Shown here piece after piece: positions 1 through 64,000 of a stretch of DNA of 64,000 nt. The notes beneath the pieces are model-generated. The model was not told where the DNA came from and ran no database searches. It saw only the letters and a list, made by a program, of their open reading frames with translations. Both the position numbers and the translations under genes were made by a program. The stretch lies in IMG/VR virus record IMGVR_UViG_3300013126_000029, positions 572-64,571 of that record. The stretch is one strand, 5' to 3'. This stretch comes from a virus (taxonomy: Duplodnaviria > Caudoviricetes). Positions within the stretch are counted from its first letter, which is position 1. Each line of letters begins with the position of its first letter.

Positions 1-1724
1 CACGGCGTCGCCGGGCTGGTGTTCTTGCCCCCCTCGAAGGTCACCCGGTCGAGGGCGCGGGTCAGGCCGTCGAGGATACTGCCCTGTTTGGTGAGCCCCC
101 CCAGGAAGTCCACCATGGCCATGCGGAAGTCCTGGGCGATGGGCACGACGTACTGACCGACCTCCTCGTGCACGCTCTCCATGCCGGTCTTGATCCCGGC
201 CGCGCGCCACGCGGGGTTCATCGTCTCGTTGGTGACCTGCTTCCAGGTGTCGCCAAGATCGGGCGCCCTACGGATGGCCGCGCCGGTGGGCATCCGCCCC
301 CCGCCCTTCTGCATGTCGCGGAACAGGCGGTCGCTCTCGATGGTCGAGAGTCCGGTCGCCTGTTGAAAGAACTCCGCCCCGATCTCGCCGGTGCCGCCCT
401 GCTGGGTGCTCATGCGGAACAGGGCCTCCAACACCTCCGGGCTGCCGCTCTCCAGGGCCGCGCGCATGCCGCGGTAGCTGTTGGTGTCCATGTCGAGGCC
501 GGGCACCTTGAGGCCCCGCACGGCGTTCAACTTCAGCGCGTGCATCATCTGCGAGCCCGGCGCCCGCACGCCGGAGATCAACCGCTGCACGAAGTCCGCC
601 CCGCGCTCGCTCTGATAGGGCTCGCCCATCGCGCGCGAGGTCAGGGCCACGTATCGCGCGGCGGCGTCGTCGGGGGTCTCGTAGTAGCCCGGCCCCAGCG
701 CGCCCTGGGCGGCCGACCACATTTGCACGGCCATCTGCCGGCGGCTGCCCATGCCGGCGAAGTTCACCATGCGCTGCACCAGGTCGAAGTCCATGTGTAC
801 GTAGGGGTGTGCCTTCGCGGCGACGTTGGCCACCGCGGCCGGGTCCATCCCGGTCACGCGGGCCATGTAGAGCACGTCGGCGGCGTCCTTGGTGCTGCCC
901 ATGTGGTGCGCCAGCTCTTGCAGCGCGGGGACCATCTCGGCGCGGGTGTACCGGAAGCGGTCGCGCAGGGTGCCCAGCTCGCGGCCGACGTCCTCGAAGT
1001 TCGTCCCCATCGACGTCCCGAGGCGCTGCACGACCTCGGCGCGCTCCTCGAAGGCGCGCATGCTGTTCGTGATGAGGCTGATCCCCTCGAAGGCCCCGAA
1101 GATGGCCGCGGCCTGGCGGGCCGTGTTGCGCATCCGCCCGAAGCTCTCCGCGGCGCCCTTGGTGGCCCACTCGCCCATCGTGCGGGGGCTGCCGTCCTGG
1201 TTGGTCCCGAACATGGCCCGCTTGCCGTAGTAGCCGGCCGCGTTGCCCATGTTGAACTCGGGGGTCAGGCCGTGGCGGCCGAAGACCTGTTGCGTCGCGT
1301 CGATGGCCTGGGCCTGGCGCTCGTAGTGCCTGGCCTCGATGTCCATGGCCTGAAGGTGCGCGAGCGAGGGATCGGCTTTGGCGTCCTTCTCGATGGTGCC
1401 GGCGTTGACGCTGCGCCGGAAGTCACCGATCCGGTCGTGGGCCTCCATCGTCTGCCGCAGTTCCTCGGCCTGGGTGCGGACCCGGTCGCGGTGCTGGTTG
1501 ACGTACCCCAGGTGCAGCTCGACGCTCTGCCGCTCCTGGCTGCGCAGGTGCCCCAGGCGCGTCTGCTCCTGGGTGAGCCGGAAAAGCTCGTTGTGGGCCT
1601 GGCGCACGTCGGCGGGCAGGGCCGCCCAACTCTCGCGCACCGTGGCCGAATCCAGGGCCAGGCGGGCGAGTCGCAGGTGCGAGTCCTGCGTCTGTAGGTT
1701 GAGGGTGACGTTGGCCTGTTCCAT
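1..1724 (-). CDS. Tape-measure-like tail protein 2 (C-terminus runs off the window)
   Basis: Not in the ORF track. ATG at 1724 (MEQANVTLNLQTQDSHLRLARL...) opens a GC3-rich frame that stays open to base 1. Helical Ala/Gly-rich; collinear similarity to the 856-aa neighbour. Confidence 0.75.
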   Translation of the reverse strand, partial: MEQANVTLNLQTQDSHLRLARLALDSATVRESWAALPADVRQAHNELFRLTQEQTRLGHLRSQERQSVELHLGYVNQHRDRVRTQAEELRQTMEAHDRIGDFRRSVNAGTIEKDAKADPSLAHLQAMDIEARHYERQAQAIDATQQVFGRHGLTPEFNMGNAAGYYGKRAMFGTNQDGSPRTMGEWATKGAAESFGRMRNTARQAAAIFGAFEGISLITNSMRAFEERAEVVQRLGTSMGTNFEDVGRELGTLRDRFRYTRAEMVPALQELAHHMGSTKDAADVLYMARVTGMDPAAVANVAAKAHPYVHMDFDLVQRMVNFAGMGSRRQMAVQMWSAAQGALGPGYYETPDDAAARYVALTSRAMGEPYQSERGADFVQRLISGVRAPGSQMMHALKLNAVRGLKVPGLDMDTNSYRGMRAALESGSPEVLEALFRMSTQQGGTGEIGAEFFQQATGLSTIESDRLFRDMQKGGGRMPTGAAIRRAPDLGDTWKQVTNETMNPAWRAAGIKTGMESVHEEVGQYVVPIAQDFRMAMVDFLGGLTKQGSILDGLTRALDRVTFEGGKNTSPATP

Positions 1725-1739
1725 CGGGGTCCGAAGTTA

Positions 1740-4310
1740 TCACGGGCTGCCGATGGAGGCCCGTGGGTCGAGGATGTTTCCGTCTCGGTCGCGGTGCTCG
1801 AAGTGCAGGTGCGACTGGGCGTGCTGGATGCCCGTCTTGCCGACGGCGCCGATGACCTGGCCGGCCTGGATCTTGTCGCCCCGGCGGAACGTCTGGGCGA
1901 GGTTGTCGAGGTGCATGTAGCGGGTCGTCGTGCCGTCCGGGTGGGCGATCTCCAACATGATGCCGGCGCGCTTGCCCTTCCCGGTGTCGCTGGCCAACCA
2001 GGCGGCTCGGTCGCGAGCAAAGGTGACCTCGCCGGCCGCGGCGGCCTGGACGGGCGCGCCCACGGGGGCGTAGACGTCGAGGCCGGCGTGAGAGTGGCTG
2101 TAGGCGCCGTTCCAGTAGCGGGCCGGGCCGGGGCTCCGCCCGAAGCGGCCTCCGGGCACCGGGTTGAGGAGTTGTCCGCCGGTGGGGGCCTCCTGGTGAG
2201 GGGGCGCGGGCTGGATGTGCCCCGGCGGGCCCTGGGGGGCCGGGGCGTGTGGCCGGGGCGGCTCGGGGGCGGTCTTGGGCTCGGGGAGCCCCAGCGCGTG
2301 CGCGGCGCTCGCCTTGGCGGCATCCCACAAGCTCGTGCCCTTGCCCTGCTGTCGGGCCCACGTCGTGCCGATGGCGGTGGCGGCGCTGACGTTGCCCCCG
2401 GCGGCCGTGTCGAGCACGGTCCACCCGATAGAGTTCTCGGACAAGCTCCCGATGGCTGTGGCGATGGCCTCCTCGAAGGGCTGGCCCTCCTTGATGCCGT
2501 CGCGCAGGACAAACATCGCCTCGCGCATGTTCCAAGTCACCTGAAGCACCTGGAGCCCCAGCATGTGCCCCAGCGCGTCGCGCTCGCCGCGCACGCGGGC
2601 GAGGCTATCCCACGATCCGCCCGCCGCGCCGCGGTTCATCGGCCCCTCGACCCATCGGTCGGTCAGGCCCTTCTCGGGGGCGACGCGGCGCACGTCGGCC
2701 AGCTTCTCGACGTGCGCGAGCACCCGCCCGGCGGCCATCGGCCCGAGCCCGGTCATGCGCTCGAAGATGAGCAAGCGGCCGTCCTCGCCGAGCCCGCTCT
2801 CGGCCGCGGTGGCGGCGGCGTGCCGGGCGAACGCGAGGATCACCTGGGGATCGCCCGACTCGATCAGGGTGCGGGCCTCGCGGAAGTTCGCCGGGCGAAG
2901 GACCTGGGAGTAGTCGCCCCCGCCGATCCCCACCTCGCTCGGCAAAAACCGGCGCACCGCGGCGAGCTTCGCGGCGAGCATGGTGTCGCTGCCGATGTTG
3001 GCGGCGCCGCCCACCATGCCCCGGACGATCTCGGGCCGCTCGAAGAGGCCGGCCTGCGCCGTCCAGCGGGCGAGCCCGACGGGCGTCACGGCGTCGGTCA
3101 TGCCGATCCGCTGGCCCAGATCCCCGGCGAAGTCGGCCACCCGCTCGGCGAAGAGGGGAACCCGTCCGCCCTCGCCGGCCTCGACCGCGGCGTCCCCGAT
3201 GATCTGCTGCATGCTCATGGTCTGGGTCTGGGTGACAAGCCCATGCCCCAGCGCGAAGGTGGGCCCGGCTCCCACGCCCATGTGGGTCTTCTCCGGGCGC
3301 TCGAAGTGCACCTCGGGGGCGGGCTCGACCTGTTGGGGGAGTAGGCCCGTGACGGTCTCGTGCGCGTACATGAGGGTGCGCCCGTAGCGGGCGGCCACGT
3401 TGCCGGGGTCTTCGCCGGTGCGCCGGGCGAATTGCATGGCGGCGATGGCTCGCGTCTTCGTGTAGCGGTCCCCCAGTCCCCCGAAGGTCTCCAGGGCCTC
3501 GGCGCCGGTGGCGAGGAAGCCCTGGCGCAAGGCCATCATGGCGGAGCGCAAGCGGCCGATGCCCCCCAGGCCCTCCTGGTACTCGTCTCCCACCAGGACG
3601 CGGTCGTCGCCCGTGACCCAAGGGGCGTCCGTCCAGGGGTTGCCCCGGCCGGGATCGGTCATGCCGTGGCCGACGGCAAACGCCCCCAGGCCCTCCTCGT
3701 AGTTCTCGGCGACCTCGCCGGCCTTGCGGACCTCGCCGATCAGGGCGAAGACGCCGGCCTGCTGGGCGTAGTCGGCCATGAAGCGCAGGCGGTTGTAGGC
3801 GTGAGCGGCGCCCTCGCGCAGGAACCCCTGGAGGGTGCCGGTCTGGCCGAAGATGAGCCGGCGGGCGATGCGCTGCCAGGGGATGCGGCGCATCTGGAGC
3901 CGTTCGGCCACCGCCAGGGCCTCGCGGACGCGCGCGAGCTGGGCGGCGTGCCCACGCACCTCCTGGTCGAGGCTGCGCCAGGCGGCGACGTCCTGGCGGC
4001 CCTGCATGTCGCGCAGGGCGTCGTTCGCCTCGCCCATCTTCGTCTCGCGGAAAAGCTCCTCCTGCCGAAGCTCGGCCATCGCCTCGCGCAGGACCGGGCG
4101 GTAGCGGGTGGGCAATCCCTCCGCGCCCTGGAGGCTGTCGAGGGCCCGCACGCTGTCCACGGCGTTGTGGACGTTCTCGCCTGCCGCGGCCAGGTCGGCC
4201 GGCATGCCCTGGGCGAGCTGCTTCAGCGCGTCGAGGTTGCGTTCGCTGTCGGCGAGATCGGCGCGGGCGATGATGCCGACCGTGCGGTCCGGCTTCGTCT
4301 TCGCGCTCAC
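1740..4310 (-). CDS. Tape-measure-like tail protein with C-terminal M23 peptidase (tail-associated peptidoglycan hydrolase)
   Basis: Follows the tube and chaperone genes; long helical N-terminal region; C-terminal M23 motifs HAGLDVYAPVGAPV, YMHLD, IGAVGKTG, HLHFE. Confidence 0.85.
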   Translation of the reverse strand: MSAKTKPDRTVGIIARADLADSERNLDALKQLAQGMPADLAAAGENVHNAVDSVRALDSLQGAEGLPTRYRPVLREAMAELRQEELFRETKMGEANDALRDMQGRQDVAAWRSLDQEVRGHAAQLARVREALAVAERLQMRRIPWQRIARRLIFGQTGTLQGFLREGAAHAYNRLRFMADYAQQAGVFALIGEVRKAGEVAENYEEGLGAFAVGHGMTDPGRGNPWTDAPWVTGDDRVLVGDEYQEGLGGIGRLRSAMMALRQGFLATGAEALETFGGLGDRYTKTRAIAAMQFARRTGEDPGNVAARYGRTLMYAHETVTGLLPQQVEPAPEVHFERPEKTHMGVGAGPTFALGHGLVTQTQTMSMQQIIGDAAVEAGEGGRVPLFAERVADFAGDLGQRIGMTDAVTPVGLARWTAQAGLFERPEIVRGMVGGAANIGSDTMLAAKLAAVRRFLPSEVGIGGGDYSQVLRPANFREARTLIESGDPQVILAFARHAAATAAESGLGEDGRLLIFERMTGLGPMAAGRVLAHVEKLADVRRVAPEKGLTDRWVEGPMNRGAAGGSWDSLARVRGERDALGHMLGLQVLQVTWNMREAMFVLRDGIKEGQPFEEAIATAIGSLSENSIGWTVLDTAAGGNVSAATAIGTTWARQQGKGTSLWDAAKASAAHALGLPEPKTAPEPPRPHAPAPQGPPGHIQPAPPHQEAPTGGQLLNPVPGGRFGRSPGPARYWNGAYSHSHAGLDVYAPVGAPVQAAAAGEVTFARDRAAWLASDTGKGKRAGIMLEIAHPDGTTTRYMHLDNLAQTFRRGDKIQAGQVIGAVGKTGIQHAQSHLHFEHRDRDGNILDPRASIGSP

Positions 4311-4735
4311 CCCTCACCCCTGGCGCGGGCCTGGGCCTCGGCGATGAGGGCGCGGGCCCGATCCACGTCGCTGCCGATCTCCAGCATCGCATCGGACACC
4401 AGGCGCTCGCCGCACTCCGGGCAGAACGTGGTCGAGGCCCACGTCTCGCAGGCCCCACACTTGAGCATCGGGGTCTCCTCGGTGCGGTGGAACGGCTGGC
4501 CACACCGGCCGCAGAACTTGCCGCCCGGTACGACCGTCGCACACGGCGTGCAGATCACCATGCCCTTGTCGAGGGCCATGTGGATCTGCACCGAAACCTC
4601 TTGCTCGGGGGTCAGTCCGTCGGGCGCGGTGAGGAGTTGCGGGAACGTCCGGTAGACGGCCCATAGGGCTCGCTCGTCACGCGCGGCGGGTAGCGCGGAG
4701 GCCAGCGTCCACGTCGCGAAACGACTCGTGGAACG
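4307..4735 (-). CDS. Tail assembly chaperone second-frame (T-like) segment with double zinc ribbon; probably expressed by frameshift
   Basis: Frame is open from 4735, overlapping the 3' end of the chaperone gene. No ATG with RBS at its start. Four CxxC pairs (CTPC, CGRC, CGAC, CPEC). Lies between chaperone and tape measure. Confidence 0.6.
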   Translation of the reverse strand, partial: RSTSRFATWTLASALPAARDERALWAVYRTFPQLLTAPDGLTPEQEVSVQIHMALDKGMVICTPCATVVPGGKFCGRCGQPFHRTEETPMLKCGACETWASTTFCPECGERLVSDAMLEIGSDVDRARALIAEAQARARGEG

Positions 4736-5081
4736 TCAACGCCTCCTTGCCCACGGCCAGGAACTCGGCGACGTCCTGGTCCGTGTTCACGCGCCCGCGC
4801 TGGCCCGCCTCGGGCTGCTTGTTGCCCACCCACCAGTGGTTCGGCGCCTCGGCCAGGTACTCGATGAGCACGGCCTCCATGAGGGCGCCGCGGCCCACCT
4901 CGCTCTCGACCACGTTCGAGGGGGCCCCGGCGGCGAACGGGTTGGGATCGGCGACCGCCGAAGCGTAGTGTTTGGCGATGCGCTTGATCCCCTCGTAGCC
5001 TGGGCGGCGCAGCACGACGTCGTAGCTCATGCCGTTGTCGATGGGGATGGAGACGGCTTTCGTCTTCGGCTGGATGCTCAT
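4677..5081 (-). CDS. Tail assembly chaperone (G-like)
   Basis: 134 aa, immediately downstream of the tail tube; ends ...FHESFRDVDAGLRATRRA; GAGG RBS-like sequence upstream. Confidence 0.7.
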   Translation of the reverse strand: MSIQPKTKAVSIPIDNGMSYDVVLRRPGYEGIKRIAKHYASAVADPNPFAAGAPSNVVESEVGRGALMEAVLIEYLAEAPNHWWVGNKQPEAGQRGRVNTDQDVAEFLAVGKEALTFHESFRDVDAGLRATRRA

Positions 5082-5116
5082 GTCGGGGGGTGGTCCTCTC
5101 TACGGTCAGGTTCGGC

Positions 5117-5145
5117 GGGGGCGCCCGGTGGAGTCGGACGCCCCC
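5117..5145 (-). terminator. GC-rich hairpin after the tail tube gene (possible terminator or stability element)
   Basis: Minus strand GGGGGCGTCCG-ACTCCAC-CGGGCGCCCCC forms an 11-bp stem with one G-U pair; no U-tract follows. Confidence 0.35.
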
Positions 5146-5162
5146 ACCTCGGGGGTATCAGG

Positions 5163-5609
5163 TCAGGCGGCCAGATCGGCCAGGTGTTCGGAGACGCGGC
5201 CCTGGCAGTCGCCGTTCTGCCGGATGGCCCGTTGCTCGCCGATCTGGGTCGAGAACGAACCGGGCAGGACGTCGGAGACGCGCAGGACAGTCCGGCCGCT
5301 CTTGAGCGACTGGAACTCCAGGTCGCAGGGCTCGTGGGAGACCATGTTGCGGCGCAGGGGCACGATGCCCACCGTCTGCGGGCTCTCCTGGAGCGTGGTC
5401 ATGGCGCGGCCCCACGAAACCGACACGGGCCCCTTGCCGTGGTAGACGGGCTCCTGGGGCTCCATCGCGCCGATGCCGGTCAGGAACTCGCTGATGTGGC
5501 GGTCGTTGATGGTGACGTTGTCCACCAGGCCCCAGGTCACGCCCGCGTCGTCGCCGGCCGCGTAGACCACGAGAATGCAGGTGGACCCCGATTCGACTTT
5601 CGTTGCCAT
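5163..5609 (-). CDS. Tail tube protein
   Basis: 148 aa directly after the sheath; GIGAMEPQEPVY resembles the xIGSIMPQEHVY motif of K/A511-type tube proteins; strong RBS (AAGGAG). Confidence 0.85.
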   Translation of the reverse strand: MATKVESGSTCILVVYAAGDDAGVTWGLVDNVTINDRHISEFLTGIGAMEPQEPVYHGKGPVSVSWGRAMTTLQESPQTVGIVPLRRNMVSHEPCDLEFQSLKSGRTVLRVSDVLPGSFSTQIGEQRAIRQNGDCQGRVSEHLADLAA

Positions 5610-5621
5610 GGGGTGTGCTCC

Positions 5622-7457
5622 TTAGCCCTGGAGGGCGACCTTGAGGACGGTGCCTCGGATCTGGATGTGGTCGTTCTCGCCCGCGAGCGAGGCGTTGAAA
5701 TCGACGATGGTGCGGCCGTTGTAGGTGGTGACGTCGTTGACCGTCCACGCCTTCACCGGGACGTTCGTCTCGACGTCGATCCCCGGCGTGATCATGCCCA
5801 CCTTCTCGGCGGCCTGGAGCACCTTCTCGGCCCGGCGGCGCACGGCCTTGAGCCACTGGGGCGTGGCCCACGCGACCTTGATCCGGTAGACGCCGGCCTC
5901 GATGTTGTAGGCGAGGAAGTCCATGCAGACCGTCTCGGACCACTTGCGATAGGCCACCTTGGGGCTCGACGACGTGCTGAGGGCGAGCGCGATGCGCACG
6001 CCGTCCTCGTACTGGAGCATCGAGACGCCGCCGCGGGCGTTGTTCTCGCCCTCGCGGATCTCGCGCACGTCGGCCGGGTAGATGGCGGCGCCGCGCAGGG
6101 TCCGGTCGGTGAGCACCAGGCTGTTGACGTCCAGTTCGGGGTTCATGCCGGCGGTGAGGCCGGCCACCGCGGCGGCCACGACGAGGGGCTGGTGGATGCG
6201 GGTCGGGTCCACCGCGTCAACGATGCGCTGGCAGTAGAGCGCGACCTCGGCCCGACCGATGGCCGCGGCGCGTGCCTGGATGGCGGCGTCCGTCTCCGTG
6301 GGGTCGAACCCGAAGACGGCTCGGAAGCGCCGACCGTACTGGGCCCTCTGGTCGTCGATCCAGTCGAGCACGGCGCCCTGCACGCTGACGTCCTGGGTGT
6401 CGAGGAAGATCACCCCGCTCTTGACTGGGGTGGCCGCGAGCACGGCCAGCGCGGCCACGTAGTCGGCGAGCACGGCGGCCGGGTTGGTCCCGTGCCCGAA
6501 GATGCGCCACCCCTCGGTCTCGACCGGGTAGAGCGTCGCGCCCGCGGTGCGGGTCGCCACGATGCCGGCGACCGGACCGATGACGCGGCACGCGCTGTTG
6601 ATCCAGGCGCAGATCGCCCCGATCTTCGCGCTGATGAGGAGGTCGGCGCCGTCGATGTTACCCCCGGCGACCGCGTCCAGCTCGCGCGCGCTCATGTCGG
6701 CGACCGGGGCGTCCGTGCTGCGGAACGTCGCGGTGTAGCCGGCCTGGCTGTTGATGAAGTCGAGCACCTGCTTGCAGGTGGCGAACTCGGGCCGGGTCAG
6801 GTCGATGTCCAGGGCCACCGTGCCGGCGGCGCCGTTGGTGAGCGCGGTCTGGAGCCGGGTCGCGGCGCCCGGCGTGGCGGCCGTGATGGTCAGGGTGGCG
6901 GTGTCGGCCCCGGCCGTGTACTGCACGGTCATGACGGGCCCCAGGCGGCGCCCGATCTTCACGTCGGCGGCGCGCTGGCGGAACCCGACCGACACGTTGC
7001 GCCCGGCGGGCAGGTCGAGGTCGTCGGTGTTGTCCACCCGGATGCGCAGGGCGTTGTAGATGTCGCCCTTGTCCCGGCTGGTGACCCGGATGCAGGCGGC
7101 GGCCGGATCGGCGGTGTTCAGGAGGTCGAGGTACGCGGCGGTCGGCGTCCCCACCCGCGCCACCCGGACGAACGGGGCCCCGGCCGTGTCGGGGTCCGGG
7201 CTCGGCCGGAAGGCGTAGGAGATCGCGTCGGTCGGAACGTCGGCGACGCCCTCCGGGTTGAACGTCTCCTTGAACTCGGCGAGCGAGCCGCAGTCCGTGA
7301 GGGACTGGGCCCCGGCGTTGAGCTTCGCCAGGCAGATCGCGGGGAATGGGTTGGCGACGCCCGACGGCGCGGACTCGATCACCCGGATGCGCGACCGCAC
7401 AGAAGGGAACACATGGGGGCGGCCGTCGTCGTCGATGATGTCGAGGGGGTTCGCCAT
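5622..7457 (-). CDS. Contractile tail sheath protein
   Basis: 611 aa; sheath-like C-terminus (AAAVAGL, YRKWSETVCMDFL, VDFNASLAGENDHIQI); precedes the tube. Confidence 0.9.
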   Translation of the reverse strand: MANPLDIIDDDGRPHVFPSVRSRIRVIESAPSGVANPFPAICLAKLNAGAQSLTDCGSLAEFKETFNPEGVADVPTDAISYAFRPSPDPDTAGAPFVRVARVGTPTAAYLDLLNTADPAAACIRVTSRDKGDIYNALRIRVDNTDDLDLPAGRNVSVGFRQRAADVKIGRRLGPVMTVQYTAGADTATLTITAATPGAATRLQTALTNGAAGTVALDIDLTRPEFATCKQVLDFINSQAGYTATFRSTDAPVADMSARELDAVAGGNIDGADLLISAKIGAICAWINSACRVIGPVAGIVATRTAGATLYPVETEGWRIFGHGTNPAAVLADYVAALAVLAATPVKSGVIFLDTQDVSVQGAVLDWIDDQRAQYGRRFRAVFGFDPTETDAAIQARAAAIGRAEVALYCQRIVDAVDPTRIHQPLVVAAAVAGLTAGMNPELDVNSLVLTDRTLRGAAIYPADVREIREGENNARGGVSMLQYEDGVRIALALSTSSSPKVAYRKWSETVCMDFLAYNIEAGVYRIKVAWATPQWLKAVRRRAEKVLQAAEKVGMITPGIDVETNVPVKAWTVNDVTTYNGRTIVDFNASLAGENDHIQIRGTVLKVALQG

Positions 7458-7463
7458 CTGGGG

Positions 7464-7676
7464 TCACTCCTGAACGATGGGTCGGGCGCGCTCCAGGGCG
7501 GCCAGATCGGCCCACGCCTGGCGCGTGCGCGGGCGGCGGTCGCCCGTGCGAGAAACGTACCCACGAACCGCGGCGGAGTCCACGGGGTTGAAGCCTCTCG
7601 CGGCGTCCTCGGCCATCATCACAGGCGGACGTGGATCGGGTGTGGGGCTGCCTGCGGTTGCGGTCCGGTCGTCCAT
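7464..7676 (-). CDS. Small hypothetical protein (70 aa) upstream of the sheath
   Basis: AGGAG RBS before ATG 7676 (MDDRTATAG...); fills the gap before the sheath gene. Confidence 0.6.
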   Translation of the reverse strand: MDDRTATAGSPTPDPRPPVMMAEDAARGFNPVDSAAVRGYVSRTGDRRPRTRQAWADLAALERARPIVQE

Positions 7677-8479
7677 GGCGGTCTCCTGGTGAGGAATCGG
7701 AGCTTGTTGCCCGAGATCGTGTAGGTGCGATTGAAGGCGCCGGTGGGCTGCACGTCCTCGGTGCGCATGATCTGGCTGCCCTGGATGTCGAAGCCGGGCT
7801 CGAAGATGCGCTCGAAGAAGAACGACGCCTCTTCGAGCACCCGCTCCACGATGGCGCTCATCCAGAGCAATTCGTCCTCGGAGACCGAAACGACCTCGAT
7901 CTGGTATTGCCGGTGCCAGGGGTGCCGCTCGATGCGGCGCACGCCGTCGGCGGCTGACTCCTCGGCGTGCACGCGGCCGATGGCGTCCACGGGGAGCTTG
8001 TTGGACGGGCCCGGCCGCACGACGTAGCACGGCACCTGCTCCGCCTCGACGGGGTACTCGATGGTGACCCTCAACGCGCGCTTCTCGACCCACTCCTGGG
8101 CGGCCATGTCCTCGGGCCGCACGATCTGGTAGCGGTCGCCCACGGCCACGCCGGCCGCGGCGAGGTCTTCGCCCGCCTGAAGCTGCTGGCCGTCCACGGC
8201 GACGATCTCGAAGACCTCGCCGGCCGCGGCCCCGTCCTGGAAGATCAACGCGCAGGACGGGCGCGGCGTCCCGTTCGTGATCTGGCGGCCGTAGACGTTG
8301 AACGCCCACGCCTGGCTCTCGTCGGTGAGCGTGTCCCCGTCGAGGCCGGTGACGGTCCCCGTCAACTCGTAGGGCTCCTCGCCCACGATGGCGGCGAGCA
8401 TGGCGCCGGGCACGCCGCGCAGGCTGTCGATGCCCCCCTCGATGAGGCGCATGAGGGTGCGTTCCATCAGTCGGCCCAC
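7619..8479 (-). CDS. Putative tail-terminator/neck protein
   Basis: 286 aa, last neck gene before the sheath; beta-rich C-terminus (VTIEYP, YQIEVVS, FNRTYTISG). Confidence 0.6.
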   Translation of the reverse strand: MGRLMERTLMRLIEGGIDSLRGVPGAMLAAIVGEEPYELTGTVTGLDGDTLTDESQAWAFNVYGRQITNGTPRPSCALIFQDGAAAGEVFEIVAVDGQQLQAGEDLAAAGVAVGDRYQIVRPEDMAAQEWVEKRALRVTIEYPVEAEQVPCYVVRPGPSNKLPVDAIGRVHAEESAADGVRRIERHPWHRQYQIEVVSVSEDELLWMSAIVERVLEEASFFFERIFEPGFDIQGSQIMRTEDVQPTGAFNRTYTISGNKLRFLTRRPPWTTGPQPQAAPHPIHVRL

Positions 8480-8628
8480 CCGGAGTAGGCCCGGCGCACC
8501 GGGGCGGCCTCGGGGTCACGGCGAGCGGCGGCGCGGTCTTGGCGGGCCTGCCGCCGCTTCAGGTGGCGGCGCCCCTCCGCCCGGATGTGGCAGAGAGATC
8601 GCGACTGGCGGGGCAACTTCTCGGCCAT
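8467..8628 (-). CDS. Small basic hypothetical protein (53 aa)
   Basis: ATG coupled to the upstream stop (TGATG); Arg-rich MAEKLPRQSRSLCHIRAEG. Confidence 0.45.
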   Translation of the reverse strand: MAEKLPRQSRSLCHIRAEGRRHLKRRQARQDRAAARRDPEAAPVRRAYSGWAD

Positions 8629-8891
8629 CAGGCGTGCCCCACATGGCCGAAGCGGCCACCGAAGGGCGCAGGGCCCGTGCCATCGGTCGGCCGGCCGGCG
8701 CGGCACGTCGCCCGGTGGCAAAACGGCGTCGCGCTCGCGAGCCGGCTGTGCCAGGCCAGATCGGCCGCGGTCGGCCGCTCGGGCAGGGCGGCCCCGTCGT
8801 CTACCGCCTTGTTGGCGGCGGCCAGCGCCTCCTCGAAGGCGCCGGGGTGCAGGGCCTCGGCCAGAAATACGAGCTGCTGGAAGGGGGTCAC
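8628..8891 (-). CDS. Hypothetical protein (87 aa)
   Basis: GTG overlapping the upstream stop; VTPFQQLVFLAEAL...; GC3-rich codons. Confidence 0.5.
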   Translation of the reverse strand: MTPFQQLVFLAEALHPGAFEEALAAANKAVDDGAALPERPTAADLAWHSRLASATPFCHRATCRAGRPTDGTGPAPFGGRFGHVGHA

Positions 8892-9946
8892 GCGGCGGCT
8901 CCGCTGAGGGCTCGGGCCAGGGCTCGCTCGACGTCCTGGCGAAAGGCGGTCTGGAACATCGCCCGGACCGTCGGCGCGGTCTGGGCCTGCACGGCCTCGG
9001 CCACCTTGAGGCCACGGCGGGCGGGAATCCACCAGTTCGAGCGGGGCGTGATGACCCGGAACGTCATGTACTGGGTGTGCCCCTTGGCCCCGCTCTTGAT
9101 CATGCCCTCGTAAATGCTCCACTCCTTGCGGGCGGCGCTGGGCTCGGGGCCGTTCTTGCCGGTGTCCTTCCAGTGCTGGATGTGGGCCTGGTGGCTGGCC
9201 GGGCTCTTGACCTGGCCAGGGTGGCGGACAACGACCTTGCCCCCGCCCGCGTCCACCTCGGTGCGGCCTGCGAACGCCGCGGAGCGCGCCGCCGGGGAGG
9301 TGACGTGCAGGTAGCGCCCGCGCGGAGACGGCCCCAGCGGGTGATCGTCGGGGCGGCCGGGCCCCAGGCGGCGCTCGCCGAGCTTGATCGCCCCGTGGCG
9401 GCCGGCCGTGACGTCGGCCACCGTCTCGTGGCTCGCCCGGTCGTAGAAGGTCATGTGCTCGCCCGGTTCGAGCTTCTTCGCAACCCGGTGCACCGCGCCG
9501 GGCATCGACTTCTTGAAGCGCGAGACCGTGGCGCCCTCGCCGGCCCTGGGCGGGGTGTAGTGGCGGAAGGGGATCACGATGTACCAGGAACCGGCCTTTG
9601 TCGGCTTGCTCTTGGGTGTGTTGCCCCAGTCGATTGCGGTGGCGAGATTGAACGCCGGGTGGCCGTCCTCGATGACCGCGGCGTGGCGGGCGACGTTGAA
9701 GACGCCCACGGCGAAGCGGTCGCCGTCCAGCGGGTAACGAAAGCTCCCGGCGCCGCGCAGGCCGGCGATGTAGTCGCCGTTCGAGCGGTTGACGATCTGC
9801 CCGTCGGCGGCGTGCAACCAGGCGGCCTTGATGAGCTGGCCGGCCTGGAACACCGCGGCGCGCAGGGCGAGAAACTGGACCGGCGCGCCGTCCTCGACGC
9901 GGGGCAGATCCACCCCGATGACGTACCCTGGGAAGCTCTGGCTCAC
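8888..9946 (-). CDS. Neck/virion morphogenesis protein (K/SPO1-type)
   Basis: Start re-chosen at GTG 9946. KSKPTKAGSWYIVIPFRH and YMTFRVITPRSNWWIPAR resemble Herelleviridae-type neck proteins. Confidence 0.65.
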   Translation of the reverse strand: MSQSFPGYVIGVDLPRVEDGAPVQFLALRAAVFQAGQLIKAAWLHAADGQIVNRSNGDYIAGLRGAGSFRYPLDGDRFAVGVFNVARHAAVIEDGHPAFNLATAIDWGNTPKSKPTKAGSWYIVIPFRHYTPPRAGEGATVSRFKKSMPGAVHRVAKKLEPGEHMTFYDRASHETVADVTAGRHGAIKLGERRLGPGRPDDHPLGPSPRGRYLHVTSPAARSAAFAGRTEVDAGGGKVVVRHPGQVKSPASHQAHIQHWKDTGKNGPEPSAARKEWSIYEGMIKSGAKGHTQYMTFRVITPRSNWWIPARRGLKVAEAVQAQTAPTVRAMFQTAFRQDVERALARALSGAAA

Positions 9947-10665
9947 GGCTCGACGCCCTCCGTCAACTGCGTCCCCTGCTGGCGGCCCATCGGCACCAGG
10001 CGCGTGACCCGTGCGGTGAAGGGGAGCACGCTCGCGACGTCGTGGCGGGCCTTGGCCGGCTCCTTGAAGATCACGTATTCGGAGCGGTAGCGGTAGCGCA
10101 CGGTGTAGGCGGCACCCTCGGCCGGCGCCGGCTGGCCGTCCGCCCACTCCAGGGTGCGGCCGTCGGCTCCCAGGTCGAACTCGACCCCGCGGCTGTAGCG
10201 GCGCGCGCTGTCGCGCACGTCTTCCAGTTCGGTCGGGAAGTGGTAGCGCAGGCGCTCCAAGCTCGCCCCGGTCGGGTCTTGTACCCCGCGGCGCAGGGCC
10301 TCGTCGGTGACGCCCTCCTCGTGCGGGTGAACGAACACGTCGCCGACCGCGAGCGGCTGGGTCGAGGGCCAGGTGACGGTGTAGTCGGCGCCGTCGTGGC
10401 TGCCGCCGGGGATGATCTGGTGCTTGGGGTTGGGAGCGACCCACTGGACCATGAGGTCGGGCAGGGCCAGATCCTCGGGGTAGCGCCACCCGAACCCGTT
10501 GCAGAGCGGGCAGGTGGGCACCTGGCGCCCGCCGTGGGTGATGCAGGTGCAGGTCACGGCCCGCCGTACCAGGGTCTCCTCGCCGTCGTTGCGGGCGAGC
10601 TGGTCGTCGAAGTCGGCGCCGTCCAGGGTCAGGCCGTGCGGGAAGGGTGGCCAGGGCAGGACCAT
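9943..10665 (-). CDS. Head-closure/neck protein with CxC...CxxCxGxG motif
   Basis: RAVTCTC...TCPLCNGFGWRY, a signature seen in myovirus neck proteins of this type; position after the adaptor. Confidence 0.7.
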   Translation of the reverse strand: MVLPWPPFPHGLTLDGADFDDQLARNDGEETLVRRAVTCTCITHGGRQVPTCPLCNGFGWRYPEDLALPDLMVQWVAPNPKHQIIPGGSHDGADYTVTWPSTQPLAVGDVFVHPHEEGVTDEALRRGVQDPTGASLERLRYHFPTELEDVRDSARRYSRGVEFDLGADGRTLEWADGQPAPAEGAAYTVRYRYRSEYVIFKEPAKARHDVASVLPFTARVTRLVPMGRQQGTQLTEGVEP

Positions 10666-10666
10666 G

Positions 10667-10942
10667 TCAGACGCCCCGGCGCAGGGCCGCCACGATCTCG
10701 GGGCGGATGTCGGGGGCGGTGCCGACCATGCCGCAGGCCGGACACCGCACGACGCCGCAAGCGGCCAGAGACGCGCGCGGGTCTTTCTCGTTGGCGGGCT
10801 CGGCGGGGATCATCTGGGCTCCGCACCCGTTACACCGGCCGGTGGGCGGGCCCTCGGCCGGCGGCCCCAGGGACGCGCGGGTCTCGTCCGGGCGCCGCAG
10901 CGGGATGTCGATGCCCTGGCTGGCAAGGATTGCAGCGGCCAT
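10667..10942 (-). CDS. Small zinc-ribbon protein
   Basis: CNGC and CPAC pairs; fills the gap between neck genes. Confidence 0.5.
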   Translation of the reverse strand: MAAAILASQGIDIPLRRPDETRASLGPPAEGPPTGRCNGCGAQMIPAEPANEKDPRASLAACGVVRCPACGMVGTAPDIRPEIVAALRRGV

Positions 10943-10959
10943 GCCGCGGGTGAGGCGGC

Positions 10960-12459
10960 TCACGAGAAGATCCTGATGCCCGGCTTGAGGCTCTTGCGCA
11001 GGCGGTTGAGCTGGTCCTCGGAGATCATGGCCTGCATGTAGGGGCTCTGCATGACCCGCTGGTAGCGGTCGGCGGTGACGCTGATGGAGCGGGAGAGGCC
11101 GTCCTTGCCGGTGCTCTGCGAGGAGACGCCCATCTTGTTCGCCTTGGTCCCGATGATGGTCAGGATGCGGGCCAGCGCGCGCATGCCGATGACCGCCACG
11201 ACGTCGTCCGGCACCGTCTCCAGGCCGGCCTCGTAGTCGAGGCACCAGACGGCGGGCATCCGGGCGAACCCGATCACGCTCTGAATCATCCCGGTCACGG
11301 CCGGCGCGAGCACGCTCTCGCCGTAGTAGACCAGGTCGCCGCGGTCCACGATGATCTCGACCACGCCGGCCTTGCGCGTGACGTTGCCCCAGCGCACCGG
11401 GATCTGGAACAGGGGCGTGTGGCCGTGGAACAGGCGGATGCGGGTGAGGCGGATGACCGGCGTGTGGCGCAGGGTCAGGACGCCCAGACTGAGGTTGTTG
11501 TGCACGCCCCACCCGTAGGGGTCCTCTTCCTCGTCGTAGTCGCTCCCCTTCACCAGGGGCGCGCTGCCGGGGCTCGCGATCTCGGGGTGGGTGGCGTAGC
11601 GGGTCGAGGCCAGCGTGACGCCCAGACGGCGGCCCACGTACACGGCTTCGCCCCGGATGGCGGCGGCGACGCCCTCGTCGCCGATGAGTTGTTCGCCGTT
11701 GTCCCCCCGCAACAGGTCGCGTCCGGGCGGTTCGCCCGGAAACGCCCCGCAGAACTGCTCGAAGAAGACCTGGAGGCTCATGACGCCGGCCACCGGCTCG
11801 GCGTCGAGGTTGTCCACCGGCACCCGGTCGATGACCTCGCCGGGGTTACCGGCGAAGACCAGGCGGACGAAATACGTCCCGATCTGGGCCACCGCGGCGA
11901 ACGTCGCCCGGCGCAGGATCGGGCTCGGGGCCTCGAAGTCGGCGCCCTGGATGGTCTGAAGCACGGTCAGGGCGTCGCGGGCGATCAGCTCGGCGCGCGT
12001 GATGGCGGGCGCGGCGACGACGTTGTACGGCTCGCGGTTGGTGCGGAACTGCCAGGTCAAAACGAGCGGCTGATTGATGCCGTAGGCGGCCCCGTCGAGG
12101 GCGACCAGGTAGCCGGGGGCCGCCAGGTCGTCGATGGACGTCTCGGTGACGTCGATGGGCGCCTCGTCGAGGTCGGCCCGGCTCTGGCTGTCCCGGATGA
12201 CCAGGAAGTAGCGGCCGGCGGTCGCGGGCGTGAAAACGGCGTCGTACTCGCCCTCGGTGTCCGTCTCGGCCACGGCGACCGGCACGTCCTCGACGTCGGC
12301 CACACCGTTCAGGCGCCGGTAGAGGAGCACGCGCCCGCCCCCGTCGGCGGCGCGCCATAGCTCGACGTCCACGGCGTCGGCGCGCCCGGAGAGGCGGGTG
12401 AAGTTGTCGTCCTCGAAGAGGGCGAAGCTGACGGTGATGGCGGTCCCGACCTTCGGCAT
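10960..12459 (-). CDS. Head-tail adaptor with N-terminal Ig-like domains
   Basis: C-terminal adaptor-like motifs (LRHTPVIRL, LDYEAGL..VPDDV, GVSSQSTGKDGLSRS); N-terminal beta-sandwich-like segments (GEYDAVFTPATAGRYF). Confidence 0.7.
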   Translation of the reverse strand: MPKVGTAITVSFALFEDDNFTRLSGRADAVDVELWRAADGGGRVLLYRRLNGVADVEDVPVAVAETDTEGEYDAVFTPATAGRYFLVIRDSQSRADLDEAPIDVTETSIDDLAAPGYLVALDGAAYGINQPLVLTWQFRTNREPYNVVAAPAITRAELIARDALTVLQTIQGADFEAPSPILRRATFAAVAQIGTYFVRLVFAGNPGEVIDRVPVDNLDAEPVAGVMSLQVFFEQFCGAFPGEPPGRDLLRGDNGEQLIGDEGVAAAIRGEAVYVGRRLGVTLASTRYATHPEIASPGSAPLVKGSDYDEEEDPYGWGVHNNLSLGVLTLRHTPVIRLTRIRLFHGHTPLFQIPVRWGNVTRKAGVVEIIVDRGDLVYYGESVLAPAVTGMIQSVIGFARMPAVWCLDYEAGLETVPDDVVAVIGMRALARILTIIGTKANKMGVSSQSTGKDGLSRSISVTADRYQRVMQSPYMQAMISEDQLNRLRKSLKPGIRIFS

Positions 12460-12468
12460 GGTCCGACC

Positions 12469-13266
12469 TTACACCCCGTTGACCCGGTTGGCGATCTGCT
12501 CGACGGACCAGATCCCCTTGTCCCCCTGGCGGGTGACGATCCGGTAGAGCGGCAGGACTTCGCCGCTGTACGCGGCCGGCACGGGCGGGGTCGGGATTTC
12601 GGGGATCTCGTCCACCGTTCGCACCTGGGTCGGGCGCCCCAGGAACACGTACCACTCCGGCGCCGGATCTTCCCCCTTGGGGATGAGCGCGAGGGTGTCC
12701 ACCCGGTAGCTCTTGGCCGGCCAGGCGGCCGTCTCTCCGTCCTCCTCGCCCGCGCACACGCCGGGCAGGGTGTCCACCAAGCGCGGGTCGATGAGGTTGG
12801 CGCCGGCCGCGACGTAGAAGCGCAGCGGGTTCAAAATGGGGATGGTGTAGCGGTTGATGTTGTAGGCGCCGTCGGCCTTGTCGAAGAGGATGGCCACGCC
12901 CCCGCTCATGTAGAGCTGGCGCGAGCCCTTGACCGGCTGGAGGCGCAGACCCTCGGCGATGGCTCCGTGGAGGAGCGAGCGCAGGAGCATCGAGGTCGTA
13001 GCTCGCTCCCGCTCCAAGCGGCGCACCACGTTGATCATGGCGCGCAGGGCGGTCTCCAGGTCCAGCATGGCGCCCTCGCCCGGCTGGCCGTCCTGGTACT
13101 CGACGCGGCGCGCCTCCTCGTCCCAACGCCCGTTCAGGCCGAACGCCCGCACGAGATCCGGGTCGGAGATCAGGACGCGGCCGGCCGGCTTGCAGGAGGT
13201 CTGCGAGTCGTTCACGACGCGACCGGGAAGGGCGAAGGGGTCTTTGGCGGCGGTGAGGCGCGGCAC
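12469..13266 (-). CDS. Hypothetical virion-associated protein
   Basis: AGGAG RBS before GTG 13266; lies within the structural operon. Confidence 0.6.
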   Translation of the reverse strand: MPRLTAAKDPFALPGRVVNDSQTSCKPAGRVLISDPDLVRAFGLNGRWDEEARRVEYQDGQPGEGAMLDLETALRAMINVVRRLERERATTSMLLRSLLHGAIAEGLRLQPVKGSRQLYMSGGVAILFDKADGAYNINRYTIPILNPLRFYVAAGANLIDPRLVDTLPGVCAGEEDGETAAWPAKSYRVDTLALIPKGEDPAPEWYVFLGRPTQVRTVDEIPEIPTPPVPAAYSGEVLPLYRIVTRQGDKGIWSVEQIANRVNGV

Positions 13267-13303
13267 AAGTTGTTCTCCTGCCGCGCCTCTGGTCGGGGCG
13301 GGC

Positions 13304-14653
13304 TTACGCGGTGGTGTTGCTGTAGTCCAGGTCGATCTCGTCGCTGGTGGAGAGATTGACACCGGAGACCACGGCGTTCCAGTAGAGCGTGTCCGTCGCC
13401 ACGATGGCGCTGATCGCGCGGGCCGTGGTGCCCCCGTCGGCGCTGAAGTAGCAGTCCTTCGTCTTCACGCCGCTGCCCAGCTCGACGCCGACGCCGTTCA
13501 GGCTCACCTTGACGTAGCTGCCGGCGGCCGGCGTCTTCGTGATGGTGATCCCGGTGCTTGCGCCATCGGTGGAGATCGCGCCGCTGGGGTTGAGCGCCTT
13601 GTCGTCCAGGACGGGCACCGCGGCCTTGACGCCGCCCGCGCCCACGGCGACCGACGTGTTCTCGCCGAGCACGGCGAGCGCGCTGCCGTTGCCGCCGGTG
13701 AGACCGTCGCCGGCCACGTCGCTGCCCAGGATCGCGGCGGTCACGCTGGTCGCGGCGAACTGCGTCGTGCCGACGCCGCCGTCCACGATGCCCAGGGCGC
13801 CGCCGCTCTTGCGCTCGATGGTCGTGCCATCGACGTGCGCCCGCAGAGCGCCCGTGTTGAACTCCAGGCCGGAGTCCGTGTCGAGGAGCACGGCGAGCAC
13901 GGTGCCGTCGCCGCCGGTGAGGCCGTCGCCCAGGGCGGACGCGGCGATCTCCACCTCGGTCACGCTGCCGGGGGCGATGGACGCCGCCTGGCGGCTCAGG
14001 ACCACGCTGTCGCTGCGCAGGGCGTCGAGCGGGATGGTCTGGAGCGTGCCGATCTTCGGGTAGGCCAGCGTGTACTGCTGGGCCATCGTGTAGGGGTGGG
14101 ACAGAACGATCTCGGAGGTGCCGCCCACCGGCCACTCGTCGCTGTAGAAGCGGATCGTGTAGGTGCCGGACGTGCTGCGCTCCGACGCCGTGATGATGGC
14201 CCACACGTCGTTGCCGCTGTTGTCGGGGTCGGTGATCTTCTGCCCGTTCAGGTCGTAGACCTGCGCGGCGTAAAGCCCCTTCTGGCCCACCCACACCTTC
14301 GAGCTGTTGGTGTTGAACCCATGCGCGCCGCCGCTCATGCCGGTGGTCAGCTCCAGCAGGACCGGGATGCCCACCTCGCCCGCGCCCGCGCTCACGCCGG
14401 CCGTGCTGCCGAACCCGAACTCGGTCGTCTCCGGCGAGCTGGAGATCGCGTAGGTCGCGGCGTTCGGGTTGCTCAGGTCGGCGGACGCGACCATGTAGAG
14501 CAACTTCTTGGTCCCCAGCAGGCTCGCCGGGACGCTCGACCCGAGCTTGCCGAAGGCGACCCCGTTGTCGGCCAGGTCCAGGGCCTCGCCGGTGCCACCC
14601 GTGGCGATGAACGTCGCGGCGAGCGCGAGTTGCTTGGCTTTGATCTTCCCCAT
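13304..14653 (-). CDS. Putative head/neck fibre or decoration protein
   Basis: 449 aa, Gly/Thr/Ser-rich with repeated GDGLTGG(D/N)G and VDGTTIE fibre-like repeats; AGGA RBS. Confidence 0.65.
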   Translation of the reverse strand: MGKIKAKQLALAATFIATGGTGEALDLADNGVAFGKLGSSVPASLLGTKKLLYMVASADLSNPNAATYAISSSPETTEFGFGSTAGVSAGAGEVGIPVLLELTTGMSGGAHGFNTNSSKVWVGQKGLYAAQVYDLNGQKITDPDNSGNDVWAIITASERSTSGTYTIRFYSDEWPVGGTSEIVLSHPYTMAQQYTLAYPKIGTLQTIPLDALRSDSVVLSRQAASIAPGSVTEVEIAASALGDGLTGGDGTVLAVLLDTDSGLEFNTGALRAHVDGTTIERKSGGALGIVDGGVGTTQFAATSVTAAILGSDVAGDGLTGGNGSALAVLGENTSVAVGAGGVKAAVPVLDDKALNPSGAISTDGASTGITITKTPAAGSYVKVSLNGVGVELGSGVKTKDCYFSADGGTTARAISAIVATDTLYWNAVVSGVNLSTSDEIDLDYSNTTA

Positions 14654-14672
14654 CGTCCTTGTCTCCTTGGTG

Positions 14673-14957
14673 TTACGTGCTCTGCGGCACGATCCAGAGT
14701 GTCAACGACTCCCCGATGTCGAGGGGAATCGCGCCGGCCCACGTCAACGTGGTGCCCGAGGTCGTGAAGTCGTCGGGCGCGTTGTAGGACGCCCCGCTGT
14801 AGTCGATGCGCGCCTTGGGGTCGCCGTCCTGATCCAGCGCCGCGGCAAACGGCAGGTCGAAGACCCGCTGATCGGCGGCGGCCACGTCCAGGATGACGCG
14901 CTGCCAGTCGTCGGCTCCTCCGGCTGGGGCCGGGGGCGTCGGGTTGCGGCGGCGCAT
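14673..14957 (-). CDS. Small beta-rich structural protein (94 aa)
   Basis: MRRRNPTPP...DFTTSGTTLTW; clean codon usage only in this distal part of the track ORF. Confidence 0.55.
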   Translation of the reverse strand: MRRRNPTPPAPAGGADDWQRVILDVAAADQRVFDLPFAAALDQDGDPKARIDYSGASYNAPDDFTTSGTTLTWAGAIPLDIGESLTLWIVPQST

Positions 14958-14965
14958 CGTCCCCG

Positions 14966-15460
14966 TCAGGTCGAGGCGCCCTCGCCGGCCACGCAGAGCG
15001 TGATCCCGGAGGCCCCGTCCAGGGTGATGTTCGTCAGGCGGTAGAGGCTCGGGCGGTGTCCGATGCCGGTGTCCCGGACCTCGGTCAGGGCGGCCACGCC
15101 GGCCAGCGTACCGGCCTTCACGATGTCCCCCAGGTCGGTCAACCGGTAGACCTCGATGTCGGCCTGGAACGCGGCGCCGCCGTCGGGCGCGCGCAGGAAC
15201 AGGCGGGCCGCGTCGAAGCTCTCGGTGACGCCGCTCACCATGGCGCGGGTGTCGTCGTCGTGGTCGGCGACCGCGGCCGGCGCGGCCGGCTCGTCGTCCC
15301 CCAGGTTGCCGGCGGCGGCGACCACGACGGGGCGCCGATGGCTGGCGCCCTGGAGCGCGAAACGCACGGCGCCGCCGGTCTGGCGGACGGCCAGCGGCTC
15401 GGCGCCGGGCACCTGGAAGCCACGCTGGAAAAGTTCGTCTGGATCGCGATTGTTGGCCAC
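14966..15460 (-). CDS. Hypothetical virion protein
   Basis: 164 aa; GAGG RBS; in the structural operon. Confidence 0.65.
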   Translation of the reverse strand: MANNRDPDELFQRGFQVPGAEPLAVRQTGGAVRFALQGASHRRPVVVAAAGNLGDDEPAAPAAVADHDDDTRAMVSGVTESFDAARLFLRAPDGGAAFQADIEVYRLTDLGDIVKAGTLAGVAALTEVRDTGIGHRPSLYRLTNITLDGASGITLCVAGEGAST

Positions 15461-15468
15461 GTCTCACC

Positions 15469-16269
15469 TCACCCGTTCGGGAACTCGTGCGCGAGGATCG
15501 CCTCGATCATCTCGCTCTTGGCGTTGCCGACACCCGCGAGGTTGTGGTTGCGGATGATGTCGCGCAGGCTGCCGCCCCGGTCGGGCAGTTCGGAGAGGCG
15601 AACCAGCTCGGCGCGCCGCGCCTCGAAGTGCGAGAGATCGGCGGGCGGCGGGGCCGGCGTCGCGGGCAGGTCGATCTTCGGTCCGTCCTCGGTGACGGGC
15701 GCGGTCGCCCGCGGGGACTCGCGCAGGGCCTTCTCGAAGCTCTCCACGTCGCGGCGCAGGTCGGACGCGCGCACCGAAAGCTCCGTGGCTTCGGGCGAGG
15801 CGGGCAGGCGCTCGATGGCGTAGCAGAGCGCGGTGGCCAGTTCGCCGGGCTGCACCTTGGCGACGAACGCGGAGAAGTCGAACTGGACCGTCAGGTCGGG
15901 GGCGCCGACGCCGTAGGGCCAGAGACCGGCCGCGGCGCAGCGGGCCTCGTGGGCGCGCACGGCCTCGGCGTCGGCCTCGGCGACCCCGCTCGTCACCAGC
16001 TCATCCAGGGTCGGCACGGTGGGCACCGTGCCATGCCAGGGCTGGGCGATGCGGAGGGCCTGGGGCACCAGGGGCGGGGCGGCGCCATCGACCTCCTGAA
16101 CGTCGAGCTGCGCATAGGGCCGGGCGAACGCGGCGCACTCGATGGGCAGCTCGACCTGCCCGGTCAGGGTGGACTCCACCAGGCCGTCGGCCCGGCAGCG
16201 CACCTCGACGTGGGCGAGAATGATGGAGCCCTCGAAGGGTCGCAGGGCTCGGATGGTGCAATGCTTCAT
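15469..16269 (-). CDS. Post-capsid protein with C-terminal HeH/Rho-N-like helical motif
   Basis: Directly after the MCP; ends LRDIIRNHNLAGVGNAKSEMIEAILAH; GAGGAG RBS. Confidence 0.6.
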   Translation of the reverse strand: MKHCTIRALRPFEGSIILAHVEVRCRADGLVESTLTGQVELPIECAAFARPYAQLDVQEVDGAAPPLVPQALRIAQPWHGTVPTVPTLDELVTSGVAEADAEAVRAHEARCAAAGLWPYGVGAPDLTVQFDFSAFVAKVQPGELATALCYAIERLPASPEATELSVRASDLRRDVESFEKALRESPRATAPVTEDGPKIDLPATPAPPPADLSHFEARRAELVRLSELPDRGGSLRDIIRNHNLAGVGNAKSEMIEAILAHEFPNG

Positions 16270-16321
16270 GGTGGTCTCCTCGGGGTGTCGGCGTGTCGGG
16301 TCGGGGAACGCGGGCCGCAGA

Positions 16322-17812
16322 TTAGCGGCCGATGTTCTCCCAGACCACCATGCGGAGCTTCTGCACCAGTTCGGGGGAGGTGCGCTCGATCAGCATCTCC
16401 CAGTCGAAGTCGCCGATCTTGGCGAGCGGGACGCTGTGCAACTCCTCCAGTTGCGCGAAGCGCACCGCGTTGTCGCGGGCGCGGGCGTTGAGCCGGTTGG
16501 TCTGGCTCTTGCCGTACATCATCTCCAGGCCGATGGCGACCGCCGAGCCGGGGATCTTCCAGTTGAGGTCGTCGAAGGTCAGGACCGCGCCGGTATTGGG
16601 CAGCTCGCCGATGACGTAGAACTCGGTCGGACGCTGCGCGCTGTTGCGCAGGATCTTCACGCTCTTGGCGTCGGCGCGCATGTTGATGGTCAGACGGGCC
16701 CGGCAGTTGGCCACGACGTTGACGCCGGCCGACGCCGCGGAGGGCTGGCTGGGGCCGAAGTCGTTTTCAAACATGACCTTGTACTTGATCACGCCGAGAT
16801 CGGCCGGGATGTCGATGGCCTCCCACTTGCTGTTGGCGATGTTGTTCGCGACGGCGACGGCCGGGGCGTCCGGGCGCACGGGGCTGTTCGGCGGGGGGTC
16901 ACCCTTGAACTCGCCGTGCGTGAGGGCCGGGTCGAGGCTGTTGTCGGTCATGAACATCGCGATGCCGCCCTGGTGGCGGATGCCGGCGACGGTCGAGCCC
17001 AGGATGAGGCCCTGGTCGCCGATGTCCTTCACGTCCACGCGCTCGATGGGGAAGTTGGTCTCCACCTCGCCCTGGAAGTTCTCGGACGTCTCCGGGGTCA
17101 TGAAGATCCGGTTCAGCTTGCCCCACCCGTTCTTGTACATCTGGGTGCCGGCGCTCTTGACGTCGCTGCGGCTCATCCAGGCGCCCCGCTTGTCGATGAC
17201 CAGCGAGGGGTCGCAGGAGTAGAGCCGGTGCGCGAAGTCCGCGGACTGGTTGCGGGCCTGGAACTGCTCCAGGAGACCGGAGAAACGCAGGGTCGAGGTC
17301 GAGGCGGACGCCCGGCTGAAGATCGTCGAGATCGCCTTGAGCATCAGGAAGTTGCGCATGACGGCCTCGCGATTGCTCACGAGCGCGTCGGTGCTCCCCA
17401 GGATGTTCATGGTCTTCTCGGCGCGGGCGGTGCCCGTCACCTTGTTCACGAGCTGGAGGGTGACGATCCGCGTCATGAGGCGGGCCAGGTTGTAGCCCGT
17501 CTGCATGCCGAGACCGCCCTCGGGGGCGAACAGGGTGGTGCCCTGGACGTTGCCGTAGCTGTCCACGACGCCGAACTCGTGCTTGACGCTTGCGGCGTCC
17601 ACGCTGGGCAGTTCGCGCAGGAGGCGCAGGTCGTCGCGATCCCAGAGCGCGACGTGCGCCTGCATCTCCAGGTTCTCGGGGACGGCGCCCATCACGTTGA
17701 TCGCGCGGCTGCCGACCTCGGCGGTCATGGCCTTGAGACCCTGCTCGCCACCGACCAGGTGCATGAGGTCGGGGGTGAGCGGCAGGTACAGGCCGGCGGG
17801 GGTGTTCATCAT
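16322..17812 (-). CDS. Major capsid protein (A511/K/SPO1-like)
   Basis: 496 aa after protease and scaffold; ENLE, VKHEF, FAPEGG, LRFSGLLEQ, VIDKRG, PLAKI match the pattern of Herelleviridae-type MCPs; GLK|AM near the N-terminus. Confidence 0.9.
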   Translation of the reverse strand: MMNTPAGLYLPLTPDLMHLVGGEQGLKAMTAEVGSRAINVMGAVPENLEMQAHVALWDRDDLRLLRELPSVDAASVKHEFGVVDSYGNVQGTTLFAPEGGLGMQTGYNLARLMTRIVTLQLVNKVTGTARAEKTMNILGSTDALVSNREAVMRNFLMLKAISTIFSRASASTSTLRFSGLLEQFQARNQSADFAHRLYSCDPSLVIDKRGAWMSRSDVKSAGTQMYKNGWGKLNRIFMTPETSENFQGEVETNFPIERVDVKDIGDQGLILGSTVAGIRHQGGIAMFMTDNSLDPALTHGEFKGDPPPNSPVRPDAPAVAVANNIANSKWEAIDIPADLGVIKYKVMFENDFGPSQPSAASAGVNVVANCRARLTINMRADAKSVKILRNSAQRPTEFYVIGELPNTGAVLTFDDLNWKIPGSAVAIGLEMMYGKSQTNRLNARARDNAVRFAQLEELHSVPLAKIGDFDWEMLIERTSPELVQKLRMVVWENIGR

Positions 17813-17852
17813 GGCGTTCTCTCTCTTTCTTCCGTTGGAATGGGCCTGGGCC

Positions 17853-18716
17853 TCAGAGCACCGACTTGACGGCTTCGACGGGGTTGTTCAGGCGGGCGGG
17901 GGCCTGGCCGCGGTTCGCCCACAACTGCGCTTCGGCGCCCGTGAGGACGCCCTTCTGGACGGCGAGAAGGAGTTGGCTCTCGTCGTAGGGGCATTTCCCG
18001 GCCTCCTCGACGGGCGGCGGCAGGTGCACGCTGGGGGCCGGGTTGGTCACGCGGGGGTTGGCCACGGCGATGCCGGGGCCGCGAGGGGCCGCGGCCGGGG
18101 AGCGGGCCAACGCCCCCAGACGCTCGGCGCTCTTGAGCCCCAGGGTCAGGCTGCCGTCCACGCCCTGCGCGACCGCGCCGAGTTGGCGCTCGATGCGGCG
18201 CAGGCGCGGGCCGACGGCCACCTGCACGGCGCGCTCGATGATGCGAGCGAGGGCGGAACTGCCCACCTGGGCGACGGCGACGGCGCCGTCCTGGGCGGCC
18301 TTGCCACCCTCGGCCACCGCGCTGCTCTGGGCCTCGCGCTCGATGCAGGGCAGGCACCGCCCGCACCGCGCGCCCTTGCAGCCCTCGTAGAACGCCTTGG
18401 CGCCCTCCTCGCCCTCCTCGTCGCCTTCGCCTCCCTCGTCGTCCTCGTCCTCGTCGCCTTCGCCTCCGGCGTTGTCGGCGTCGGGCTCGGCGTGCGGGGC
18501 CGGCGGCGGGGGCGAGATCCCCAGGCCAGGCGGGGGCGAGCCGGGGAGCGCGGGCATGGGGCTCGGCGACGCGGCGGGGGCCGGCGCGCCACCGGGCGCC
18601 GGGGCGGCTCCGCCCACCGGGGGCATGCCGGGGGGCATGGCCTTGGCGCCCTCGGGCAACGCCTCGCGCAGGATGGCGAGGTTGCGCTGGATGGAGTCGA
18701 TGGTGGTGTCGGACAT
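17853..18716 (-). CDS. Capsid scaffold-like protein
   Basis: Between protease and MCP; Pro-rich and acidic tracts; several GxK|A/S sites; AAGGAG RBS. Confidence 0.7.
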   Translation of the reverse strand: MSDTTIDSIQRNLAILREALPEGAKAMPPGMPPVGGAAPAPGGAPAPAASPSPMPALPGSPPPGLGISPPPPAPHAEPDADNAGGEGDEDEDDEGGEGDEEGEEGAKAFYEGCKGARCGRCLPCIEREAQSSAVAEGGKAAQDGAVAVAQVGSSALARIIERAVQVAVGPRLRRIERQLGAVAQGVDGSLTLGLKSAERLGALARSPAAAPRGPGIAVANPRVTNPAPSVHLPPPVEEAGKCPYDESQLLLAVQKGVLTGAEAQLWANRGQAPARLNNPVEAVKSVL

Positions 18717-18726
18717 GATCTCTCCT

Positions 18727-19764
18727 TCAACGGGTTGCGGCGGCGAGGTAGTCGCGCGCGCGCGTCTCGGGCCAACCGCAACAGGTCGTCAGGTGCGCCC
18801 TGGCCGCGGCGGTGGAATGAAACTTGCGGGTGCCCGCGATCCAGTGATCGCAGTCGGTCACGTCGGCGACGTCGAGCACCTGGCCCGGCCGTCGGCCCGG
18901 CTTGGCCTTGGCGCCCTCCAGATCCTCGGGCACGGCGGGGGCCACGGCGGCGGCGGTCATGGCCTTCTGCCCCTCGGGCAGGCCCCGGACGTGGTCGGCA
19001 AAGCAGCTCTCGCCCACGCCGGCCGTCTCCGGGATGCCGTCGGCCAGCGCCTTGTAGAACTCGCCGAAGGGGGTCGTCTTGACCGCGGTCCCGCTGTGCA
19101 CGCCCTGGAGCGCCAGCGCGAGGTGATTCAGGAAAATCTGGACCGGGACGATCTTGCGCCCGCCCACGATCTGCGGGCGGCCCTTCACGATGGGCCCACC
19201 GGCCGAGCAGTGGACCATGTCCGGGGCGTAGCGCATCCACCCGGCCGCGGTGTCGGCGTGCTCGTTGACGCCCTCGGGCCAGAGATAGCCCTCGGCGTAG
19301 CTCGTGTCGTCCCCGCTCACCCGGATCTCGGTGAGTTTGCCGATGACGTACTCCTCCGGGCTGCGTCCGGCCTTGGCCATCGTCTCGGGGAATCGTTGGG
19401 GGCGAGACCAGTGGTTGATGTCGATCCACCCGCCCCAGCGGCGCACGCTGTCGTCGGCGTACTGCCGGAACGGCGCGGCGGACACCGACTCGCCTTCGAG
19501 GTCCGGCGAGGGATCGCTGAACCGGGCCCACAACCAGCGCACCTTGTCGGGGTGCGGGACGATGATCCCGTTGCGCGTCCAGACGTCGGCGCCCTCGCGG
19601 CGCTCTTTCTTCAGGTCCGGGCGGTGCATCGGAAGCTCGCCCGTCGCGGCCTTGAACGCCTCGAACCCGTCGAACACGGCCAAACGGCGCGTGTGCAGCT
19701 CCATGTCCACGTCGCCGTGGTGCGGGCTAAATTCGACGTGACTCTGGTGTGGGATCGCGTGCAT
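18727..19764 (-). CDS. Prohead (maturation) protease
   Basis: SDPSPDLEGESV, GWIDINH, YVIGK, SYAEGYL, CSAGG, NHLALA follow the HK97/Herelleviridae prohead protease pattern. Confidence 0.8.
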   Translation of the reverse strand: MHAIPHQSHVEFSPHHGDVDMELHTRRLAVFDGFEAFKAATGELPMHRPDLKKERREGADVWTRNGIIVPHPDKVRWLWARFSDPSPDLEGESVSAAPFRQYADDSVRRWGGWIDINHWSRPQRFPETMAKAGRSPEEYVIGKLTEIRVSGDDTSYAEGYLWPEGVNEHADTAAGWMRYAPDMVHCSAGGPIVKGRPQIVGGRKIVPVQIFLNHLALALQGVHSGTAVKTTPFGEFYKALADGIPETAGVGESCFADHVRGLPEGQKAMTAAAVAPAVPEDLEGAKAKPGRRPGQVLDVADVTDCDHWIAGTRKFHSTAAARAHLTTCCGWPETRARDYLAAATR

Positions 19765-19810
19765 CGGGCTTTCCTCGATGCCCGGCGATCCGCCATTGGG
19801 CCTGTCGGCG

Positions 19811-19840
19811 ACTCTACCGGCGCGATTTGAGCGCGCGCAA
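19811..19840 (-). promoter_or_regulatory. Putative promoter TTGCGC-N18-TAGAGT for protease-scaffold-capsid
   Basis: Same -10 (GTAGAGTC) and 18-bp spacer as the element at 51011-51040. Confidence 0.45.
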
Positions 19841-19848
19841 GGGCCTGT

Positions 19849-20067
19849 TCACCCGTTGGGCGTCGATTCTGCCGCTCCGCGCCCGAACATGACGCGCACC
19901 TGGAGCGGGAGCGGGGTCTCTGCCTTGCACTTCCCGCAGCGGGCGATGACCTGCCCGTCGCGGAAGTGCAAGGTGCGGGCGACGCTGTAGCCCTCGGCGG
20001 GCTCGTCACCCTTGGCCGCTTCCACGGCCCCCAGGCGCCACCCGCACCCGCGGCAGGTGAGATCCAT
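19849..20067 (-). CDS. Small zinc-finger protein
   Basis: MDLTCRGC...RCGKC; start coupled to the upstream stop. Confidence 0.6.
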   Translation of the reverse strand: MDLTCRGCGWRLGAVEAAKGDEPAEGYSVARTLHFRDGQVIARCGKCKAETPLPLQVRVMFGRGAAESTPNG

Positions 20068-20348
20068 CAATCCCCCCGCGCTGCGCCGCGCTCCAAGGGG
20101 TGCACGTTGCGGCGCCGGATGCCGTCGGGCGCCTGGCCGCTCTGATAGTTGACGCCGCTCATGCCGGGGCGCGTCCAACCGCAGGTCTGAAAGGCATCGT
20201 CCACCAACTCGAAGTGGCACCGCTCGACTCCGGCGCGGACGGCCGGGCCGTGGCAGGTCGGGCATTCGGTGGGCTCGTTGCGGTGGTCCACCTTGCGGAT
20301 GGCCTCGTGCAGGTGCCCCGCTGCGCAGCGGTACTCGTAGATCGGCAT
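20067..20348 (-). CDS. FmdB-family zinc-ribbon protein
   Basis: MPIYEYRCAAGH...ECPTCHG is the canonical FmdB N-terminus. Confidence 0.85.
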   Translation of the reverse strand: MPIYEYRCAAGHLHEAIRKVDHRNEPTECPTCHGPAVRAGVERCHFELVDDAFQTCGWTRPGMSGVNYQSGQAPDGIRRRNVHPLERGAARGD

Positions 20349-20644
20349 CAGGTCGCCCTCTTGTCGTGGTCGGCGTGGTAGGTCAGGGTCAGGGCGCGCA
20401 ACTCCTGGTCGATGGCCTGGAGCGCGCGCACGTCGTCCTCGTGCCAGTGGCGGGGATCGTGCCCGATCTGCCGCTCCATCGCCTCTCGTTCCTCGCGCAG
20501 GGCCTCGATGCGCGGCCCGATGACCCCGACCCGGTGGATGTGGCCGTGTTGCACGGCGCGGCGGCGCACGGCCTCGACGCGGGCGAGGTTCTGCTCGACG
20601 CGCTCTCTCGCCTGGCGGGTGTGGTCGGCGTCCATCCGCGCCAT
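20348..20644 (-). CDS. Small helical hypothetical protein (98 aa)
   Basis: ATG 1 nt after the stop of the giant helicase gene; coiled-coil-like. Confidence 0.6.
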   Translation of the reverse strand: MARMDADHTRQARERVEQNLARVEAVRRRAVQHGHIHRVGVIGPRIEALREEREAMERQIGHDPRHWHEDDVRALQAIDQELRALTLTYHADHDKRAT

Positions 20645-20645
20645 C

Positions 20646-23600
20646 TTACACCGGCGGCGCCAGGGGCGAAGCGGCCTCGTGCAGGTGTTGGCGGATGAGG
20701 TGGGCGAGCCCACCCTCGTCCTGGCTTTCGTCGTCCTCGGCGTACAGTGGTACGTGCAGGCCGCGCTTGCGCTCCATGCGGGCGGCGGCGTCATGCTCCC
20801 AAGGGTGGTCAACCTGGAACGTGAAGACGTCTGGGCGGCCCATGCGCTGCCCCACCCGCAGGATGCGAGCGTTTCGCTGCTTCCAGGTGTGGTAGGTGGC
20901 CGGCGTGTCGTGGTTGACGATCCAGCTCGCGCGGGCCTGGAGGTTGGCCCCGGTGGCTCCGGCGTCGGAGAGGATGAGGATGTCGTGGTCGCCCTGGTCG
21001 AACGCCTCGCGCTTGCGGGTCTTGGCCTTCCCGGTGTCCTTGCCGGTGATGGTCTCGACCCGGTGGCCCTGCGCGCGCAGGTGCGCGGCGATCTGGGCGA
21101 CGGCCTCGTGGTTGTGGGCGAAGATGACCCCGGCGCGCCGGTGGGTGTCTCCGGCGGCGGTGCGCTTCTTATGGTCCTCCGCGCTCTCGCGGGCGCCGCG
21201 GGGGAGCGGCTGGGTGCGCAACTCGCCGATCAACTTGTCCAGGTGGGCGAGCTTGGCGCCCTGGGGGTGCATGTTGACGTGGCGATTGAGCGCGGCCTCG
21301 CGGAAGGTCGCCGGGCTGCGGTGGACGCGCTCGGCCACCTCGCGGGCCCCGGCCTCGTCCGTGGGGGCAAGCGATGCGAACGCGGTGGGCGCCAGCGCAC
21401 GGGCGGCCTCGACGTTGACCGTGCCGGCCCGCCGGGCGGCAGAGACCCGCTCATAGGCCCGTTGGGCGCCGTCCAGGGCCTCGGCCTGCTCTGGCGTCGG
21501 GTCGATGCGCTCGGTGCGGTAGTTGGGCTCGAAGGGCATGGGCGCCTCGGTCAGGAACGCCCGGCGGCGCAACTCGGCGCGGAGCGCGGGCCCCGCGGTG
21601 GTCGGATCGGTGCCGTAGCGGCGGGTGAACTCGGCGAGGCTAGTCTTGTTCGGTCCGTCGCCGTACTTGTGGGGAGCGACCTTCTTGAGCTGGTCGTACA
21701 ACTCCGAGGTGTCGTTCTTGACCGGGGTGCCGGTCATGTAACCGCAGTATTTGGCCAGGCGCCCCAGGCTGTCGATGACGCGGGCGAGGTGGCTGTCCTC
21801 CTTGCCCTTGCGGTTGAGCGCGACGTGCCCCTCGTCCACGGCCACGAAATCGAGGAGGGCGTGGGCGTCGTGCGCGGTCAGGGCCGCGCGGATGTGCTGG
21901 TCGGTCTCGTCCTCGCTCCACGGCTGCACCGCGCGCGCCGGGGCCCCCTGCACCGGGCGGACGTCGGCCTGCCGCATCTTTTCGGCCAGATCGGGGAGCG
22001 CCTGGCTGTGCCATGCCTGGGGGGCGTCTCCGGCCTCATGGGCGCGGTGGATGGCCAACTCGTGAGTTAGGCCGGCCACCATGGGGCGGCCGTTGCTGTC
22101 GAGCCGGCCGGTGTGCGCGGCGTAGCTGACCCACGCCTTCACCTTCTGGCCGTTCTTTCTGGCCGCGGCGAGACGGCGGTGGCCGTCGGTGACGCGCATG
22201 CTGCCGTCCTCGGCCTGAACGACCTGGATCGGGGGCGGCTCTCCATGCTCGCCGGAGCGGGCCCACTCGGCGTAACGGTCGGCGTCGTCGCCACGGCCTT
22301 CGGTGTTGCCCTCGACGTTCTGCTCGGTCGTCACCAGATCGGAGGGGTCGAACTCCTGAAGGTGCTCGACGTCGGACCCATACATGCCCCGGAAGGTGTC
22401 GTCCACCTTCCAGGTGCCGACCGGGTAGCTCGGCATCTGGGCCGGGGTCGTGCGGCTGCTCGCCCCTCCCACGTATGCGTTGCGGGCGGCCCTGTCGTAG
22501 TCGCTCTGCCGGACCATCTGATCGGGGCGTACCTGGGCCAACTCGCGCATCTTGTCGAGGTGGTCGATCTCGGGGGCCTGGGCCTTGACCTCGCCGTCGG
22601 TGAGGTGGGCGGCCACCTGCTCGCGGCTCATTCCCAGGTGCGTCGCCACCATGTCGGTGACGTCGTCCCGAAGGGCCTGGTGGGTCACGACGACGACGTG
22701 TTTTGTCGGATCGGCGTAGGCGGCCATCCGCTCCGCTTTACTTTCGCCGGGGCGGGCGTGCCAGCGCATATGCGTCGGGTTCACGAAGGCCAGAGCCTCC
22801 CCTCCGAACTGCCCCTGCACGATGGAAGGCACTGAGAAGACCCCGCGCTGCACGCGGCCCTGGCCCTTGAGGTCGGAGAACGTCCCGAAGGCGACCGTCG
22901 TCTTGCCGTTGCCCGTCCCCAGGAACATCCCGATCTTCCGGGACCGCTGCCACGCCTTGATCGCGCGCTGGCGCTTGGCGCCTGGCCCCGAAAAGTCGGC
23001 GGTGCGCGCATCGAAGGTCTGGCGCGGGTCGATGATGCCGGCGTGCTGGCTGACGATCTGGGCAAGCTGCCCCTCGGCCTGCTGCCCCAGGGTGTATCGC
23101 TCGTCCAGATCCGGCGCGCGGCGCGGATCGGGCGCGGTTTCGGCGGTCGAGGTGGTCTGGCGTTGCTCCATAGCCCGCGCCTGGGCCTGATACCGTTCGC
23201 GGGCCTCCTTGTACGGGTCGGCGCTGAACTGCCCGCCGCGCCCGCGGGTGCGGACGGTGGCCCCGGCGCTGTTGCGGAATCGTCTGACGCGATCTCCCCA
23301 GTCCGGGTCGAAAGCGAGGCGGTGTCCGGCGGCGCCGTCGACGGCCTGCACGCCGATCTGAAGCGGGCTGCGGGCGTGGTCCTGGTAGAGCGTGCGGAAC
23401 TCCTGCACGAACCTGGAGCGCACGAAGTCCTGGAGGGCGCGGTACGCCTGCGGGGCGCTCCCGTGGCTGGCGACGTAGGTCTCCCAGTCGGGGGCCTCGT
23501 AGCGGGAGGCGGCCCGGCGGGCGCCATGCTCGGCTGCGTCGCGTTCCTGGCGCCAGGTCTTCCACTGCGGGCTCGCCCCGTGGTGGCGGGCCTCGAAGGC

Positions 23601-26600
23601 GGCGCTCTCGGCCTTCTCTCTGGCGTCCTGGGCTCGGGCGAGCGTGATGGTGGCGGCCTGAGCCTGGGCGGCGCTCTGGCTGTACGCCTGGTGTGCCGTG
23701 CGCAGATCCTCCGGCGTGGCCTCGTCGGGCGCGTCGAGGCCAGCGGCGACGGACGCGGCGTGGTGGTGGCGCTCGCGGGCGGCGGCCACTTCGGGGTGCT
23801 TCTCGTCCACCGTGGCGTCTCGCGCCGCTGCCAGCGCAGCGGCGGCGCCTTGGGCGGCGGCGGCCTTGTCCTTGTCCTCGTCCTCGGGCGCGGCATCGGC
23901 GGCGGCGCGGGCCGCATCGTGTTTGGCCTGCGCTGCCTGAACGCTCGGGTGGTCCTCCTGAACGTGGCGCTCGCGGACGGCGCGGTAGGCGGCTTGGGCC
24001 TGTTGCGCGTGAGCCTTGGCGATCCTGCCGAACACGGCCTTTGGATCGGCCACGGCGGCCTGGGCGCGCTCGTGCTCTACGAGGGACTGCTCCCAGCGGT
24101 CGTTGGCGTTACGCGCGTCGGCCTCGGCTTTCTCGACGTCTTCGGGCGACGGCGTGCCAAAGCCGGCACCGCCGAAACCCATCGTGGGCATGTCGAACCC
24201 GAAACCGCCTTGCTCGGCTGCGGCTTCGCGGGGCGGTTCCGGGTGCTCGCTCGTCCACTTGGCCATCACTGTTTCGGGACGCAGCGCCTCGGGCATCTCT
24301 CCGGCGCGGCTGTGGAAGTAGCGGTAGAACGCCTCGCGCAGGCTGGCGCGCTCGTGGTGGCTCAACTGCTCGGTCGGCTTCCACGCGCCCACCGCGGCGG
24401 GGTGGCGCCCCAGGGTGCGGAAGGCGAGATCGTTGGCCAGTTCCGGGTCAAGCTCCTGGTGATGCAGGGTGCCGACCTTGCCCACCCGCTCGGCGTGCTG
24501 GCGGGCCAGTTCGGTGAAGTGCGGCGCGTAGCTATCGGCGAGCTGCACGGCGGCCATCTTGTCGTCGCTGCGCGATGGCATGTGCGCCTCGACCGCCTGG
24601 TGGAAGGCGGCGAGCTTGCCCTTGGCGGCGATCTCGCGGCGCTGCGCCTCCCATTCGGCGTGAGCCGGATTCGGACCCGGCTCCGGCTCGGGGTCCCATG
24701 GCATCCGCGCTTGGCCGTCGTCCTGCGCCGCCGCGGTCTTCGATGGCTCCGGGTGCAACTCCTGCCATGTCTGCACCTGCTGGCCCTGGAGATCGGCCTC
24801 GGACACCCCGGCGGCGATCCCGGCCATGTGCCCGCCGGTGTTCTGGAGGTCGAGCATGATGTCCACCGGGCGCCAACCGTCGTGCACCCGCTGGGCGATG
24901 TAGGTGCCCATCGCCTCGTGCATGTCGCCGTGCTGGGCGAGCGCGTAGTCAAATGGCTGGGCGTTGGTGGGCGCCTCGCCCTGGAAACGCTGCTCGGGGC
25001 GAACGTCGGTGCGCTCCATGAACCCGGCCGGGCGCCACTTCGGATCGTCGCGCTGGCCGGTGCGAATGGCCTCCATGTCGCGGTCGAGACGAACCTCCTC
25101 GGCATCGACCGGGCGAACCAACTTGCCGAAGGCGGCCGGCTCGACGGTCAGCCATCCGTTCTTGCCGTCGTGCTCGATGCGAAAGTCGCCGTCGTCCAGA
25201 CCCGTCGCGCGGGCGAGCCCGGCGAGCTTGGTGGGCTCGACCGGGCCTGCCGAGACGCGGATCGGGTTGGCGGCTGGGGCCATCATGGCGGCGTGCAGGG
25301 CGGCCGACGTCTCCAGGAACCCCAGGGTGCGGCCAAGGGTCTGCCGAGCCTGGTCGAGGTGGTCGATGCGCTGCTTGTTGAGGGCCTGCCACTCTCGCAG
25401 ATCGCCCTGATCCTGCATGCCCTGGTGGACCTCGTGCGCGGCCTCGTAGGCGTCGCGGGAGGTGTCCATGGCCTCGGGGATGTGGGCGTCCTGAAGGCGC
25501 AGGTGGTAGTCGCCGATGGCCTGGGTCAGGGCTTCGCCCTGCTCGGGATGGGTCTGGCGGATCTGCCAGGCGAGGAGCTTTGCGGCGCCCTCGGACCCCA
25601 ACAGGTCCACGACGTGCCGGTCGATGGTGGACCCGCGCAGGATCTCCTGGGCGTGATGGTTGACCGCGTCGAAAGTGCCCCGGCTCATGTGGCGGGCGAG
25701 ATCGGCGTGAGCGGCGTCCTGGTCCTCTTCGAGCATCTGGCCGATGTCGCGATAGGTCTCCTCGACGTGGGAGAGAAACGCGCGGGACCGCTGGGTGCGG
25801 ATCTCGCCCTGCACGGCGGCCACGACCTCGGGCGGGGGGTGGTCGGCGAGCTGCTGGGTCGGCTCGATGGCGCCGCCGCGGGGAGCTTCCCAGGGCTGCG
25901 AGGTGGCGGCGGCGGTGTCGCCGGCCATGATGGCGTTGCGGCGCCGCCGGGCCTCCTTGTCGAGGCCCCGCATCTTGAGCCCGGCCTCGAAGATGGCGCG
26001 GGCCGTCTGGCCGTCGGTCACGTCGAGGGATGGACCGTCGGCGGCCTTGGGCGGCGTCGCGTCGCCGGTGAGCACGCCGGACGCGAGGGCCTGCCGCAGG
26101 AAGGCGCGGCGCTGCGCGTCGGTGGCCTCCCCAGAGATCAGCGCCTCCTCGCCCAGTGCGTCGGCGGCCCCCTTCACGGCCGGCACCTGGTCGCCCACCT
26201 GCTCGGCGAGCTTGCGCAGATCCTCGGGGGCGGCGGTGCGCAGGCGGCGGATTGCCTGGGCGGCCTCGTGGGAGATCATGGCGATGGCCCGCGCGGGCAG
26301 GGTCTCGACGTGCTCTTGATTGAGCTGCGCCAACTCCGGCGCTCCGGCGGCCTCGCGGTGTGCCTGCTCGGTGCGCGCCGTCATCTGGCGCTCGCGGGCG
26401 GGGTCCATGAGCCCGTGGTCCACGGCGGCGGTGAGACCTCGGCGCACGGCCTCGTTGAGCTTCGGATCGGCCATCGCGTCGATGGCGTCCTGGCCGCCGC
26501 CGCGGACGGCCGCGGCCATGTCTTCCATCGCCTCGCGAGCGTCGTCGGGCATGGTGGGCGCGGTGTCGTCGCCTCCGGCCTCGGTGACGGCCTCCTGGAG

Positions 26601-28580
26601 GCGCCGGAAGGATGCCAGGCGCCTGCCGGCCAGCCGGGCAAAGGCGGCGATCTCCACCGGGCCGGCGGCCTCGATGTCGGCGTGGGTGAGCGTCGCGGCG
26701 CGCGCGTACCGCTGCGCGGTGGTGAGCGCGTCGAGCGGATCGCCGTGTTGCAGGTCGGCGTCCAGCCGGGACCGGAGCGCCTGCGCGCGGGCGAGATCGG
26801 CCTGTTGGTCGGTCAGATCGGACCGCTCGGGCTGGTAGTCGCTGCCGCCGCGCATGACCTGGCGGCCGGCCAGGTCGCTCGCGCCGATGCCGCCGTCGCC
26901 ACTCGTGGCCGGAAGCTCTCCCAGGCCGGCGGCCTCGCGGGCGTCGGTGTCCTGGGCCAGCGTCTTGCGGGCGTTGGCGACGAGAACGCGGGCCTTGCGG
27001 TAGGCGTCGGCCACGGCCTCCTGGTGGGCCTGCTCCTGTCCGGCCTCCGGCGCCTTCTCGATCTGGTCGGCCAATTCGTGATGCCCGGCGTGGCGGAGCA
27101 CCTGGACGGCGGCGGCCCGGCGGCGCTGCTGGTGCTGGCCCTTGACCTCTTCGAGGGCGTCTTTCTGGCCCTGGTCTAGCTTGGCGCTCTCGCTGGTGCG
27201 GCGGGCCTTGCGGCGCTCGGCGGCGGCCTTGCGATACTCCTCGGGCGTCTTCAGGTTCAGGCGACGCAGGTTGAGCTTGCCCCCGGCGCCCCCGATGATG
27301 TGCCCCTGGCGGGGATTGGTCGGGTGGACGCGCACCAGGACCGGCACGCCCTTCTCGTCGTGCCCGCGGGGGTGGACGGTGATCCAGCGTTCGCCGGAGG
27401 GCGCGGTCTCGCCGAAGTCGAGCTTCGGGACGCGGCCGGGCTCCTTGAAACCCTCGCGGTACTCGGCGATGGCCTTCAACAACTCGGGGTGCACCTGGCC
27501 GGCCCGCACGGCGGCCAGCACCTCGGGCTGCATGATGCGGTCGAGCGCCGCGTCGGTCCGCCCGTGGCGGTTGTAGTGTTCGAGCACGGCGTCGCCGGCC
27601 TCGTGGGGCACGGTGTTGACCACCTGCATGATCTTGGCGGCCCGCGTGCCCTGGGCCCACTTCTCGGTCGTCGCCAGCCGGTCGAGGCTGCCGGCGGCGG
27701 GCTCCGTGTACCCGGCGGCGCCCGCGGCGGCGGCGGCCTCGTGTGGGCTGTCGAAGGTCTTGTGTGAACTGAAGCCGTAGGGGTCGTATTCGCTGTAGCG
27801 CCAGCGGCCCGGCTCGCTCGCATCGGGGATCACGACGGCGTGGTGATCGGACTTGGGGTGCTTGAACTCCAAATGACCCCGGTCGAAGTGCTCCAGGGTC
27901 GCGTTCATCTTCGCCGCGGTGTCGTGGTAGGGCGAATTGACCTCCTGCAACAACTCCGGGTCGTCGCCGGCCTCCTCGGACGTGAACCCAACGACGCGGG
28001 CTCGGCGGGTCTCTGGGTGCAAGTGGACGCCGCGCTGGTCCGCCTCGACACGCTTCCAGCGGTGGCTCATGGAGTCGAACATCAGGCCGGGGGCGTTGGC
28101 GATGGGCCCGGCCTTGGCGCCCTCGGCGAAGACCACGTTGACCCAGAAGTCCACGGCCTTCGCGGCCTCGACCTGGAAGCTCCCGGTGATGTGGTCGCTC
28201 ATCGCGGCCGGGTGGAACGGCGTGTGCTCGCCGAACGTCTGGTGCCAGGCGTAGCGGCGGCGCAGCTCGTGCTCGCCATCCTGGCGCGTCTCCTCGGCGG
28301 CGGCCTTGCGGTATGCCGTCCAGGTGTCGGGGTCGTGCGTCACGCGCCCGGCGGCCCATCGGAACAGGGTCGGCCGATCCACTCGGCGGCCCATGTCCTT
28401 GAGCTGGATCAACTTCTCCAGGTCCACGGTGCGCCGGTCGTTCTGATCCTTGACCCACCGGGTCGAGGTCCGACCTCGGCTATCGGTGCGCCGCTCCTGG
28501 TGGAGCGACCCACCATGAGACGGATCGCCGGATGGAACAGGATCGTGACCGCCGAAGATGTTGAGCTGCGCAGGCTGCAT
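20646..28580 (-). CDS. Giant polyvalent virion protein with C-terminal SNF2/SF2 helicase carrying a ParB/Srx-like insertion
   Basis: 2644 aa. Helicase motifs LGTGNGKT, VDEGH, MTGTP, SDAGATGANLQ, QRNARILR. ParB-like VTDGHRRLAAA lies between motifs Ib and II. N-terminal shared motifs and an RWITVHP..G.PVLV motif. Confidence 0.85.
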   Translation of the reverse strand: MQPAQLNIFGGHDPVPSGDPSHGGSLHQERRTDSRGRTSTRWVKDQNDRRTVDLEKLIQLKDMGRRVDRPTLFRWAAGRVTHDPDTWTAYRKAAAEETRQDGEHELRRRYAWHQTFGEHTPFHPAAMSDHITGSFQVEAAKAVDFWVNVVFAEGAKAGPIANAPGLMFDSMSHRWKRVEADQRGVHLHPETRRARVVGFTSEEAGDDPELLQEVNSPYHDTAAKMNATLEHFDRGHLEFKHPKSDHHAVVIPDASEPGRWRYSEYDPYGFSSHKTFDSPHEAAAAAGAAGYTEPAAGSLDRLATTEKWAQGTRAAKIMQVVNTVPHEAGDAVLEHYNRHGRTDAALDRIMQPEVLAAVRAGQVHPELLKAIAEYREGFKEPGRVPKLDFGETAPSGERWITVHPRGHDEKGVPVLVRVHPTNPRQGHIIGGAGGKLNLRRLNLKTPEEYRKAAAERRKARRTSESAKLDQGQKDALEEVKGQHQQRRRAAAVQVLRHAGHHELADQIEKAPEAGQEQAHQEAVADAYRKARVLVANARKTLAQDTDAREAAGLGELPATSGDGGIGASDLAGRQVMRGGSDYQPERSDLTDQQADLARAQALRSRLDADLQHGDPLDALTTAQRYARAATLTHADIEAAGPVEIAAFARLAGRRLASFRRLQEAVTEAGGDDTAPTMPDDAREAMEDMAAAVRGGGQDAIDAMADPKLNEAVRRGLTAAVDHGLMDPARERQMTARTEQAHREAAGAPELAQLNQEHVETLPARAIAMISHEAAQAIRRLRTAAPEDLRKLAEQVGDQVPAVKGAADALGEEALISGEATDAQRRAFLRQALASGVLTGDATPPKAADGPSLDVTDGQTARAIFEAGLKMRGLDKEARRRRNAIMAGDTAAATSQPWEAPRGGAIEPTQQLADHPPPEVVAAVQGEIRTQRSRAFLSHVEETYRDIGQMLEEDQDAAHADLARHMSRGTFDAVNHHAQEILRGSTIDRHVVDLLGSEGAAKLLAWQIRQTHPEQGEALTQAIGDYHLRLQDAHIPEAMDTSRDAYEAAHEVHQGMQDQGDLREWQALNKQRIDHLDQARQTLGRTLGFLETSAALHAAMMAPAANPIRVSAGPVEPTKLAGLARATGLDDGDFRIEHDGKNGWLTVEPAAFGKLVRPVDAEEVRLDRDMEAIRTGQRDDPKWRPAGFMERTDVRPEQRFQGEAPTNAQPFDYALAQHGDMHEAMGTYIAQRVHDGWRPVDIMLDLQNTGGHMAGIAAGVSEADLQGQQVQTWQELHPEPSKTAAAQDDGQARMPWDPEPEPGPNPAHAEWEAQRREIAAKGKLAAFHQAVEAHMPSRSDDKMAAVQLADSYAPHFTELARQHAERVGKVGTLHHQELDPELANDLAFRTLGRHPAAVGAWKPTEQLSHHERASLREAFYRYFHSRAGEMPEALRPETVMAKWTSEHPEPPREAAAEQGGFGFDMPTMGFGGAGFGTPSPEDVEKAEADARNANDRWEQSLVEHERAQAAVADPKAVFGRIAKAHAQQAQAAYRAVRERHVQEDHPSVQAAQAKHDAARAAADAAPEDEDKDKAAAAQGAAAALAAARDATVDEKHPEVAAARERHHHAASVAAGLDAPDEATPEDLRTAHQAYSQSAAQAQAATITLARAQDAREKAESAAFEARHHGASPQWKTWRQERDAAEHGARRAASRYEAPDWETYVASHGSAPQAYRALQDFVRSRFVQEFRTLYQDHARSPLQIGVQAVDGAAGHRLAFDPDWGDRVRRFRNSAGATVRTRGRGGQFSADPYKEARERYQAQARAMEQRQTTSTAETAPDPRRAPDLDERYTLGQQAEGQLAQIVSQHAGIIDPRQTFDARTADFSGPGAKRQRAIKAWQRSRKIGMFLGTGNGKTTVAFGTFSDLKGQGRVQRGVFSVPSIVQGQFGGEALAFVNPTHMRWHARPGESKAERMAAYADPTKHVVVVTHQALRDDVTDMVATHLGMSREQVAAHLTDGEVKAQAPEIDHLDKMRELAQVRPDQMVRQSDYDRAARNAYVGGASSRTTPAQMPSYPVGTWKVDDTFRGMYGSDVEHLQEFDPSDLVTTEQNVEGNTEGRGDDADRYAEWARSGEHGEPPPIQVVQAEDGSMRVTDGHRRLAAARKNGQKVKAWVSYAAHTGRLDSNGRPMVAGLTHELAIHRAHEAGDAPQAWHSQALPDLAEKMRQADVRPVQGAPARAVQPWSEDETDQHIRAALTAHDAHALLDFVAVDEGHVALNRKGKEDSHLARVIDSLGRLAKYCGYMTGTPVKNDTSELYDQLKKVAPHKYGDGPNKTSLAEFTRRYGTDPTTAGPALRAELRRRAFLTEAPMPFEPNYRTERIDPTPEQAEALDGAQRAYERVSAARRAGTVNVEAARALAPTAFASLAPTDEAGAREVAERVHRSPATFREAALNRHVNMHPQGAKLAHLDKLIGELRTQPLPRGARESAEDHKKRTAAGDTHRRAGVIFAHNHEAVAQIAAHLRAQGHRVETITGKDTGKAKTRKREAFDQGDHDILILSDAGATGANLQARASWIVNHDTPATYHTWKQRNARILRVGQRMGRPDVFTFQVDHPWEHDAAARMERKRGLHVPLYAEDDESQDEGGLAHLIRQHLHEAASPLAPPV

Positions 28581-28586
28581 GCGGTT

Positions 28587-28615
28587 GTTCTACCGCGCGC
28601 GGCCCGCTCGCTCAA
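28587..28615 (-). promoter_or_regulatory. Putative promoter TTGAGC-N17-TAGAAC (possibly leaderless transcript)
   Basis: -10 ends 6 nt before the ATG at 28580; no SD sequence is visible. Confidence 0.35.
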
Positions 28616-31600
28616 TCCGCGGCCTGCGCTCCCGGACCGAAACCGACGGCCACCCGGAAGCCTTTGGCGGCTTCGCGGTAGTGGGCGGGGTTCTCGGCCA
28701 GGTGATCCATGGCGATCTCCTGGGCGATCCCGCGGTCGTCGGTGTGCTCGGTCTCCTCCTCGGTGCCCTCGGCAAGGTCGTCCGGGTCGAAGTCCTCGGG
28801 CTCCATCTCGTCGGCGGGGCCCCCGTGCAGGCGGTCCTTGTGCGCCGCCTTGCCGGTCTCGTCGGGCGGGAGGAGCGGATCGGTGCCGGGGTGCGGGTTG
28901 CCGTGTTCGTCCACCTTGAGCTTGCTCTGCCAGTGCTCCGGGATTCGGCCGGCCGGAAAGAAGCGCCCGGTCAGGATCGGGTGCTTCATCGCGCCTTGCA
29001 GGAACTTCGCCACGGTGTCGCGGCGCTTCACCGGGTCCTGGTGCCAGGCGGCGTCCGCCGCGGCGGCCTCGGCCTCCTTGCGCTGGTGCTCGGCCGCTCG
29101 CTGAACCCGCTCGGCTTCGGCCTGGCGGGCGCGTTCCTGGGCCTGCTGTTGCGCCTGGCTCTCGGCTTCGGCGCGAGCCTTTTCGATGCCTGCCCGGTGG
29201 GCCTTGGTCTCCGCGCTGGGCTCGGCGTTGGCCTGGGCGGCGGTGTGCGGCATGAAACCGCCCTCGTCGTGCTGGTCGCGGATGAAGTGCAGGGTGTAGC
29301 CGTCGGCGTCGTTCTCGCTGCGCAGGACGCCGTGCTCGTGGCCGGTGTCGTCGCCCCAGGTGGCCACCGGGCGCCACGCTTGCTTGGCTGGGTGCCAGTA
29401 TTCGAGATCTTCCGGCGGGATGGCCTGCTTGGTGTAGCGGCTGCCCTCGACGTCCTCGTTGCCGACCGGGTCGACGACGGTGCGGCGTTTCGTCGCGCGG
29501 AGCATGACCGGGACGCGCTTCGTCAACGGCCCGTCGCCGTGCTGGTCTTCGAGCTGGTCGCCAACCTTGCCGTGCCACTCTTTCGCGGCCTGGAAATGGT
29601 GGGAGAGAAAGACCTTGCCCTGGCTGTGGTTGGCGTAGGCCCCGTGACCGTAGAGCCCTTCTCCGCTGCGAGGCTGCAAGCCCTTGCTGGCGATCTGCGG
29701 CATCGAAGCGTGGCTGGTGGTGTGAAACAGGTGCCCGGCCGGCTGGTCGTCGCGCGTCCAGCGGTGCGAGGTCGGGTCGAGGTGCAGGCCGGGGGCGTTG
29801 GCGATGGGCCCGGCCTTGGCGCCCTCGATGAGATCCCACCGGGCCGGGCCGGCGGCGGCGCCGGCCTCCCAACGGATCTTGTCGGGCTCGGCGTACCCCA
29901 GTCGATTGCCCGACCGGGCTCCGCCCCCGCCGGCTGCTTTGCCTTCGACCCGCGCCACTGGGCGCAGGCCCTTCTCGCGCAGGGCTCGATAGGTCGTGCC
30001 GTCCTCGGTGCTCAAGCTGTAGGTCACGAACAGGGCCGGGGCCTCGGCGTCGCCTCGTTTCGAGCGGTCGAGGAGGTCGATCATGCGCGCCGCGAGCTTC
30101 GACGACGCGCCCTTGGTGGTCCCGTCCGACGCGATCCGGGTCAACTCCAGGATGTTGCGCGGGTCCACCCGCCCGTTGCCCCAGCGCCCGGTCGGCGTGC
30201 CGGCGGTGGCGACGGCCACCAGGCGCCCGCCCCGCATGCACCCGACGGCGTAGATGAGCCCGCGCGGGTTCATCTCGGGCATCTGGCTGTGGTGCTCGGC
30301 GATGAACGCTCGGGCGGTGTCCAGCGGCACGTTCACCAGGCGGAGCTTGCCGGCGGGCGCGATGGCGTCGGCCAGGATCTCGCGCACGATGATCGCGGGG
30401 ATGAGCCCGCCGCGATCTGCGGACTCGGCCACAAGCGCAACGGCATCGGCTGCATCTTGCGGGCGCCACTCGGGCATGCCGATCAAGCCCGGAAGCTCGT
30501 CCGCCCGGATGGTCATGGGATCGTCCTCGAAGCTCTCCTCGGGCGCCCACTCGCGGGCGTGGCCGGCGTCGTGCAGGGCGCCCTCGATGAGGTGGACCTC
30601 CCCACCGTCGAAGATCCGTCCGACGTGCTCGACGATGTTCGCCGCTCGTCGTTCGGCTTCGGCCCGCTCGGGCGTGATTTCGGCGTGGCCGCGCTCGCCA
30701 GGGGCGGGCGCTCCGGCGTGGCCCATCGCGGCGTGCAGCGGCTTTGTTCTGACGTGCCGGTGCTCCGTCCGGCCCCGGCGGTCGGTGCGCGTTTCGAGGT
30801 GCAGGCGGCCACCGTGGTCGAGATCGGTGAGGAACGACAACTGCATCGCCTTGGCGCCCTCTCCGAACGCGATGCGGATCGCGCGCCGCTTGCGGACCGT
30901 GGTCGAGCCCGCGCCGGTGATGAAGCGGTGCCAGGCTCGGTCGAGGGCGACCTCGGCCCACGGCATCTCGTAGTTCTTCGGCGAGTCCTCTCCGCGGGTG
31001 TGCTGTTGCAACCACCCGTCCGGGTCGGCCACAAACGCGGCGGTGGCGTCCTTGTCCAGGTCCATCTCCGCGGCGATGCGGCGGCGCTCGGCGGCCGACG
31101 TCCACCCGCCCGGAAAGCCGATCTCGTCGGTGTAGTCGGCGAGGTCGGGATCGGTGGCGGCGAACGCCGATTCGGCGACGTCCTCGCGCACCTTGTCCTG
31201 GGCGGCGGTGAGCTTCCGCGGCGGTCCTTTCTCGGGACGGCCCACGGCGGCGGTGATGGCGACGCTGTCCAGGGTCACGCGGGCACCGGGGCTTGTTTCG
31301 GCGACGATGCGCTCGATGTCGGGGAAGCGCGTCGAGCGCGGGCCCACCCCGAGAAGATGGAGCGCCAGCGGGCGGCGGGGTCGCAGGAACGCGGCCAGAT
31401 CGGCGTCGCTGGTGGCGTCTTTCTTCATGGGGATCGCGGGCGTCCAGTCGGTGCCCAGAATGGCATCGACCCGCGCCGCGAACGCAGCCATCGACACGGC
31501 GCCTTTCTGGATCGGCACCAGGATGTGCGCGCCCTTGGCGCGGATGGCGCGCACCCGGTCGGCGTAGCGCGTGAGCCGGCGCAGGGTCTCCTCCTGGTCT

Positions 31601-34107
31601 GCGACCTTGTCCGGTGCGACGGCGTAGAGCTGGCCTCCCAGGGCGTCGGCCATGCGGTCGTACAGGTCGAGGCGGCGTGTCCATTCGGCGTGGGTGATGG
31701 GATCTTTGTCCACCGGCCCGTCCGGCGTGAACGCGATCTCTCCGAACGCCCCCGAGTCGAGAAAGAAGCGCACCAGGCGGCCGTCGGGAGTCGTCCGCCC
31801 GCGCAGGGCGGCGGCGGCCGTCTCGGCCTCGCGGTTCATCTCGCTCGCCGTCGCTCCGGGGTTGATCCCGATGTCGGCGAAACCGGCGATCTCTCCGGCG
31901 TGGTTCGACCCGCTGGCAAAGTATCCTCCCAGGTCGATCTTGAACGTCTCGGCCTCGTTGAACAGGGCGAGTTGCGCCGTCGCTGCCGGCCCGGCCGGCG
32001 TGGTCGTGACCCATCGGCGCTCGGTGCGCCCGCGCTTGTCCGTCCGCGTCTCGGCGTGGAGGCGGCCTCCGTGGGTCGGCTCGAAGAGACGCATCTGGTC
32101 GGCGGCCTTCCCGGCCTCCGGTGGCGAGTCGGCGGCGAGCGCGTCGGCCAGCTCGGTCAGCGCCAGATCGGCCCGGAACTTGTGCCCGACGCGACGTTCG
32201 AGGGCGACATACTCGCGGAACAACGCCGGGTTGGCCTGGGCGGCGATCTTCAGGTCGTCGCGGGTGGCGAAGACACAGAAGACGCAGGACAACCGGCGCA
32301 TGCCGAGGTCGTAGGCCCCGTGATAGGGCGTGCCGGCGTCGCGGATGCGCCGCCAGACGTCGCCCTCGGTCCAGTGGTGGATGGGCAACCACTCGTCCAC
32401 CTGCCGCTTGCCGTTGCTCGCCCCGTCGTCGCGCTCGAAGACGGGCATCTTGGCGCGGTTGCTGCTCTCGTCGGCTCGCAGGCCCATGCAGTTGAGAATG
32501 CGCACCGGCGCGCCCTTGCGGCCGATCTCGTCGGTCAGGCGCGTCATGAGGGTGCGGATGGGGCCGCGCTTGTGGTCGGAGGTGCAGTAGCGCGACGCGC
32601 TCGACGGCCAGGCGATCTCCTTGCCGAAGTCCACCGGATCGGCCTCGGCCTTGCCGTTCTTCAGCTTGCGTTCGGCGGCCTGCTTGAGCTTCCGGGCGCG
32701 TTCGTCGGGGGCCTGCGCTCCGTCCGCCTGCGCCGGCCCGATGAGCCCGGCCAGCGTCTCGGCGCTCGCCCCCGCGAGATCGCCCCAGGTCCGCACGCCG
32801 GACTTGGCGAGGGTCGCGACGTCGTGGCTGCGCTGCTGGAGGTCCACGGCCCGCTGGTCGATCTGCTCGATGAGGTCGCCCTTGGTCTTCTGTACGACCT
32901 CGAAGCGCAGGCCGTAGTGCCGGGCCTGCGCCTCGGCCAGCTCGCGGGTGCCCTCCCATTCCACGCGCCCCAGATCGGCGTGCACGACGACGACGCGGTC
33001 GAGCACGCCCTGGGCGCGGGCCTGGGCGACCACGTAGTCGAGCATTGCCTGGCTGTCCTTGCCGGCGGAACTGTTCACCAGGATCGTGTCGTAGTCGCGC
33101 AACGACGGCTCGGGATGAGCCGGGGCCGGGCTCGGGTCGTGGCCCAGTCCGTCAAGGCGGTTCTGGGCGCGCAGGCCCGGCGCCGTCGGCGCTGCGCCTC
33201 GCGCGCGGGGCGCCCGCTCGCCGATCTGCACCAGGGCCTCGGGCGGCGGCTTGATGCTTGGCGCAGTCGAGAAATTCGGGGCCGTTTTTGGGTCGATCTT
33301 GGCCTGCGGCGCGGTTCCGGTGCTCGAACTTTCGGCGGTAATCCACCGGGCCTCGCTGCGCCCGGTCGCGTCGGTCCTGGTCTCCTTGTGGAGCCGGCCA
33401 CCGTGGCTCGGATCGCCCATGAGGTCGAACATGCTCATGGTGTTCGTGTCGCGGCGGTCGATGGCTTTCCCACCCTCTTGCGTGTCGGCCAGCTCGGCGA
33501 TCTGCCGGCGCACATACTCCAGGCGCCGCCAGGCGTCGTCCAGGGACGAGTCGCGATCCACCGGCGGCGGCTCGGCGCTCTGGGCCTCGTGCAGGTTGAG
33601 GGGGCGGCCCCGCTGCTTGGCGTCGGCGAGGAGCGCCCCCAGGCGGGCCACCGGGATGCCCGTCACCTCGCCCTGGACGCCGCGCACGTCGTAGGAGGCC
33701 CGAAAAGTGCGCAGGGCCTCGCGGCGGGTGGCGAACCCCACCATGACCTTGTCCTCGTCGTAGCGGCCGGTCTTCGGGTCTTTGGCCCGGATGACCCACG
33801 CGGTCGGAGCGTCGCGCTCGGGCCCCACGAACACGTCCACGGCGTCGCCGTCCACGCCCAGGGTGCCCCGGAACTCGCCATAGTGCGCGGGCATCAGGAC
33901 GGCCCACGGGCTGCCGTCCTGGCCTCTTCCCTGGCGCACGGTGCCCTCGGGCGTCTCGACGTCAACCGTGGGCAGGCCGGGCACCTGGACGGTGCCGTGG
34001 TGGTGGTATTCCTGCGGCCGGCGGGACTCGGCGGGCGGGTCGAGCGGCAGGGCCTTGTGCCCCTCGCGGATGGCCTGGAGCTGAAGCAAGAGGCCGGCGG
34101 CGGTCAT
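28612..34107 (-). CDS. Polyvalent protein: inorganic-PPase-like + PAPS-reductase/DndC-like + TGT-like + GNAT (XF1762/Mom-like) + ART-like + DUF5661-like
   Basis: Start re-chosen at ATG 34107 (1831 aa). Motifs: HYGEFRGTLGVDGDAVDVFVG/DEDKVMVGF; NSSAGKDS/HADLG/YCTSDHK/GLRADES/RLSCVFC; FLDSGAF/APDKV/LHLLG; FIAEHH/LELTRIA/VTYSLSTEDG; LFHTT..IASKGL/VFLS/IPPEDL; EHTDDRGIAQEIAMDHLAE. Confidence 0.85.
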   Translation of the reverse strand: MTAAGLLLQLQAIREGHKALPLDPPAESRRPQEYHHHGTVQVPGLPTVDVETPEGTVRQGRGQDGSPWAVLMPAHYGEFRGTLGVDGDAVDVFVGPERDAPTAWVIRAKDPKTGRYDEDKVMVGFATRREALRTFRASYDVRGVQGEVTGIPVARLGALLADAKQRGRPLNLHEAQSAEPPPVDRDSSLDDAWRRLEYVRRQIAELADTQEGGKAIDRRDTNTMSMFDLMGDPSHGGRLHKETRTDATGRSEARWITAESSSTGTAPQAKIDPKTAPNFSTAPSIKPPPEALVQIGERAPRARGAAPTAPGLRAQNRLDGLGHDPSPAPAHPEPSLRDYDTILVNSSAGKDSQAMLDYVVAQARAQGVLDRVVVVHADLGRVEWEGTRELAEAQARHYGLRFEVVQKTKGDLIEQIDQRAVDLQQRSHDVATLAKSGVRTWGDLAGASAETLAGLIGPAQADGAQAPDERARKLKQAAERKLKNGKAEADPVDFGKEIAWPSSASRYCTSDHKRGPIRTLMTRLTDEIGRKGAPVRILNCMGLRADESSNRAKMPVFERDDGASNGKRQVDEWLPIHHWTEGDVWRRIRDAGTPYHGAYDLGMRRLSCVFCVFATRDDLKIAAQANPALFREYVALERRVGHKFRADLALTELADALAADSPPEAGKAADQMRLFEPTHGGRLHAETRTDKRGRTERRWVTTTPAGPAATAQLALFNEAETFKIDLGGYFASGSNHAGEIAGFADIGINPGATASEMNREAETAAAALRGRTTPDGRLVRFFLDSGAFGEIAFTPDGPVDKDPITHAEWTRRLDLYDRMADALGGQLYAVAPDKVADQEETLRRLTRYADRVRAIRAKGAHILVPIQKGAVSMAAFAARVDAILGTDWTPAIPMKKDATSDADLAAFLRPRRPLALHLLGVGPRSTRFPDIERIVAETSPGARVTLDSVAITAAVGRPEKGPPRKLTAAQDKVREDVAESAFAATDPDLADYTDEIGFPGGWTSAAERRRIAAEMDLDKDATAAFVADPDGWLQQHTRGEDSPKNYEMPWAEVALDRAWHRFITGAGSTTVRKRRAIRIAFGEGAKAMQLSFLTDLDHGGRLHLETRTDRRGRTEHRHVRTKPLHAAMGHAGAPAPGERGHAEITPERAEAERRAANIVEHVGRIFDGGEVHLIEGALHDAGHAREWAPEESFEDDPMTIRADELPGLIGMPEWRPQDAADAVALVAESADRGGLIPAIIVREILADAIAPAGKLRLVNVPLDTARAFIAEHHSQMPEMNPRGLIYAVGCMRGGRLVAVATAGTPTGRWGNGRVDPRNILELTRIASDGTTKGASSKLAARMIDLLDRSKRGDAEAPALFVTYSLSTEDGTTYRALREKGLRPVARVEGKAAGGGGARSGNRLGYAEPDKIRWEAGAAAGPARWDLIEGAKAGPIANAPGLHLDPTSHRWTRDDQPAGHLFHTTSHASMPQIASKGLQPRSGEGLYGHGAYANHSQGKVFLSHHFQAAKEWHGKVGDQLEDQHGDGPLTKRVPVMLRATKRRTVVDPVGNEDVEGSRYTKQAIPPEDLEYWHPAKQAWRPVATWGDDTGHEHGVLRSENDADGYTLHFIRDQHDEGGFMPHTAAQANAEPSAETKAHRAGIEKARAEAESQAQQQAQERARQAEAERVQRAAEHQRKEAEAAAADAAWHQDPVKRRDTVAKFLQGAMKHPILTGRFFPAGRIPEHWQSKLKVDEHGNPHPGTDPLLPPDETGKAAHKDRLHGGPADEMEPEDFDPDDLAEGTEEETEHTDDRGIAQEIAMDHLAENPAHYREAAKGFRVAVGFGPGAQAAD

Positions 34108-34427
34108 TCTGCGTCCTGGTCTTCGAGGATGTAGTCCTCGCCCTCCGGGGTCTGACAGAACGGCGAGCCGGGGCAGTCCTGGGCTCGCTCGGCCTGGAAC
34201 TCGAACGCCTCGGCGACGGCCTCCAGGAACGGCCGGTCGTTGTACCAGGTCGCGGCCAGCGGATCGGCGTAGGCTCCCAGGTGGGGGATATTGGCGCGGG
34301 TGAACCCCAGGCGCTTCAACCACCGCTTCACGATCCACCAGTAGGGGCCGAAGTTCCGGTAGTAGGCCGGCTCGGTCTGGAGCGTCTGCACGAGGAGGGT
34401 CGCGGTCTCCTTGGTCGGGGTGATCAT
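34104..34427 (-). CDS. Small hypothetical protein (107 aa)
   Basis: GGAGG RBS; ATG overlaps the DarB-like gene stop; MITPTKET...YRNFGPYWWIVKRWLK. Confidence 0.7.
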   Translation of the reverse strand: MITPTKETATLLVQTLQTEPAYYRNFGPYWWIVKRWLKRLGFTRANIPHLGAYADPLAATWYNDRPFLEAVAEAFEFQAERAQDCPGSPFCQTPEGEDYILEDQDAE

Positions 34428-37400
34428 TTGCGGTCCTCCGAATTGATCCGCCGGATGGCCTCCCTGACGAGACCGTGGTCCTCGCCCTGGCCTCCGACCA
34501 CGCGGTTGTGGGCGTTCTTCCACTCGTAGCTCGGCTGGTACTCGTAGCGCCCGGTGTTGCTCATGGAGCCGTGCCGGCCATGGGTGTAGACGGGTTTCTT
34601 GCCCTCCGCGCGCAGGTGCGCCACCAGGCCCCGCACGATGGCCTCTCGGTCCTCGCCCCACGGCAACAGGCCGACGGCGTCCTTGGCCTCCGGGGTGCCG
34701 GCGCGAACCGCGGCCACCGCGTCCCCTCGGCGGACGAAGACGTGCCCGTGCTTGGCGTCCGCGGCGGATAGGTTGGCGATCTGGCGGGCCTCGGGCTCGA
34801 ACTCGCGGCGGATGTCCTTGGGCCAGTCGCGCATCTCGGCGAGGGCGCCGCCGGCCAGGCTGGGGTACTTCTTGGCGCTGTCGAGCTTCGCCTTGATTTC
34901 GGGTCGATAGGCGTCGGCCTCCGTCTCCGGTCCGGTGTGGGTGACGTATTCGGGCAAAAGCGCGGCCGAGATCGTGGGATTGTCGCTCCAGGAACGGCGG
35001 CGCGGCCCAAACGGGCGCACCGTGACGCTGCCCCTGACCGGGTCCACGTCGGTGATGACATGGCCGGAGTCGGTGACCTTGTCGCCCTTCGGGTGGATGA
35101 CGTCGCCCACCTTCAGGATGGCGCCGGTGGTCGGGACCGCCACGCACGGGACGTTCGTGTCGAGCGCCTGGCGCAAAGGCTTGGGAAGCTCGGTCACCCG
35201 CTTCAGACGCTCGGTGTCGAGGCGGATGTTCTCGGCCAGCCGGCGAGCGGCGTGGCTCGTCTTGTCGGGCATCTTGGCCAGCGCGGAGCGGCGCTTGATG
35301 ACACCCTGCCAGTCGCGCATGGCTTTGGCGCGGGCGGCGTCCTGGAGCGCGGCGACGCGGGCTCCCCGGTTGGCCTCGAAGGTCTTGCGGGCCTCCTCCG
35401 GGTCGTCGGCGAGCATGATCTGAAGCTCCTCCGGGCTGAACTTCTCACCCTCCTCCGTGTTCTCGGCGTAGTCGGACCCGCTGTAGAGGTTGGCGACCCA
35501 CCCCTGCTTGCCGCTCAAGATGGCGTGGCGGTAGCTGTCGAAGCTGCGCTTCGAAAAGTAGGTGTGGATCTTGACCCGGTCGTACTTGTTGCCCTGGCGC
35601 ACGGCCCGGCCCTCGCGCTGGTGGTACTTGCCGGGGCTCCACGGCAGGTCGAGGTGATGCAGGTCGGAGGTGTTCTGCTGAAGATTGACGCCCTCGCCCA
35701 TCGTGCCGGTGTTGCCGATGACGATCCGCGTCGTGCCCTTGTTGAACCGCTCGCTGATCGCGTACCGCTTGTCGGCGTCGGCCGCGGTCTTCGCGTTCAG
35801 GATCTCGATCTCCTTCTCGGGGATGCCGGCCTCCACCAGGAGCTTTTTCAGGGCGGTGTGGCTGTCGTTGCGGTCGATGAATACGACCTGCCCGCCACGG
35901 CCCGCCTTGAGGTTCTTCACGATGGTTCCCACGGCCTCGTGGTACTTCGGGCTGTGCCGCCACTCGCCCGCGTGCTCCGGGTGCTCCTCGGCGAGCAAAG
36001 AAAGGTCCGTGCCGGCGGCGTTGAGCTGGTGCAGAAGCCAGAACGTCGCCGCGGCGGCGACCCTGGGATCTTTGTCCAGCTTGCGGCGCTCGAACTCGTC
36101 GCGGATGTCCCGGAACGCCTGGTGCTGCTGGGGGGTCATGTCCACCAGGTGCTCCTCGCGCTCGACCTGGGGGAGTTTGAGGTTGACCTCCTTGGCGGTG
36201 CGGCGCCGCAGTCCGCGCTCCATGACCTCGCGCAGCTCGTTCATGTTCTTGAACCCGACCGCGCACTGGGCCATCTCGGCCTGCTGGTTCGTGTTGATGA
36301 TCGTCCGCTCCTCGATGTCCACGTAGCGGTCGATGAATTCCTCCAGGTTGCGCACGCCCACCTGGCGCCAGACCTGGGGGGTGGCCTGGAGCATGAGGTG
36401 GTAGACGTCCATCGGGCTGTTCTTGGCCGGCGTGGCGGTGAGGAGGAACACCCCGTTGCCGTTGACGCCCAGACCGTCGGCGCCGTTCTGGCTCATGCGC
36501 TGCTGGTGCGCCTCGTCGGTCTCGTCGGGCTTGCGCCGCTCGCGCACCAGGGCGGCCTTGAGCTGGAGGTCGTGGGATCGCTTCACGTTGTCAGAGCTGG
36601 ACCCCATCATCTTGACCTCGCCCCCGCGGGACCGCGGGCTGCCGAGGTTGGCGAAGTTGTGGGCCTCGTCCACGAACATCGCGTCGATACCCAGATCCTC
36701 CCAGTGGATGATGCTCTGCTTGACCCCGAAGGCGAGCTTCGCCCGCTCGGCCTGGTAGGAGGCGAGGGCTTTGGCGAGCTTCTTCTCGCGGCTGTCGAGC
36801 GAGACGGCGACGGTCGATTCGCGGGCGCTCAACTTCGACGCCCGGCGGGCCCAGAAATCGTCTCCCTCGAAGCGGGTGACGTTCTCGTCGCGAACCGGGA
36901 TGCGGGCCTGCGCCTCGTAGGTAAACAGGACCATGTCGTAGTCGTTGGCGGCCAGATCGGCCAACTTTCTCGTCAAAGCCTCGTCGCTGTCCGCCTCGGC
37001 GACGTACTCGGGCACCTGCGGATCGTGCCAGGTCTTCTTGGGCTTCTCCTTGCTGGTCGCCCCGACCACCAGAACCTTCGCGCCGGGGTGCAGCTTTTCG
37101 ATCTCCTTCGTCCAGTTGATGATGACCGACTTGGGGCAGGTGACCGCCACCTTGCGGGCCTGGCCGCTGATCCGCATCTGGCGCGCGGTGGCGATGGTGT
37201 TAAACGTCTTGCCCAGACCCACGTCGAAGGCCACGATGCCGCCCCGGCGGTCGGTGTTCCACCGGATCTGCTCGTAGTGGTAGGGGTGCAACTCGAAGGT
37301 GAGCCCGTCGATCTTCATCGGCGTGCTGTTCAGGCGCCGCGGCACCTGCCCGGTGAAGCGGCGGTTGTAGACCTCCTCGACGTCGTTGCGCAGGTCGGAG

Positions 37401-40400
37401 GAGGCCAACCAGGATCGGAACTTCTCGTCGTCGCTCTCGGCTTGCTCGCGGGCCCGCTCGCCATGCAGGGGGAGCCGGTTCATGTAGCGCAGGACGTTGC
37501 GGAACGGGGCCGAATCGGCCGCGCCGGAGTAAGTGAAGCCGTCGCCGCTATGCTTGCCCCGCTGCCCATTCTTGTTGAGAAAAGAGACGGTGTAGACGCC
37601 GCCGGCCTCGGTGACCTTGAAGTCGCTGAAGTCGCTTTGCCACTCGGACAAGGTGCCTGGTGTGTTAAGCCACGCCTCGATGACGTGGGGCGGAATCCAC
37701 CCGCTGCGCACCGACACCTCGACCTGGTCGAGCGGGCGCCAGCGTTCGTCGATGTGCCGTTGCACCAGGGCGAGCCGGGCCTCGGCGCGCTGGCGGGTGG
37801 CCTCGTCCTCGCTCGCGGCCATCTCGTGCTCGTGGTCGCGCACGGCGAAGAGGTCTCCGCTGGCGTAGTCGTCGGCGTGCAGGACTGCGGGCGCGTCTCC
37901 CTCGACGCCGAACGCCCCGCGCGCGTCCACGTACTCGCCGCTCTGCACCAGGCCGGCGACGACGAGATCGTCGTCTGCGGCGGCCGGGAAAGCCTCGCGG
38001 AGCTGCGCCACGGTGATCGGCGCGCCGGGGTTGTGGGTGGCGAGGTGGCTCGCGGCCTCGGCCACGCTGGTTACTCGGACGGCGACGTCGCCGCGCGCGG
38101 CGGGGGGGATGACCGGGTCGGTGGTCAGGACGTCGGCCATCGACTTGTCGGCGTTCACGGCGCTCACCAGGTGCGCGATGTTCGCGTCCTGGTTGGCGAG
38201 GGCCTGGATTTCGGGGTGCTTGCTCGGCACGCCGTAGTTCTCGACCCAAGCGTTCAGATCCTTCTGGAGCTTGCGCCGGATGCCGCGGGCTCGCAGGTAG
38301 TCGCCGCGCTCCATGGCGGAGCGCAGGTCGCCGTAGCGCAGGGCCAACTCGCCCGCGCTCTTGAGGGCCGCGTCCCCGCTGTGCATCAGTTCGCGGGCGT
38401 CGTCGATGCTGTCGAGCCGGCGCCAGCGCAGCTCTCCGCTCGGGTCCGGGGTGAGGATGTACGTCTTGCCGGCGATCACGGTCTGGCTGCCGCGCACCGA
38501 CGGCGGCTCGGCCACGGCGGACTTGGCCGTTTCGAGCGAGTCGCGCACCCGCTGATCGGCGTGTGCGGCCATCTCCTCGGCCGTGACGGCCTGGCCGGCC
38601 TGGCTCTGGGCCCACGATGCGGTGCCACGCGCCCGGATGAGGGGGGCGCAGGCGTCGGCGTTGCCCTCGACGAGATCCCCACCGCGCCAGTCCTTGCCGA
38701 CCGTCCCCAGGACGCGGTCGGGCTTGTCGTCGAACCAGCGCCCGAAGATGAACGCCTCGTCGTGCGTGCCGACCGCTCGCGCGACCTGCTCGCCCCCGCG
38801 GGCGAGCGCGGTCGCGACGACCTCGGGCCGCTTGCGCAGGATGATGACGTCGGAAACGACCGTGGTGTCGGCGTGCTTGAACGCCTCGACCGGCAGGCGG
38901 AAGGCGTCCACCAACTCGGCGCGCTCGCCGAGTCGGTGCCGGAAGTCCTGCATGCCGTCGTTGGACATGACCCCGCGGTGCACGATCATCGCCACCAATC
39001 CGCCCTCCTTGACCTGGTCGAGGGCGGTGTCCACGAAGTAGGCGTCGGCGGAGGTGTACTCGGGCTTGTGGATGCGGGCCCCGTCGCCGGTGCGAGTGCA
39101 GAACGGGGCATTGGTGATGACCGCGTCGAAGCGGTCGCCCACGCCGCGCTCGCGGGCGACCGCGAAGTGCTCGAAGCCTTGGGCGTGGATGGTGTGTCGG
39201 GCCCCATGCAGGCTCGACGCAACGAGGGCCACCTCGGGGTCGATCTCGACGCCGGTCATGGTGACGCCCTCGGGGGCGGTCTGCATAAAGACGCCTGATC
39301 CGCAAGCGGGCTCCAGCACCTTCGCGTTCGTGGGGAGCCCATGGTGGGCGAGCAGATCCCACATGGACGCCGCGATGTCCGGGCGGGTGAAGTACTGGTT
39401 GAGGCTGTCGCCGATCCCGCCCCTGCCGGAGTAGAGCGCGACCTGGTCCATTTCCTTCTGGGTCAACTCGCGGCCCTGCCCCACGGCCTTCTGGATGAGC
39501 GCGACGGCGGCGCTGTTGGCCTCCTTGCGCTGCTTGGGCGTGAGGTCGCGGCCGAAACTGTGCGTGCTGGCCTTGGGCCCGCTCGACGCCTGCGCGGGCT
39601 CCACCTTCGGCGTCTTCGTTCCGGCAATAATCCGGTCTGCCTCGGCCTCGGCGGCCTGGCTCATGGCTGCCTGCATCTCTTCGGTCGGCTCTCCGGTGGG
39701 CCCGGTCTCGTCGCTCCAAAGGTGGTCGAGAAGTTTGGTGACAAGCGCGGCCCGGCGTGCAGGCGTCCAGTCGCCCTTGGCTTCCATGTCGGTGAGGTGA
39801 AGGCGTTGGTGGAAGTTCTCCAAAGACTCCTGAAGCGAGCGCGACGGGGCGGCCTCCGCCGGTGGCGGTCCATCGACGATCTCGGCGGCGCCGGCCTGGG
39901 CGGCGCGGGCCAACGTCTCGTCGGACACGGGCGGGCCCTGGGGCGCCCCCTCGGGCCGCCAGCCGGCCTCGCCCTTCTGCCAGACCTGCGTCCCGTCGTC
40001 GTGAGCGAGCGTGACCTGGGCACCGGCGGGGGCGCTCTCCAGGTACTCGACGGTCCGGGCGGGCTCGGCGACCGGATCGGGGCGCTGCGGCGGCTCGGCC
40101 TCGCGGGTCGGGAGCTTGGCCGGCTCGGCCTCGCGCACCGTCTGGGCGAGCTTGCTCGCCACCTCGTTCAGGAAGGCGTCCCGGCCGAGCTTGTCGAGCC
40201 CGTCGAAGTAGAGCATGCCCCACCCCTTCGCGTGCTCGTCGGCGTGGCCCAGCGCGTCGGTGCGCGCGGTGGCCTCGTCGGCTGCCAGATCCTCGATCTG
40301 CTTCTGGATGCCGAGCACCAGGCCGTCGCGGTCGTTGACCGTCGCCATCTGTCGGAACCCCGGATCGGCGGCGAGCTTGGCCGCGAGGTCACCCTCGACG

Positions 40401-42328
40401 TCCTGCCCGACGTAGTAGGTCCGGGTCACCCCGTCCTTGCCGGTGATCTTGCGGGCCTGGAGGCGCCCGCCGTCGGTCGGGTCGCGGGTGATGTCCTGGC
40501 TGCTGGGGGCGACCGGATCGGCATGAGGGCCGGCGGGGGCCGGCTGCCCGACCGACGCGGTCAACCGCTCGGCCTCGGCGCTGGCCTGTTCGGCGGCGGG
40601 CCGGCGGGCCGGGTCGCTCATGGCGGCGAGCCACGCATCCGCCGCCTTCTTGTGAGCGGCCATGGCGGCCATGCGTTCGGCACCGTGGGCGTTGCCCTCC
40701 TGTGAGGAGATCGTCGCCTGGTCCTTTGCGGACGTCGTGTGCGCCATGAACCGGGCGTGGGCGGCGCGGGCCTGCTCCTTCGCGTCTTCGGACGACGGCT
40801 GCGGCTGCGGCGCCGCCCTGGCCTGCATGGCTGCCGCGTGCTCCTTGTCCAGCGCGTCGAGCTTCTTTCTCGCCTCCTCGACGTGTCCCTGCGCTCCGAT
40901 CCGGTAGCCGGCGGAGTGCGCGGTTCGCGCTTCCCCAGACCAGAACGCGATCTGTCGCTTGGTCTCTTTGATGTCGTCCTGAATGGCGTCGGTGGAGCGG
41001 GTGGGCGGCGGGTGGGCGGCGGGAGACTCCTCGGTCGCTTCGCTCTCGTTCGTCTCGTCGCCTTCATCGTCCGACTGGCCGGTGAAGGCGCGCGCGGCGT
41101 CCTCGCTCTTGAAGATGAAACCGGGGATCGCCCCGTTGCCCTTGAAGCTGCTGTAGCGTCCCCCCAGGCGCTTCGCCTTGGTGTTGATCTCCTGGTAGGT
41201 CTCGCTGCTGACCCGGTCCTGGAGCTGCACGGTCCACAACGCCTCGCCGGTCTTGGTGTGGCGGTTGGGGATGATCTTCGCTCCGCTCATGGCCTCGTCG
41301 GCCCCGCCCTCCTTGGGCAGGCGGGCGGTGCGCGTGTCCTCGGACCCGTTCCTGTTCGTGCTCGCTCGCTCGCTGGGGGGGCCGCTCTTGCGCCAGGCGC
41401 TCCAACGATAGCCGCGCGGCGTCTTGTCCTGGCCGCGAGAGAACCACTGGCCGTCCTCTCGGCGCGACCACTGGAGCTGCGTCTGGTAGTCCATCGTGTA
41501 GCCGTGGAAGATCGTCCCGGCGGGGTATTCCTCGGGTGTCTTCCGGCGCGGCGTGTCTTCCGGCGCGGCGGCTTCGGGCGTTGCAGTCGTTGTCGGCTCG
41601 GCCGGCGGCGCGGGCGCGGGCATTTCATCGTTCGCTGCCGGGCTCGGTGCGGCCGGCGTTTCAGTCGTCGTCGGATCGGTCCACGACGGCTTGCGCGCGC
41701 TCGGCGGCGTGGGGTCTTCGCCGGGCTGCACCGGGCGCAGATCGCCCGGTTCGACCTCGGTGCGCATGCCGGCCAGGACGACAAACGGCCGGCCGTCGTC
41801 CTCTCCGGCGAACGTGACCGGGCTCCAACCGCTGCCACTGGAGTCCTTGAGCATGACCCGGTCGCCCCGCTGGAAGGTCGGTCGCGCCGGGGCCTGCTGG
41901 TTGGCGTGGTGGGCCTGGGCGGCGCTGAGGAGCTGGTCGCGCCGCTCGACGTCCTCCGGGGTTGCCTCTGGACGTTTCGCCTGCTGGTGCGCCTCCACCA
42001 GGGCGCTCGCGACCTGGCCGGGGCTCGCCTGGCTGGCCCATCCGAACAGATCGGGCCCCAGGTCCGGCTTGGCCTTGGCCTTGCGGGGCGCCTTGGCGGG
42101 CTGGGTCGGCAGGACGTGTACGGTCTGCTGGTGCCCGGCTTTGTTCACGATCTGGCGCTCGATGAGGCGCCCGCCGTGACTGGCGTCTCCAGGCGCAAAC
42201 AGGTCGAGTTGGCCGGATGGCGTCGGGGTGGGTCGAGGCGTTGGCTTCGCAGGTGGGGCCGACCCACTTCCGAAAAGCGCCAGTTGTTCAGCCTTGAACC
42301 CGTCGTCGAGGATGTGGATCAGAAACAT
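34424..42328 (-). CDS. DarB-like protein: N6-adenine DNA methyltransferase + SNF2 helicase (P1 DarB architecture)
   Basis: Start re-chosen at ATG 42328. MTase QYFT, VLEPACGSG, GVEID, ITNAPF; helicase FDVGLGKT, FVDEAHNF, LLTATP, MGEGVNLQ, QREGRAVRQGN. Confidence 0.9.
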   Translation of the reverse strand: MFLIHILDDGFKAEQLALFGSGSAPPAKPTPRPTPTPSGQLDLFAPGDASHGGRLIERQIVNKAGHQQTVHVLPTQPAKAPRKAKAKPDLGPDLFGWASQASPGQVASALVEAHQQAKRPEATPEDVERRDQLLSAAQAHHANQQAPARPTFQRGDRVMLKDSSGSGWSPVTFAGEDDGRPFVVLAGMRTEVEPGDLRPVQPGEDPTPPSARKPSWTDPTTTETPAAPSPAANDEMPAPAPPAEPTTTATPEAAAPEDTPRRKTPEEYPAGTIFHGYTMDYQTQLQWSRREDGQWFSRGQDKTPRGYRWSAWRKSGPPSERASTNRNGSEDTRTARLPKEGGADEAMSGAKIIPNRHTKTGEALWTVQLQDRVSSETYQEINTKAKRLGGRYSSFKGNGAIPGFIFKSEDAARAFTGQSDDEGDETNESEATEESPAAHPPPTRSTDAIQDDIKETKRQIAFWSGEARTAHSAGYRIGAQGHVEEARKKLDALDKEHAAAMQARAAPQPQPSSEDAKEQARAAHARFMAHTTSAKDQATISSQEGNAHGAERMAAMAAHKKAADAWLAAMSDPARRPAAEQASAEAERLTASVGQPAPAGPHADPVAPSSQDITRDPTDGGRLQARKITGKDGVTRTYYVGQDVEGDLAAKLAADPGFRQMATVNDRDGLVLGIQKQIEDLAADEATARTDALGHADEHAKGWGMLYFDGLDKLGRDAFLNEVASKLAQTVREAEPAKLPTREAEPPQRPDPVAEPARTVEYLESAPAGAQVTLAHDDGTQVWQKGEAGWRPEGAPQGPPVSDETLARAAQAGAAEIVDGPPPAEAAPSRSLQESLENFHQRLHLTDMEAKGDWTPARRAALVTKLLDHLWSDETGPTGEPTEEMQAAMSQAAEAEADRIIAGTKTPKVEPAQASSGPKASTHSFGRDLTPKQRKEANSAAVALIQKAVGQGRELTQKEMDQVALYSGRGGIGDSLNQYFTRPDIAASMWDLLAHHGLPTNAKVLEPACGSGVFMQTAPEGVTMTGVEIDPEVALVASSLHGARHTIHAQGFEHFAVARERGVGDRFDAVITNAPFCTRTGDGARIHKPEYTSADAYFVDTALDQVKEGGLVAMIVHRGVMSNDGMQDFRHRLGERAELVDAFRLPVEAFKHADTTVVSDVIILRKRPEVVATALARGGEQVARAVGTHDEAFIFGRWFDDKPDRVLGTVGKDWRGGDLVEGNADACAPLIRARGTASWAQSQAGQAVTAEEMAAHADQRVRDSLETAKSAVAEPPSVRGSQTVIAGKTYILTPDPSGELRWRRLDSIDDARELMHSGDAALKSAGELALRYGDLRSAMERGDYLRARGIRRKLQKDLNAWVENYGVPSKHPEIQALANQDANIAHLVSAVNADKSMADVLTTDPVIPPAARGDVAVRVTSVAEAASHLATHNPGAPITVAQLREAFPAAADDDLVVAGLVQSGEYVDARGAFGVEGDAPAVLHADDYASGDLFAVRDHEHEMAASEDEATRQRAEARLALVQRHIDERWRPLDQVEVSVRSGWIPPHVIEAWLNTPGTLSEWQSDFSDFKVTEAGGVYTVSFLNKNGQRGKHSGDGFTYSGAADSAPFRNVLRYMNRLPLHGERAREQAESDDEKFRSWLASSDLRNDVEEVYNRRFTGQVPRRLNSTPMKIDGLTFELHPYHYEQIRWNTDRRGGIVAFDVGLGKTFNTIATARQMRISGQARKVAVTCPKSVIINWTKEIEKLHPGAKVLVVGATSKEKPKKTWHDPQVPEYVAEADSDEALTRKLADLAANDYDMVLFTYEAQARIPVRDENVTRFEGDDFWARRASKLSARESTVAVSLDSREKKLAKALASYQAERAKLAFGVKQSIIHWEDLGIDAMFVDEAHNFANLGSPRSRGGEVKMMGSSSDNVKRSHDLQLKAALVRERRKPDETDEAHQQRMSQNGADGLGVNGNGVFLLTATPAKNSPMDVYHLMLQATPQVWRQVGVRNLEEFIDRYVDIEERTIINTNQQAEMAQCAVGFKNMNELREVMERGLRRRTAKEVNLKLPQVEREEHLVDMTPQQHQAFRDIRDEFERRKLDKDPRVAAAATFWLLHQLNAAGTDLSLLAEEHPEHAGEWRHSPKYHEAVGTIVKNLKAGRGGQVVFIDRNDSHTALKKLLVEAGIPEKEIEILNAKTAADADKRYAISERFNKGTTRIVIGNTGTMGEGVNLQQNTSDLHHLDLPWSPGKYHQREGRAVRQGNKYDRVKIHTYFSKRSFDSYRHAILSGKQGWVANLYSGSDYAENTEEGEKFSPEELQIMLADDPEEARKTFEANRGARVAALQDAARAKAMRDWQGVIKRRSALAKMPDKTSHAARRLAENIRLDTERLKRVTELPKPLRQALDTNVPCVAVPTTGAILKVGDVIHPKGDKVTDSGHVITDVDPVRGSVTVRPFGPRRRSWSDNPTISAALLPEYVTHTGPETEADAYRPEIKAKLDSAKKYPSLAGGALAEMRDWPKDIRREFEPEARQIANLSAADAKHGHVFVRRGDAVAAVRAGTPEAKDAVGLLPWGEDREAIVRGLVAHLRAEGKKPVYTHGRHGSMSNTGRYEYQPSYEWKNAHNRVVGGQGEDHGLVREAIRRINSEDRK

Positions 42329-42344
42329 GGCAGACCTCGCCGCG

Positions 42345-42373
42345 AGAATCCGCCATCGGCCCACGCCGGTCAA
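42345..42373 (-). promoter_or_regulatory. Putative promoter TTGACC-N17-GATTCT upstream of the DarB-like gene
   Basis: Intergenic; good -35, weak -10; GAGG RBS follows. Confidence 0.3.
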
Positions 42374-42382
42374 TCGGCCCGG

Positions 42383-42586
42383 CTACCCTCGTTTCTGGCG
42401 CCCGGAAAACGCATGGTGGGCCGCGATGGCCTGTTGCTGGCTGACCTGCCGCCCTTCATGCTCGACGTCCAGGACGTTTGCACCGATGGGGACGGTGCGC
42501 CCGTCGGCGTGCATGCCCATCACGCGGTTCTGGATGACTGCCAGGACGTCGCCGTCGGGCATCACGTACCACTTGCGGGGGTCCAT
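42383..42586 (-). CDS. Small protein coupled to the RelA/SpoT gene (candidate immunity/antitoxin)
   Basis: 67 aa MDPRKWYVMPDGD...; TGATG coupling and AAGGAG RBS. Confidence 0.6.
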   Translation of the reverse strand: MDPRKWYVMPDGDVLAVIQNRVMGMHADGRTVPIGANVLDVEHEGRQVSQQQAIAAHHAFSGRQKRG

Positions 42587-43575
42587 CAGCTCTCCTTGTG
42601 CAGGCGGCGCATCGCGGCCAACCAGACCAGTTTGGACGCCTTGTTGTAGTGCTCGTGGTTGCCGTTGAACCCGGTCTGTCGAGTGACCTCGTAGATCCCG
42701 TGGCTTTGCCCCTTTGGAGCGAGCATCGCCCGCGGGTGGAATTGCAATTCCGCGCGAACCGGGCCCTTCGAGGTCGGGATGTAGACGTCGGCGTGCACCG
42801 CGGCGTATCCGGTGTCCGTCGGCTGCGCCCACTTGTTGTCCACGACCATGTCTCCGCCCATCGCCCTGAAGCGGGCCTGGGCGGCGCGCACGACGTCGCC
42901 CAGCTGCTCGGGCGTATCGACGACGATGGAGCCGCGCACGGCGTCGCCGACGCCCTTGTGCGCCAACTCGCGCATGGCGGCCTCGTCCACCGGCAGACCT
43001 CGCTCCCGGCGGGCCTGGGCCTTCTTCTCGATCTTGCGGCGGATGCCGTCCACGGCCTTCGTGGCGTGTTTGTCGTTCTCGCCCATCGTGGCCTCGGCGC
43101 CGGGCACGCTCTTGGCGATGCCGTGCAGGGCCTCGACCCACCGCGGCTTGGCCTCGGCGGCGACGGCGGCGACCTCATCGGCGGTGAAGGCGTGGTCGTT
43201 GCCCCAGGTGGCGATCTTCAGGTGCCCGTCGCCGGTGTCTCCCACGTCTCCGATCCGCTGGGCGATGGCGGCGCGATGGCGGTCCCACGCTTCGTGCGGG
43301 TGCTCGTGTGGCACGTAGAGCGGGGCGCCGTGGATGTCGGGGGCCTCGGCTAGGTAAGCGCCGCCCCCGGCGTGCGCGTGCGCGGCGTTGTGCAGCTCGG
43401 CCGGGTGAAGGTCGCCCGACTTCGGGGCCATGTGGTCGCCTCCCATCGACGGGCGCGTCCAGCGGCGCGTCTTTCGACCGGCGCGGTCGGTGATGGTGGT
43501 GAGAACGAGACCGGGGCGGTTGGCGATTCCGCCGGTGTCCTTCAAACCCTCGCCGAAGATGACGGTGATCTGCAT
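42586..43575 (-). CDS. RelA/SpoT-family small alarmone synthetase-like protein
   Basis: Start re-chosen at ATG 43575 (GAGGAG RBS). Synthetase motifs TKAVDGIRRKI, GDAVRGSIVV, TGYAAVH, AELQFH, HGIYE; no HD hydrolase domain. Confidence 0.8.
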   Translation of the reverse strand: MQITVIFGEGLKDTGGIANRPGLVLTTITDRAGRKTRRWTRPSMGGDHMAPKSGDLHPAELHNAAHAHAGGGAYLAEAPDIHGAPLYVPHEHPHEAWDRHRAAIAQRIGDVGDTGDGHLKIATWGNDHAFTADEVAAVAAEAKPRWVEALHGIAKSVPGAEATMGENDKHATKAVDGIRRKIEKKAQARRERGLPVDEAAMRELAHKGVGDAVRGSIVVDTPEQLGDVVRAAQARFRAMGGDMVVDNKWAQPTDTGYAAVHADVYIPTSKGPVRAELQFHPRAMLAPKGQSHGIYEVTRQTGFNGNHEHYNKASKLVWLAAMRRLHKES

Positions 43576-43698
43576 GTGCTCCTCACAGGGCGCGGGCCCG
43601 GTTGAATGCTTCCTCCGCTCGGCGGCGGGTCTCGGCGGGGTCTTCTCCACCCTCGCCCGTGCGGCGCACCGAATAGCCTCCCCCGGCGGCCGACGTGT

Positions 43699-46600
43699 TC
43701 ATCTGCTCCACCTCACCTCTTCGCGGGCGGCGCCGCCCGCGTCGCCTCGCCCTTGCGCATACCCGGCGGCCCAGTGGTCGTGCTCGGGCGTTCCCTGCTT
43801 GTGGGGGTTCTTCTGCGGGGCCGTTCCCTGCCCGCTGGCGCTGCGGCGCAAGGTCTCGTCGCCGTGGCCGGCGCTGTACCCGGACTCATTGGCGGCCTTG
43901 TGCGCCCGGCTCATGGCGTCCTCGCGCTCGTATTTGGCCACCCGCTCCGACGTGTCCTTGGCCTCTTGCGCCTTGCTGGCTGCGTTGCTCGCGTTCGACC
44001 GAAACGCCTCCGCGGCGGCCGTGTGCGCCTTCTCCGCGTTGGCGTGCCCGCCCGTGACGGACAAAGACGCGCCCCCTTCACGGGCGGCCTGGAGCTTCTG
44101 GCGGTGCTCCGCAGCGCGCGCCTCGTGCTTGTCGGCGGCCCCCTGGCGGGCGCGATGGTCCTGAGCCTTGTTGCGGATCTGCCCGGCGAGCCTGTCCGGG
44201 CGCGGCTTGACGCTCGCGTTCTGCAACGCGGCCATCATGCGTTGGCTGTCCGGGTGTTCTCGGTCGAAGGTCGTGCCGAACGCGGCGCTTCCGTGTGCGC
44301 CCTCGGCCTTGTCGTGCAGGTGTTGGGCGAGCTTCAGCGCGTCGTCGGGGGCGTAGCCTTGGGCGATGGAACGGCCGCTCGGGATGTGGGTGACGGTGGC
44401 GAGCCCTCCATGCTCGGGGGCCTCGTCGTGCACGCCGTAGACCCCGACGCGGTGGCCCTGCACCGACTTGCGGCCGGCCCCGGTGTCGATGGCGTAGCTG
44501 GCCGGCTCGGGTTTCGTCTCCGCCTTGGGCGCGGGCGGCCACTGGCCACCCGTGCGCTGGGACGTCAGGCGGCTCGCGTGCTCCGACTGCCGGTTGGCGG
44601 CGTTGGCGTGGATCTCGTAGTGATCCCCGCCGTGAACGTCGTTGGGGTCGAGGGTCGAGGCGGCGTGCTGGTAGGCGGCGCGGGCGGCCTCGTCCTGGGC
44701 GCGGGCGGCATCCTGATGCGCGGCCCGCTCGCCCCCGCCGGTGGCTTCATCGGCGGCCTGGCGATGGAGCTTGGCCAGGTGCTCGTGCACGGGCGCCTTG
44801 GCTCGGGCGGCCTGGCGGGCCGGCACCTGAGCCTCTTCCTTCTGGGCCTTCTCGCTGAGGGCGTGGGCGTCCTTGATCCGCTGCGGGCTGGCGTCCCCCC
44901 GGCGCATCTCGGTGGCCACCTGCTGCCAGGCATAGGCGGCCTGCTTGTGCGCGTTGCCGGCTCCATGCCCACCGTGACTTGACTGGAACTGTTCGCCCTT
45001 GCGGTCGTGCTCGTGGGCCTTGATCTGCGCCTGTTGCGGGGTGATGTCGGGCTCGGCGGCGGCGGCGGCGGCGGCGGGCGCGGGCTCGGGCGCGGGCGTG
45101 TGAATGTGGCCTCCCTCGGAATCCACGAGACGCATGACGGACTGGAAAGCGTGTTTGGAGGGTGGATCGTCCACGTCTGTCCACTCACCCGGAGCGTGGG
45201 AGCTTGGCTTCTGGCGGTGCCAGTCGGTTTTGCCTGGACCGACCTTCCGGTATGCGACATTCCCGTCTTTGGTGGTGTAGAGGGCGCCCTGTTTTGCTTG
45301 TGCGATGCCTTCGGGTGTCGCTCTGTCGCGCAACATGGCGGGCGCGGGCGGCTCCTTGGTCTCCTGGGCCACCCGGTACGACGGATCGGCGGCGCGGCGG
45401 TCGGCCTCGCGACCCTGGATCCGGTCGGCGACGGCCTTGACGTCTCGGCTGCGCGCATGGGCCTCGGTGGTAAGGCGGTCTGCTGCTGCTTCAGCGCCCG
45501 GGGTAGCGCCGACCCTGCTGTGCATGCGCGCCGCCTTGGTGTGTGCCAGCGCGGCCTCGCGGTGCTTGTCTCCTACTGGGTCTCCATCGGCCCGGCCCTC
45601 AGCCTGCTTCGCGTGAAACGCTGCGTGGGAAGTGTGTGCCTGCGCCTTGGCCTCGTGAGAACCGGGCCGGGTCTGCTGCACAATGCGAGCGGCCTGCCCC
45701 TCGCTGATCCCGCGATCCGGTCCTAAGCCTGCCGCGTCACGCTGACCGTTGGCTCGCAGGCTGGCGTCTGCGGCGTGGTGGCTGGCCACGGCGGCCTTGT
45801 TGCGGTCGATGGTCGCCTGGTCGCGCTCGGAGGTGTTGGGGCTCTCGCGCTTGCTGCTGCTCGCAAACGCGATCCCGTGCGCCGACGCTGCGGCGTGATG
45901 GGCGTCCGCTGCCGTTTCGTGCGCGCGCTCCGCCAGGTGGTCGCCGCGCCCGCGGGCGGTGTTGGCCAATTCCCGGTGGGCCTCGATGGCGCGGGCGTGG
46001 GACTGCTGCATCTCGGCGTGCTTCTGCCAGGGCTCGGCCGGCTTGGGCGCCTTCTTGAGCTTGGCGATCCCATCCTCGGCTTTCTTGGTCTCGGTGTCGG
46101 CCCTGGTGGTCGCCGTCTTCGCCTCGCTCTCGCTCCCGTTGCCGGTCGCGGCGGCTTTCGCGGCGTCTGCGGCGGCCCGGTGCGCCCGCTGGGCGGTCAT
46201 GTGATGCCGGCCCTCGGGGGTGCTCGGCCCGCCGGCTGCCTGCATCGCGTCTCGGTGGGCGTCGGCGATCCGCGTATGGCGAGCGGCGAGCATGTGGCCC
46301 CAGTGGCCGCTCGTGCCCTGCGCGGGTTCCTGCGCGGTGGGCGGCGGCTTGGGCATGGCGGCCTTGCGCAGTCCAGTGGCGTGTTCTCGGAGCGTGCCGG
46401 CGAGCGTGCTCATGGCGCTGCGCGCTGCGCGCAGGTGTGCGCGGCCCTCCGCGTGCGCCCCTTCGCCCTCTTTCTTGCCGTGCAGTTCGTCGGCGGCGTT
46501 GGCCTGTTCGGAGAAGTAGTCGGCCATTCGGTCGGCCATGCGGGGGTCGTCGGGAGCGCGGAGCTTGCTCTTGGCCCGGTCGTAGTGCGCGAGGATGTGG

Positions 46601-47376
46601 CCGTGCATCTCGTGCTCGTCCGGCTCGACTCCGAAGCCCTCCGGGTCGGCGTGCTGCTCGGCTACCTCGTCGAGGTGGCTCGCAACCGAACCGGCGACCG
46701 GGAACGTCTTGGAGACGTTGCCGGCGGCGGCCGGCGGCGGCGTCGCGACCCACCGCTTTTCGGTGCGCCCGCGGGCGTCGGTGCGGGTCTCCTGGTGGAG
46801 GGCGCCGCCGTGTGACGGGTCGCCGGCCGGTTTGCCCCCGTCCCCGCCGGGCGTGAGCATGTCGAACATGGACAAGGTCTGCTTGTCCTTCTTGTCGATA
46901 GCTTTCCAACCCTCTTGGGATGGCTGCACCGCGTCGAGAAACCGCTGCGCGTGGGCGTGAGTCGCCAGGTGTGTCCACTGTGTCCGAAAACCGTGCTCCC
47001 CCTCGACCTCGCCGGGCTGCCCATGCTCCGGGTAGAGGTCGTGGGTGCCCATAAGGCGCCCGTCGTCGTCCACCTCGATGCGCCCGATCTTGCCGTCGCC
47101 GTGCCGGAAGTCGGTAGGGTCGGCGTAGTGAGACGGACTCTCCGCCTGGATGCCCTTGTGCTGCAACTCTCCGATCATCACGCCGCGCCGCTGGTGGGCT
47201 CGCCCCACGGCGCCCCACGGCGCGCCGGCCTGCCCCGCCCGCTTCCATCTGTGGGACAACGGATCAAGCATGAGGCCCGGCCGGTTGGCGATGGGCCCGG
47301 CCTTGGCGGCCTCGGGCTCTGCCAGGTTGGTGCGGATCAGGTTGACCTTGTCGAGGATGGCGCGAGCGATGCTCAT
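43699..47376 (-). CDS. Large His/Ala-rich helical internal virion protein with C-terminal RMF-like motif
   Basis: Start re-chosen at ATG 47376 (GGGAG RBS, overlaps the MuF stop). Many AHxxAAxAH helices; both shared motifs present; ends GYSAG...KNPH...WAAGYAQG. Confidence 0.75.
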   Translation of the reverse strand: MSIARAILDKVNLIRTNLAEPEAAKAGPIANRPGLMLDPLSHRWKRAGQAGAPWGAVGRAHQRRGVMIGELQHKGIQAESPSHYADPTDFRHGDGKIGRIEVDDDGRLMGTHDLYPEHGQPGEVEGEHGFRTQWTHLATHAHAQRFLDAVQPSQEGWKAIDKKDKQTLSMFDMLTPGGDGGKPAGDPSHGGALHQETRTDARGRTEKRWVATPPPAAAGNVSKTFPVAGSVASHLDEVAEQHADPEGFGVEPDEHEMHGHILAHYDRAKSKLRAPDDPRMADRMADYFSEQANAADELHGKKEGEGAHAEGRAHLRAARSAMSTLAGTLREHATGLRKAAMPKPPPTAQEPAQGTSGHWGHMLAARHTRIADAHRDAMQAAGGPSTPEGRHHMTAQRAHRAAADAAKAAATGNGSESEAKTATTRADTETKKAEDGIAKLKKAPKPAEPWQKHAEMQQSHARAIEAHRELANTARGRGDHLAERAHETAADAHHAAASAHGIAFASSSKRESPNTSERDQATIDRNKAAVASHHAADASLRANGQRDAAGLGPDRGISEGQAARIVQQTRPGSHEAKAQAHTSHAAFHAKQAEGRADGDPVGDKHREAALAHTKAARMHSRVGATPGAEAAADRLTTEAHARSRDVKAVADRIQGREADRRAADPSYRVAQETKEPPAPAMLRDRATPEGIAQAKQGALYTTKDGNVAYRKVGPGKTDWHRQKPSSHAPGEWTDVDDPPSKHAFQSVMRLVDSEGGHIHTPAPEPAPAAAAAAAEPDITPQQAQIKAHEHDRKGEQFQSSHGGHGAGNAHKQAAYAWQQVATEMRRGDASPQRIKDAHALSEKAQKEEAQVPARQAARAKAPVHEHLAKLHRQAADEATGGGERAAHQDAARAQDEAARAAYQHAASTLDPNDVHGGDHYEIHANAANRQSEHASRLTSQRTGGQWPPAPKAETKPEPASYAIDTGAGRKSVQGHRVGVYGVHDEAPEHGGLATVTHIPSGRSIAQGYAPDDALKLAQHLHDKAEGAHGSAAFGTTFDREHPDSQRMMAALQNASVKPRPDRLAGQIRNKAQDHRARQGAADKHEARAAEHRQKLQAAREGGASLSVTGGHANAEKAHTAAAEAFRSNASNAASKAQEAKDTSERVAKYEREDAMSRAHKAANESGYSAGHGDETLRRSASGQGTAPQKNPHKQGTPEHDHWAAGYAQGRGDAGGAAREEVRWSR

Positions 47377-48632
47377 GGAACTCCCTCGTAGCCCATGCCG
47401 GCGAACGCGGCGAGTTGGCGGCGAAATCCGGGAAACAGGTTGTCGGCCTCGGGCCCGTAGGTCACCAGGGGACCGCAGAGATCGTTCGGATGGGTCGGGC
47501 CGACGGTCGCCGTCCAGTCCCTCGCCTTCTTGGGCGGAGGGCCGGCGTTCTCGCCGTTGGCCAGGATCTCGTCGAGCGGGTAGAGGCGGGGGGTGGCGTC
47601 GTCGGCGCGCCAGATCCGAAAGCAGTGGGTGCAGGGCGCGATGAGCTTGCCCTTCTGGTCTCGGCGGGTTGCCTGGGGGATCTTGTAGACCAACACCTTC
47701 GGCACTCGCAGGCTTGCACCCTCGGGTAGGTTGTCGTTGATCGGGTGGGCCTGGAGCATGGCCGAGAGGTGACCCTCGTTCGAGGCGTAGGCCATCTCGG
47801 TGCGGGCGACCCGGCGCCAGTCGCGCATCCACGATCCACCCTGCCAGATCGGGACGCCGTCACCCCGGTCCACCTTGACGCCGGTCAGATCGGCCAGAAA
47901 CCCTGCCAGGCGCTCGGGGTGGATGTGGACGCGCTGGGCGGCCAGCGTCCGGCGGCGCACGATCTCGCGATCCACCTGGAGGAGCCGCTGGTTGACCTGT
48001 TCGACGACGCCGTAGGCCACCGGGCGTAGAAACTGCCCGGCGTGGGCGCGCAGGTGAGCGATGGCGGCCCGGTCCACCGGATGCAGCTCGCGGCCCTTGG
48101 CCACCTGCCAGGCGATGTCGAGGGGGGCCTCGGGGGCGACGGCCTGGTGGATGAGCCCGAAGCGGTAGCCCTGCTCGATGAAACTCGCGGCCCACGGGGC
48201 TCGGCGGCGCAGATCCTCGTCCACGATTCGGCCCATGGTCGGGTCGTGGAACCCCATCCGGCTCAAGAGGCCGGCGGCGCGAAAGGCGAGCCGGCGCCAG
48301 ACGGCATCCAGCTCGCCCCGGTCGAGGTCGATGGGCATGTGCAGCTCGCCTCGGCCCATCATGGCCTCGACGTCGTCGAGCACCTGCTGGATGTAGCCGG
48401 AGAACTCGCCCTCGACGCGGGTCCACAACTCCCGCATGTGGGCCTCGGGGAAGTCCTCTTCGGCGTCGCCCTCGTCGTGGTCCTCGGCGGCCTTCAGCGC
48501 CTCGATGTCGCCCTGGGCGAGCATGCGCAGGCTCTCGGGGTGATGGATGAGCCCGCGGGCGGCCATGACCTCGCCGAACGCCGCGACGATGGCGTGGTCG
48601 GAGACGCGCCGGAGCTGCGCTGCGACGCGCAC
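47373..48632 (-). CDS. MuF/SPP1 gp7-like minor head morphogenesis protein
   Basis: Directly after the portal; RDWRRVARTEM, PCTHC, GPTHPNDLC motifs. Confidence 0.8.
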   Translation of the reverse strand: MRVAAQLRRVSDHAIVAAFGEVMAARGLIHHPESLRMLAQGDIEALKAAEDHDEGDAEEDFPEAHMRELWTRVEGEFSGYIQQVLDDVEAMMGRGELHMPIDLDRGELDAVWRRLAFRAAGLLSRMGFHDPTMGRIVDEDLRRRAPWAASFIEQGYRFGLIHQAVAPEAPLDIAWQVAKGRELHPVDRAAIAHLRAHAGQFLRPVAYGVVEQVNQRLLQVDREIVRRRTLAAQRVHIHPERLAGFLADLTGVKVDRGDGVPIWQGGSWMRDWRRVARTEMAYASNEGHLSAMLQAHPINDNLPEGASLRVPKVLVYKIPQATRRDQKGKLIAPCTHCFRIWRADDATPRLYPLDEILANGENAGPPPKKARDWTATVGPTHPNDLCGPLVTYGPEADNLFPGFRRQLAAFAGMGYEGVP

Positions 48633-48633
48633 G

Positions 48634-50484
48634 TCAACCTCCCTGCGAGACGGGGGCGTCGGTCTCGAAAACGAGGAAGCCTCCGGCGTGCACGACGGCC
48701 TTGCCGCCCTCCGACCCTCCGGGCTGGCCACCCTGGGGCGCAGGACCGCCGCCGCGGTTCATCCCATCATCCCACTGGAGGTGATCGGGCTGTCCATCGG
48801 GCGGTCCGCCCTGGGCGTCGCCAGGGCCCGGCTGGCCTCCGGGCTGGCCTCCGGGCTGGCCACCCTGTTGCTGGGCCTGCGCGGCCTGCTGGGCTTCCAT
48901 CATCTTCTGCTGGTCGCCCTGCTGGGCGATGGCCTGGGCGCGCCACTTCGGATAGGCGGCCCACTCCTCCTGATAGAGGGGGAGCCCGCGCTGCTGGCGC
49001 GCCTCGTTGAGCCCCAACCAGTAGTCGGTCTCCTTGCTGAGGTGGGTGATCTCCTGTTCCTCGTCGCGGTCGTCGATGCCCAACCAGGCGAATATGAGGT
49101 CGGGATCGTGGCGCCTGACCATCGGGGTCAGAACGTGGTCGGCCAGGAACGCGAGGAGGTTCAGGAGGCCCCGGTCGAGCTTCTCCTGGCGCTCGCCGTC
49201 GCGGTTGCGCTCGGTGAGGCTCGACCCGCCGCCGGGGCCCCTGGGGTCGAGGTTGATCTCCGACGGGTCGATGCTGTACGGCGCGCACCCCAGCATCGTC
49301 GCGTGGTGGATGGTCTCCGAGAACTGCATGTCGGCCGCGCTCTGGGTGCGGGTCGGCACGAACTTCAGATCCTCGACGTTCCCCAGGGTGATCAGCGGCG
49401 TGTTGAATTGCTTGCCCGCCCCGCTGTGGTGCGTCTTCAAAACCTCGGTGATGAGCTGGACGTCGGCGTCCTGGTACTCGGTGCCGTTCAGGAGGGCCAC
49501 CGTGTCGGCCATCGCGTCGCGAAAGAAGCTCGCCACGTACCCCATGCCGTGCAGGTACAGACTCGTGGCCATGTAGCTCTCTTCGGCCGGCGACTTGCCG
49601 TATCCCCAGTGCCGCATTTGCGGGGAGGGGTTGGCCACGGCGATGAGAAGATCGTCGTCGGTGAGGTAGGTGAGCGGGGCGAGGCTGCGCTCGGGGTCCA
49701 CCTGGAGGTATCGGCAGTCGCGCAAGTCCTGCCCGGTCTGCTCGTAAAACTGGCGCAGGCCCTCGTCCAGATCGGCCTCGCCGTCGGAGCGCACGATGTT
49801 GTTCAGGCGCACAAAGTGGTCGAGGTACAGTTCCATCGGCCAGATCGTCGAGCCGTCAACGTGGGCGAACTGGACGGGCCCCATGGTGCCGGTGGCGTCC
49901 AGGATGCCCCGGATCATGTTCACGCACACCCGGTCGAGTGCGAGGTGATCCTCGGTGCACTTCACCAGGACCGCTCCCAGGTTGGTGTCGTAGAGCGGGT
50001 GGGGCGAGTCGATGATCTGGGCGATGGCGTCGCAGCGCGCCTGGAGGTTCGGCACCTGGCTGACGTCGAAGCGCGGGTGGAAGTGGCGGCGGTGGACGAT
50101 CTGCCAGCCGGGGCGGTTGCGGCGGCCGTCGTGGCGGCGGCAGACGGACCGGACCTGCTGGCGCCGCGTGCTGTGGATGGCGACGTTGAGGAGCGAGCTG
50201 GACGAGATCGTCCGTAGCAGCTCGTGGCTCAAGAGGTCGGCCGGCTTGCCCCGCCCGTACTGCACGACGCGGCGGGACCGCTCGCTGTCGCTCATGTACT
50301 CGGTGGTGCGGGGGAGCACCATGACCTTCGGGCGCGCTGGACGCGCGACGCGCTCCTCGACCGATTTGAACGCCGGAGCGAGCACGGCCATGAGGAACTG
50401 GGCAAGCCGGGGGTCTATCGCCCCCGCGTCATTGTCGGCGTGGGCTCTCCGGCTGATGGGTTGACCCGCCGCATCCAACAACAC
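48634..50484 (-). CDS. Portal protein
   Basis: 616 aa; HVDGSTI, GYGKSPAE, DMQFSE, YSIDPSEIN, LNEARQQRGL; Gln/Gly-rich C-terminal tail. Confidence 0.9.
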   Translation of the reverse strand: MLLDAAGQPISRRAHADNDAGAIDPRLAQFLMAVLAPAFKSVEERVARPARPKVMVLPRTTEYMSDSERSRRVVQYGRGKPADLLSHELLRTISSSSLLNVAIHSTRRQQVRSVCRRHDGRRNRPGWQIVHRRHFHPRFDVSQVPNLQARCDAIAQIIDSPHPLYDTNLGAVLVKCTEDHLALDRVCVNMIRGILDATGTMGPVQFAHVDGSTIWPMELYLDHFVRLNNIVRSDGEADLDEGLRQFYEQTGQDLRDCRYLQVDPERSLAPLTYLTDDDLLIAVANPSPQMRHWGYGKSPAEESYMATSLYLHGMGYVASFFRDAMADTVALLNGTEYQDADVQLITEVLKTHHSGAGKQFNTPLITLGNVEDLKFVPTRTQSAADMQFSETIHHATMLGCAPYSIDPSEINLDPRGPGGGSSLTERNRDGERQEKLDRGLLNLLAFLADHVLTPMVRRHDPDLIFAWLGIDDRDEEQEITHLSKETDYWLGLNEARQQRGLPLYQEEWAAYPKWRAQAIAQQGDQQKMMEAQQAAQAQQQGGQPGGQPGGQPGPGDAQGGPPDGQPDHLQWDDGMNRGGGPAPQGGQPGGSEGGKAVVHAGGFLVFETDAPVSQGG

Positions 50485-50500
50485 GGTTCACCCCTGCTGA

Positions 50501-50965
50501 TCAGCGGCCCCGGATGACGTAGTGCAGGGTGGACCCGTCGGCGGCGATGCCGGTGCCCAGGGTCACGTTGCGGCCAGAGACCGTGACGCCGTTGGCGGCG
50601 ACGAACGACGTGTCGCCGTTGGCGGCGATCTTCTTGGCCTTCGCGGCGGCCATGCTGGCCGTCCAGACGAAGGTCAGGCCGACCGTCACGTCGTGCACCG
50701 TGACCTCCTCGATGACCTCGAAGTCGGCCAGACGGGTGTTGACCGTCTCGGCCACGACGCCCGCGTCGGCGTCCACCGCGGGCCCGAGCACCAGGGCGGC
50801 CCCGGCCCCGGCCTGGGTGCCGTAGGCGGAGACGTTGACGTTGGCCAGCACGCGGCGCAGGACGTCGGAGACGCTGCCACCGTCGGCGTAGGGAAAACTG
50901 GGGTTCGACGCCGGGCTGTTCAATCGCTCGATGTCGGTGGAGGCGGTGTTGCCGGTGGTGCGCAT
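50501..50965 (-). CDS. Hypothetical (probably structural) protein between terL and portal
   Basis: 154 aa; AGGAG RBS; candidate promoter immediately upstream. Confidence 0.7.
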   Translation of the reverse strand: MRTTGNTASTDIERLNSPASNPSFPYADGGSVSDVLRRVLANVNVSAYGTQAGAGAALVLGPAVDADAGVVAETVNTRLADFEVIEEVTVHDVTVGLTFVWTASMAAAKAKKIAANGDTSFVAANGVTVSGRNVTLGTGIAADGSTLHYVIRGR

Positions 50966-51010
50966 CTGCGAAGGGCTCCTGTTCCTGTTGAGGGTCGCGG
51001 TCCGCCTCGG

Positions 51011-51040
51011 ACTCTACGGCCTGAAACTTGCCGCGGTCAA
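51011..51040 (-). promoter_or_regulatory. Putative promoter TTGACC-N18-TAGAGT for the portal/head operon
   Basis: Near-consensus sigma70 boxes just after the terL stop; -35 lies within the inverted repeat CGCGG-TTGA-CCGCG. Confidence 0.55.
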
Positions 51041-51045
51041 CCGCG

Positions 51046-52941
51046 TCAGAAGTACGCGGCGCGCACCTTGCGGCCCGCGGGGAGCCGCGTCCAGGCGATG
51101 TGGTTGAGGAGGTCGGCAAAGAAGAAGTGGGGATCAGAGGTGTCCCCCTTCAAAGTGAGGGGGCGCGGGCGGCCGGGGGCGCGGGCGAGCTTGCTCCAGT
51201 GGACCTTCACGACGCCCGTCTTCTCGGCGATGTCCACCCCGTCGGCGCGCCTCTCCTCGGAGGTCTTGCGCTTCGCCATGCGTTGCAGGTGGTCGTGGTA
51301 GACGTCCCCGCAGATCGACGCAACGAACTCGCGGCCGTAGGGGTCGAGCACGCGCTGCAAGAGGCTCTTGGCGTTGGGGGTCTCGACCGCCCGGTCGGCC
51401 CACGCCTGGGTCAACAGGTCGATGGCCCGGCTGCGGTGGATGTTGACGCTGTGCTTCACCTTGAAAGCGGTGGCGGTCTTCTTGTCCTTCTCGGCCTCCT
51501 GGCCGTCGGATCGGTCGCCCCACCGGATGACGCGGGGATCGGAGTCGTTGTTGGCGTAGGTCACCAGGAACACCCGGCCCCGGTGCGCGTTGGCAAAGGC
51601 CAGCGCATCGTTGTAGTTGGGGTTCGGCTCGACGCAACAAACCGACACGTCGAACTCGCGCATGAGCTGCGCTCCGCGAACCCACGGATCTTCGGCCCAG
51701 ACGATCTCCAGGTGCACCACTCGCCGCTTGCCGTTCGGGGCGCGGGTCGAGATCACGTAGTAGTTGTTCTGGCCCATCTGGTCGATGCCCATGGCGGTGT
51801 TGCCGACCTCGCCGGGCTCGGCCCAGAGCAAGTCCTCGTTGGCGCAGGCATCGAGCACGTCCTGGGTGATGGGCACGCTGTCGGCGTCCATCCACATTTG
51901 CCCCAGGACGGATCGGGTGAACTCGCCCCGGTCGCTGTCCGGTCTGAAGAACGCATCGGCGATGGAGTCGATGGGCTGGGCGGTCATGAGCTGCGTCGGG
52001 TTGTAGCCGGGGAAGCGCCCGCTCTCGTTGTGCGCGACCCACCGGCCGGCGGAGCGGTTGACGATCCGCGCGTCGCAGCGGGGGCAGAAGAGGAAGTAGC
52101 GGTCCTCGCCCTCGGCGGCGTCCTTGCGCTCTCCCAGGCAGTTCGGCCAGACGTCCGGCAGGACAACCCCGTCACGGCACCGGCAGGCGTGGTGGAAGCG
52201 GTACTGGGTGCTCTGCTCCCAGCGCACGTCCAGAGCGTCGCCGGGCATGCCGGCGGTCGAGGTGTAGGCGATGGTCCCCAGCGCCGAGGCCATGATCCGC
52301 TTCTCGACCCGGTCCACGCGGGCCGGGTCCATCAGGCGAACCTCGTCGAGGAGGAGCCGGTCGAGCGGGAACGCATCGACGCCCTGCCCCTGCATCCACC
52401 CCAGAAGTACCCACGACGGTCCGATTCGCTTGAGGTTGTAGCTGTCCTGGGTCTTGGCGACGGCGCCCTTGCTCTGGCCCAGATCGGACGCCTTGGCGTC
52501 GCCGCAGGCGACCCCGGTGCGCTCTCCGACCGCGGTCAGGATGCTCTTGAAGCGGGCCTGCGAAAACACCCGGACCATCTCCTGCGTCGGCAGGTACATC
52601 CCGATCCAGACCCCGCGCCCGGCGTAGTAGTCGAGGTGAGCGAGCGAGGTGATCAGGTAGAAGTCCATGATGGACTTCCCCACCTGAGCGGCGGACATGA
52701 CCACCAGGCGCCGGCCCATGCCCGCGGCGTAGATCGGCCGCCAGAACTCGCGCCCGTGAAACGTGAGGGGGCGGCCCACGTCCGTCGGGATCTCGGTCGG
52801 GATCAGGTGCTCGACCCACTCCAGGGGGTTGCGCGAGTTGGCCAGCCGGGCGCGCAGGCGGTGTAGATCGTCCTGGCCGCGATAGAGGGCCGACGCCTCG
52901 CGCAGCGCCGCGGCGAGGCCCATCTCGACGGCGACGCTCAC
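51046..52941 (-). CDS. terL: Terminase large subunit (GpA-like)
   Basis: Start re-chosen at GTG 52941. Walker A SAAQVGKS, Walker B LLLDEV, STA, Cys cluster (CRC...CPRC), nuclease MGID, DPHFFFA. Confidence 0.9.
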   Translation of the reverse strand: MSVAVEMGLAAALREASALYRGQDDLHRLRARLANSRNPLEWVEHLIPTEIPTDVGRPLTFHGREFWRPIYAAGMGRRLVVMSAAQVGKSIMDFYLITSLAHLDYYAGRGVWIGMYLPTQEMVRVFSQARFKSILTAVGERTGVACGDAKASDLGQSKGAVAKTQDSYNLKRIGPSWVLLGWMQGQGVDAFPLDRLLLDEVRLMDPARVDRVEKRIMASALGTIAYTSTAGMPGDALDVRWEQSTQYRFHHACRCRDGVVLPDVWPNCLGERKDAAEGEDRYFLFCPRCDARIVNRSAGRWVAHNESGRFPGYNPTQLMTAQPIDSIADAFFRPDSDRGEFTRSVLGQMWMDADSVPITQDVLDACANEDLLWAEPGEVGNTAMGIDQMGQNNYYVISTRAPNGKRRVVHLEIVWAEDPWVRGAQLMREFDVSVCCVEPNPNYNDALAFANAHRGRVFLVTYANNDSDPRVIRWGDRSDGQEAEKDKKTATAFKVKHSVNIHRSRAIDLLTQAWADRAVETPNAKSLLQRVLDPYGREFVASICGDVYHDHLQRMAKRKTSEERRADGVDIAEKTGVVKVHWSKLARAPGRPRPLTLKGDTSDPHFFFADLLNHIAWTRLPAGRKVRAAYF

Positions 52942-53585
52942 GGGCCGGACGCCTTCGGCCCCTGTTGCCCGTCGAGCTGGATCGCCAGGGCTTCCAGCCG
53001 CTCGGCCACGCGCACGGCGATGTCCTCGCGGGCGACCTTGGAGTCCCCGGCGACCTCGCGCACGATGTTGAGGATCTGGAGGAACATCGCGACCACCTGG
53101 CCGCGGGTCAGGGTGTCGCTGCCCGAAACGAGCAACTTCTCGCGCCCCAGGATGAGCGTGCCGAGCTTGTCGAGGATCGTGACCGACGCCTGGAGGCGCC
53201 GGAGCATGTCCACCGCGATGTCCACCCGCTCGTCGCCGTCGGCCTGCTCCAGATCGGTGATGTCGATGGCGTACTCGATGCGGTCGGCTCGCTCCAGGGC
53301 GGCCCACAAACGAGCGGCCACCGCGTTCAGGTTCCACAAGTCCGCCTTGCGTTTCAGGTAGGCCCCGATGGTGTCCTGGAGTTGGGCGTGCGCCTTGTGG
53401 GCGTAGAGGCCCGACTTCAACGCCGACGTCCCCGGCTCCTTGCGGGTGCCCTCCTTGACGCGCTTCTTCGTGCCGGCCCCGTGCATCGGGCAGACCGGGT
53501 AACCCTCGCGGGCCCATCGTCCGCAGGGGGAACCGTCTTTCTTGTGGGCGGTGCACTTCTCTCGTGGGCGGTCTTTTCTGCTCAC
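52938..53585 (-). CDS. terS: Terminase small subunit (HGGxSTG-like N-terminus)
   Basis: CTAHKKDGSPC...CPMHGAG...KSGLY; immediately upstream of terL with overlapping stop/start. Confidence 0.75.
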   Translation of the reverse strand: MSRKDRPREKCTAHKKDGSPCGRWAREGYPVCPMHGAGTKKRVKEGTRKEPGTSALKSGLYAHKAHAQLQDTIGAYLKRKADLWNLNAVAARLWAALERADRIEYAIDITDLEQADGDERVDIAVDMLRRLQASVTILDKLGTLILGREKLLVSGSDTLTRGQVVAMFLQILNIVREVAGDSKVAREDIAVRVAERLEALAIQLDGQQGPKASGP

Positions 53586-53653
53586 GTCGTTCTCCGGTTG
53601 GTGTCAGGCGCCTCAAATAGTAGCATCGGCCCCAACTGCGGGAGGACGACGAC

Positions 53654-54427
53654 GTGAATGCGCTCACCATCGACGACCTGGTCAAAGCCGGGCTTCCGAC
53701 GTTCGATCTGGCGGTGGGCGGCACCTCGAACCGCCCGCGGGCGACGCCCCCGAAGGGGGTGATCGTCCACACGCCGGGCACCCCGTTCGCGCAACGTGCC
53801 TGGATGAGCGCACAGACGGCCAAGGGTGGGCAGAAGCCGATCCCGGCTGAATTTGACGTCGCGGCGGCGCGCCGCTTCGACGCGGCCCAATTCCAGCCGG
53901 GCTACCTGATCGGGCAGACCGGCGCGGTCTTCATCCTGGAGTCGGACGCGAAGCGCACCATGCACTCGGGCAAGCTCGGGGCCGACTCGCCGGTGGCGAA
54001 CGTGTACGCTTCGGGCGCATGGCGCGACTGGGCGAGCCCGTCGGACGGGTCAGGGTGGCATCGCCACGGTCGGCCCGGTCACGTCGTCTACGACTACTGG
54101 GACGTGGCTTGGCCAGGGGCGGCGACGCCCCTCGACGTCTATCCCTGGCGCGACCTGCCCAACGACTGCATCGGCATCGACCTGCTGCCCGAACCGAACA
54201 CCGGCGAATACAACGCGGCGCAGCGGTCGGCCTTCGTGCGCCTGGTGCGCCTGCTGGCGGCGGCGCACGGGTTCCCCATCGACCTGCGCCACGTCACGAC
54301 GCACACCCTAGCCTCGCCGGTCGAGCGCGGCACGGTGAAGCGGGCGGGCAAGATCATCGGCCGCCACTGGGACCCCGACTCGCGGGTCTGGGCGCACGCC
54401 GAGGTGGTGGCGGAGGCGGCGCGATGA
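53654..54427 (+). CDS. Endolysin, N-acetylmuramoyl-L-alanine amidase (Amidase_2-like)
   Basis: VIVHTPG, YLIGQTG, HSG, NDCIGID, VTTH, DP; GGAGG RBS; adjacent to holin-like genes. Confidence 0.8.
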   Translation: MNALTIDDLVKAGLPTFDLAVGGTSNRPRATPPKGVIVHTPGTPFAQRAWMSAQTAKGGQKPIPAEFDVAAARRFDAAQFQPGYLIGQTGAVFILESDAKRTMHSGKLGADSPVANVYASGAWRDWASPSDGSGWHRHGRPGHVVYDYWDVAWPGAATPLDVYPWRDLPNDCIGIDLLPEPNTGEYNAAQRSAFVRLVRLLAAAHGFPIDLRHVTTHTLASPVERGTVKRAGKIIGRHWDPDSRVWAHAEVVAEAAR

Positions 54428-54813
54428 TGGCCCGGCCCTACCCGTACCCAGCTCCGAAGATGGCCGGTTACCGCAAGCTCCTGGCCTTCGCCTTCCTGGC
54501 GCTGTGCGCCACGGTGTTGCAGATCCTCGGCCGCTTCGACCCGACCATCGCAACCTTTCTGGGCTCCATCTACGGCGGGCTTGTGGTGGGCAACTGGCGC
54601 GAGCACGCCGCGCAGGCGACGGCGCGGGCTGGCGTTGCACCCGGCCCTGCCCGGCCTGGCGACCCGGCGCCGTTTGCAGCTCGCGAGCCCTCCGACGATA
54701 CCGCCTTCGACCCGCAGCGGCCCGCGGTGGACCAGGATACGATGATCACCATGTTGGCTGACATGATGGCCGAGCGCGTGAGCGCGAACGCGCCCCGCAA
54801 GAGGGCCCCGTGA
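54424..54813 (+). CDS. Holin-like membrane protein (2 TM)
   Basis: Met-Met start overlapping the endolysin stop; RKLLAFAFLALCATVLQIL and IATFLGSIYGGLVVGN hydrophobic segments. Confidence 0.7.
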   Translation: MMARPYPYPAPKMAGYRKLLAFAFLALCATVLQILGRFDPTIATFLGSIYGGLVVGNWREHAAQATARAGVAPGPARPGDPAPFAAREPSDDTAFDPQRPAVDQDTMITMLADMMAERVSANAPRKRAP

Positions 54814-55433
54814 GATTCCTGCGATTCCTGCGAGCCCTGGCGCGCCTGCTCGGCTTGGCCGACCGTGCCGACGATGCCGACGCGCGCGACCGGCGCGCTC
54901 TCGAAGCGGCACGCGCCGCCGGCCGGACCGCCGGTGAGGTTGCCGCGGATGGCGAGCGCGCGGCGCGCGCGGCGCGCTCGCGGGCGGCCCGCTGTCGGCT
55001 CTGCGGTGGCGCCGGCTGCCTGAAGGTGCACGTCGATGATCAGGGCGCGCGATGCCCGCGCTGCCTGGGCTCGGGCGAGGAGTCTTCGGACTCTGGCCCG
55101 CCCCCCTCGGCGCCCGCGGTTGTCGTCGCCCTGTTGGCCTGGGGCGTCTGGGTGTCGCCCGCGGTCGCCCTGGGGCAGGAACCGATGCCGCCCCCGCTCT
55201 ACTGCGCGGCGCTCCTGGCAGGCCCAGACCCGGCGGACGTCTCCGGGCTGCAACGGGTCGTGAGTTGCGAGCGCCTGACGTCCTCCTACGAATTGAAGCG
55301 CAGCGCCCGCGCGCTCCGCCTGGCGCAGGAGAAGATCGGTGCCCTGGGCGAGCCGCCGAGTCGCCTGGAATGGCTGCTCTATGGAGCCGGGGCCGTTGCG
55401 GCCGTCTGGCTCGGCGCCTGGGCGGTCCGGTGA
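54810..55433 (+). CDS. Membrane protein with DnaJ-type CxxCxGxG zinc finger, in spanin position
   Basis: CRLCGGAG and CPRCLGSG; internal TM (VVVALLAWGVWV); coiled-coil; C-terminal TM. Confidence 0.6.
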   Translation: MRFLRFLRALARLLGLADRADDADARDRRALEAARAAGRTAGEVAADGERAARAARSRAARCRLCGGAGCLKVHVDDQGARCPRCLGSGEESSDSGPPPSAPAVVVALLAWGVWVSPAVALGQEPMPPPLYCAALLAGPDPADVSGLQRVVSCERLTSSYELKRSARALRLAQEKIGALGEPPSRLEWLLYGAGAVAAVWLGAWAVR

Positions 55434-55540
55434 ATCGCCAGACGATGAACGGGTATCAACTCGACGGCGACCCCGCGGTTGTCGGACGACGGGCAGATCC
55501 GGGAACGCTGTCGGCGGCAAAGTACACTGGAGGTGATACC

Positions 55541-55858
55541 GTGCCACGAACCGTTGTTTCTGCCGGACCACATATGATCGACCACGCTTCCTACTTCCCC
55601 TTGGTCGCCTTCACCCTCGGTTCCATGACCGGGATGGCCGACCTTCTGCGATCCGGCCGAAGGCTGGGGGGGCGGGTCTTGCTCGCCTCCCTGCTCTGGC
55701 ACGGGCTGCTGTCGATGGGGGCGGCGCTGCTGCTCTCCTCGCAGATCGACAACTACTTCATGCTGTACGGGATCAGTATCGCCAGCGCGGCAGGGACGTT
55801 CTCCCTGGCCGACATTCTCGCCGCGGGCATCCGCGCCAAACTCCTGCCCCCCAAGTGA
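55541..55858 (+). CDS. Second holin-like membrane protein (about 3 TM)
   Basis: GGAGGT RBS before GTG 55541; three hydrophobic segments and a basic C-terminus. Confidence 0.65.
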   Translation: MPRTVVSAGPHMIDHASYFPLVAFTLGSMTGMADLLRSGRRLGGRVLLASLLWHGLLSMGAALLLSSQIDNYFMLYGISIASAAGTFSLADILAAGIRAKLLPPK

Positions 55859-55930
55859 AACCCATGCGCAACAAGCTCCACGTCCCCTACGTCTCGTTCT
55901 CCGTGTCCATGGCGCTGTTCCTCGCCGCGT

Positions 55931-56416
55931 TCACAGGACTGGGCGGCTGACCTCGGCCGCGGCGCGCATCAGCTCGTCGTAGTCGAAACGGCGACCGAAC
56001 GCATCGCGGATGGTGATGAGCCTGCGCGACTGCCCCACCCGGCGGTTGTCGTAGATGCTGACGTGCGAGGGCACGGCCAACTCGCCACGCACGAAGGCGA
56101 TCCCGTCGGATGTCGGCCGGTAGGCGCCCCGGTGCTCCGGCTTTCGCTCAATGAGCCCCCAGTGCACCAGGTAGCTCGCGTCGGTGCTGGCCTTGCCGGC
56201 CTGGGCGCCGCCCCGCACGAACTCCCGGACGTGCAGGAACGCCCCGGCGCCACGTTTCGTGTGCTCTACCACCAGGCGCAGGAGGTTGAGGGCCATCTCG
56301 GCGTGCAGGCGACGACGGTAGACCCGGCAGAGTTGGCCGCAGCACGGGCAGTCCAGGGTCTCTCCGGCCGTGAGACGGGCGTTCAGATCGGCGCGGGCGT
56401 CGTCGAGAATCTTCAT
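55931..56416 (-). CDS. Phage protein with CPCC motif and winged-helix-like region
   Basis: GGAG RBS; MKILDDARADL...DCPCCGQ...YLVHWGLIE...YRPTSDG. Confidence 0.7.
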   Translation of the reverse strand: MKILDDARADLNARLTAGETLDCPCCGQLCRVYRRRLHAEMALNLLRLVVEHTKRGAGAFLHVREFVRGGAQAGKASTDASYLVHWGLIERKPEHRGAYRPTSDGIAFVRGELAVPSHVSIYDNRRVGQSRRLITIRDAFGRRFDYDELMRAAAEVSRPVL

Positions 56417-56559
56417 GGGGTCTCCGTGGAGTCGAAGAAGCCGAGCGCCCGTTCTCCCTCGGGCGTGATGCCGGTGAGCGGGATCGTCGGCTCGCGCGTG
56501 GTGGCCCAGTCGCGCACCCGGCGCAACATCTTGGCCTGTTGCGGGCTCAACCGGCGCAT
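56413..56559 (-). CDS. Small hypothetical protein (48 aa)
   Basis: GGAGAGG RBS; coupled to both neighbours. Confidence 0.45.
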   Translation of the reverse strand: MRRLSPQQAKMLRRVRDWATTREPTIPLTGITPEGERALGFFDSTETP

Positions 56560-57050
56560 GTGCACCTCTCCTCGTACTTTGTCGTTCCGCAGTCGGGACA
56601 CCCTGCGTGCTTGATGTAGAGCCCGCGGATGTAGGCCACGTCGGCCTGGTCGGCGTCCTCGGGAAGCTCCTCGACGATGGCCTCCCACCCCAGGCGGGCC
56701 CGCCGCAACGCCTCCGGCGGGGTCGGCTCGGGTTTCCCGCGCGAGCGGGCCAGGGCGCCACCGATCCGCGCCGCGAACCCTTCCCGCTCGCACAGGGTCT
56801 CGGCCAATTCCTCGACGAAGGCGCGGACGTCACCCGGCTTCGGCTGGTCTTCCCAGTCCTTGCCGGTCTGGCGCGACCAGGCGCGAGTGACGGCCTGGCA
56901 GGCGAGGTGTTGGCGGGACGTGTAGAAGGCCCCGTCGTAGACGCCCCGGTGATGGGCGTGTCGGGCGCCGACCTCGATGGGGCGGTTGCAGGTAATGCAC
57001 GGGTGCGGACGGCGAGCCCGCGGGGTCATGGTCATGTGAAATTCGGACAT
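56547..57050 (-). CDS. Phage zinc-binding hypothetical protein
   Basis: ARRPHPCITC...HLAC, a pattern common in phage proteins. Confidence 0.7.
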   Translation of the reverse strand: MSEFHMTMTPRARRPHPCITCNRPIEVGARHAHHRGVYDGAFYTSRQHLACQAVTRAWSRQTGKDWEDQPKPGDVRAFVEELAETLCEREGFAARIGGALARSRGKPEPTPPEALRRARLGWEAIVEELPEDADQADVAYIRGLYIKHAGCPDCGTTKYEERCTCAG

Positions 57051-57052
57051 CG

Positions 57053-57289
57053 TCAGGCCATCATGCGGGCGCCGTGGTGCACCATGCGCAGGCCCCGGAG
57101 GATTCCCTGCGGGCTCGGGGTGAAGTCGAGCACCTGCACCGAAAGCACCCGATTTACGTGGGCGGCGAGCATGGTGGTCAACTGGTTGCCGTAAACGCCG
57201 GCCCGAGCCTCGGCCACGGCCTGCGGTCTCGATTCCCAGGGGCCCCAGACCTCTGCGGCTCGCTCGCGCTTCTTCGCCTTGCCGCTCAT
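57053..57289 (-). CDS. Hypothetical protein (78 aa)
   Basis: Translationally coupled within the operon. Confidence 0.5.
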   Translation of the reverse strand: MSGKAKKRERAAEVWGPWESRPQAVAEARAGVYGNQLTTMLAAHVNRVLSVQVLDFTPSPQGILRGLRMVHHGARMMA

Positions 57290-57417
57290 GGCTTCTTCTT
57301 CTTCGGCTTCATCGCCTCCTGGATCAGCCGGTCGTTCTCTCGCGCCTCACAGATGAAACACCGCTTCTTCCGGTTCATCTCGGCGAGCGTCTTTTGACAG
57401 TCGATGCACTTCTTCAC
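57286..57417 (-). CDS. Small zinc-finger basic protein (43 aa)
   Basis: GAGGAG RBS; CIDC...CFIC; overlaps the sbcC stop. Confidence 0.55.
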   Translation of the reverse strand: MKKCIDCQKTLAEMNRKKRCFICEARENDRLIQEAMKPKKKKP

Positions 57418-60302
57418 GCGACTCTCCTCAAGATGTTTCCGTCCGGGCCGGGCTCGACGCGGATCAGGTGGGGCAGGCAATCGGCCACGTCGGGGATGTG
57501 GGTCACCAGGAGAACGAGCGCGAACTGGCGCTGGAGCGCGGCGACGACTTCCTTCATGGCCGCGATCCCGGTGGGGTCGAGGGCGCCGAAACCGCCCTCG
57601 TCGATGATCACGCACTCGATGGGCACGCCCTCGCGGTCGGCGAGGAGCCTGGCGAGACCCATGCGCAGGGCCAGGTTGGCGCGGAATTGCTCGCCCCCGC
57701 TGTAGTCCTCGTAGGGGCGGCGGCCGGCGTTGTCCTCGATGAGCACGTCCAGGGTCTCCCTGACCCCGTCGGTGGTCCTGTTGGCGCGCTGCGTCTCCAG
57801 GGTCAAGCGCATGCCCCGGCTCGACACCTGGGCCAACACGCGATTGGCCTCGGCCTCGATGATGGGGATCGCCCGCTCGATGAGCACGATGGCGGCCAGG
57901 TGTAGGGCCTCGCCGGTCTGCTGCCAGAGACGCGCCTCGGCGAGCTTCATCTCGATCTGGGACCGGCGGGCCTTCGTCGCCTCGTGGGTCTCCTCGGCGC
58001 GCTTCGCCACGGCCGCGGCCGTGGCGTGGCCGCGCTCGGCCGTGTTGGCCTCGCCCCGCGCCGTCGTCAGGTTCATCCCGGTCGTGGCCTGGTCCGCCTG
58101 AGCTTCGGCCATCTTGCGCGAGATCTCCGGGTCCGGGACGCACGCCGCGTGATCGGCCTCGGCCTGCGCAAGGTTGCGCTGGGTGGCGAGCTTGCGGGCG
58201 ACGGCGGGCCCGTGCTGGTCTTTGGCGGCCTCGACCGCGCCGCGGCGGGCGGCGACCGCTCGGGCCTCGTGCAGCTCGGCCCGGACGGCGTCGAGGGCGT
58301 TCTGGAGCCCGGCCAGATCCTCGACCGGAATGGTGGCCAACTCGTCTTTGATCTGCCCCCCGATCTTCTCGATACTGGCCATCTCGGCGGCCTCGGCGCG
58401 GGCGCGCTCGGCGGCGGCCCGCTTCATGGGCACGCTGTCGGCTACCCGGCGCACCTCGGCGGCCTGCGTCTCGGCCTGGCGCACAACCTCCTCCGCGGCG
58501 CGCACCTTGCGCTCTGCTCGGTCCACGTCTTCCTGGTAGGTGCGGCGCAGGTTCTCGCGCAGGTTCCGCGCGCTCTGCGCGGCGTCCTGCGCATCCTGGC
58601 GAGCCTGCTTGACGGCGGCCCCGTACTCGTTGCGCGTGCTCTGCGCGGCCTCGGCCTGGATGGTGGCCTGCTGGCGGGCGGCCTCGGCGGCTTCGGCGGC
58701 GGCCTGTTGGGTCTCCAGCGTGGCGCGCGCATGCACAAGCTCTGCGGCGGCGCCGCGGGCGTCGGCGAGCAACGGGCAGGTGCCGGCAAGGTCGCATTCT
58801 GCGGTCGGCCGCGGGTTGCCGCAGTCGTCGCCCACCACGTTCGTGTCGAGGGTGTGATCCGTCCAACGCTCGGCCTTCGTGCAGGGCACCTCGGCGAGGA
58901 GGGCCGTGCGTTTCTTCAACCGGGCGATCTCGGCCTCGGTCGCGGCCACCTCGCCCGCGGCGCGGCGCGCGGCGGTCTTGGCGTTCTCGTTGGCCTCGAT
59001 GGCCTGGGTGAGCGCGACTCCGGCGGCGTCCGCCTCTTCCTCGGCGGTCCGCACCGCGCGCTCGAAGCGGTCGGCCTCGGCGCGAGCGGCGGCCACGTCG
59101 GGGTGGGCGTCGATCTGGGTCAGGGCGCGGGTCAACCCGTCGCGCTCGGCCCGCTCCTCGGCCAGCTCGGCGGCGCGGTCTTTGGTGGCCTGCACATGAC
59201 CGTCCAGGGTGGCGGCCCTGGCCTCGGCCTCGGCCAGCCCGGCGGCCTGGTTCTGGGCCTCGTCGTGGCGCCGCTTGGCGGCCTTCCACGCCTCGCCCAA
59301 CTCCACCCGGCGGGCCTCCAGGGCGCGGCGGCGCTCGACGTTGGCGCCGGCCTGGCTGACCTGGGCGGCGGCCTTGGCCTCGCGCTTCTCGATGCCTGGG
59401 ATCTGCTGCTCGGCCTCCTCGACCTTGGCCCACTCAGCGGCGGTCTCTGCGAGCGCGGCAATCTCGACCTCGACGGCGGCGAGCTGCTGGCGGTAGCGGG
59501 TCACCTCGTCGGCCAGCTCGCCGCGCTTCTTCACCAGGCGGTGCTGATCGTCCTGGGTTACCCGCAACTCGACCACGCGGGCTCGGGCGGCCTCGTGCAG
59601 GCGCTCGCAGTCGGCCACGGCGGCCTGGGCTGTCTGGCATGTGCGCTCGGCTTTCTCGACCTCCTCGCGGGCATGGGCCAGCGCGGCGGCGGAGTCCACG
59701 CGGCCGTCCAGCTCGCGGCGCATTGCCTCGGCCTCGGTCTCCAGCGTGCCGGCCTTCGCGCGGGCCTGCCCCTGGAGAATGCGGTACTCGTCGAGGCGAA
59801 GGATCTGGCGCAGCACCTCGCGCCGCTCCTCGGGCTTGGCTACGCAGAAGCGCGCCGAGTCGTTCTGGAGCATGAAGGGCCCGTTGATCAGCGTGTCGAA
59901 GGTGATCCCCATCGCCCGGTCGATGATGGCCTGGCTGTCGCCCTCGCCACCGTCCATGTTTTTGCCGGTCTGCGGGGCCCAGACGCCGCCCTCGTCGCGC
60001 CAGACGTCGAGCGTGGACTTGCCCCGCCCCTTCGTCGTGCGGGTGCGCTTGACCTTCCAGCGGGTGTCGGCGGCCTGGAAGGTGACGGTGGCCTCGGCCG
60101 TGTCGGCCCCAAGGCGCACGACGCCGTCGGCGCGGCGCCCGCTGCGGCTCTCGCCGTACAGGCACCACAAAATCGCCTCGATCAGGCTGCTCTTGCCCGA
60201 ACCGTTCTCGCCCGCCACGACGGCGCCGCGGACGTGCTCGAAGTCGAGATCGGCGGTGCCGATGGCGCGGTAGTTCTTGGCCTGGACGTTCAGGAGTTTC
60301 AT
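57414..60302 (-). CDS. sbcC: SbcC/Rad50-like SMC ATPase
   Basis: Start re-chosen at ATG 60302 (GGAG RBS). GENGSGKS, Q-loop, long coiled coil, YSGGE, IIDEGGFGALD, VTH. Confidence 0.93.
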   Translation of the reverse strand: MKLLNVQAKNYRAIGTADLDFEHVRGAVVAGENGSGKSSLIEAILWCLYGESRSGRRADGVVRLGADTAEATVTFQAADTRWKVKRTRTTKGRGKSTLDVWRDEGGVWAPQTGKNMDGGEGDSQAIIDRAMGITFDTLINGPFMLQNDSARFCVAKPEERREVLRQILRLDEYRILQGQARAKAGTLETEAEAMRRELDGRVDSAAALAHAREEVEKAERTCQTAQAAVADCERLHEAARARVVELRVTQDDQHRLVKKRGELADEVTRYRQQLAAVEVEIAALAETAAEWAKVEEAEQQIPGIEKREAKAAAQVSQAGANVERRRALEARRVELGEAWKAAKRRHDEAQNQAAGLAEAEARAATLDGHVQATKDRAAELAEERAERDGLTRALTQIDAHPDVAAARAEADRFERAVRTAEEEADAAGVALTQAIEANENAKTAARRAAGEVAATEAEIARLKKRTALLAEVPCTKAERWTDHTLDTNVVGDDCGNPRPTAECDLAGTCPLLADARGAAAELVHARATLETQQAAAEAAEAARQQATIQAEAAQSTRNEYGAAVKQARQDAQDAAQSARNLRENLRRTYQEDVDRAERKVRAAEEVVRQAETQAAEVRRVADSVPMKRAAAERARAEAAEMASIEKIGGQIKDELATIPVEDLAGLQNALDAVRAELHEARAVAARRGAVEAAKDQHGPAVARKLATQRNLAQAEADHAACVPDPEISRKMAEAQADQATTGMNLTTARGEANTAERGHATAAAVAKRAEETHEATKARRSQIEMKLAEARLWQQTGEALHLAAIVLIERAIPIIEAEANRVLAQVSSRGMRLTLETQRANRTTDGVRETLDVLIEDNAGRRPYEDYSGGEQFRANLALRMGLARLLADREGVPIECVIIDEGGFGALDPTGIAAMKEVVAALQRQFALVLLVTHIPDVADCLPHLIRVEPGPDGNILRRVA

Positions 60303-60751
60303 CGGGTGGTCTCCGGGGCGCGGGCGCATGGCCAGTGAGGGGTCCAGATCGTCTCGGGCGGACCATCGGGCTGATCCTCCCAGGTCCACGCGAGGCCGGA
60401 AGCGAGCATGTAGGCGTTCAGCGTGGCGATCTCGCTGTGCTCGCGGTCCACCTGGGCGGCGTATCGCCCCGGCCGGTCAGGTCCATTTGGCACTGGCTCC
60501 ATGCGTTGAAACTCGGCCACCGTGATCGGCCTGAACAGGTGCTCGGCGTACTCCTGGGAGGTCTTCGACGAATTCAGTGGGTGGTCGTCGCTCCACTCGC
60601 CGATGTCACGTTCCTCGATGCGCGACACCTCGGGGGCCATGCAGTGGTTGGGGTAGTGGTTGTTTTCCAGGACCGACCGAATTTCGGCAGGCCCGATCTC
60701 GTCGAGGTCGAGGATCGTCAGGGTGACCCGGTAAACCTTCTTCGTGCTCAT
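60299..60751 (-). CDS. Hypothetical phage protein between sbcD and sbcC
   Basis: GAGGT RBS; ATGA overlaps at both ends; MSTKKVYRVTLTILDLDEIG. Confidence 0.65.
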   Translation of the reverse strand: MSTKKVYRVTLTILDLDEIGPAEIRSVLENNHYPNHCMAPEVSRIEERDIGEWSDDHPLNSSKTSQEYAEHLFRPITVAEFQRMEPVPNGPDRPGRYAAQVDREHSEIATLNAYMLASGLAWTWEDQPDGPPETIWTPHWPCARAPETTR

Positions 60752-62052
60752 CGGCCACCTCGCAGTTCGGCCACGCGGGCCAGGATGGAGTCGGTGTTCT
60801 GGGCCAGATCGGGGCGGCTCTGGCACGCCGCGCGCACCGCTCCCTCCATCCCCAGGATCTCGTGGGTGCTCTCGACGCGGGCTCGGCTCTCGCGCACGAC
60901 GGCGCAGTCGGCGCGGATGATCCACCCGGCGGTCTTGAGCTGGCGCACGCGGGTCGCGATGCGCTCGAAGACCTCGGGCGAGACGTCGCCCACCACGCGG
61001 TAGATGGTCTCTCCGCACAGATCGGCGAAGCTCGCCTGCTCGGCCTCGGGGTCGAACTTCGCGTCGAAGTCCTCCGCGGTGAGCGTGCGGAACTTGCGGG
61101 CGCCGGGGTACTCGATGAAGCGGTGCGCGGCGGGCCCGCCGTCTCCGGGCAGGTCGAACAGGGTGACGCCCTTGGGCTCGCCCTCCTCGCCGAAGTCGTG
61201 CGCGTCGGGGCTGCCCACGTAGCCGTGCATCGTCTCGGGCCACCCGCTGACGCCCTGGCGCTGGTGGAGGTGGCCCCAGGCCACCAGGTCGAAGGCGTCG
61301 AAACCGTCGCTGCCGATCTGGAGGTCGGAGATCGGCACGGTCTGGTGAGGGCGATAGGAGGCCCCGCGCAACGTGCCGTGCCCCAGGAGGAGCGCCGCCG
61401 CTCCTTGCTGGCGGACCTGGCCGGCCACGACGCGGTGGCGGGTGAGCACCTGCTGCAACGCCTGGCTGACCGCGGCGTTGACCGCGTCGGCGCCGCCCTC
61501 GACCTGCTCGGCCAAGTAGCTGCGCGAGGGGTAGGGCACCGGGAAGATCACGATGCTACCCGGCTCGCCGGCTGCGTTGAGGTCGAGGGCGCTGAAGTGG
61601 CTGACGCCGGCCGCGGAAGCCCAGACGTCACAGAGCACCGGGGCCGGTGTGTCGGCCACGTAGAGGCGCCCCGGCCGGCGGTTGCGCAGGGGGGCGAGCG
61701 CGTGAGCCTCCTCGCCGTGCGGGCGGTCGTGGTTGCCCAGGAGGAGCACCACGGGGGCCACCGTGCACCAGTCGTCGATGGCCTCGGCGGCCACGCGCTC
61801 GGCGGCGGGCGACGGCCTGGGCCGCTCGTAGAGGTCTCCAGCGTGCACGATGAGATCGGCCTCGGTGGCGCGCGCCACCTCGCCGACCCAACGCATCATG
61901 CGGCGGGCCTGGGCGAGCACCAGGGGCTCGCCGCTCTCGGAATCGACGGGGCTCAACCCCGCCAGGCTCATTCGGTCGTCAACGTGGGTGTCGGCGACCG
62001 CCAGGATGCGCAAGGGGCGCGTGACTGCCCCGGCGCGGAACGTGGTCTGCAT
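60748..62052 (-). CDS. sbcD: SbcD/Mre11-like metallophosphoesterase nuclease
   Basis: ADTH, AGDLYE, GNHD, GHG, GHLH, YVGS motifs. Confidence 0.93.
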   Translation of the reverse strand: MQTTFRAGAVTRPLRILAVADTHVDDRMSLAGLSPVDSESGEPLVLAQARRMMRWVGEVARATEADLIVHAGDLYERPRPSPAAERVAAEAIDDWCTVAPVVLLLGNHDRPHGEEAHALAPLRNRRPGRLYVADTPAPVLCDVWASAAGVSHFSALDLNAAGEPGSIVIFPVPYPSRSYLAEQVEGGADAVNAAVSQALQQVLTRHRVVAGQVRQQGAAALLLGHGTLRGASYRPHQTVPISDLQIGSDGFDAFDLVAWGHLHQRQGVSGWPETMHGYVGSPDAHDFGEEGEPKGVTLFDLPGDGGPAAHRFIEYPGARKFRTLTAEDFDAKFDPEAEQASFADLCGETIYRVVGDVSPEVFERIATRVRQLKTAGWIIRADCAVVRESRARVESTHEILGMEGAVRAACQSRPDLAQNTDSILARVAELRGGR

Positions 62053-62083
62053 GTGGTCCTCTGGTCCTCGAAGGTGTCGGTGT

Positions 62084-63262
62084 TCAGCGCAGGAAGTCGG
62101 GCTTGTCGTCGGTCGCGACGTCTGGGAGCGCGGCGAGCTTGTCGCGCACGGCGAGCCGGCGATGCGACGGCTGCTTGCGAATCCACGCCTCGCTGATCTG
62201 GTCCTGCCCTTCGCCGAGTTTGCCCTTGACCTCGGCGAGCATGATCAGCGCGGACGCCTGGCCGGCGTCGTCCAGATCCTCGAAGCGTGGCGCGGGCGGC
62301 CCGGCCGGCGGCAACTCTCCGGGATTTTCGGACGGTTGACCCGCGGGGCGCTCGTCGTCGTGCTCGTTCTCCAGGGCGTCGGCCATCGCGGCGACCTCAT
62401 CGGCGGTGAGGCGTCGGGCCCCGCTCTCGGGCGGCGGCGGGAGCTGCGCCGGCCCTCGCAGGTCGATGTGGTTCTGGGCTAGCGCCCGGCGCCCAAAGAG
62501 CTGCGCGACGTCCATCCCGGCCTCATGCGCGGTGAGCATCAGGGCGACCTCGCGGTTCAGCTCCGGGTCGCCAAACTCGCCGGTGAACACGGGCTTGAGC
62601 GCCACGAACGGCTTGCGCAGTTCGTCGTCGTTCATCGTCGCCTTGACGCCCAGCAGGGCGCGGATCACGCGATTCTTGGCCTTGCTCTCGGCCATGGCGG
62701 CGATGTGCTCGGCGGCCTGCTCGACCGCCTTCTTCAGCTCGGCTTCCACTGTGCCGGTCGGCTTGCGCTCGGCCTCGGCCTTGCGCACCCGCGTCTCGGC
62801 CTGGCGGCGCATGTTCTCGCGGGTGGGAGAGGTCGGGCGCAGGTCGATCTCCTTCTCGCGGGACTCCAGCCTGGCGGTGCCGTCGGCGTCCTTGACGGCG
62901 CCGGTGGCGCGGTAGCGGGCGTACAGCGGATCGCTGCCGTCGTCGAGGCGCCCGCTCTGCGCCGGAATCCAGGTCACGCCGGCCGCGGCGGCCAGGCGCA
63001 GGAGCGCCGACCCTTTGAGGGCGCGCTCCCGGCTGCCGGGGGGCGTGTAGGTGTCCTGCGACGGGTCGATGTTGACCGCGGCCACGTTGACGCTGAAACC
63101 GGGTCGCAACGTGCCGAGCGCGCCCATCGGCGTGATGAGGTTCACGTTGCGAGCGACGCTGTCCAGCATCTCGCGCAGCGCGTCCACGTCGCGGTGAGTG
63201 CCGACGGGTACGAGCGCGGTGACCGTCGTCGGTTTGCTCTGGGGTGGGGTGTTGGTTCTCAT
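62084..63262 (-). CDS. Hypothetical recombination-module protein (possible single-strand annealing protein)
   Basis: 392 aa directly upstream of sbcD; AESKAKNRVIRALLG resembles the 'A.T.A..RA' helix of SSAPs; acidic/Phe C-terminal tail (DDKPDFLR). Confidence 0.55.
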   Translation of the reverse strand: MRTNTPPQSKPTTVTALVPVGTHRDVDALREMLDSVARNVNLITPMGALGTLRPGFSVNVAAVNIDPSQDTYTPPGSRERALKGSALLRLAAAAGVTWIPAQSGRLDDGSDPLYARYRATGAVKDADGTARLESREKEIDLRPTSPTRENMRRQAETRVRKAEAERKPTGTVEAELKKAVEQAAEHIAAMAESKAKNRVIRALLGVKATMNDDELRKPFVALKPVFTGEFGDPELNREVALMLTAHEAGMDVAQLFGRRALAQNHIDLRGPAQLPPPPESGARRLTADEVAAMADALENEHDDERPAGQPSENPGELPPAGPPAPRFEDLDDAGQASALIMLAEVKGKLGEGQDQISEAWIRKQPSHRRLAVRDKLAALPDVATDDKPDFLR

Positions 63263-63280
63263 GGTCCTCTCGGTCGGTGG

Positions 63281-63607
63281 TCAGGTCGTCGGCTGGTGCG
63301 CGGCCATCACGGGGTTGTACTTGGCCGTCCAGATCGCCTCCTCGGAGAACCAGAACGTGACGGCCTCGTCGCGGGGGATGTCGAGCATGTCGCTCGCCTC
63401 GAAAAGGGCCTGGGTCTGCCCCAGGCCGTTGCGGATGTTGGCGATGATGCGCCGGGCTTCCTTGGTCTGGTCGGCCGGCGAGTCGCCCGGCTTCCCGGCG
63501 CGGACGCGCAGGCACTCGGTCAGGTTGTGAAACCCGATCTGCACCGCGCGAAACCGCGCGCGGCGGACGAGTTGGTGTTCGTGCTGTCTCGTGTCGTGCT
63601 GCTGCAT
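63281..63607 (-). CDS. Hypothetical protein, first gene of the leftward operon
   Basis: Perfect AAGGAGGT RBS; lies behind a near-consensus promoter. Confidence 0.75.
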   Translation of the reverse strand: MQQHDTRQHEHQLVRRARFRAVQIGFHNLTECLRVRAGKPGDSPADQTKEARRIIANIRNGLGQTQALFEASDMLDIPRDEAVTFWFSEEAIWTAKYNPVMAAHQPTT

Positions 63608-63631
63608 GTGGTCTTACCTCCTTCGCCAGAG

Positions 63632-63660
63632 ACCCTAAAGCCGCCGTGCGGGGCCGTCAA
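63632..63660 (-). promoter_or_regulatory. Sigma70-type promoter TTGACG-N17-TAGGGT with upstream T-tract
   Basis: Near-consensus boxes, A/T tract at 63664-63671, RBS downstream. Confidence 0.65.
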
Positions 63661-63684
63661 GGCAAAAAAAATGCGCGCCGCGGG

Positions 63685-63713
63685 TTGACCGCGTTACGCC
63701 GAGACGACATCAT
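63685..63713 (+). promoter_or_regulatory. Divergent promoter TTGACC-N17-CATCAT
   Basis: -35 lies within CGCGG-GTTGA-CCGCG; ATG 7 nt after the -10 suggests a leaderless transcript. Confidence 0.45.
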
Positions 63714-63720
63714 GCCGCTC

Positions 63721-64000
63721 ATGATGCCTCCGTCATCGCCCAGGAGTTTCGGCTCGCTGGTCGGCAAGATCCTCGCCAGTCCGCTCGGCCAGCACCAGAC
63801 CTGGGTGCTCATCGCCCTGGCGAAGACCTGCGATCACCACTGGCGCTCTGACGCGCCCATGAAACGGGTGGCCTTCCTGGCGCGACTGAGCGTGAACTCG
63901 ACACGGGCCGCGCTGCTCGATCTGGTAAACGCCGGTGTCGTGCAGCGCGAGGAGCGTGACAATGCAGCTCATCGCCACTGGCTCGTCGTGGAACGTCTCG
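63721..64000 (+). CDS. Winged-helix DNA-binding protein (replication-initiator/regulator-like), truncated by the window
   Basis: Not in the ORF track. Open frame ...WVLIALAK...PMKRVAFLARLSVNSTRAALLDLVNAGVVQRE has an HTH_36-like pattern. Confidence 0.65.
   Translation, partial: MMPPSSPRSFGSLVGKILASPLGQHQTWVLIALAKTCDHHWRSDAPMKRVAFLARLSVNSTRAALLDLVNAGVVQREERDNAAHRHWLVVERL

What the first reader, a model, noticed from the sequence alone, without database searches (positions are those of the whole stretch)
28450..46915. Repeated ~25-aa motif HGGxLxxExRTDxxGRxxxRW in front of unrelated domains
Copies seen: GDPSHGGSLHQERRTDSRGRTSTRWV (~28450-28530), DLDHGGRLHLETRTDRRGRTEHRHV (~30750-30825), EPTHGGRLHAETRTDKRGRTERRWV (~32005-32085), GDPSHGGRLHKETRTDATGRSEARWI (~33340-33420) and GDPSHGGALHQETRTDARGRTEKRWV (~46745-46825). 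Diverged copies occur in the DarB-like protein: GDASHGGRLIERQIVNKAGHQQTVHV (~42110-42195) and DPTDGGRLQARKITGKDGVTRTYYV (~40410-40485). The pattern suggests a basic beta-hairpin. In the 1831-aa protein one copy precedes each of the PAPS-reductase-like, TGT-like and GNAT-like domains. Inference: a DNA-binding or portal/tail-threading signal that couples each released enzyme to the ejected genome.
Basis: partly seen in the sequence, partly recalled or inferred. Interest (0 to 1): 0.82.

Follow-up and report, generated by a model that had tools for sequence, protein, structure and literature searches.

The report
Hairpin header on phage capsid cargo
A short conserved beta-hairpin peptide sits just behind probable head-protease cutting sites in front of unrelated enzymes in four giant proteins of a phage, so it is probably a shared label kept on each enzyme the phage packs into its capsid; what the label binds is still unknown.

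Summary
Seven copies lie at the stated coordinates, all on the minus strand, in four giant ORFs between the portal and major-capsid genes of a 64.6-kb phage. No copy appeared in 1000 shuffles.

What the motif is:
- It is the core of a larger cassette: E-G-x-K|A site, often a Q-L-x-L-F-like peptide, the hairpin, then a variable linker and an enzyme module.
- The same E-G-x-K|A site occurs in the capsid protein N-terminus, the scaffold-like protein, the portal C-terminus and a protein with a T4 gp21-like fold. It is therefore most likely the prohead-protease cut site.
- The hairpin would then be the new N-terminal header of each released module.
- AlphaFold2 gives a confident autonomous hairpin.

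Distribution and evolution:
- An exhaustive profile search found about 40 further carrier proteins with polyvalent-protein domains.
- No Pfam model and no PDB chain matched the motif.
- A related provirus lacks one module, and the crossover lies inside the tag.

Limits:
- Cutting, packaging and the tag's partner are untested.
- DNA or capsid anchoring for co-ejection is my best guess.
- Unchecked notes of this scan describe similar cassettes in at least 21 other genomes.

The parts
28452..28517 (-). Tag copy at the extreme N-terminus (residues 22-43) of the 2644-aa helicase-containing protein (20646-28580). No cleavage site lies upstream. A Q-L-N-I-F peptide sits at residues 5-9.
33340..33405 (-). 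Tag copy 1 of the 1831-aa protein (28612-34107). It lies between the InPase domain and the PAPS_reduct domain. The E-G-G-K-A site is at 33463-33477.
32008..32073 (-). The E-A-G-K-A site is at 32104-32118, and Q-M-R-L-F lies between site and hairpin.
30751..30816 (-). The E-G-A-K-A site is at 30847-30861. This copy was folded.
46747..46812 (-). Tag copy in the 1225-aa protein (43699-47376). The E-G-W-K-A site is at 46900-46914.
42113..42178 (-). Diverged tag copy near the N-terminus of the DarB-like methylase-helicase protein (34424-42328). It follows a 12-residue leader ending in G-F-K|A (42290-42304) and two Q-L-x-L-F peptides.
40409..40474 (-). Second diverged copy in the DarB-like protein. 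No lysine site lies within 40 residues upstream. It continues into a conserved domain.
43453..43539 (-). Hybrid eighth copy in the 329-aa protein (42586-43575). It has a 12-residue leader, an E-G-L-K|D site (43537-43551), then a GIANRPGL start joined to a TD..GR...RW end. It links the two tag types.
28050..28118 (-). Short second tag type (GPIANxPGL..SHRWxR) directly behind an E-G-A-K|A site. The other copies are at 29752-29820 and 47239-47307.
18727..19764 (-). 345-aa probable prohead protease. In 8 homologues it has invariant D-x-N-H and S-x-G-G-P. Two conserved E-G-x-K sites lie in its C-terminal part.
17729..17746 (-). E-Q-G-L-K|A site at residues 23-28 of the major capsid protein (16322-17812). 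It is identical in the related provirus.
17853..18716 (-). 287-aa scaffold-like protein (assigned by position and composition only). It carries three E-G-x-K|A sites and one E-A-G-K|C site, all kept in the relative.
48634..50484 (-). Portal protein with an E-G-G-K|A site 24 residues before its C-terminus. The relative has E-A-G-K|S at the same place.

Best explanation
The motif is the beta-hairpin core of a junction cassette in capsid-packaged polyvalent cargo proteins of a temperate-type myophage.

The cassette reads: a short leader or the preceding module; an E-G-x-K|A site; often a Q-L-x-L-F-like peptide; the roughly 22-residue basic hairpin; a variable, fast-diverging linker; then an enzyme module.

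Inferred steps:
1. The giant proteins are co-assembled into the prohead.
2. The phage's gp21/assemblin-fold protease (345 aa, 18727-19764) cuts after the lysine, as it would in the capsid protein, scaffold, portal and itself.
3. Every enzyme module is thereby released inside the head with the hairpin at or near its new N-terminus.
4. The hairpin is a retained header, not a removed targeting peptide.

My committed guess for the header's job is as follows. It is a small basic beta-ribbon that holds each freed module on a shared partner inside the head. That partner is most likely the packaged DNA or the DNA-lined inner capsid surface. The modules are thus kept in the head and leave with the genome.

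A second, shown effect is that the repeated cassette serves as the joint at which modules are gained or lost by recombination.

Shown: the anatomy, the conservation, the hairpin prediction, the distribution and the recombination joint. Inferred: cleavage, packaging, and what the hairpin binds.
For: (1) Position relative to sites.
- Of the 7 copies, 5 have an [E/D]-G/A-x-K|A site 12-39 residues upstream, 1 is at the protein's N-terminus and 1 has none.
- The hybrid copy and the three short tags follow a site directly.

(2) Enrichment of the site.
- E-G-x-K-A occurs 12 times in the 10 head-block proteins (10,859 aa) and 0 times in 18 other proteins (6,746 aa).
- Shuffles give a mean of 0.37 and a maximum of 4 in 1000.
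- A further E-Q-G-L-K|A site sits at residues 23-28 of the capsid protein.

(3) Conservation of the sites.
- The sites in the capsid protein, scaffold-like protein, protease and portal are kept in a collinear provirus of about 80-85% DNA identity.
- They are also kept across 8 protease homologues down to 32% identity.

(4) The protease. The 345-aa protein has an invariant His and Ser. Its model's best PDB matches are T4 gp21 (probability 0.99, E 8.7e-3), followed by herpesvirus proteases.

(5) The fold. AlphaFold2 on 16 cassette copies gives strands at residues 30-36 and 42-48 with pLDDT 82-90. The site and the Q-L-x-L-F region have low confidence, that is, they look flexible.

(6) Selection. 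Copies differ at synonymous sites. Between the two phages the tag is kept while the following linker, and even the following module, differ.

(7) Wider distribution.
- A profile search of 1.84 billion representatives gave 50 hits at E<=1e-3.
- 41 carriers scanned with Pfam hold InPase, Topoisom_I, NUDIX, LPD1, ART, SNF2, methylase, PBECR3, RadC and Mom domains.
- 23 of 51 tags start within the first 65 residues. Site-like motifs occur upstream in 17 of 51 (random positions: mean 4.1, maximum 10).

(8) Genomic context elsewhere.
- A low-GC viral contig has a tagged 1222-aa protein directly upstream of a protease-scaffold fusion and a capsid protein of the same PHROG family as the window's.
- Another contig has the tagged ORF directly after a MuF-type minor head protein.

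(9) Basic character. The tag keeps it (R in high-GC carriers, K in low-GC carriers) between phages whose capsid proteins share only about 20% identity. This fits a generic partner such as DNA.

(10) Precedent. P1 DarA-Hdf sit on the inner capsid surface, touch DNA and are gone after ejection (abstract of PMC12810830).
Against: - No proteomics, N-terminal sequencing or virion data exist for this phage or its relatives, so cleavage and packaging are inferred from motifs alone.
- One copy (40409-40474) has no site upstream and runs into a conserved domain.
- In the low-GC contig the tag lies near the C-terminus, followed by only about 90 residues, so 'in front of an enzyme' is not universal.
- My strict site expression was found upstream of only 17 of 51 tags in other carriers.
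- The protease fold match is below the E 0.001 mark, and the model is poor overall (mean pLDDT 55.9).
- Nothing tested here speaks to DNA or capsid binding. A two-stranded hairpin with hydrophobic residues on both faces could equally dock on a protein.
- Two of the 15 rows of the search profile came from a doubtful family (DUF2201_N/VWA proteins). This may have drawn in one hit (P0015).
Confidence: 0.45

Rival explanations
1. Capsid-loading signal. Before cleavage, the hairpins bind a prohead component (scaffold, inner face of the capsid protein, portal, or the protein encoded after the portal). Several hairpins per polyprotein raise avidity. After maturation they are vestigial.
For: - T4 internal proteins and P1 DarB are loaded by N-terminal signals. 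The first 30 residues of DarB suffice (PMC9024508, passages read).
- Tags lie at or near N-termini in 23 of 51 cases.
- The tag co-occurs with one head-module type (capsid protein phrog_752 in both the window and the low-GC contig).
- The 2644-aa protein has the tag at its very N-terminus with no leader.
Against: - The hairpin lies on the retained side of the predicted cut, unlike the T4 signal.
- Separate short hydrophobic leaders that would be removed exist on five of the proteins and look like better loading signals.
- One signal per polypeptide would suffice, yet each module carries its own and keeps it through module exchange.
- The P7 DarB N-terminus does not match the tag profile (-1.5 bits).
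Confidence: 0.2
2. Host-directed address. After injection, the N-terminal Q-L-x-L-F peptide docks in the host sliding-clamp pocket and the hairpin adds DNA or clamp contacts. This concentrates the injected DNA-modifying and anti-restriction enzymes on DNA.
For: - Five exact Q-[LM]-x-[LMI]-F peptides occur in the cargo proteins, against a mean of 0.075 (maximum 2) in 1000 shuffles. All lie next to tags or cut sites.
- The same kind of peptide lies within 40 residues upstream of 18 of 51 tags in other carriers (random positions: mean 1.6, maximum 5).
- The DarB-like protein of the window, its provirus relative and the cultured Bordetella phage PHB04 would all begin, after the predicted cut, with A-(E)-Q-L-A-L-F.
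- The likeness to the clamp-binding consensus QL[SD]LF is recalled knowledge, not a tool result.
Against: - Low-GC carriers mostly lack the peptide but keep the hairpin.
- Two of the seven window copies have M/L-S-M-F without the glutamine.
- The peptide could instead be part of the protease's primed-side recognition or of a loading signal.
- No binding evidence of any kind exists.
Confidence: 0.12
3. Protease exosite or substrate-presentation element. The hairpin is recognised by the prohead protease, or it holds the adjacent site in an accessible loop. Junctions in bulky cargo would then be cut efficiently.
For: - The hairpin is always close to a site. In low-GC carriers it starts one to a few residues after the lysine.
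- The site region is predicted to be flexible next to a rigid hairpin.
Against: - Sites in the capsid protein, scaffold, portal and protease work (if at all) without a hairpin.
- The spacing between site and hairpin varies from 1 to 39 residues.
- The N-terminal copy in the 2644-aa protein has no site.
Confidence: 0.08
4. The repeat matters mainly as DNA: a recombination joint for shuffling modules, with no function for the peptide itself.
For: The related provirus lacks one module. Its junction tag is 74-100% identical to window copy 2 up to the second strand of the hairpin, and 73-87% identical to copy 3 from there on.
Against: - Copies within the genome share only 59-73% DNA identity, with many synonymous differences, whereas the peptide is kept.
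- The peptide is conserved from about 70% GC to low-GC phages with wholly different codons.
Confidence: 0.03

Closest known systems
Phage-type polyvalent proteins (Iyer, Burroughs, Anand, de Souza, Aravind 2017, PMC5512222; outline, LPD and genomic-context sections and keyword passages read)
   Same: - Giant proteins combine unrelated enzymes (InPase, PAPS reductase, methylase-SNF2 helicase).
- They are encoded among virion genes and are proposed to be injected with the DNA.
- Other carriers of the tag hold the same domain repertoire.
   Different: - The paper proposes processing mainly by zincin-like metallopeptidase domains. In the text I searched it has no word 'linker' or 'clamp', and no junction hairpin.
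- Here the junctions carry a conserved site-plus-hairpin cassette, and the cutter is probably the prohead protease.
- Its supplementary domain alignments (LPD1-40) could not be seen, so I cannot exclude that one of them covers the motif. No Pfam LPD model matched it.
T4 capsid targeting sequence of internal proteins IPI-III and Alt, removed by the gp21 prohead protease (as summarised in PMC9024508; otherwise recalled)
   Same: - Short N-terminal peptides on proteins that are packed in the head and injected.
- The same protease processes capsid, scaffold and cargo.
   Different: - The T4 signal is upstream of the cut and is removed. This hairpin is downstream and would be retained.
- It recurs inside polyproteins.
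- The cut follows lysine rather than glutamate.
Phage P1 Dar system: DarB N-terminal packaging signal (PMC9024508) and the DarA-Hdf inner-capsid, DNA-contacting pairs (PMC12810830, abstract)
   Same: - One tagged protein is a DarB-like methylase-helicase (27% identity to P7 DarB over 38% of the query).
- Cargo is loaded through its N-terminus.
- Dar proteins touch both capsid and DNA and leave with the DNA.
   Different: - There is no sequence likeness between the DarB N-terminus and the tag.
- P1 uses separate helper proteins, and its capsid protein is cut after glutamate.
Bordetella phage vB_BbrM_PHB04 (MF663786.1), the nearest named phage for the DarB-like protein
   Same: - Same gene order: portal, RelA/SpoT-like, DarB-like, helicase, protease, scaffold, capsid.
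- Its cargo proteins start with a short hydrophobic leader, K|A, Q-L-A-L-F, and a small ..K-D-G-T-V-V.. hairpin-like stretch.
   Different: - Its hairpin is of another sequence type and does not match the tag profile (best 12.9 bits, in another protein).
- The enzymes are separate genes rather than polyproteins.

Membership tests
Polyvalent proteins (Iyer et al. 2017) | Several domains of disparate biochemical activity in one polypeptide | tested here: met
   Pfam finds InPase plus PAPS_reduct in the 1831-aa protein, and N6_Mtase plus SNF2-rel_dom plus Helicase_C in the 2634-aa protein.
Polyvalent proteins (Iyer et al. 2017) | Phage versions are encoded among late or virion genes | tested here: met
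   All four proteins lie between the portal (48634-50484) and the capsid gene (16322-17812).
Polyvalent proteins (Iyer et al. 2017) | Delivered into the host with the DNA | not testable with these tools
   No virion proteomics or infection data are available.
T4-type capsid targeting sequence | N-terminal peptide removed by the prohead protease after loading | tested here: not met
   The hairpin lies downstream of the predicted cut in 5 of 7 copies and in the hybrid copy. Cleavage itself is inferred.
T4-type capsid targeting sequence | Necessary and sufficient for encapsidation of a passenger | not testable with these tools
   This needs a reporter-fusion experiment.
P1 DarB packaging signal | Sequence likeness to the first 30 residues of DarB | tested here: not met
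   The tag profile scores -1.5 bits or less on P7 DarB, and not at its N-terminus.
Bacterial sliding-clamp-binding motif (for the neighbouring Q-L-x-L-F peptide) | Pentapeptide Q-[LM]-x-[LM]-F in a flexible region | tested here: met
   There are 5 matches, against a shuffle mean of 0.075. The region has low pLDDT. The consensus itself is recalled.
Bacterial sliding-clamp-binding motif (for the neighbouring Q-L-x-L-F peptide) | Binds the hydrophobic pocket of the beta clamp | tested here: inconclusive
   One complex prediction gave no verdict (see Tried and rejected). There is no experimental test.
Any Pfam family or solved structure covering the hairpin | Profile match over the motif | tested here: not met
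   - No Pfam hit over the motif at E<=10 in 2 window segments and 7 short carriers.
- 0 PDB chains at E<=10 with two profiles.
Prohead protease of the T4 gp21 / HK97 / herpesvirus assemblin fold (for the 345-aa protein) | Fold likeness and conserved His and Ser | tested here: inconclusive
   - The top three Foldseek hits are T4 gp21 (probability 0.99, but E 8.7e-3 and TM 0.30/0.56), followed by EBV and KSHV proteases.
- H118 and S187 are invariant in 8 homologues.
- No Pfam, NCBIfam or PHROG hit.

The most novel reading that the evidence does not exclude
The cassette is a two-stage address. The prohead protease exposes, on every cargo module, an N-terminal sliding-clamp-docking peptide followed by a DNA-gripping beta-ribbon. 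After injection, the whole toolkit of DNA-modifying and anti-restriction enzymes is then assembled on clamp-bearing or incoming DNA. This would be a modular, protease-armed delivery tag that phages swap between enzymes by recombination inside the tag.
Probability: 0.12. Interest if true: 0.85.

Novelty: new variant of a known kind. Interest (0 to 1): 0.6.

Why it matters
About 25 kb of this 64.6-kb genome encodes proteins that appear to be carried in the head.

A conserved, portable cassette of cut site plus retained hairpin would explain three things:
- how such giant multi-enzyme proteins are turned into separate working enzymes;
- how new modules are plugged in, since one module exchange has its crossover inside the tag;
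- how each piece stays with the genome.

The cassette would give annotators a marker for virion-delivered effectors among thousands of 'hypothetical' phage proteins. If it is sufficient for loading or co-ejection, it would also be a handle for packing chosen proteins into phage capsids.

I did not find it in Pfam, in the PDB, or in the papers my searches returned.

Tried and rejected
Rejected readings:
- The motif is part of the neighbouring enzyme. Rejected because it precedes many unrelated families and the linkers after it diverge.
- The copies are recent DNA duplications. Rejected because of the synonymous differences.

Doubtful matches, not counted as members:
- Seven viral contigs (L003-L009) share only the first 9-13 residues, in DUF2201_N/VWA proteins.
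- Metagenome locus L017 matches 16 residues, next to FabG-like genes.

Nine of the 50 exhaustive hits (P0018, P0030, P0032, P0036, P0038, P0040, P0041, P0042, P0056) were set aside as low-complexity repeats. I judged this from their many short matched stretches.

Searches that found little or nothing:
- The word-indexed protein search gave only 5 proteins, 2 of them the window's own.
- P0034 in viral contigs: none.
- The low-GC tag gave 1 viral locus and 2 metagenome loci.
- tblastn of a window tag against 50,697 phage records and 72,556 plasmids, and of the low-GC tag against the phage records: no match at E<=1. These were single short queries of limited reach.
- blastn of the head region against phages: none.
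- The protein atlas gave no usable hit.
- Pfam, NCBIfam and PDB sequence searches did not name the 345-aa, 287-aa, 452-aa or 329-aa proteins.

Literature searches returned no paper describing the cassette. Supplements were closed.

Complex prediction: a 40-residue piece of the DarB-like protein's tag was folded with the Pseudomonas aeruginosa clamp from Swiss-Prot as a stand-in. It scored 0.54, but the control with the clamp replaced by an unrelated protein scored 0.58. The verdict was 'no answer'. It counts neither for nor against binding.

Full report
**What the window is.** The window is nearly all of a 64,571-base single-contig virus record of about 70% G+C. Almost all genes are on the minus strand. 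PHROG profiles name a tail sheath, a major head protein (phrog_752), a portal and SbcCD-like genes. Four very long ORFs fill the space between portal (48634-50484) and capsid gene (16322-17812): 43699-47376 (1225 aa), 34424-42328 (2634 aa), 28612-34107 (1831 aa) and 20646-28580 (2644 aa). A 329-aa ORF lies at 42586-43575. Pfam finds InPase and PAPS_reduct in the 1831-aa protein, N6_Mtase, SNF2 and Helicase_C in the 2634-aa protein, and Helicase_C in the 2644-aa protein. These are polyvalent proteins in the sense of Iyer et al. 2017 (PMC5512222). The 2634-aa protein is DarB-like by tblastn: 27% identity to P7 darB, and 34% to a Bordetella phage PHB04 protein.

**The observation.**
- The expression used finds nothing else in six frames, and nothing in 1000 shuffles.
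- Five copies are close (62-81% identity) and two, in the DarB-like protein, are diverged.
- Their DNA differs at many synonymous positions, so the peptide is what is conserved.
- A weak eighth copy in the 329-aa protein joins the start of a second recurrent tag (GPIANxPGL) to the end of this one. The two tags are therefore relatives.

**What surrounds it.**
- E-G-x-K-A occurs 12 times in the ten head-block proteins and never in 18 other proteins. Shuffles give a mean of 0.37.
- It also occurs three times in the scaffold-like 287-aa protein, twice near the C-terminus of the 345-aa protein upstream of it, and 24 residues from the portal's C-terminus. A variant, E-Q-G-L-K-A, is at residues 23-28 of the capsid protein.
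- These places are kept in a collinear provirus record (G001; 80-85% DNA identity, capsid protein 90% identical). They are also kept in protease homologues down to 32% identity.
- The 345-aa protein has an invariant His and Ser. Its AlphaFold2 model (mean pLDDT 55.9) best matches T4 gp21, then herpesvirus proteases. The Foldseek E-value of 8.7e-3 is below the tool's mark.
- I therefore read E-G-x-K|A as the prohead protease's site. No cleavage has been measured.
- Several head-block proteins begin with short leaders that end in such a site, most of them hydrophobic and 12 to 27 residues long.

**The hairpin itself.** AlphaFold2 on 16 copies of the cassette gives two strands (residues 30-36 and 42-48 of the 55 folded) at pLDDT 82-90. 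The site and the peptide between site and hairpin have low confidence. Between site and hairpin there is often a Q-[LM]-x-[LMI]-F peptide: five in the cargo proteins, against 0.075 expected.

**Relatives.**
- The exhaustive profile search found 50 proteins at E<=1e-3 among 1.84 billion representatives. I set nine aside as repeats, and one belongs to a doubtful family that was in my query.
- The rest include low-GC versions of the same hairpin.
- Pfam on 41 carriers shows the polyvalent repertoire: InPase 4, Topoisom_I 4, NUDIX 4, LPD1 3, ADPrib_exo_Tox 3, SNF2 3, N6_Mtase 3, ART-PolyVal 2, and single cases of C5 methylase, PBECR3, RadC and Mom.
- No model covers the motif, and no PDB chain matches it.
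- Among 51 tags in 40 carriers, 23 start within 65 residues of the N-terminus. Site-like motifs lie upstream in 17 of 51 and Q-L-x-L-F-like motifs in 18 of 51, well above random positions.
- In a low-GC viral contig, the tagged 1222-aa protein directly precedes a protease-scaffold fusion and a phrog_752 capsid protein whose N-terminus has an L-L-K|A-M site. There the tag lies near the C-terminus.
- In a metagenome contig, the tagged ORF follows a MuF-type minor head protein.
- The cultured Bordetella phage PHB04 has the same gene order and leaders (hydrophobic strand, K|A, Q-L-A-L-F, a small D-G-T hairpin-like stretch) but another hairpin type.
- No match was found in 50,697 phage or 72,556 plasmid records with single short queries.

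**Module exchange.** The provirus's homologue of the 1831-aa protein lacks the module between tag copies 2 and 3. Its single junction tag matches copy 2 up to the second hairpin strand and copy 3 from there on, in DNA. After tag copy 1 the two phages carry different sequence. In the 1225-aa protein, the window has an extra module bounded by two sites. The cassette is thus the joint of module gain and loss.

**Mechanism.**
- Best supported: the polyproteins are loaded into the prohead and cut at E-G-x-K|A, and each module keeps the hairpin as a header.
- What the header does is not shown.
- I favour anchoring to the packaged DNA or the DNA-lined inner capsid wall, so that the modules leave with the genome. 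The reasons are these:
  - The tag is needed per module.
  - It is retained.
  - It stays basic across very different phages.
  - It is much better conserved than the capsid protein.
  - P1's DarA-Hdf gives a precedent.
- Rivals are a loading signal, a host-directed address using the clamp-like peptide, a protease exosite, and a purely DNA-level joint.

**Earlier notes of this scan**. These are unchecked AI notes. They describe the same site, second tag and leader in this genome, and similar cut-site-plus-hairpin cassettes in at least 21 other genomes. They agree with my reading but are not independent evidence.

**Novelty.** Processing of head cargo by the prohead protease, capsid targeting peptides and polyvalent proteins are all known. 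A retained, conserved hairpin header coupled to the cut site at module joints is not in Pfam, the PDB or the papers my five searches returned.

Noticed in passing
window 17729-17746, 17853-18716, 18727-19764, 48634-50484 and the module joints of the four giant ORFs: E-G-x-K|A recurs 12 times in the head-block proteins and 0 times elsewhere. It is conserved in a relative and is a probable prohead-protease cut site.
   Followed up: yes
window 28554-28568, 42272-42286, 42197-42211, 32083-32097, 31960-31974 (approximate): Q-[LM]-x-[LMI]-F peptides resembling the bacterial sliding-clamp-binding motif lie next to the tags or cut sites. One further copy (Q-L-A-L-F) follows tag copy 2 in the 1831-aa protein.
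   Followed up: partly
L001 11573-11740 against window 30727-32148: The related provirus lacks the module between tag copies 2 and 3. The DNA crossover lies inside the hairpin-coding sequence.
   Followed up: yes
window 28612-28660 and 48634-48705; C-termini of P0006 and P0019: After the last predicted cut site, the 1831-aa protein and the portal end in a short hydrophobic strand-like tail, similar to the N-terminal leaders of the cargo proteins. Its role is unknown.
   Followed up: no
L018 (MF663786.1, Bordetella phage PHB04) 5005-19651: This cultured phage has the same head-block layout. Its cargo genes are separate, and each starts with a hydrophobic leader, K|A, and a different small hairpin-like stretch. 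It is a possible experimental model.
   Followed up: partly
L003-L009 and P0015: DUF2201_N/VWA proteins of other viral contigs begin with a stretch sharing the first 9-13 residues of the tag. This is either chance or a very distant relative.
   Followed up: partly
window 28615-28790 (C-terminal part of the 1831-aa protein): An acidic C-terminal stretch gives a weak DUF5661 hit (E 1.7e-4, below the Pfam cut-off). It recurs in P0006 and P0009.
   Followed up: no
L015 9765-9971; P0049; P0033: In low-GC carriers the hairpin is followed by a conserved helical tail. Upstream there is a conserved helical segment ending in the lysine site. This suggests a larger linker unit in those phages.
   Followed up: no

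Follow-up and report, generated by a model that had tools for sequence, protein, structure and literature searches.

The Dar proteins of phage P1 are packed into the capsid and enter the cell along with the DNA, and Mom of phage Mu, which transfers its group using Gly-tRNA, is not packaged in the virion. Proteins of phages and conjugative elements with 2-15 unrelated domains on one polypeptide are classed as polyvalent proteins; they routinely combine unrelated activities, and the InPase domain is described as confined to those of phage type (Iyer et al. 2017, PMC5512222). Mu Mom acts post-replicatively on double-stranded DNA and is expressed late, and both its residues R111 and S124 and an HTH-like insertion (residues ~175-209, required for activity) are reported to be essential (PMC13219725). 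In DpdA from Salmonella, guanine exchange is abolished by D95A and by D256A, and a structural zinc site is conserved in tRNA-guanine transglycosylase (TGT) and DpdA (PMC10164549). Finally, in BREX-related capture (BRC) a GNAT is paired with a TGT homologue, the two being "occasionally fused", and this pair has been proposed as a DNA-modification apparatus (PMC12839542).

The window analyzed here comprises 64,000 nucleotides of a viral record of 64,571 nt (completeness 74% according to CheckV), and contains one ORF encoding at least four distinct enzyme domains. The minus strand carries genes for the large terminase, portal, major head protein, tail sheath and tape-measure protein, and the ORF falls between the major head protein gene (16322-17812) and the portal gene (48634-50484). 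The source is thus a high-GC, sheath-tailed phage, and the gene lies within the head-morphogenesis block, between two other giant genes (Table 1). The longest ORF of the frame spans 28612..34338 (1908 aa, GTG start), and is regarded as coding since the GC content at codon position 3 is 0.89, with a window GC of 71%. The database gene call (P0002) starts at M78 (34107), and the ATG at 34107-34105 is likely to be the start of the 1831-aa gene. A separate ORF of 107 codons in another frame (34104-34427) has an ATGA overlap at each end.

Table 1. Features of the giant gene, its domains and its two neighbors. All positions refer to the window.
Feature	Coordinates	Strand	Size or residues	Basis
Upstream neighbor, DarB-like giant protein (N6 DNA methylase and SNF2 helicase)	34424..42373	-	2649 aa	Pfam N6_Mtase 7.7e-9, SNF2-rel_dom 3.5e-21, Helicase_C 8.2e-10
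Polyvalent-protein gene	28612..34107	-	1831 aa	ORF list and translation, database gene call
InPase domain (type I inorganic pyrophosphatase-like)	33640..34005	-	long-ORF residues 112-233	Pfam PF18823
Linker motif copy 1 (InPase/PP-loop junction)	33331..33441	-		regex scan
PAPS-reductase-like PP-loop ATP pyrophosphatase domain	32158..33096	-	415-727	Pfam PF01507
NSSAGKDS	33052-33075	-		motif search
YCTSDHK	32569-32589	-		motif search
GLRADES	32464-32484	-		motif search
SCVFC	32275-32289	-		motif search
Linker motif copy 2 (PP-loop/TIM barrel junction)	31999..32106	-		regex scan
DpdA/TGT-superfamily TIM barrel, unnamed family "X"	30859..31926	-	~805-1160	
Predicted active-site residues of X	31756-31758 (D861), 31609-31611 (D910), 31267-31269 (D1024)	-	D861, F865, D910, Q944, D1024	
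FLDSGAF	31744-31764	-		motif search
APDKV	31603-31617	-		motif search
LHLLG	31348-31362	-		motif search
TLDS	31264-31275	-		motif search
Linker motif copy 3 (TIM barrel/Mom-like module junction)	30739..30849	-		regex scan
Mom-like GNAT domain (XF1762 family)	29869..30339	-	1334-1490	
FIAEHH	30289-30306	-		motif search
LELTRIA	30130-30150	-		motif search
VTYSLSTEDGTTYRA	29983-30027	-		motif search
C-terminal domain	29239..29841	-	~1500-1700	83% identity in P0003
DUF5661-like tail segment	28675..28767	-		PF18905, 22.1 bits, under the Pfam cut-off of 27
Downstream neighbor, giant protein (helicase C-terminal domain)	20646..28580	-	2644 aa	Pfam Helicase_C 1.4e-8

An initial annotation, made from the sequence alone, had described three enzyme domains in this ORF on the basis of eleven motifs, all of which were recovered in a single minus-strand frame. 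Its three fold assignments hold with the corrections given below, and independent support for each domain is well beyond chance. The domain order is InPase, PAPS-reductase-like PP-loop, DpdA/TGT-superfamily TIM barrel, Mom-like GNAT, a C-terminal domain and a DUF5661-like tail, the first and the last two of which were omitted from that annotation. The InPase domain matches PF18823 with 4.4e-31 (107.9 bits versus a cut-off of 26.8), and the same region matches phrog_10089, "DarB-like antirestriction". The InPase domain, together with the position in the head module between DarB-like giant genes, places the 1831-aa protein in the known class of phage polyvalent proteins. A linker motif of ~25 aa, HGGRLHxETRTDxxGRxExRW, is repeated between the first four enzyme modules (regex scan, six frames), and in the close relative G038 the TIM barrel and one copy of the motif are absent together. 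The C-terminal domain had no Pfam match and no PDB sequence match, and a resemblance to ADP-ribosyltransferases is a weak lead from atlas clusters with few shared features (a PARP-bearing cluster at 0.91, in which 16% of the members have PARP, and an Arr cluster at 0.89). With Pfam, neither a MuF nor a zincin peptidase domain turned up in the 1831-aa protein.

The first domain of the initial annotation had been called PAPS-reductase/DndC-like. The PAPS-reductase fold is borne out by PF01507 PAPS_reduct (7.6e-17, 62.3 bits versus a cut-off of 22.5, or 69.1 bits with in-frame stretches summed) and by phrog_424 (1.3e-38), with the PP-loop motif SAGKDS at residues 424-429. DndC specificity, on the other hand, was not retained: TIGR03183 scored 11.2 bits versus a cut-off of 290.4 and the PADLOC DndC model matched at E 0.002, while the best match in this defence library was BrxP (1.1e-15). 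Closest to the domain are PAPS-reductase-family genes that stand alone on actinomycete plasmids and in Streptomyces phage Gilgamesh; identity is 43-46% for matches aligned in a single piece. The domain has a variable insert of ~80-100 aa (roughly residues 495-575) and holds four (585, 617, 685 and 688) of the five cysteines of the whole protein, the fifth being Cys 1367.

Foldseek, which the initial annotation had proposed as a check on each domain, gave bacterial TGT and Mu Mom as the best PDB matches of the barrel and the GNAT, respectively. For the barrel, modeled by AlphaFold2 with a mean pLDDT of 94.1 and a pTM of 0.90, ranks 1-21 were all bacterial TGT (best 3.0e-6), albeit with TM-scores of just 0.34-0.39. 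Matches among viral structures included phage queuine tRNA-ribosyltransferases (1.3e-4 and 1.9e-4) as well as an ART-PolyVal fusion (1.2e-19). Comparison with DpdA of phage 9g using hhalign gave a probability of 73.7% and E 2.9e-5, and paired FLDSGAFS of the barrel with FLDSGAFS of 9g DpdA, VAPD with VLDG, HLLGxG with KVHGFG, and xDS with CDSS. Residues D861, D910 and D1024 (D72, D121 and D235) are invariant or near-invariant across 47 family sequences and, as judged by sequence alignment, are the respective counterparts of Asp95, Asp130 and Asp256 in DpdA from Salmonella. The barrel is followed by a family-specific helical C-terminal extension. None of the cysteines of the protein lies inside the barrel, which hence is devoid of the structural zinc site, and no conserved cysteine column was present in the 47-sequence alignment.

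No match was obtained in the record for PF01702 TGT at E up to 0.001, or for PF23859 DpdA and Beta_protein (Pfam) at E up to 10, and none of the 47 members matched PF01702 or PF23859 at E up to 1. The designation TGT-like is therefore valid at the superfamily level, with DpdA as the closest relative, but extends neither to membership of the Pfam TGT or DpdA families nor to the zinc site. No Pfam, NCBIfam or PADLOC model matched family X, and a tblastn search of 50,697 GenBank phage records gave no match. The family nevertheless comprises 852 representatives of 50%-identity clusters, hosted by viral contigs and conjugative elements. In an acidobacterial element a member lies beside a T4SS coupling protein, an AEP primase and Rad52, a setting that was counted in favor of a role at the time of entry. 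QueC was found in 2 of 38 X-bearing records, and in one locus (L039) a family member adjoins a radical-SAM (QueE-like) gene, QueC and a true Mom gene. Searches of the whole 64,571-nt record, 74% complete, for QueC, PTPS/QueD, GTP cyclohydrolase I, TGT, Aminotran_5 (DndA-type, covering the cysteine desulfurase partner of DndC) and ParB_N (covering a DpdB-type ParB partner) gave no match. The lack of que, folE and dnd partner genes first noted for the window thus applies to the entire record, and a 7-deazaguanine substrate would need to be supplied by the host.

The assignment of the third domain as a Mom/XF1762-like GNAT proved correct in that the domain appears by sequence to belong to the XF1762 family, with a score at the cut-off of the model, and not to Pfam Mom. 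XF1762_fam NF045478 matched with 1.6e-11 and 44.3 bits (hmmscan), and in a six-frame search with 49.9 bits, or 50.3 bits with neighboring stretches, versus a cut-off of 50, covering profile positions 2-142 of 143; phrog_1384 matched with 7.4e-9. Pfam Mom (PF25680) did not match the GNAT, either when the record was searched up to E 10 or in hmmscan up to E 0.1. The predicted model has a core pLDDT of ~90 and a whole-model average of 68.9, and its first-ranked PDB match by Foldseek was Mu Mom chain 8bv8_B (1.1e-8). Residues H1350, R1401 and S1413 align to H58, R111 and S124 of Mu Mom (hhalign, E 2e-4) in an alignment that ends at Mom residue 132, before D149 and R151. Both alignment and model show just a ~22-residue loop between the last two strands, hence no HTH-like insertion, and the true Mom of L039 has extra segments at this site. 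The GNAT is preceded by a ~110-aa region (30349-30666) that is conserved in 4 of 170 fetched relatives.

Building on the folds, family relations, conserved catalytic residues and genomic position established here, we consider it fairly probable that the gene encodes a packaged and injected polyvalent protein with separate modules directed against restriction-type defences. The giant protein most likely helps the phage past bacterial defences, and several of its enzyme domains probably modify DNA or RNA. Either intact or cleaved at the linker motifs, the protein would be packed in the capsid and enter the cell with the DNA, as proposed by analogy with P1 Dar and from the DarB-like neighbor. Pfam and PHROGs gave neither a MuF domain nor a prohead protease beside the gene, so that a virion location is suggested by gene position and analogy. 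The idea of an injected toolkit put forward in the initial annotation fits the polyvalent architecture and the position between portal and capsid genes, and virion delivery is inferred on these grounds. Upon entry or shortly thereafter, each module would act on nucleic acid in its own right and blunt the restriction-type defences of the host. The TIM barrel probably replaces a guanine-type base with a 7-deazaguanine-type base supplied by the host, acting on DNA or, with lower likelihood, on tRNA, a reaction proposed because the acid/base Asp with the stacking Phe at +4 (DSGAF), the base-recognizing Asp and the nucleophile Asp are kept. The GNAT probably moves an acyl or aminoacyl group onto a nucleobase, and the PP-loop domain probably adenylates a substrate with release of PPi, which the fused InPase could clear. 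Counting against this model are the missing zinc site of the barrel, its failure to match the Pfam TGT, DpdA and Beta_protein models, the rarity of QueC beside X and, for the GNAT, the missing HTH-like insertion and Pfam Mom match. The resulting modification is possibly an undescribed one.

DpdA-like and Mom-type domains are recurrently fused or adjacent. A Mom-like domain is present on 11 of 44 X-bearing representatives of at least 600 aa, in either order, and in P0147 (669 aa) and P0105 (716 aa) the two were the only domains found in single-sequence searches. Within 10 kb of X, a Mom-like domain occurs at 9 of 51 viral loci and at 4 of 27 genome loci (L067, L069, L055 and L053); in all four the two are separate neighboring genes with adjacent ORFs, which overlap in the first three. 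XF1762 was found in 11 of 38 X-bearing viral records versus 4 of 46 X-less records selected by InPase (Fisher p 0.02), and three further records have Pfam Mom at a distance of 2.5-4.2 kb from X. All these co-occurrence counts are uncorrected for relatedness among the records. Such linkage is what would be expected if the barrel and the GNAT, possibly with the PP-loop domain, were successive steps of one hypermodification, in which a 7-deazaguanine with an amine or carboxyl group is put into DNA by the barrel and then decorated, either by the GNAT or through adenylation by the PP-loop domain. Fusion in both orders even in the small proteins, the adjoining genes, the proximity of two GNAT subfamilies to X, the grouping in L039 and, likened by description, the GNAT and TGT genes of the BRC defence system (PMC12839542) all speak for such a coupled pathway. 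We nonetheless regard it as unlikely, since 24 of the 38 X-bearing records were without a Mom-type GNAT in three record-wide searches, unrelated activities are routine in polyvalent proteins, and in two close relatives, G038 (93% complete) and G039, the Mom-like domain is retained at 84% identity and X is missing from the entire record. With P0003, which has neither domain, these records show that X and the Mom-like domain are not obligate partners, and the two are probably independent modules.

The packaged and injected protein favored above must also be weighed against an enzyme that stays out of the virion and, being expressed together with the head genes, would act like Mu Mom on phage DNA that has replicated but is yet to be packaged. 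The location in a late structural operon is also expected of such a modifier of progeny DNA, given that Mom is late and non-packaged, and neither MuF nor any other capsid-targeting domain was detected. Yet InPase and a flanking DarB-like giant are hallmarks of packaged phage polyvalent proteins, and ~27 kb of enzyme-rich giant ORFs in a head module would be unusual for ordinary late metabolic genes, which makes a late-acting enzyme rather improbable. More doubtful is a bolder combination, in which the X barrel and the Mom-type GNAT would form a mobile, capsid-carried two-enzyme DNA hypermodification unit that yields a novel nucleobase and is the counterpart of the BRC GNAT/TGT module; guanine would be replaced by a host-derived 7-deazaguanine with a reactive side chain, followed by (amino)acylation by the GNAT, possibly from charged tRNA. 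Finally, modules that target host tRNA, RNA or proteins and not phage DNA, and that shut down translation or disarm defence through tRNA base exchange or acylation, nucleobase-protein conjugation or removal of a host self-mark, are very unlikely: the TGT superfamily does include tRNA enzymes, a deazaguanine-to-protein enzyme described in a 2026 preprint and regulatory TIM-B proteins, some GNATs (e.g. TacT) acetylate aminoacyl-tRNA and the record has no que genes, but enzymes acting on DNA come closest to both domains, namely DpdA to the barrel by sequence and Mom to the GNAT by structure, and the gene is flanked by those for DNA methylase and helicase proteins.

Family X stands out as a large DpdA-like TIM-barrel family that has kept the Asp triad, is missing the zinc site and is often found near Mom-type GNATs. 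If X exchanges DNA bases, 7-deazaguanine-type or related modification would be far commoner in uncultured mobile elements than could be judged from the known DpdA families, and capsid-delivered base-exchange enzymes, if true, would represent a new anti-restriction route. The family thereby offers a testable candidate set for new DNA modifications.

Compared with described systems, the protein has in common with phage-type polyvalent proteins the giant phage polypeptide with many unrelated enzyme domains and the InPase domain (PMC5512222); its gene lies in a head module, where such linkage to MuF or portal genes is taken to imply packaging, with the portal and major head protein genes on either side and no MuF or protease family detected in the neighbors. 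Polyvalent proteins, DpdA and Mom are each already known, but PAPS, Mom, TGT and queuine have 0 occurrences in the main text of PMC5512222, and the present domain set is thus undescribed, and the combination absent, in that main text. The upstream neighbor has a methylase and helicase architecture like that of DarB from the Dar system of P1. The PP-loop domain shares the PAPS_reduct fold and the SxGxDS motif with BrxP of BREX type 4, DndC and SspD, although the DndC/SspD models match it only at E ~0.002, far under their curated cut-offs. The X barrel has the TIM-barrel fold of bacterial TGT, its best structural match, and the three Asp in the same order as in DpdA of phage 9g, where DSGAF is identical, and of Salmonella Montevideo (PMC10164549); it differs from DpdA/TGT in the lack of a zinc site, in the helical extension and in being rarely linked to preQ0 genes. 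The GNAT, which scores at the cut-off of the NCBIfam XF1762 family, shares with Mu Mom (PDB 8bv8; PMC13219725) the fold and the residues aligned to H58, R111 and S124, but differs in having no HTH-like insertion and in being fused inside a giant protein after a conserved ~110-aa region. In the BRC GNAT/TGT module the same enzyme pairing, compared by description only, belongs to a defence system, in which PglZ and HerA are linked to it, unlike the phage gene described here (PMC12839542).

The gene of interest lies in a linear IMG/VR virus record (64,571 nt; 74% complete by CheckV), which the window covers almost entirely; GC is ~71% throughout the record and the minus strand carries nearly all genes. 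Three giant ORFs (2649, 1908 and 2644 codons; GC3 0.89-0.91 in all three) occupy the interval between portal and capsid, and the middle one is studied here. Its longest frame, 28612..34338, has a GTG start and its first 77 residues are Arg/Pro-rich. The protein database entry, P0002, is a 1831-aa form starting at ATG 34107, and since an ATGA overlap is also found there, the gene was taken as 28612..34107. The overlap is shared with a 107-codon ORF in a different frame (34104..34427 (-)), located between a DarB-like giant gene and the polyvalent-protein gene. An ATGA joins the ATG of this ORF to the stop codon of the giant gene upstream of it, and a second ATGA joins its own stop codon to ATG 34107, so that the sequence points to probable translational coupling to both neighbours. 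Residue numbers follow the 1908-aa frame; subtraction of 77 gives the numbering of the 1831-aa protein. The initial annotation had read three modification-type enzymes in one ORF, and all eleven motifs that it quoted were found in this single frame, each where it had been placed.

Head and tail genes of the record and assigned domains of the giant protein
Feature	Window position (nt)	Strand	Residues	Match
Large terminase	51046-53823	-		PHROG match
Portal	48634-50484	-		PHROG match
Major head protein	16322-17812	-		PHROG match
Tail sheath	5622-7457	-		PHROG match
Tape-measure-like protein with peptidase end	1740-4310	-		PHROG match
InPase			112-233	PF18823, 4.4e-31
PP-loop domain			415-727	PAPS_reduct PF01507, 7.6e-17, two stretches
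GNAT			1334-1490	NCBIfam XF1762_fam, 1.6e-11

Three copies of a linker motif, HGGRLHxETRTDxxGRxExRW, lie between the first four enzyme modules, and a fourth (HGG[RA]LHxETRTD) is found at about 46740-46830 (-) inside a large head-module ORF, 43699..47400. For the latter ORF, GC3 suggests a start near 47400 rather than 47832.

The assignment of the PP-loop domain as a PAPS-reductase-like enzyme is secure. It matched phrog_424 "phosphoadenosine phosphosulfate reductase" (1.3e-38), and in PADLOC the best match was BrxP (1.1e-15), far ahead of SspD (0.0017) and DndC (0.0021). The NCBIfam DndC model gave 11.2 bits, where its cut-off is 290.4; of the previous label, "PAPS-reductase/DndC-like", the first half is retained and the second is not secure. 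Cys 585, 617, 685 and 688, four of the five Cys of the giant protein, fall in this domain. The nearest relatives in tblastn were stand-alone PAPS-reductase-family genes from Streptomyces and mycobacterial plasmids and from Streptomyces phage Gilgamesh, with 43-46% identity over ~310 residues in the matches that align as a single piece. A variable insert (residues ~495-575, window about 32610-32855 (-)) is present in some relatives (phage Gilgamesh, the database protein P0004) and absent from others, the plasmid matches being split in two pieces there. Judged by eye only, the insert resembles a helix-hairpin-helix (LAKSGVRTWGDLAG...LAGLIG). A literature search on PAPS reductase and bacteriophage, at listing level, returned nothing on the function of this PP-loop clade. 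An InPase and a PAPS-like domain are joined in a single polypeptide in this phage, in three other database proteins (P0003, P0007 and P0010) and in the viral record G038. It has been proposed that InPase may remove PPi (PMC5512222), and in our own reading its fusion with a PPi-releasing PP-loop enzyme makes a sensible pair.

The third module is a TIM barrel whose family we call X. Residues ~805-1160 had no match in Pfam, PHROG, NCBIfam, PADLOC or PDB sequences, NCBIfam and PADLOC returned nothing for two stand-alone family members either, and the family profile gave 0 matches against PDB. Direct sequence searches of PDB with three unassigned regions of the giant protein gave nothing or chance-level matches (bactofilin 0.029, Fab chain 0.074). 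Among 47 family members Pfam gave scattered weak matches, the best recurring one being DUF6610 (3/47, best E 0.0065), and neither PF01702 (E up to 0.001) nor PF23859 and PF14350 (E up to 10) had a match in the record. Filing the barrel under Pfam Beta_protein (PF14350), as the atlas label of its nearest cluster ("T4 beta protein family") might suggest, was rejected, as PF14350 has no match in the window. In tblastn the barrel found no match among 50,697 GenBank phage records. It had 22 weak matches, all annotated "hypothetical", on large plasmids of Pseudomonas, Shewanella, Alteromonas and Azonexus. When 1.84 billion cluster representatives were searched exhaustively with HMMER, 852 relatives were recovered at E up to 1e-3, 338 of them at E up to 1e-30; many are stand-alone (about 350-430 aa) and many are fusions.

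Structure prediction with AlphaFold2, from an alignment including 46 relatives, gave a beta/alpha barrel with a helical extension after it (mean pLDDT 94.1, pTM 0.90). When this model was compared with PDB by Foldseek, ranks 1-21 were bacterial tRNA-guanine transglycosylases (TGT; best E 3.0e-6, with low TM-scores of 0.34-0.39), followed by generic TIM barrels. Among viral structure models the top match was a homologue fused with an ART-PolyVal domain (1.2e-19), and the next were phage "queuine tRNA-ribosyltransferases" (1.3e-4 and 1.9e-4). The barrel profile also aligned with the DpdA sequence of phage 9g (probability 73.7%, E 2.9e-5), pairing FLDSGAFS with FLDSGAFS, VAPD with VLDG, HLLGxG with KVHGFG and xDS with CDSS. 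In the family alignment D121, H205, G208, G210 and D235 are invariant, and conservation reaches at least 90% at D72, S73, A75, F76 and Q155; columns D72, F76, D121, Q155, H205 and D235 correspond to D861, F865, D910, Q944, H994 and D1024 of the protein. In bacterial TGT the position of DpdA His181 is taken by a Gln, and Q944 of the barrel would be consistent with this.

For Salmonella DpdA it has been reported that Asp95 is the general acid/base and Asp256 the nucleophile, that Phe99, four residues past Asp95, stacks on the base, that Asp130 and His181 recognise the edge of the base, and that guanine exchange is abolished in the D95A and D256A mutants (PMC10164549). Both the Asp triad and a structural zinc site are described there as conserved across DpdA and TGT. 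The barrel matches the three Asp and the Phe in order and motif context and, on these grounds, looks catalytically intact. Unlike DpdA and TGT it has no zinc site, since the domain contains no Cys. We conclude that the barrel represents a family of its own, new to the deazaguanine-transglycosylase superfamily and closest to DpdA. The earlier reading "TGT-like" thus holds for fold and superfamily, with the catalytic Asp retained in the alignment, and fails for membership of the Pfam TGT/DpdA families and for the zinc site.

The XF1762_fam match of the GNAT spans profile positions 2-142 of 143, with 44.3 bits in hmmscan and 49.9 bits (50.3 when summed) in a six-frame search (cut-off 50). The domain also matched phrog_1384 "Mom-like DNA modification protein" (7.4e-9), whereas Pfam Mom (PF25680) had no match to it or elsewhere in the record. 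A model built from 13 sequences had a core pLDDT of about 90 and a poor N-terminal part (mean 68.9), and its top PDB structure match was the crystal structure of Mu Mom (8bv8_B, 1.1e-8), ordinary GNATs ranking lower. By hhalign (probability 47%, E 2e-4), H1350, R1401 and S1413 were aligned with H58, R111 and S124 of Mu Mom. The latter is reported to move glycine from Gly-tRNA onto N6 of adenine in dsDNA, and R111, S124 and an HTH-like insertion at about 175-209 to be essential (PMC13219725). The GNAT domain is like Mu Mom in fold and core residues but lacks the insertion. It is a probable member of the XF1762 family, at the cut-off of that model, and not of the Mom family, in line with its original description as a Mom/XF1762-like GNAT; a literature search for XF1762 found no papers. 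No tRNA or tmRNA genes were detected by ARAGORN in window 1-64000, so a tRNA-dependent GNAT would rely on host tRNA. A complex prediction of the barrel with the Mom-like domain (score 0.00, mark 0.32) counts neither for nor against binding.

Towards the C-terminus, residues ~1500-1700 (window 29239-29841 (-), the HLFHTTS... region) had no family match. The C-terminal domain gave weak leads to PARP/Arr ADP-ribosyltransferases in the protein atlas, and a DUF5661-like segment scored under the cut-off.

If the modules carried out two or three steps of a coupled hypermodification pathway, the linkage of X with Mom-type GNATs would speak for it, as the two occur in fusions in either order, in neighbouring ORFs and with enrichment of XF1762 over a control. 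Among the best 150 X representatives, 44 have at least 600 aa, and single-sequence phmmer found a Mom-like domain in 11 of these (either order), a PAPS-like domain in 3 and InPase in 4. With our own HMMs, Mom-like and PAPS-like domains were found in 9 and 5 of 51 viral X loci (10-kb flanks) and in 4 and 6 of 27 bacterial-genome loci, respectively. The Mom-like ORF adjoins the X ORF in each of the genome loci L053, L055, L067 and L069; L067 (1826-11023, a bacterial MAG) carries a DarB-like methylase+SNF2 giant, M15-like, Mom-like and X as separate ORFs, in an order that echoes the corresponding parts of the window.

Whole records were compared in an X-bearing set of 37 of the 51 viral loci plus the viral record G000; the loci dropped (L005, L006, L014, L021, L023, L024, L026, L027, L031, L032, L035, L036, L044 and L049) appeared redundant or came from very short contigs. 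XF1762_fam was found in 11/38, PAPS_reduct in 9/38 and all three together in 5, while Pfam Mom proper was found in 7/38; in three records without an XF1762 match (G016, G026 and G027) Pfam Mom lies 2.5-4.2 kb from X. The control comprised 46 InPase-selected viral records drawn from 80 InPase loci (L081-L132, without L084 and L085, whose records were already in the X-bearing set, and without L102, L103, L106 and L107; L133-L160 were left out). X was found in 0/46 (the positive control was detected) and XF1762 in 4/46. The difference in XF1762 gave p 0.02 by Fisher's exact test, and p 0.01 after dropping the studied record and its two near relatives, relatedness of records being ignored in both sets. 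The only clear link found between the barrel family and 7-deazaguanine synthesis genes is the locus L039 (9956-14466; record 97% complete), where X is followed on the other strand by radical-SAM (QueE-like), QueC, a 135-aa ORF and a Pfam Mom gene proper; neither QueD nor FolE was detected there.

On the other hand, the coupling is not obligate. QueC occurs in just 2/38 X-bearing records, many X proteins stand alone, and the closest relatives of the giant protein differ by whole cassettes bounded by the linker motif. In the viral records G038 (93% complete) and G039 the InPase and PAPS-like domains are accompanied by a Mom-like domain of 84% identity, with X absent from the whole record; compared with the G038 relative (L161, G038:C1:12000-31000, ORF 9676-14232), the window protein has exactly the barrel and one motif copy extra. 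The 85% identical P0003 has InPase, PAPS-like and C-terminal domains, and neither X nor the Mom-like domain. Joint gain and loss of X and the Mom-like domain as one cassette, a possibility prompted by P0003, was rejected because G038 and G039 have the latter without the former. The cassette differences in G038/G039 and P0003 suggest recombination at the repeated motif, and we regard a coupled pathway as unlikely.

Several unrelated enzymes in one phage polypeptide, the InPase, the position inside the head module, and giant genes for a methylase+SNF2 (DarB-like) protein directly upstream and a helicase downstream are evidence for a phage-type polyvalent protein sensu Iyer et al. 2017 (PMC5512222). 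We favour, as the probable reading, nucleic-acid-modifying modules that act independently and are delivered with the capsid as parts of such a protein. The barrel would be a DpdA-like enzyme exchanging a host-supplied base, the GNAT a Mom-like acyl or aminoacyl transferase acting on a nucleobase, and the PP-loop domain an adenylating enzyme aided by InPase. InPase is reported to occur exclusively in polyvalent proteins of the phage type, for which packaging is probable (PMC5512222); a late, non-packaged enzyme modifying progeny DNA seems improbable to us. X is also found in an acidobacterial MAG (L063, 658-16537), together with a PAPS-like gene, beside a TraG/TraD-type coupling protein, an AEP-TOTE primase and Rad52, which looks like a conjugative-element context, and its occurrence in phages and conjugative elements fits a job at the entry of foreign DNA into the cell. 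A host-directed effector on tRNA, RNA or protein is quite improbable, albeit the superfamily is reported (in a preprint) to hold an enzyme that conjugates a nucleobase to protein, as well as TIM-B proteins with a regulatory role.

The polyvalent-protein class and the superfamilies are already known; PAPS, Mom, TGT and queuine do not occur in the main text of PMC5512222, the domain tables of which sit in supplements. As far as our searches reach, no description was found of the zinc-less DpdA-like family, of the frequent proximity of X to Mom-type GNATs, or of a giant protein from the head module that combines PAPS-like, DpdA-like and Mom-like domains. A literature search combining Mom-like, transglycosylase, phage and DNA modification found no papers, and one for DpdA and "polyvalent protein" found a BREX/BRC study alone. 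In this 2026 paper GNAT and TGT genes, occasionally fused, are reported as a proposed DNA-marking module of BRC defence systems (PMC12839542), a module that the X/Mom-type pair resembles, by description only.
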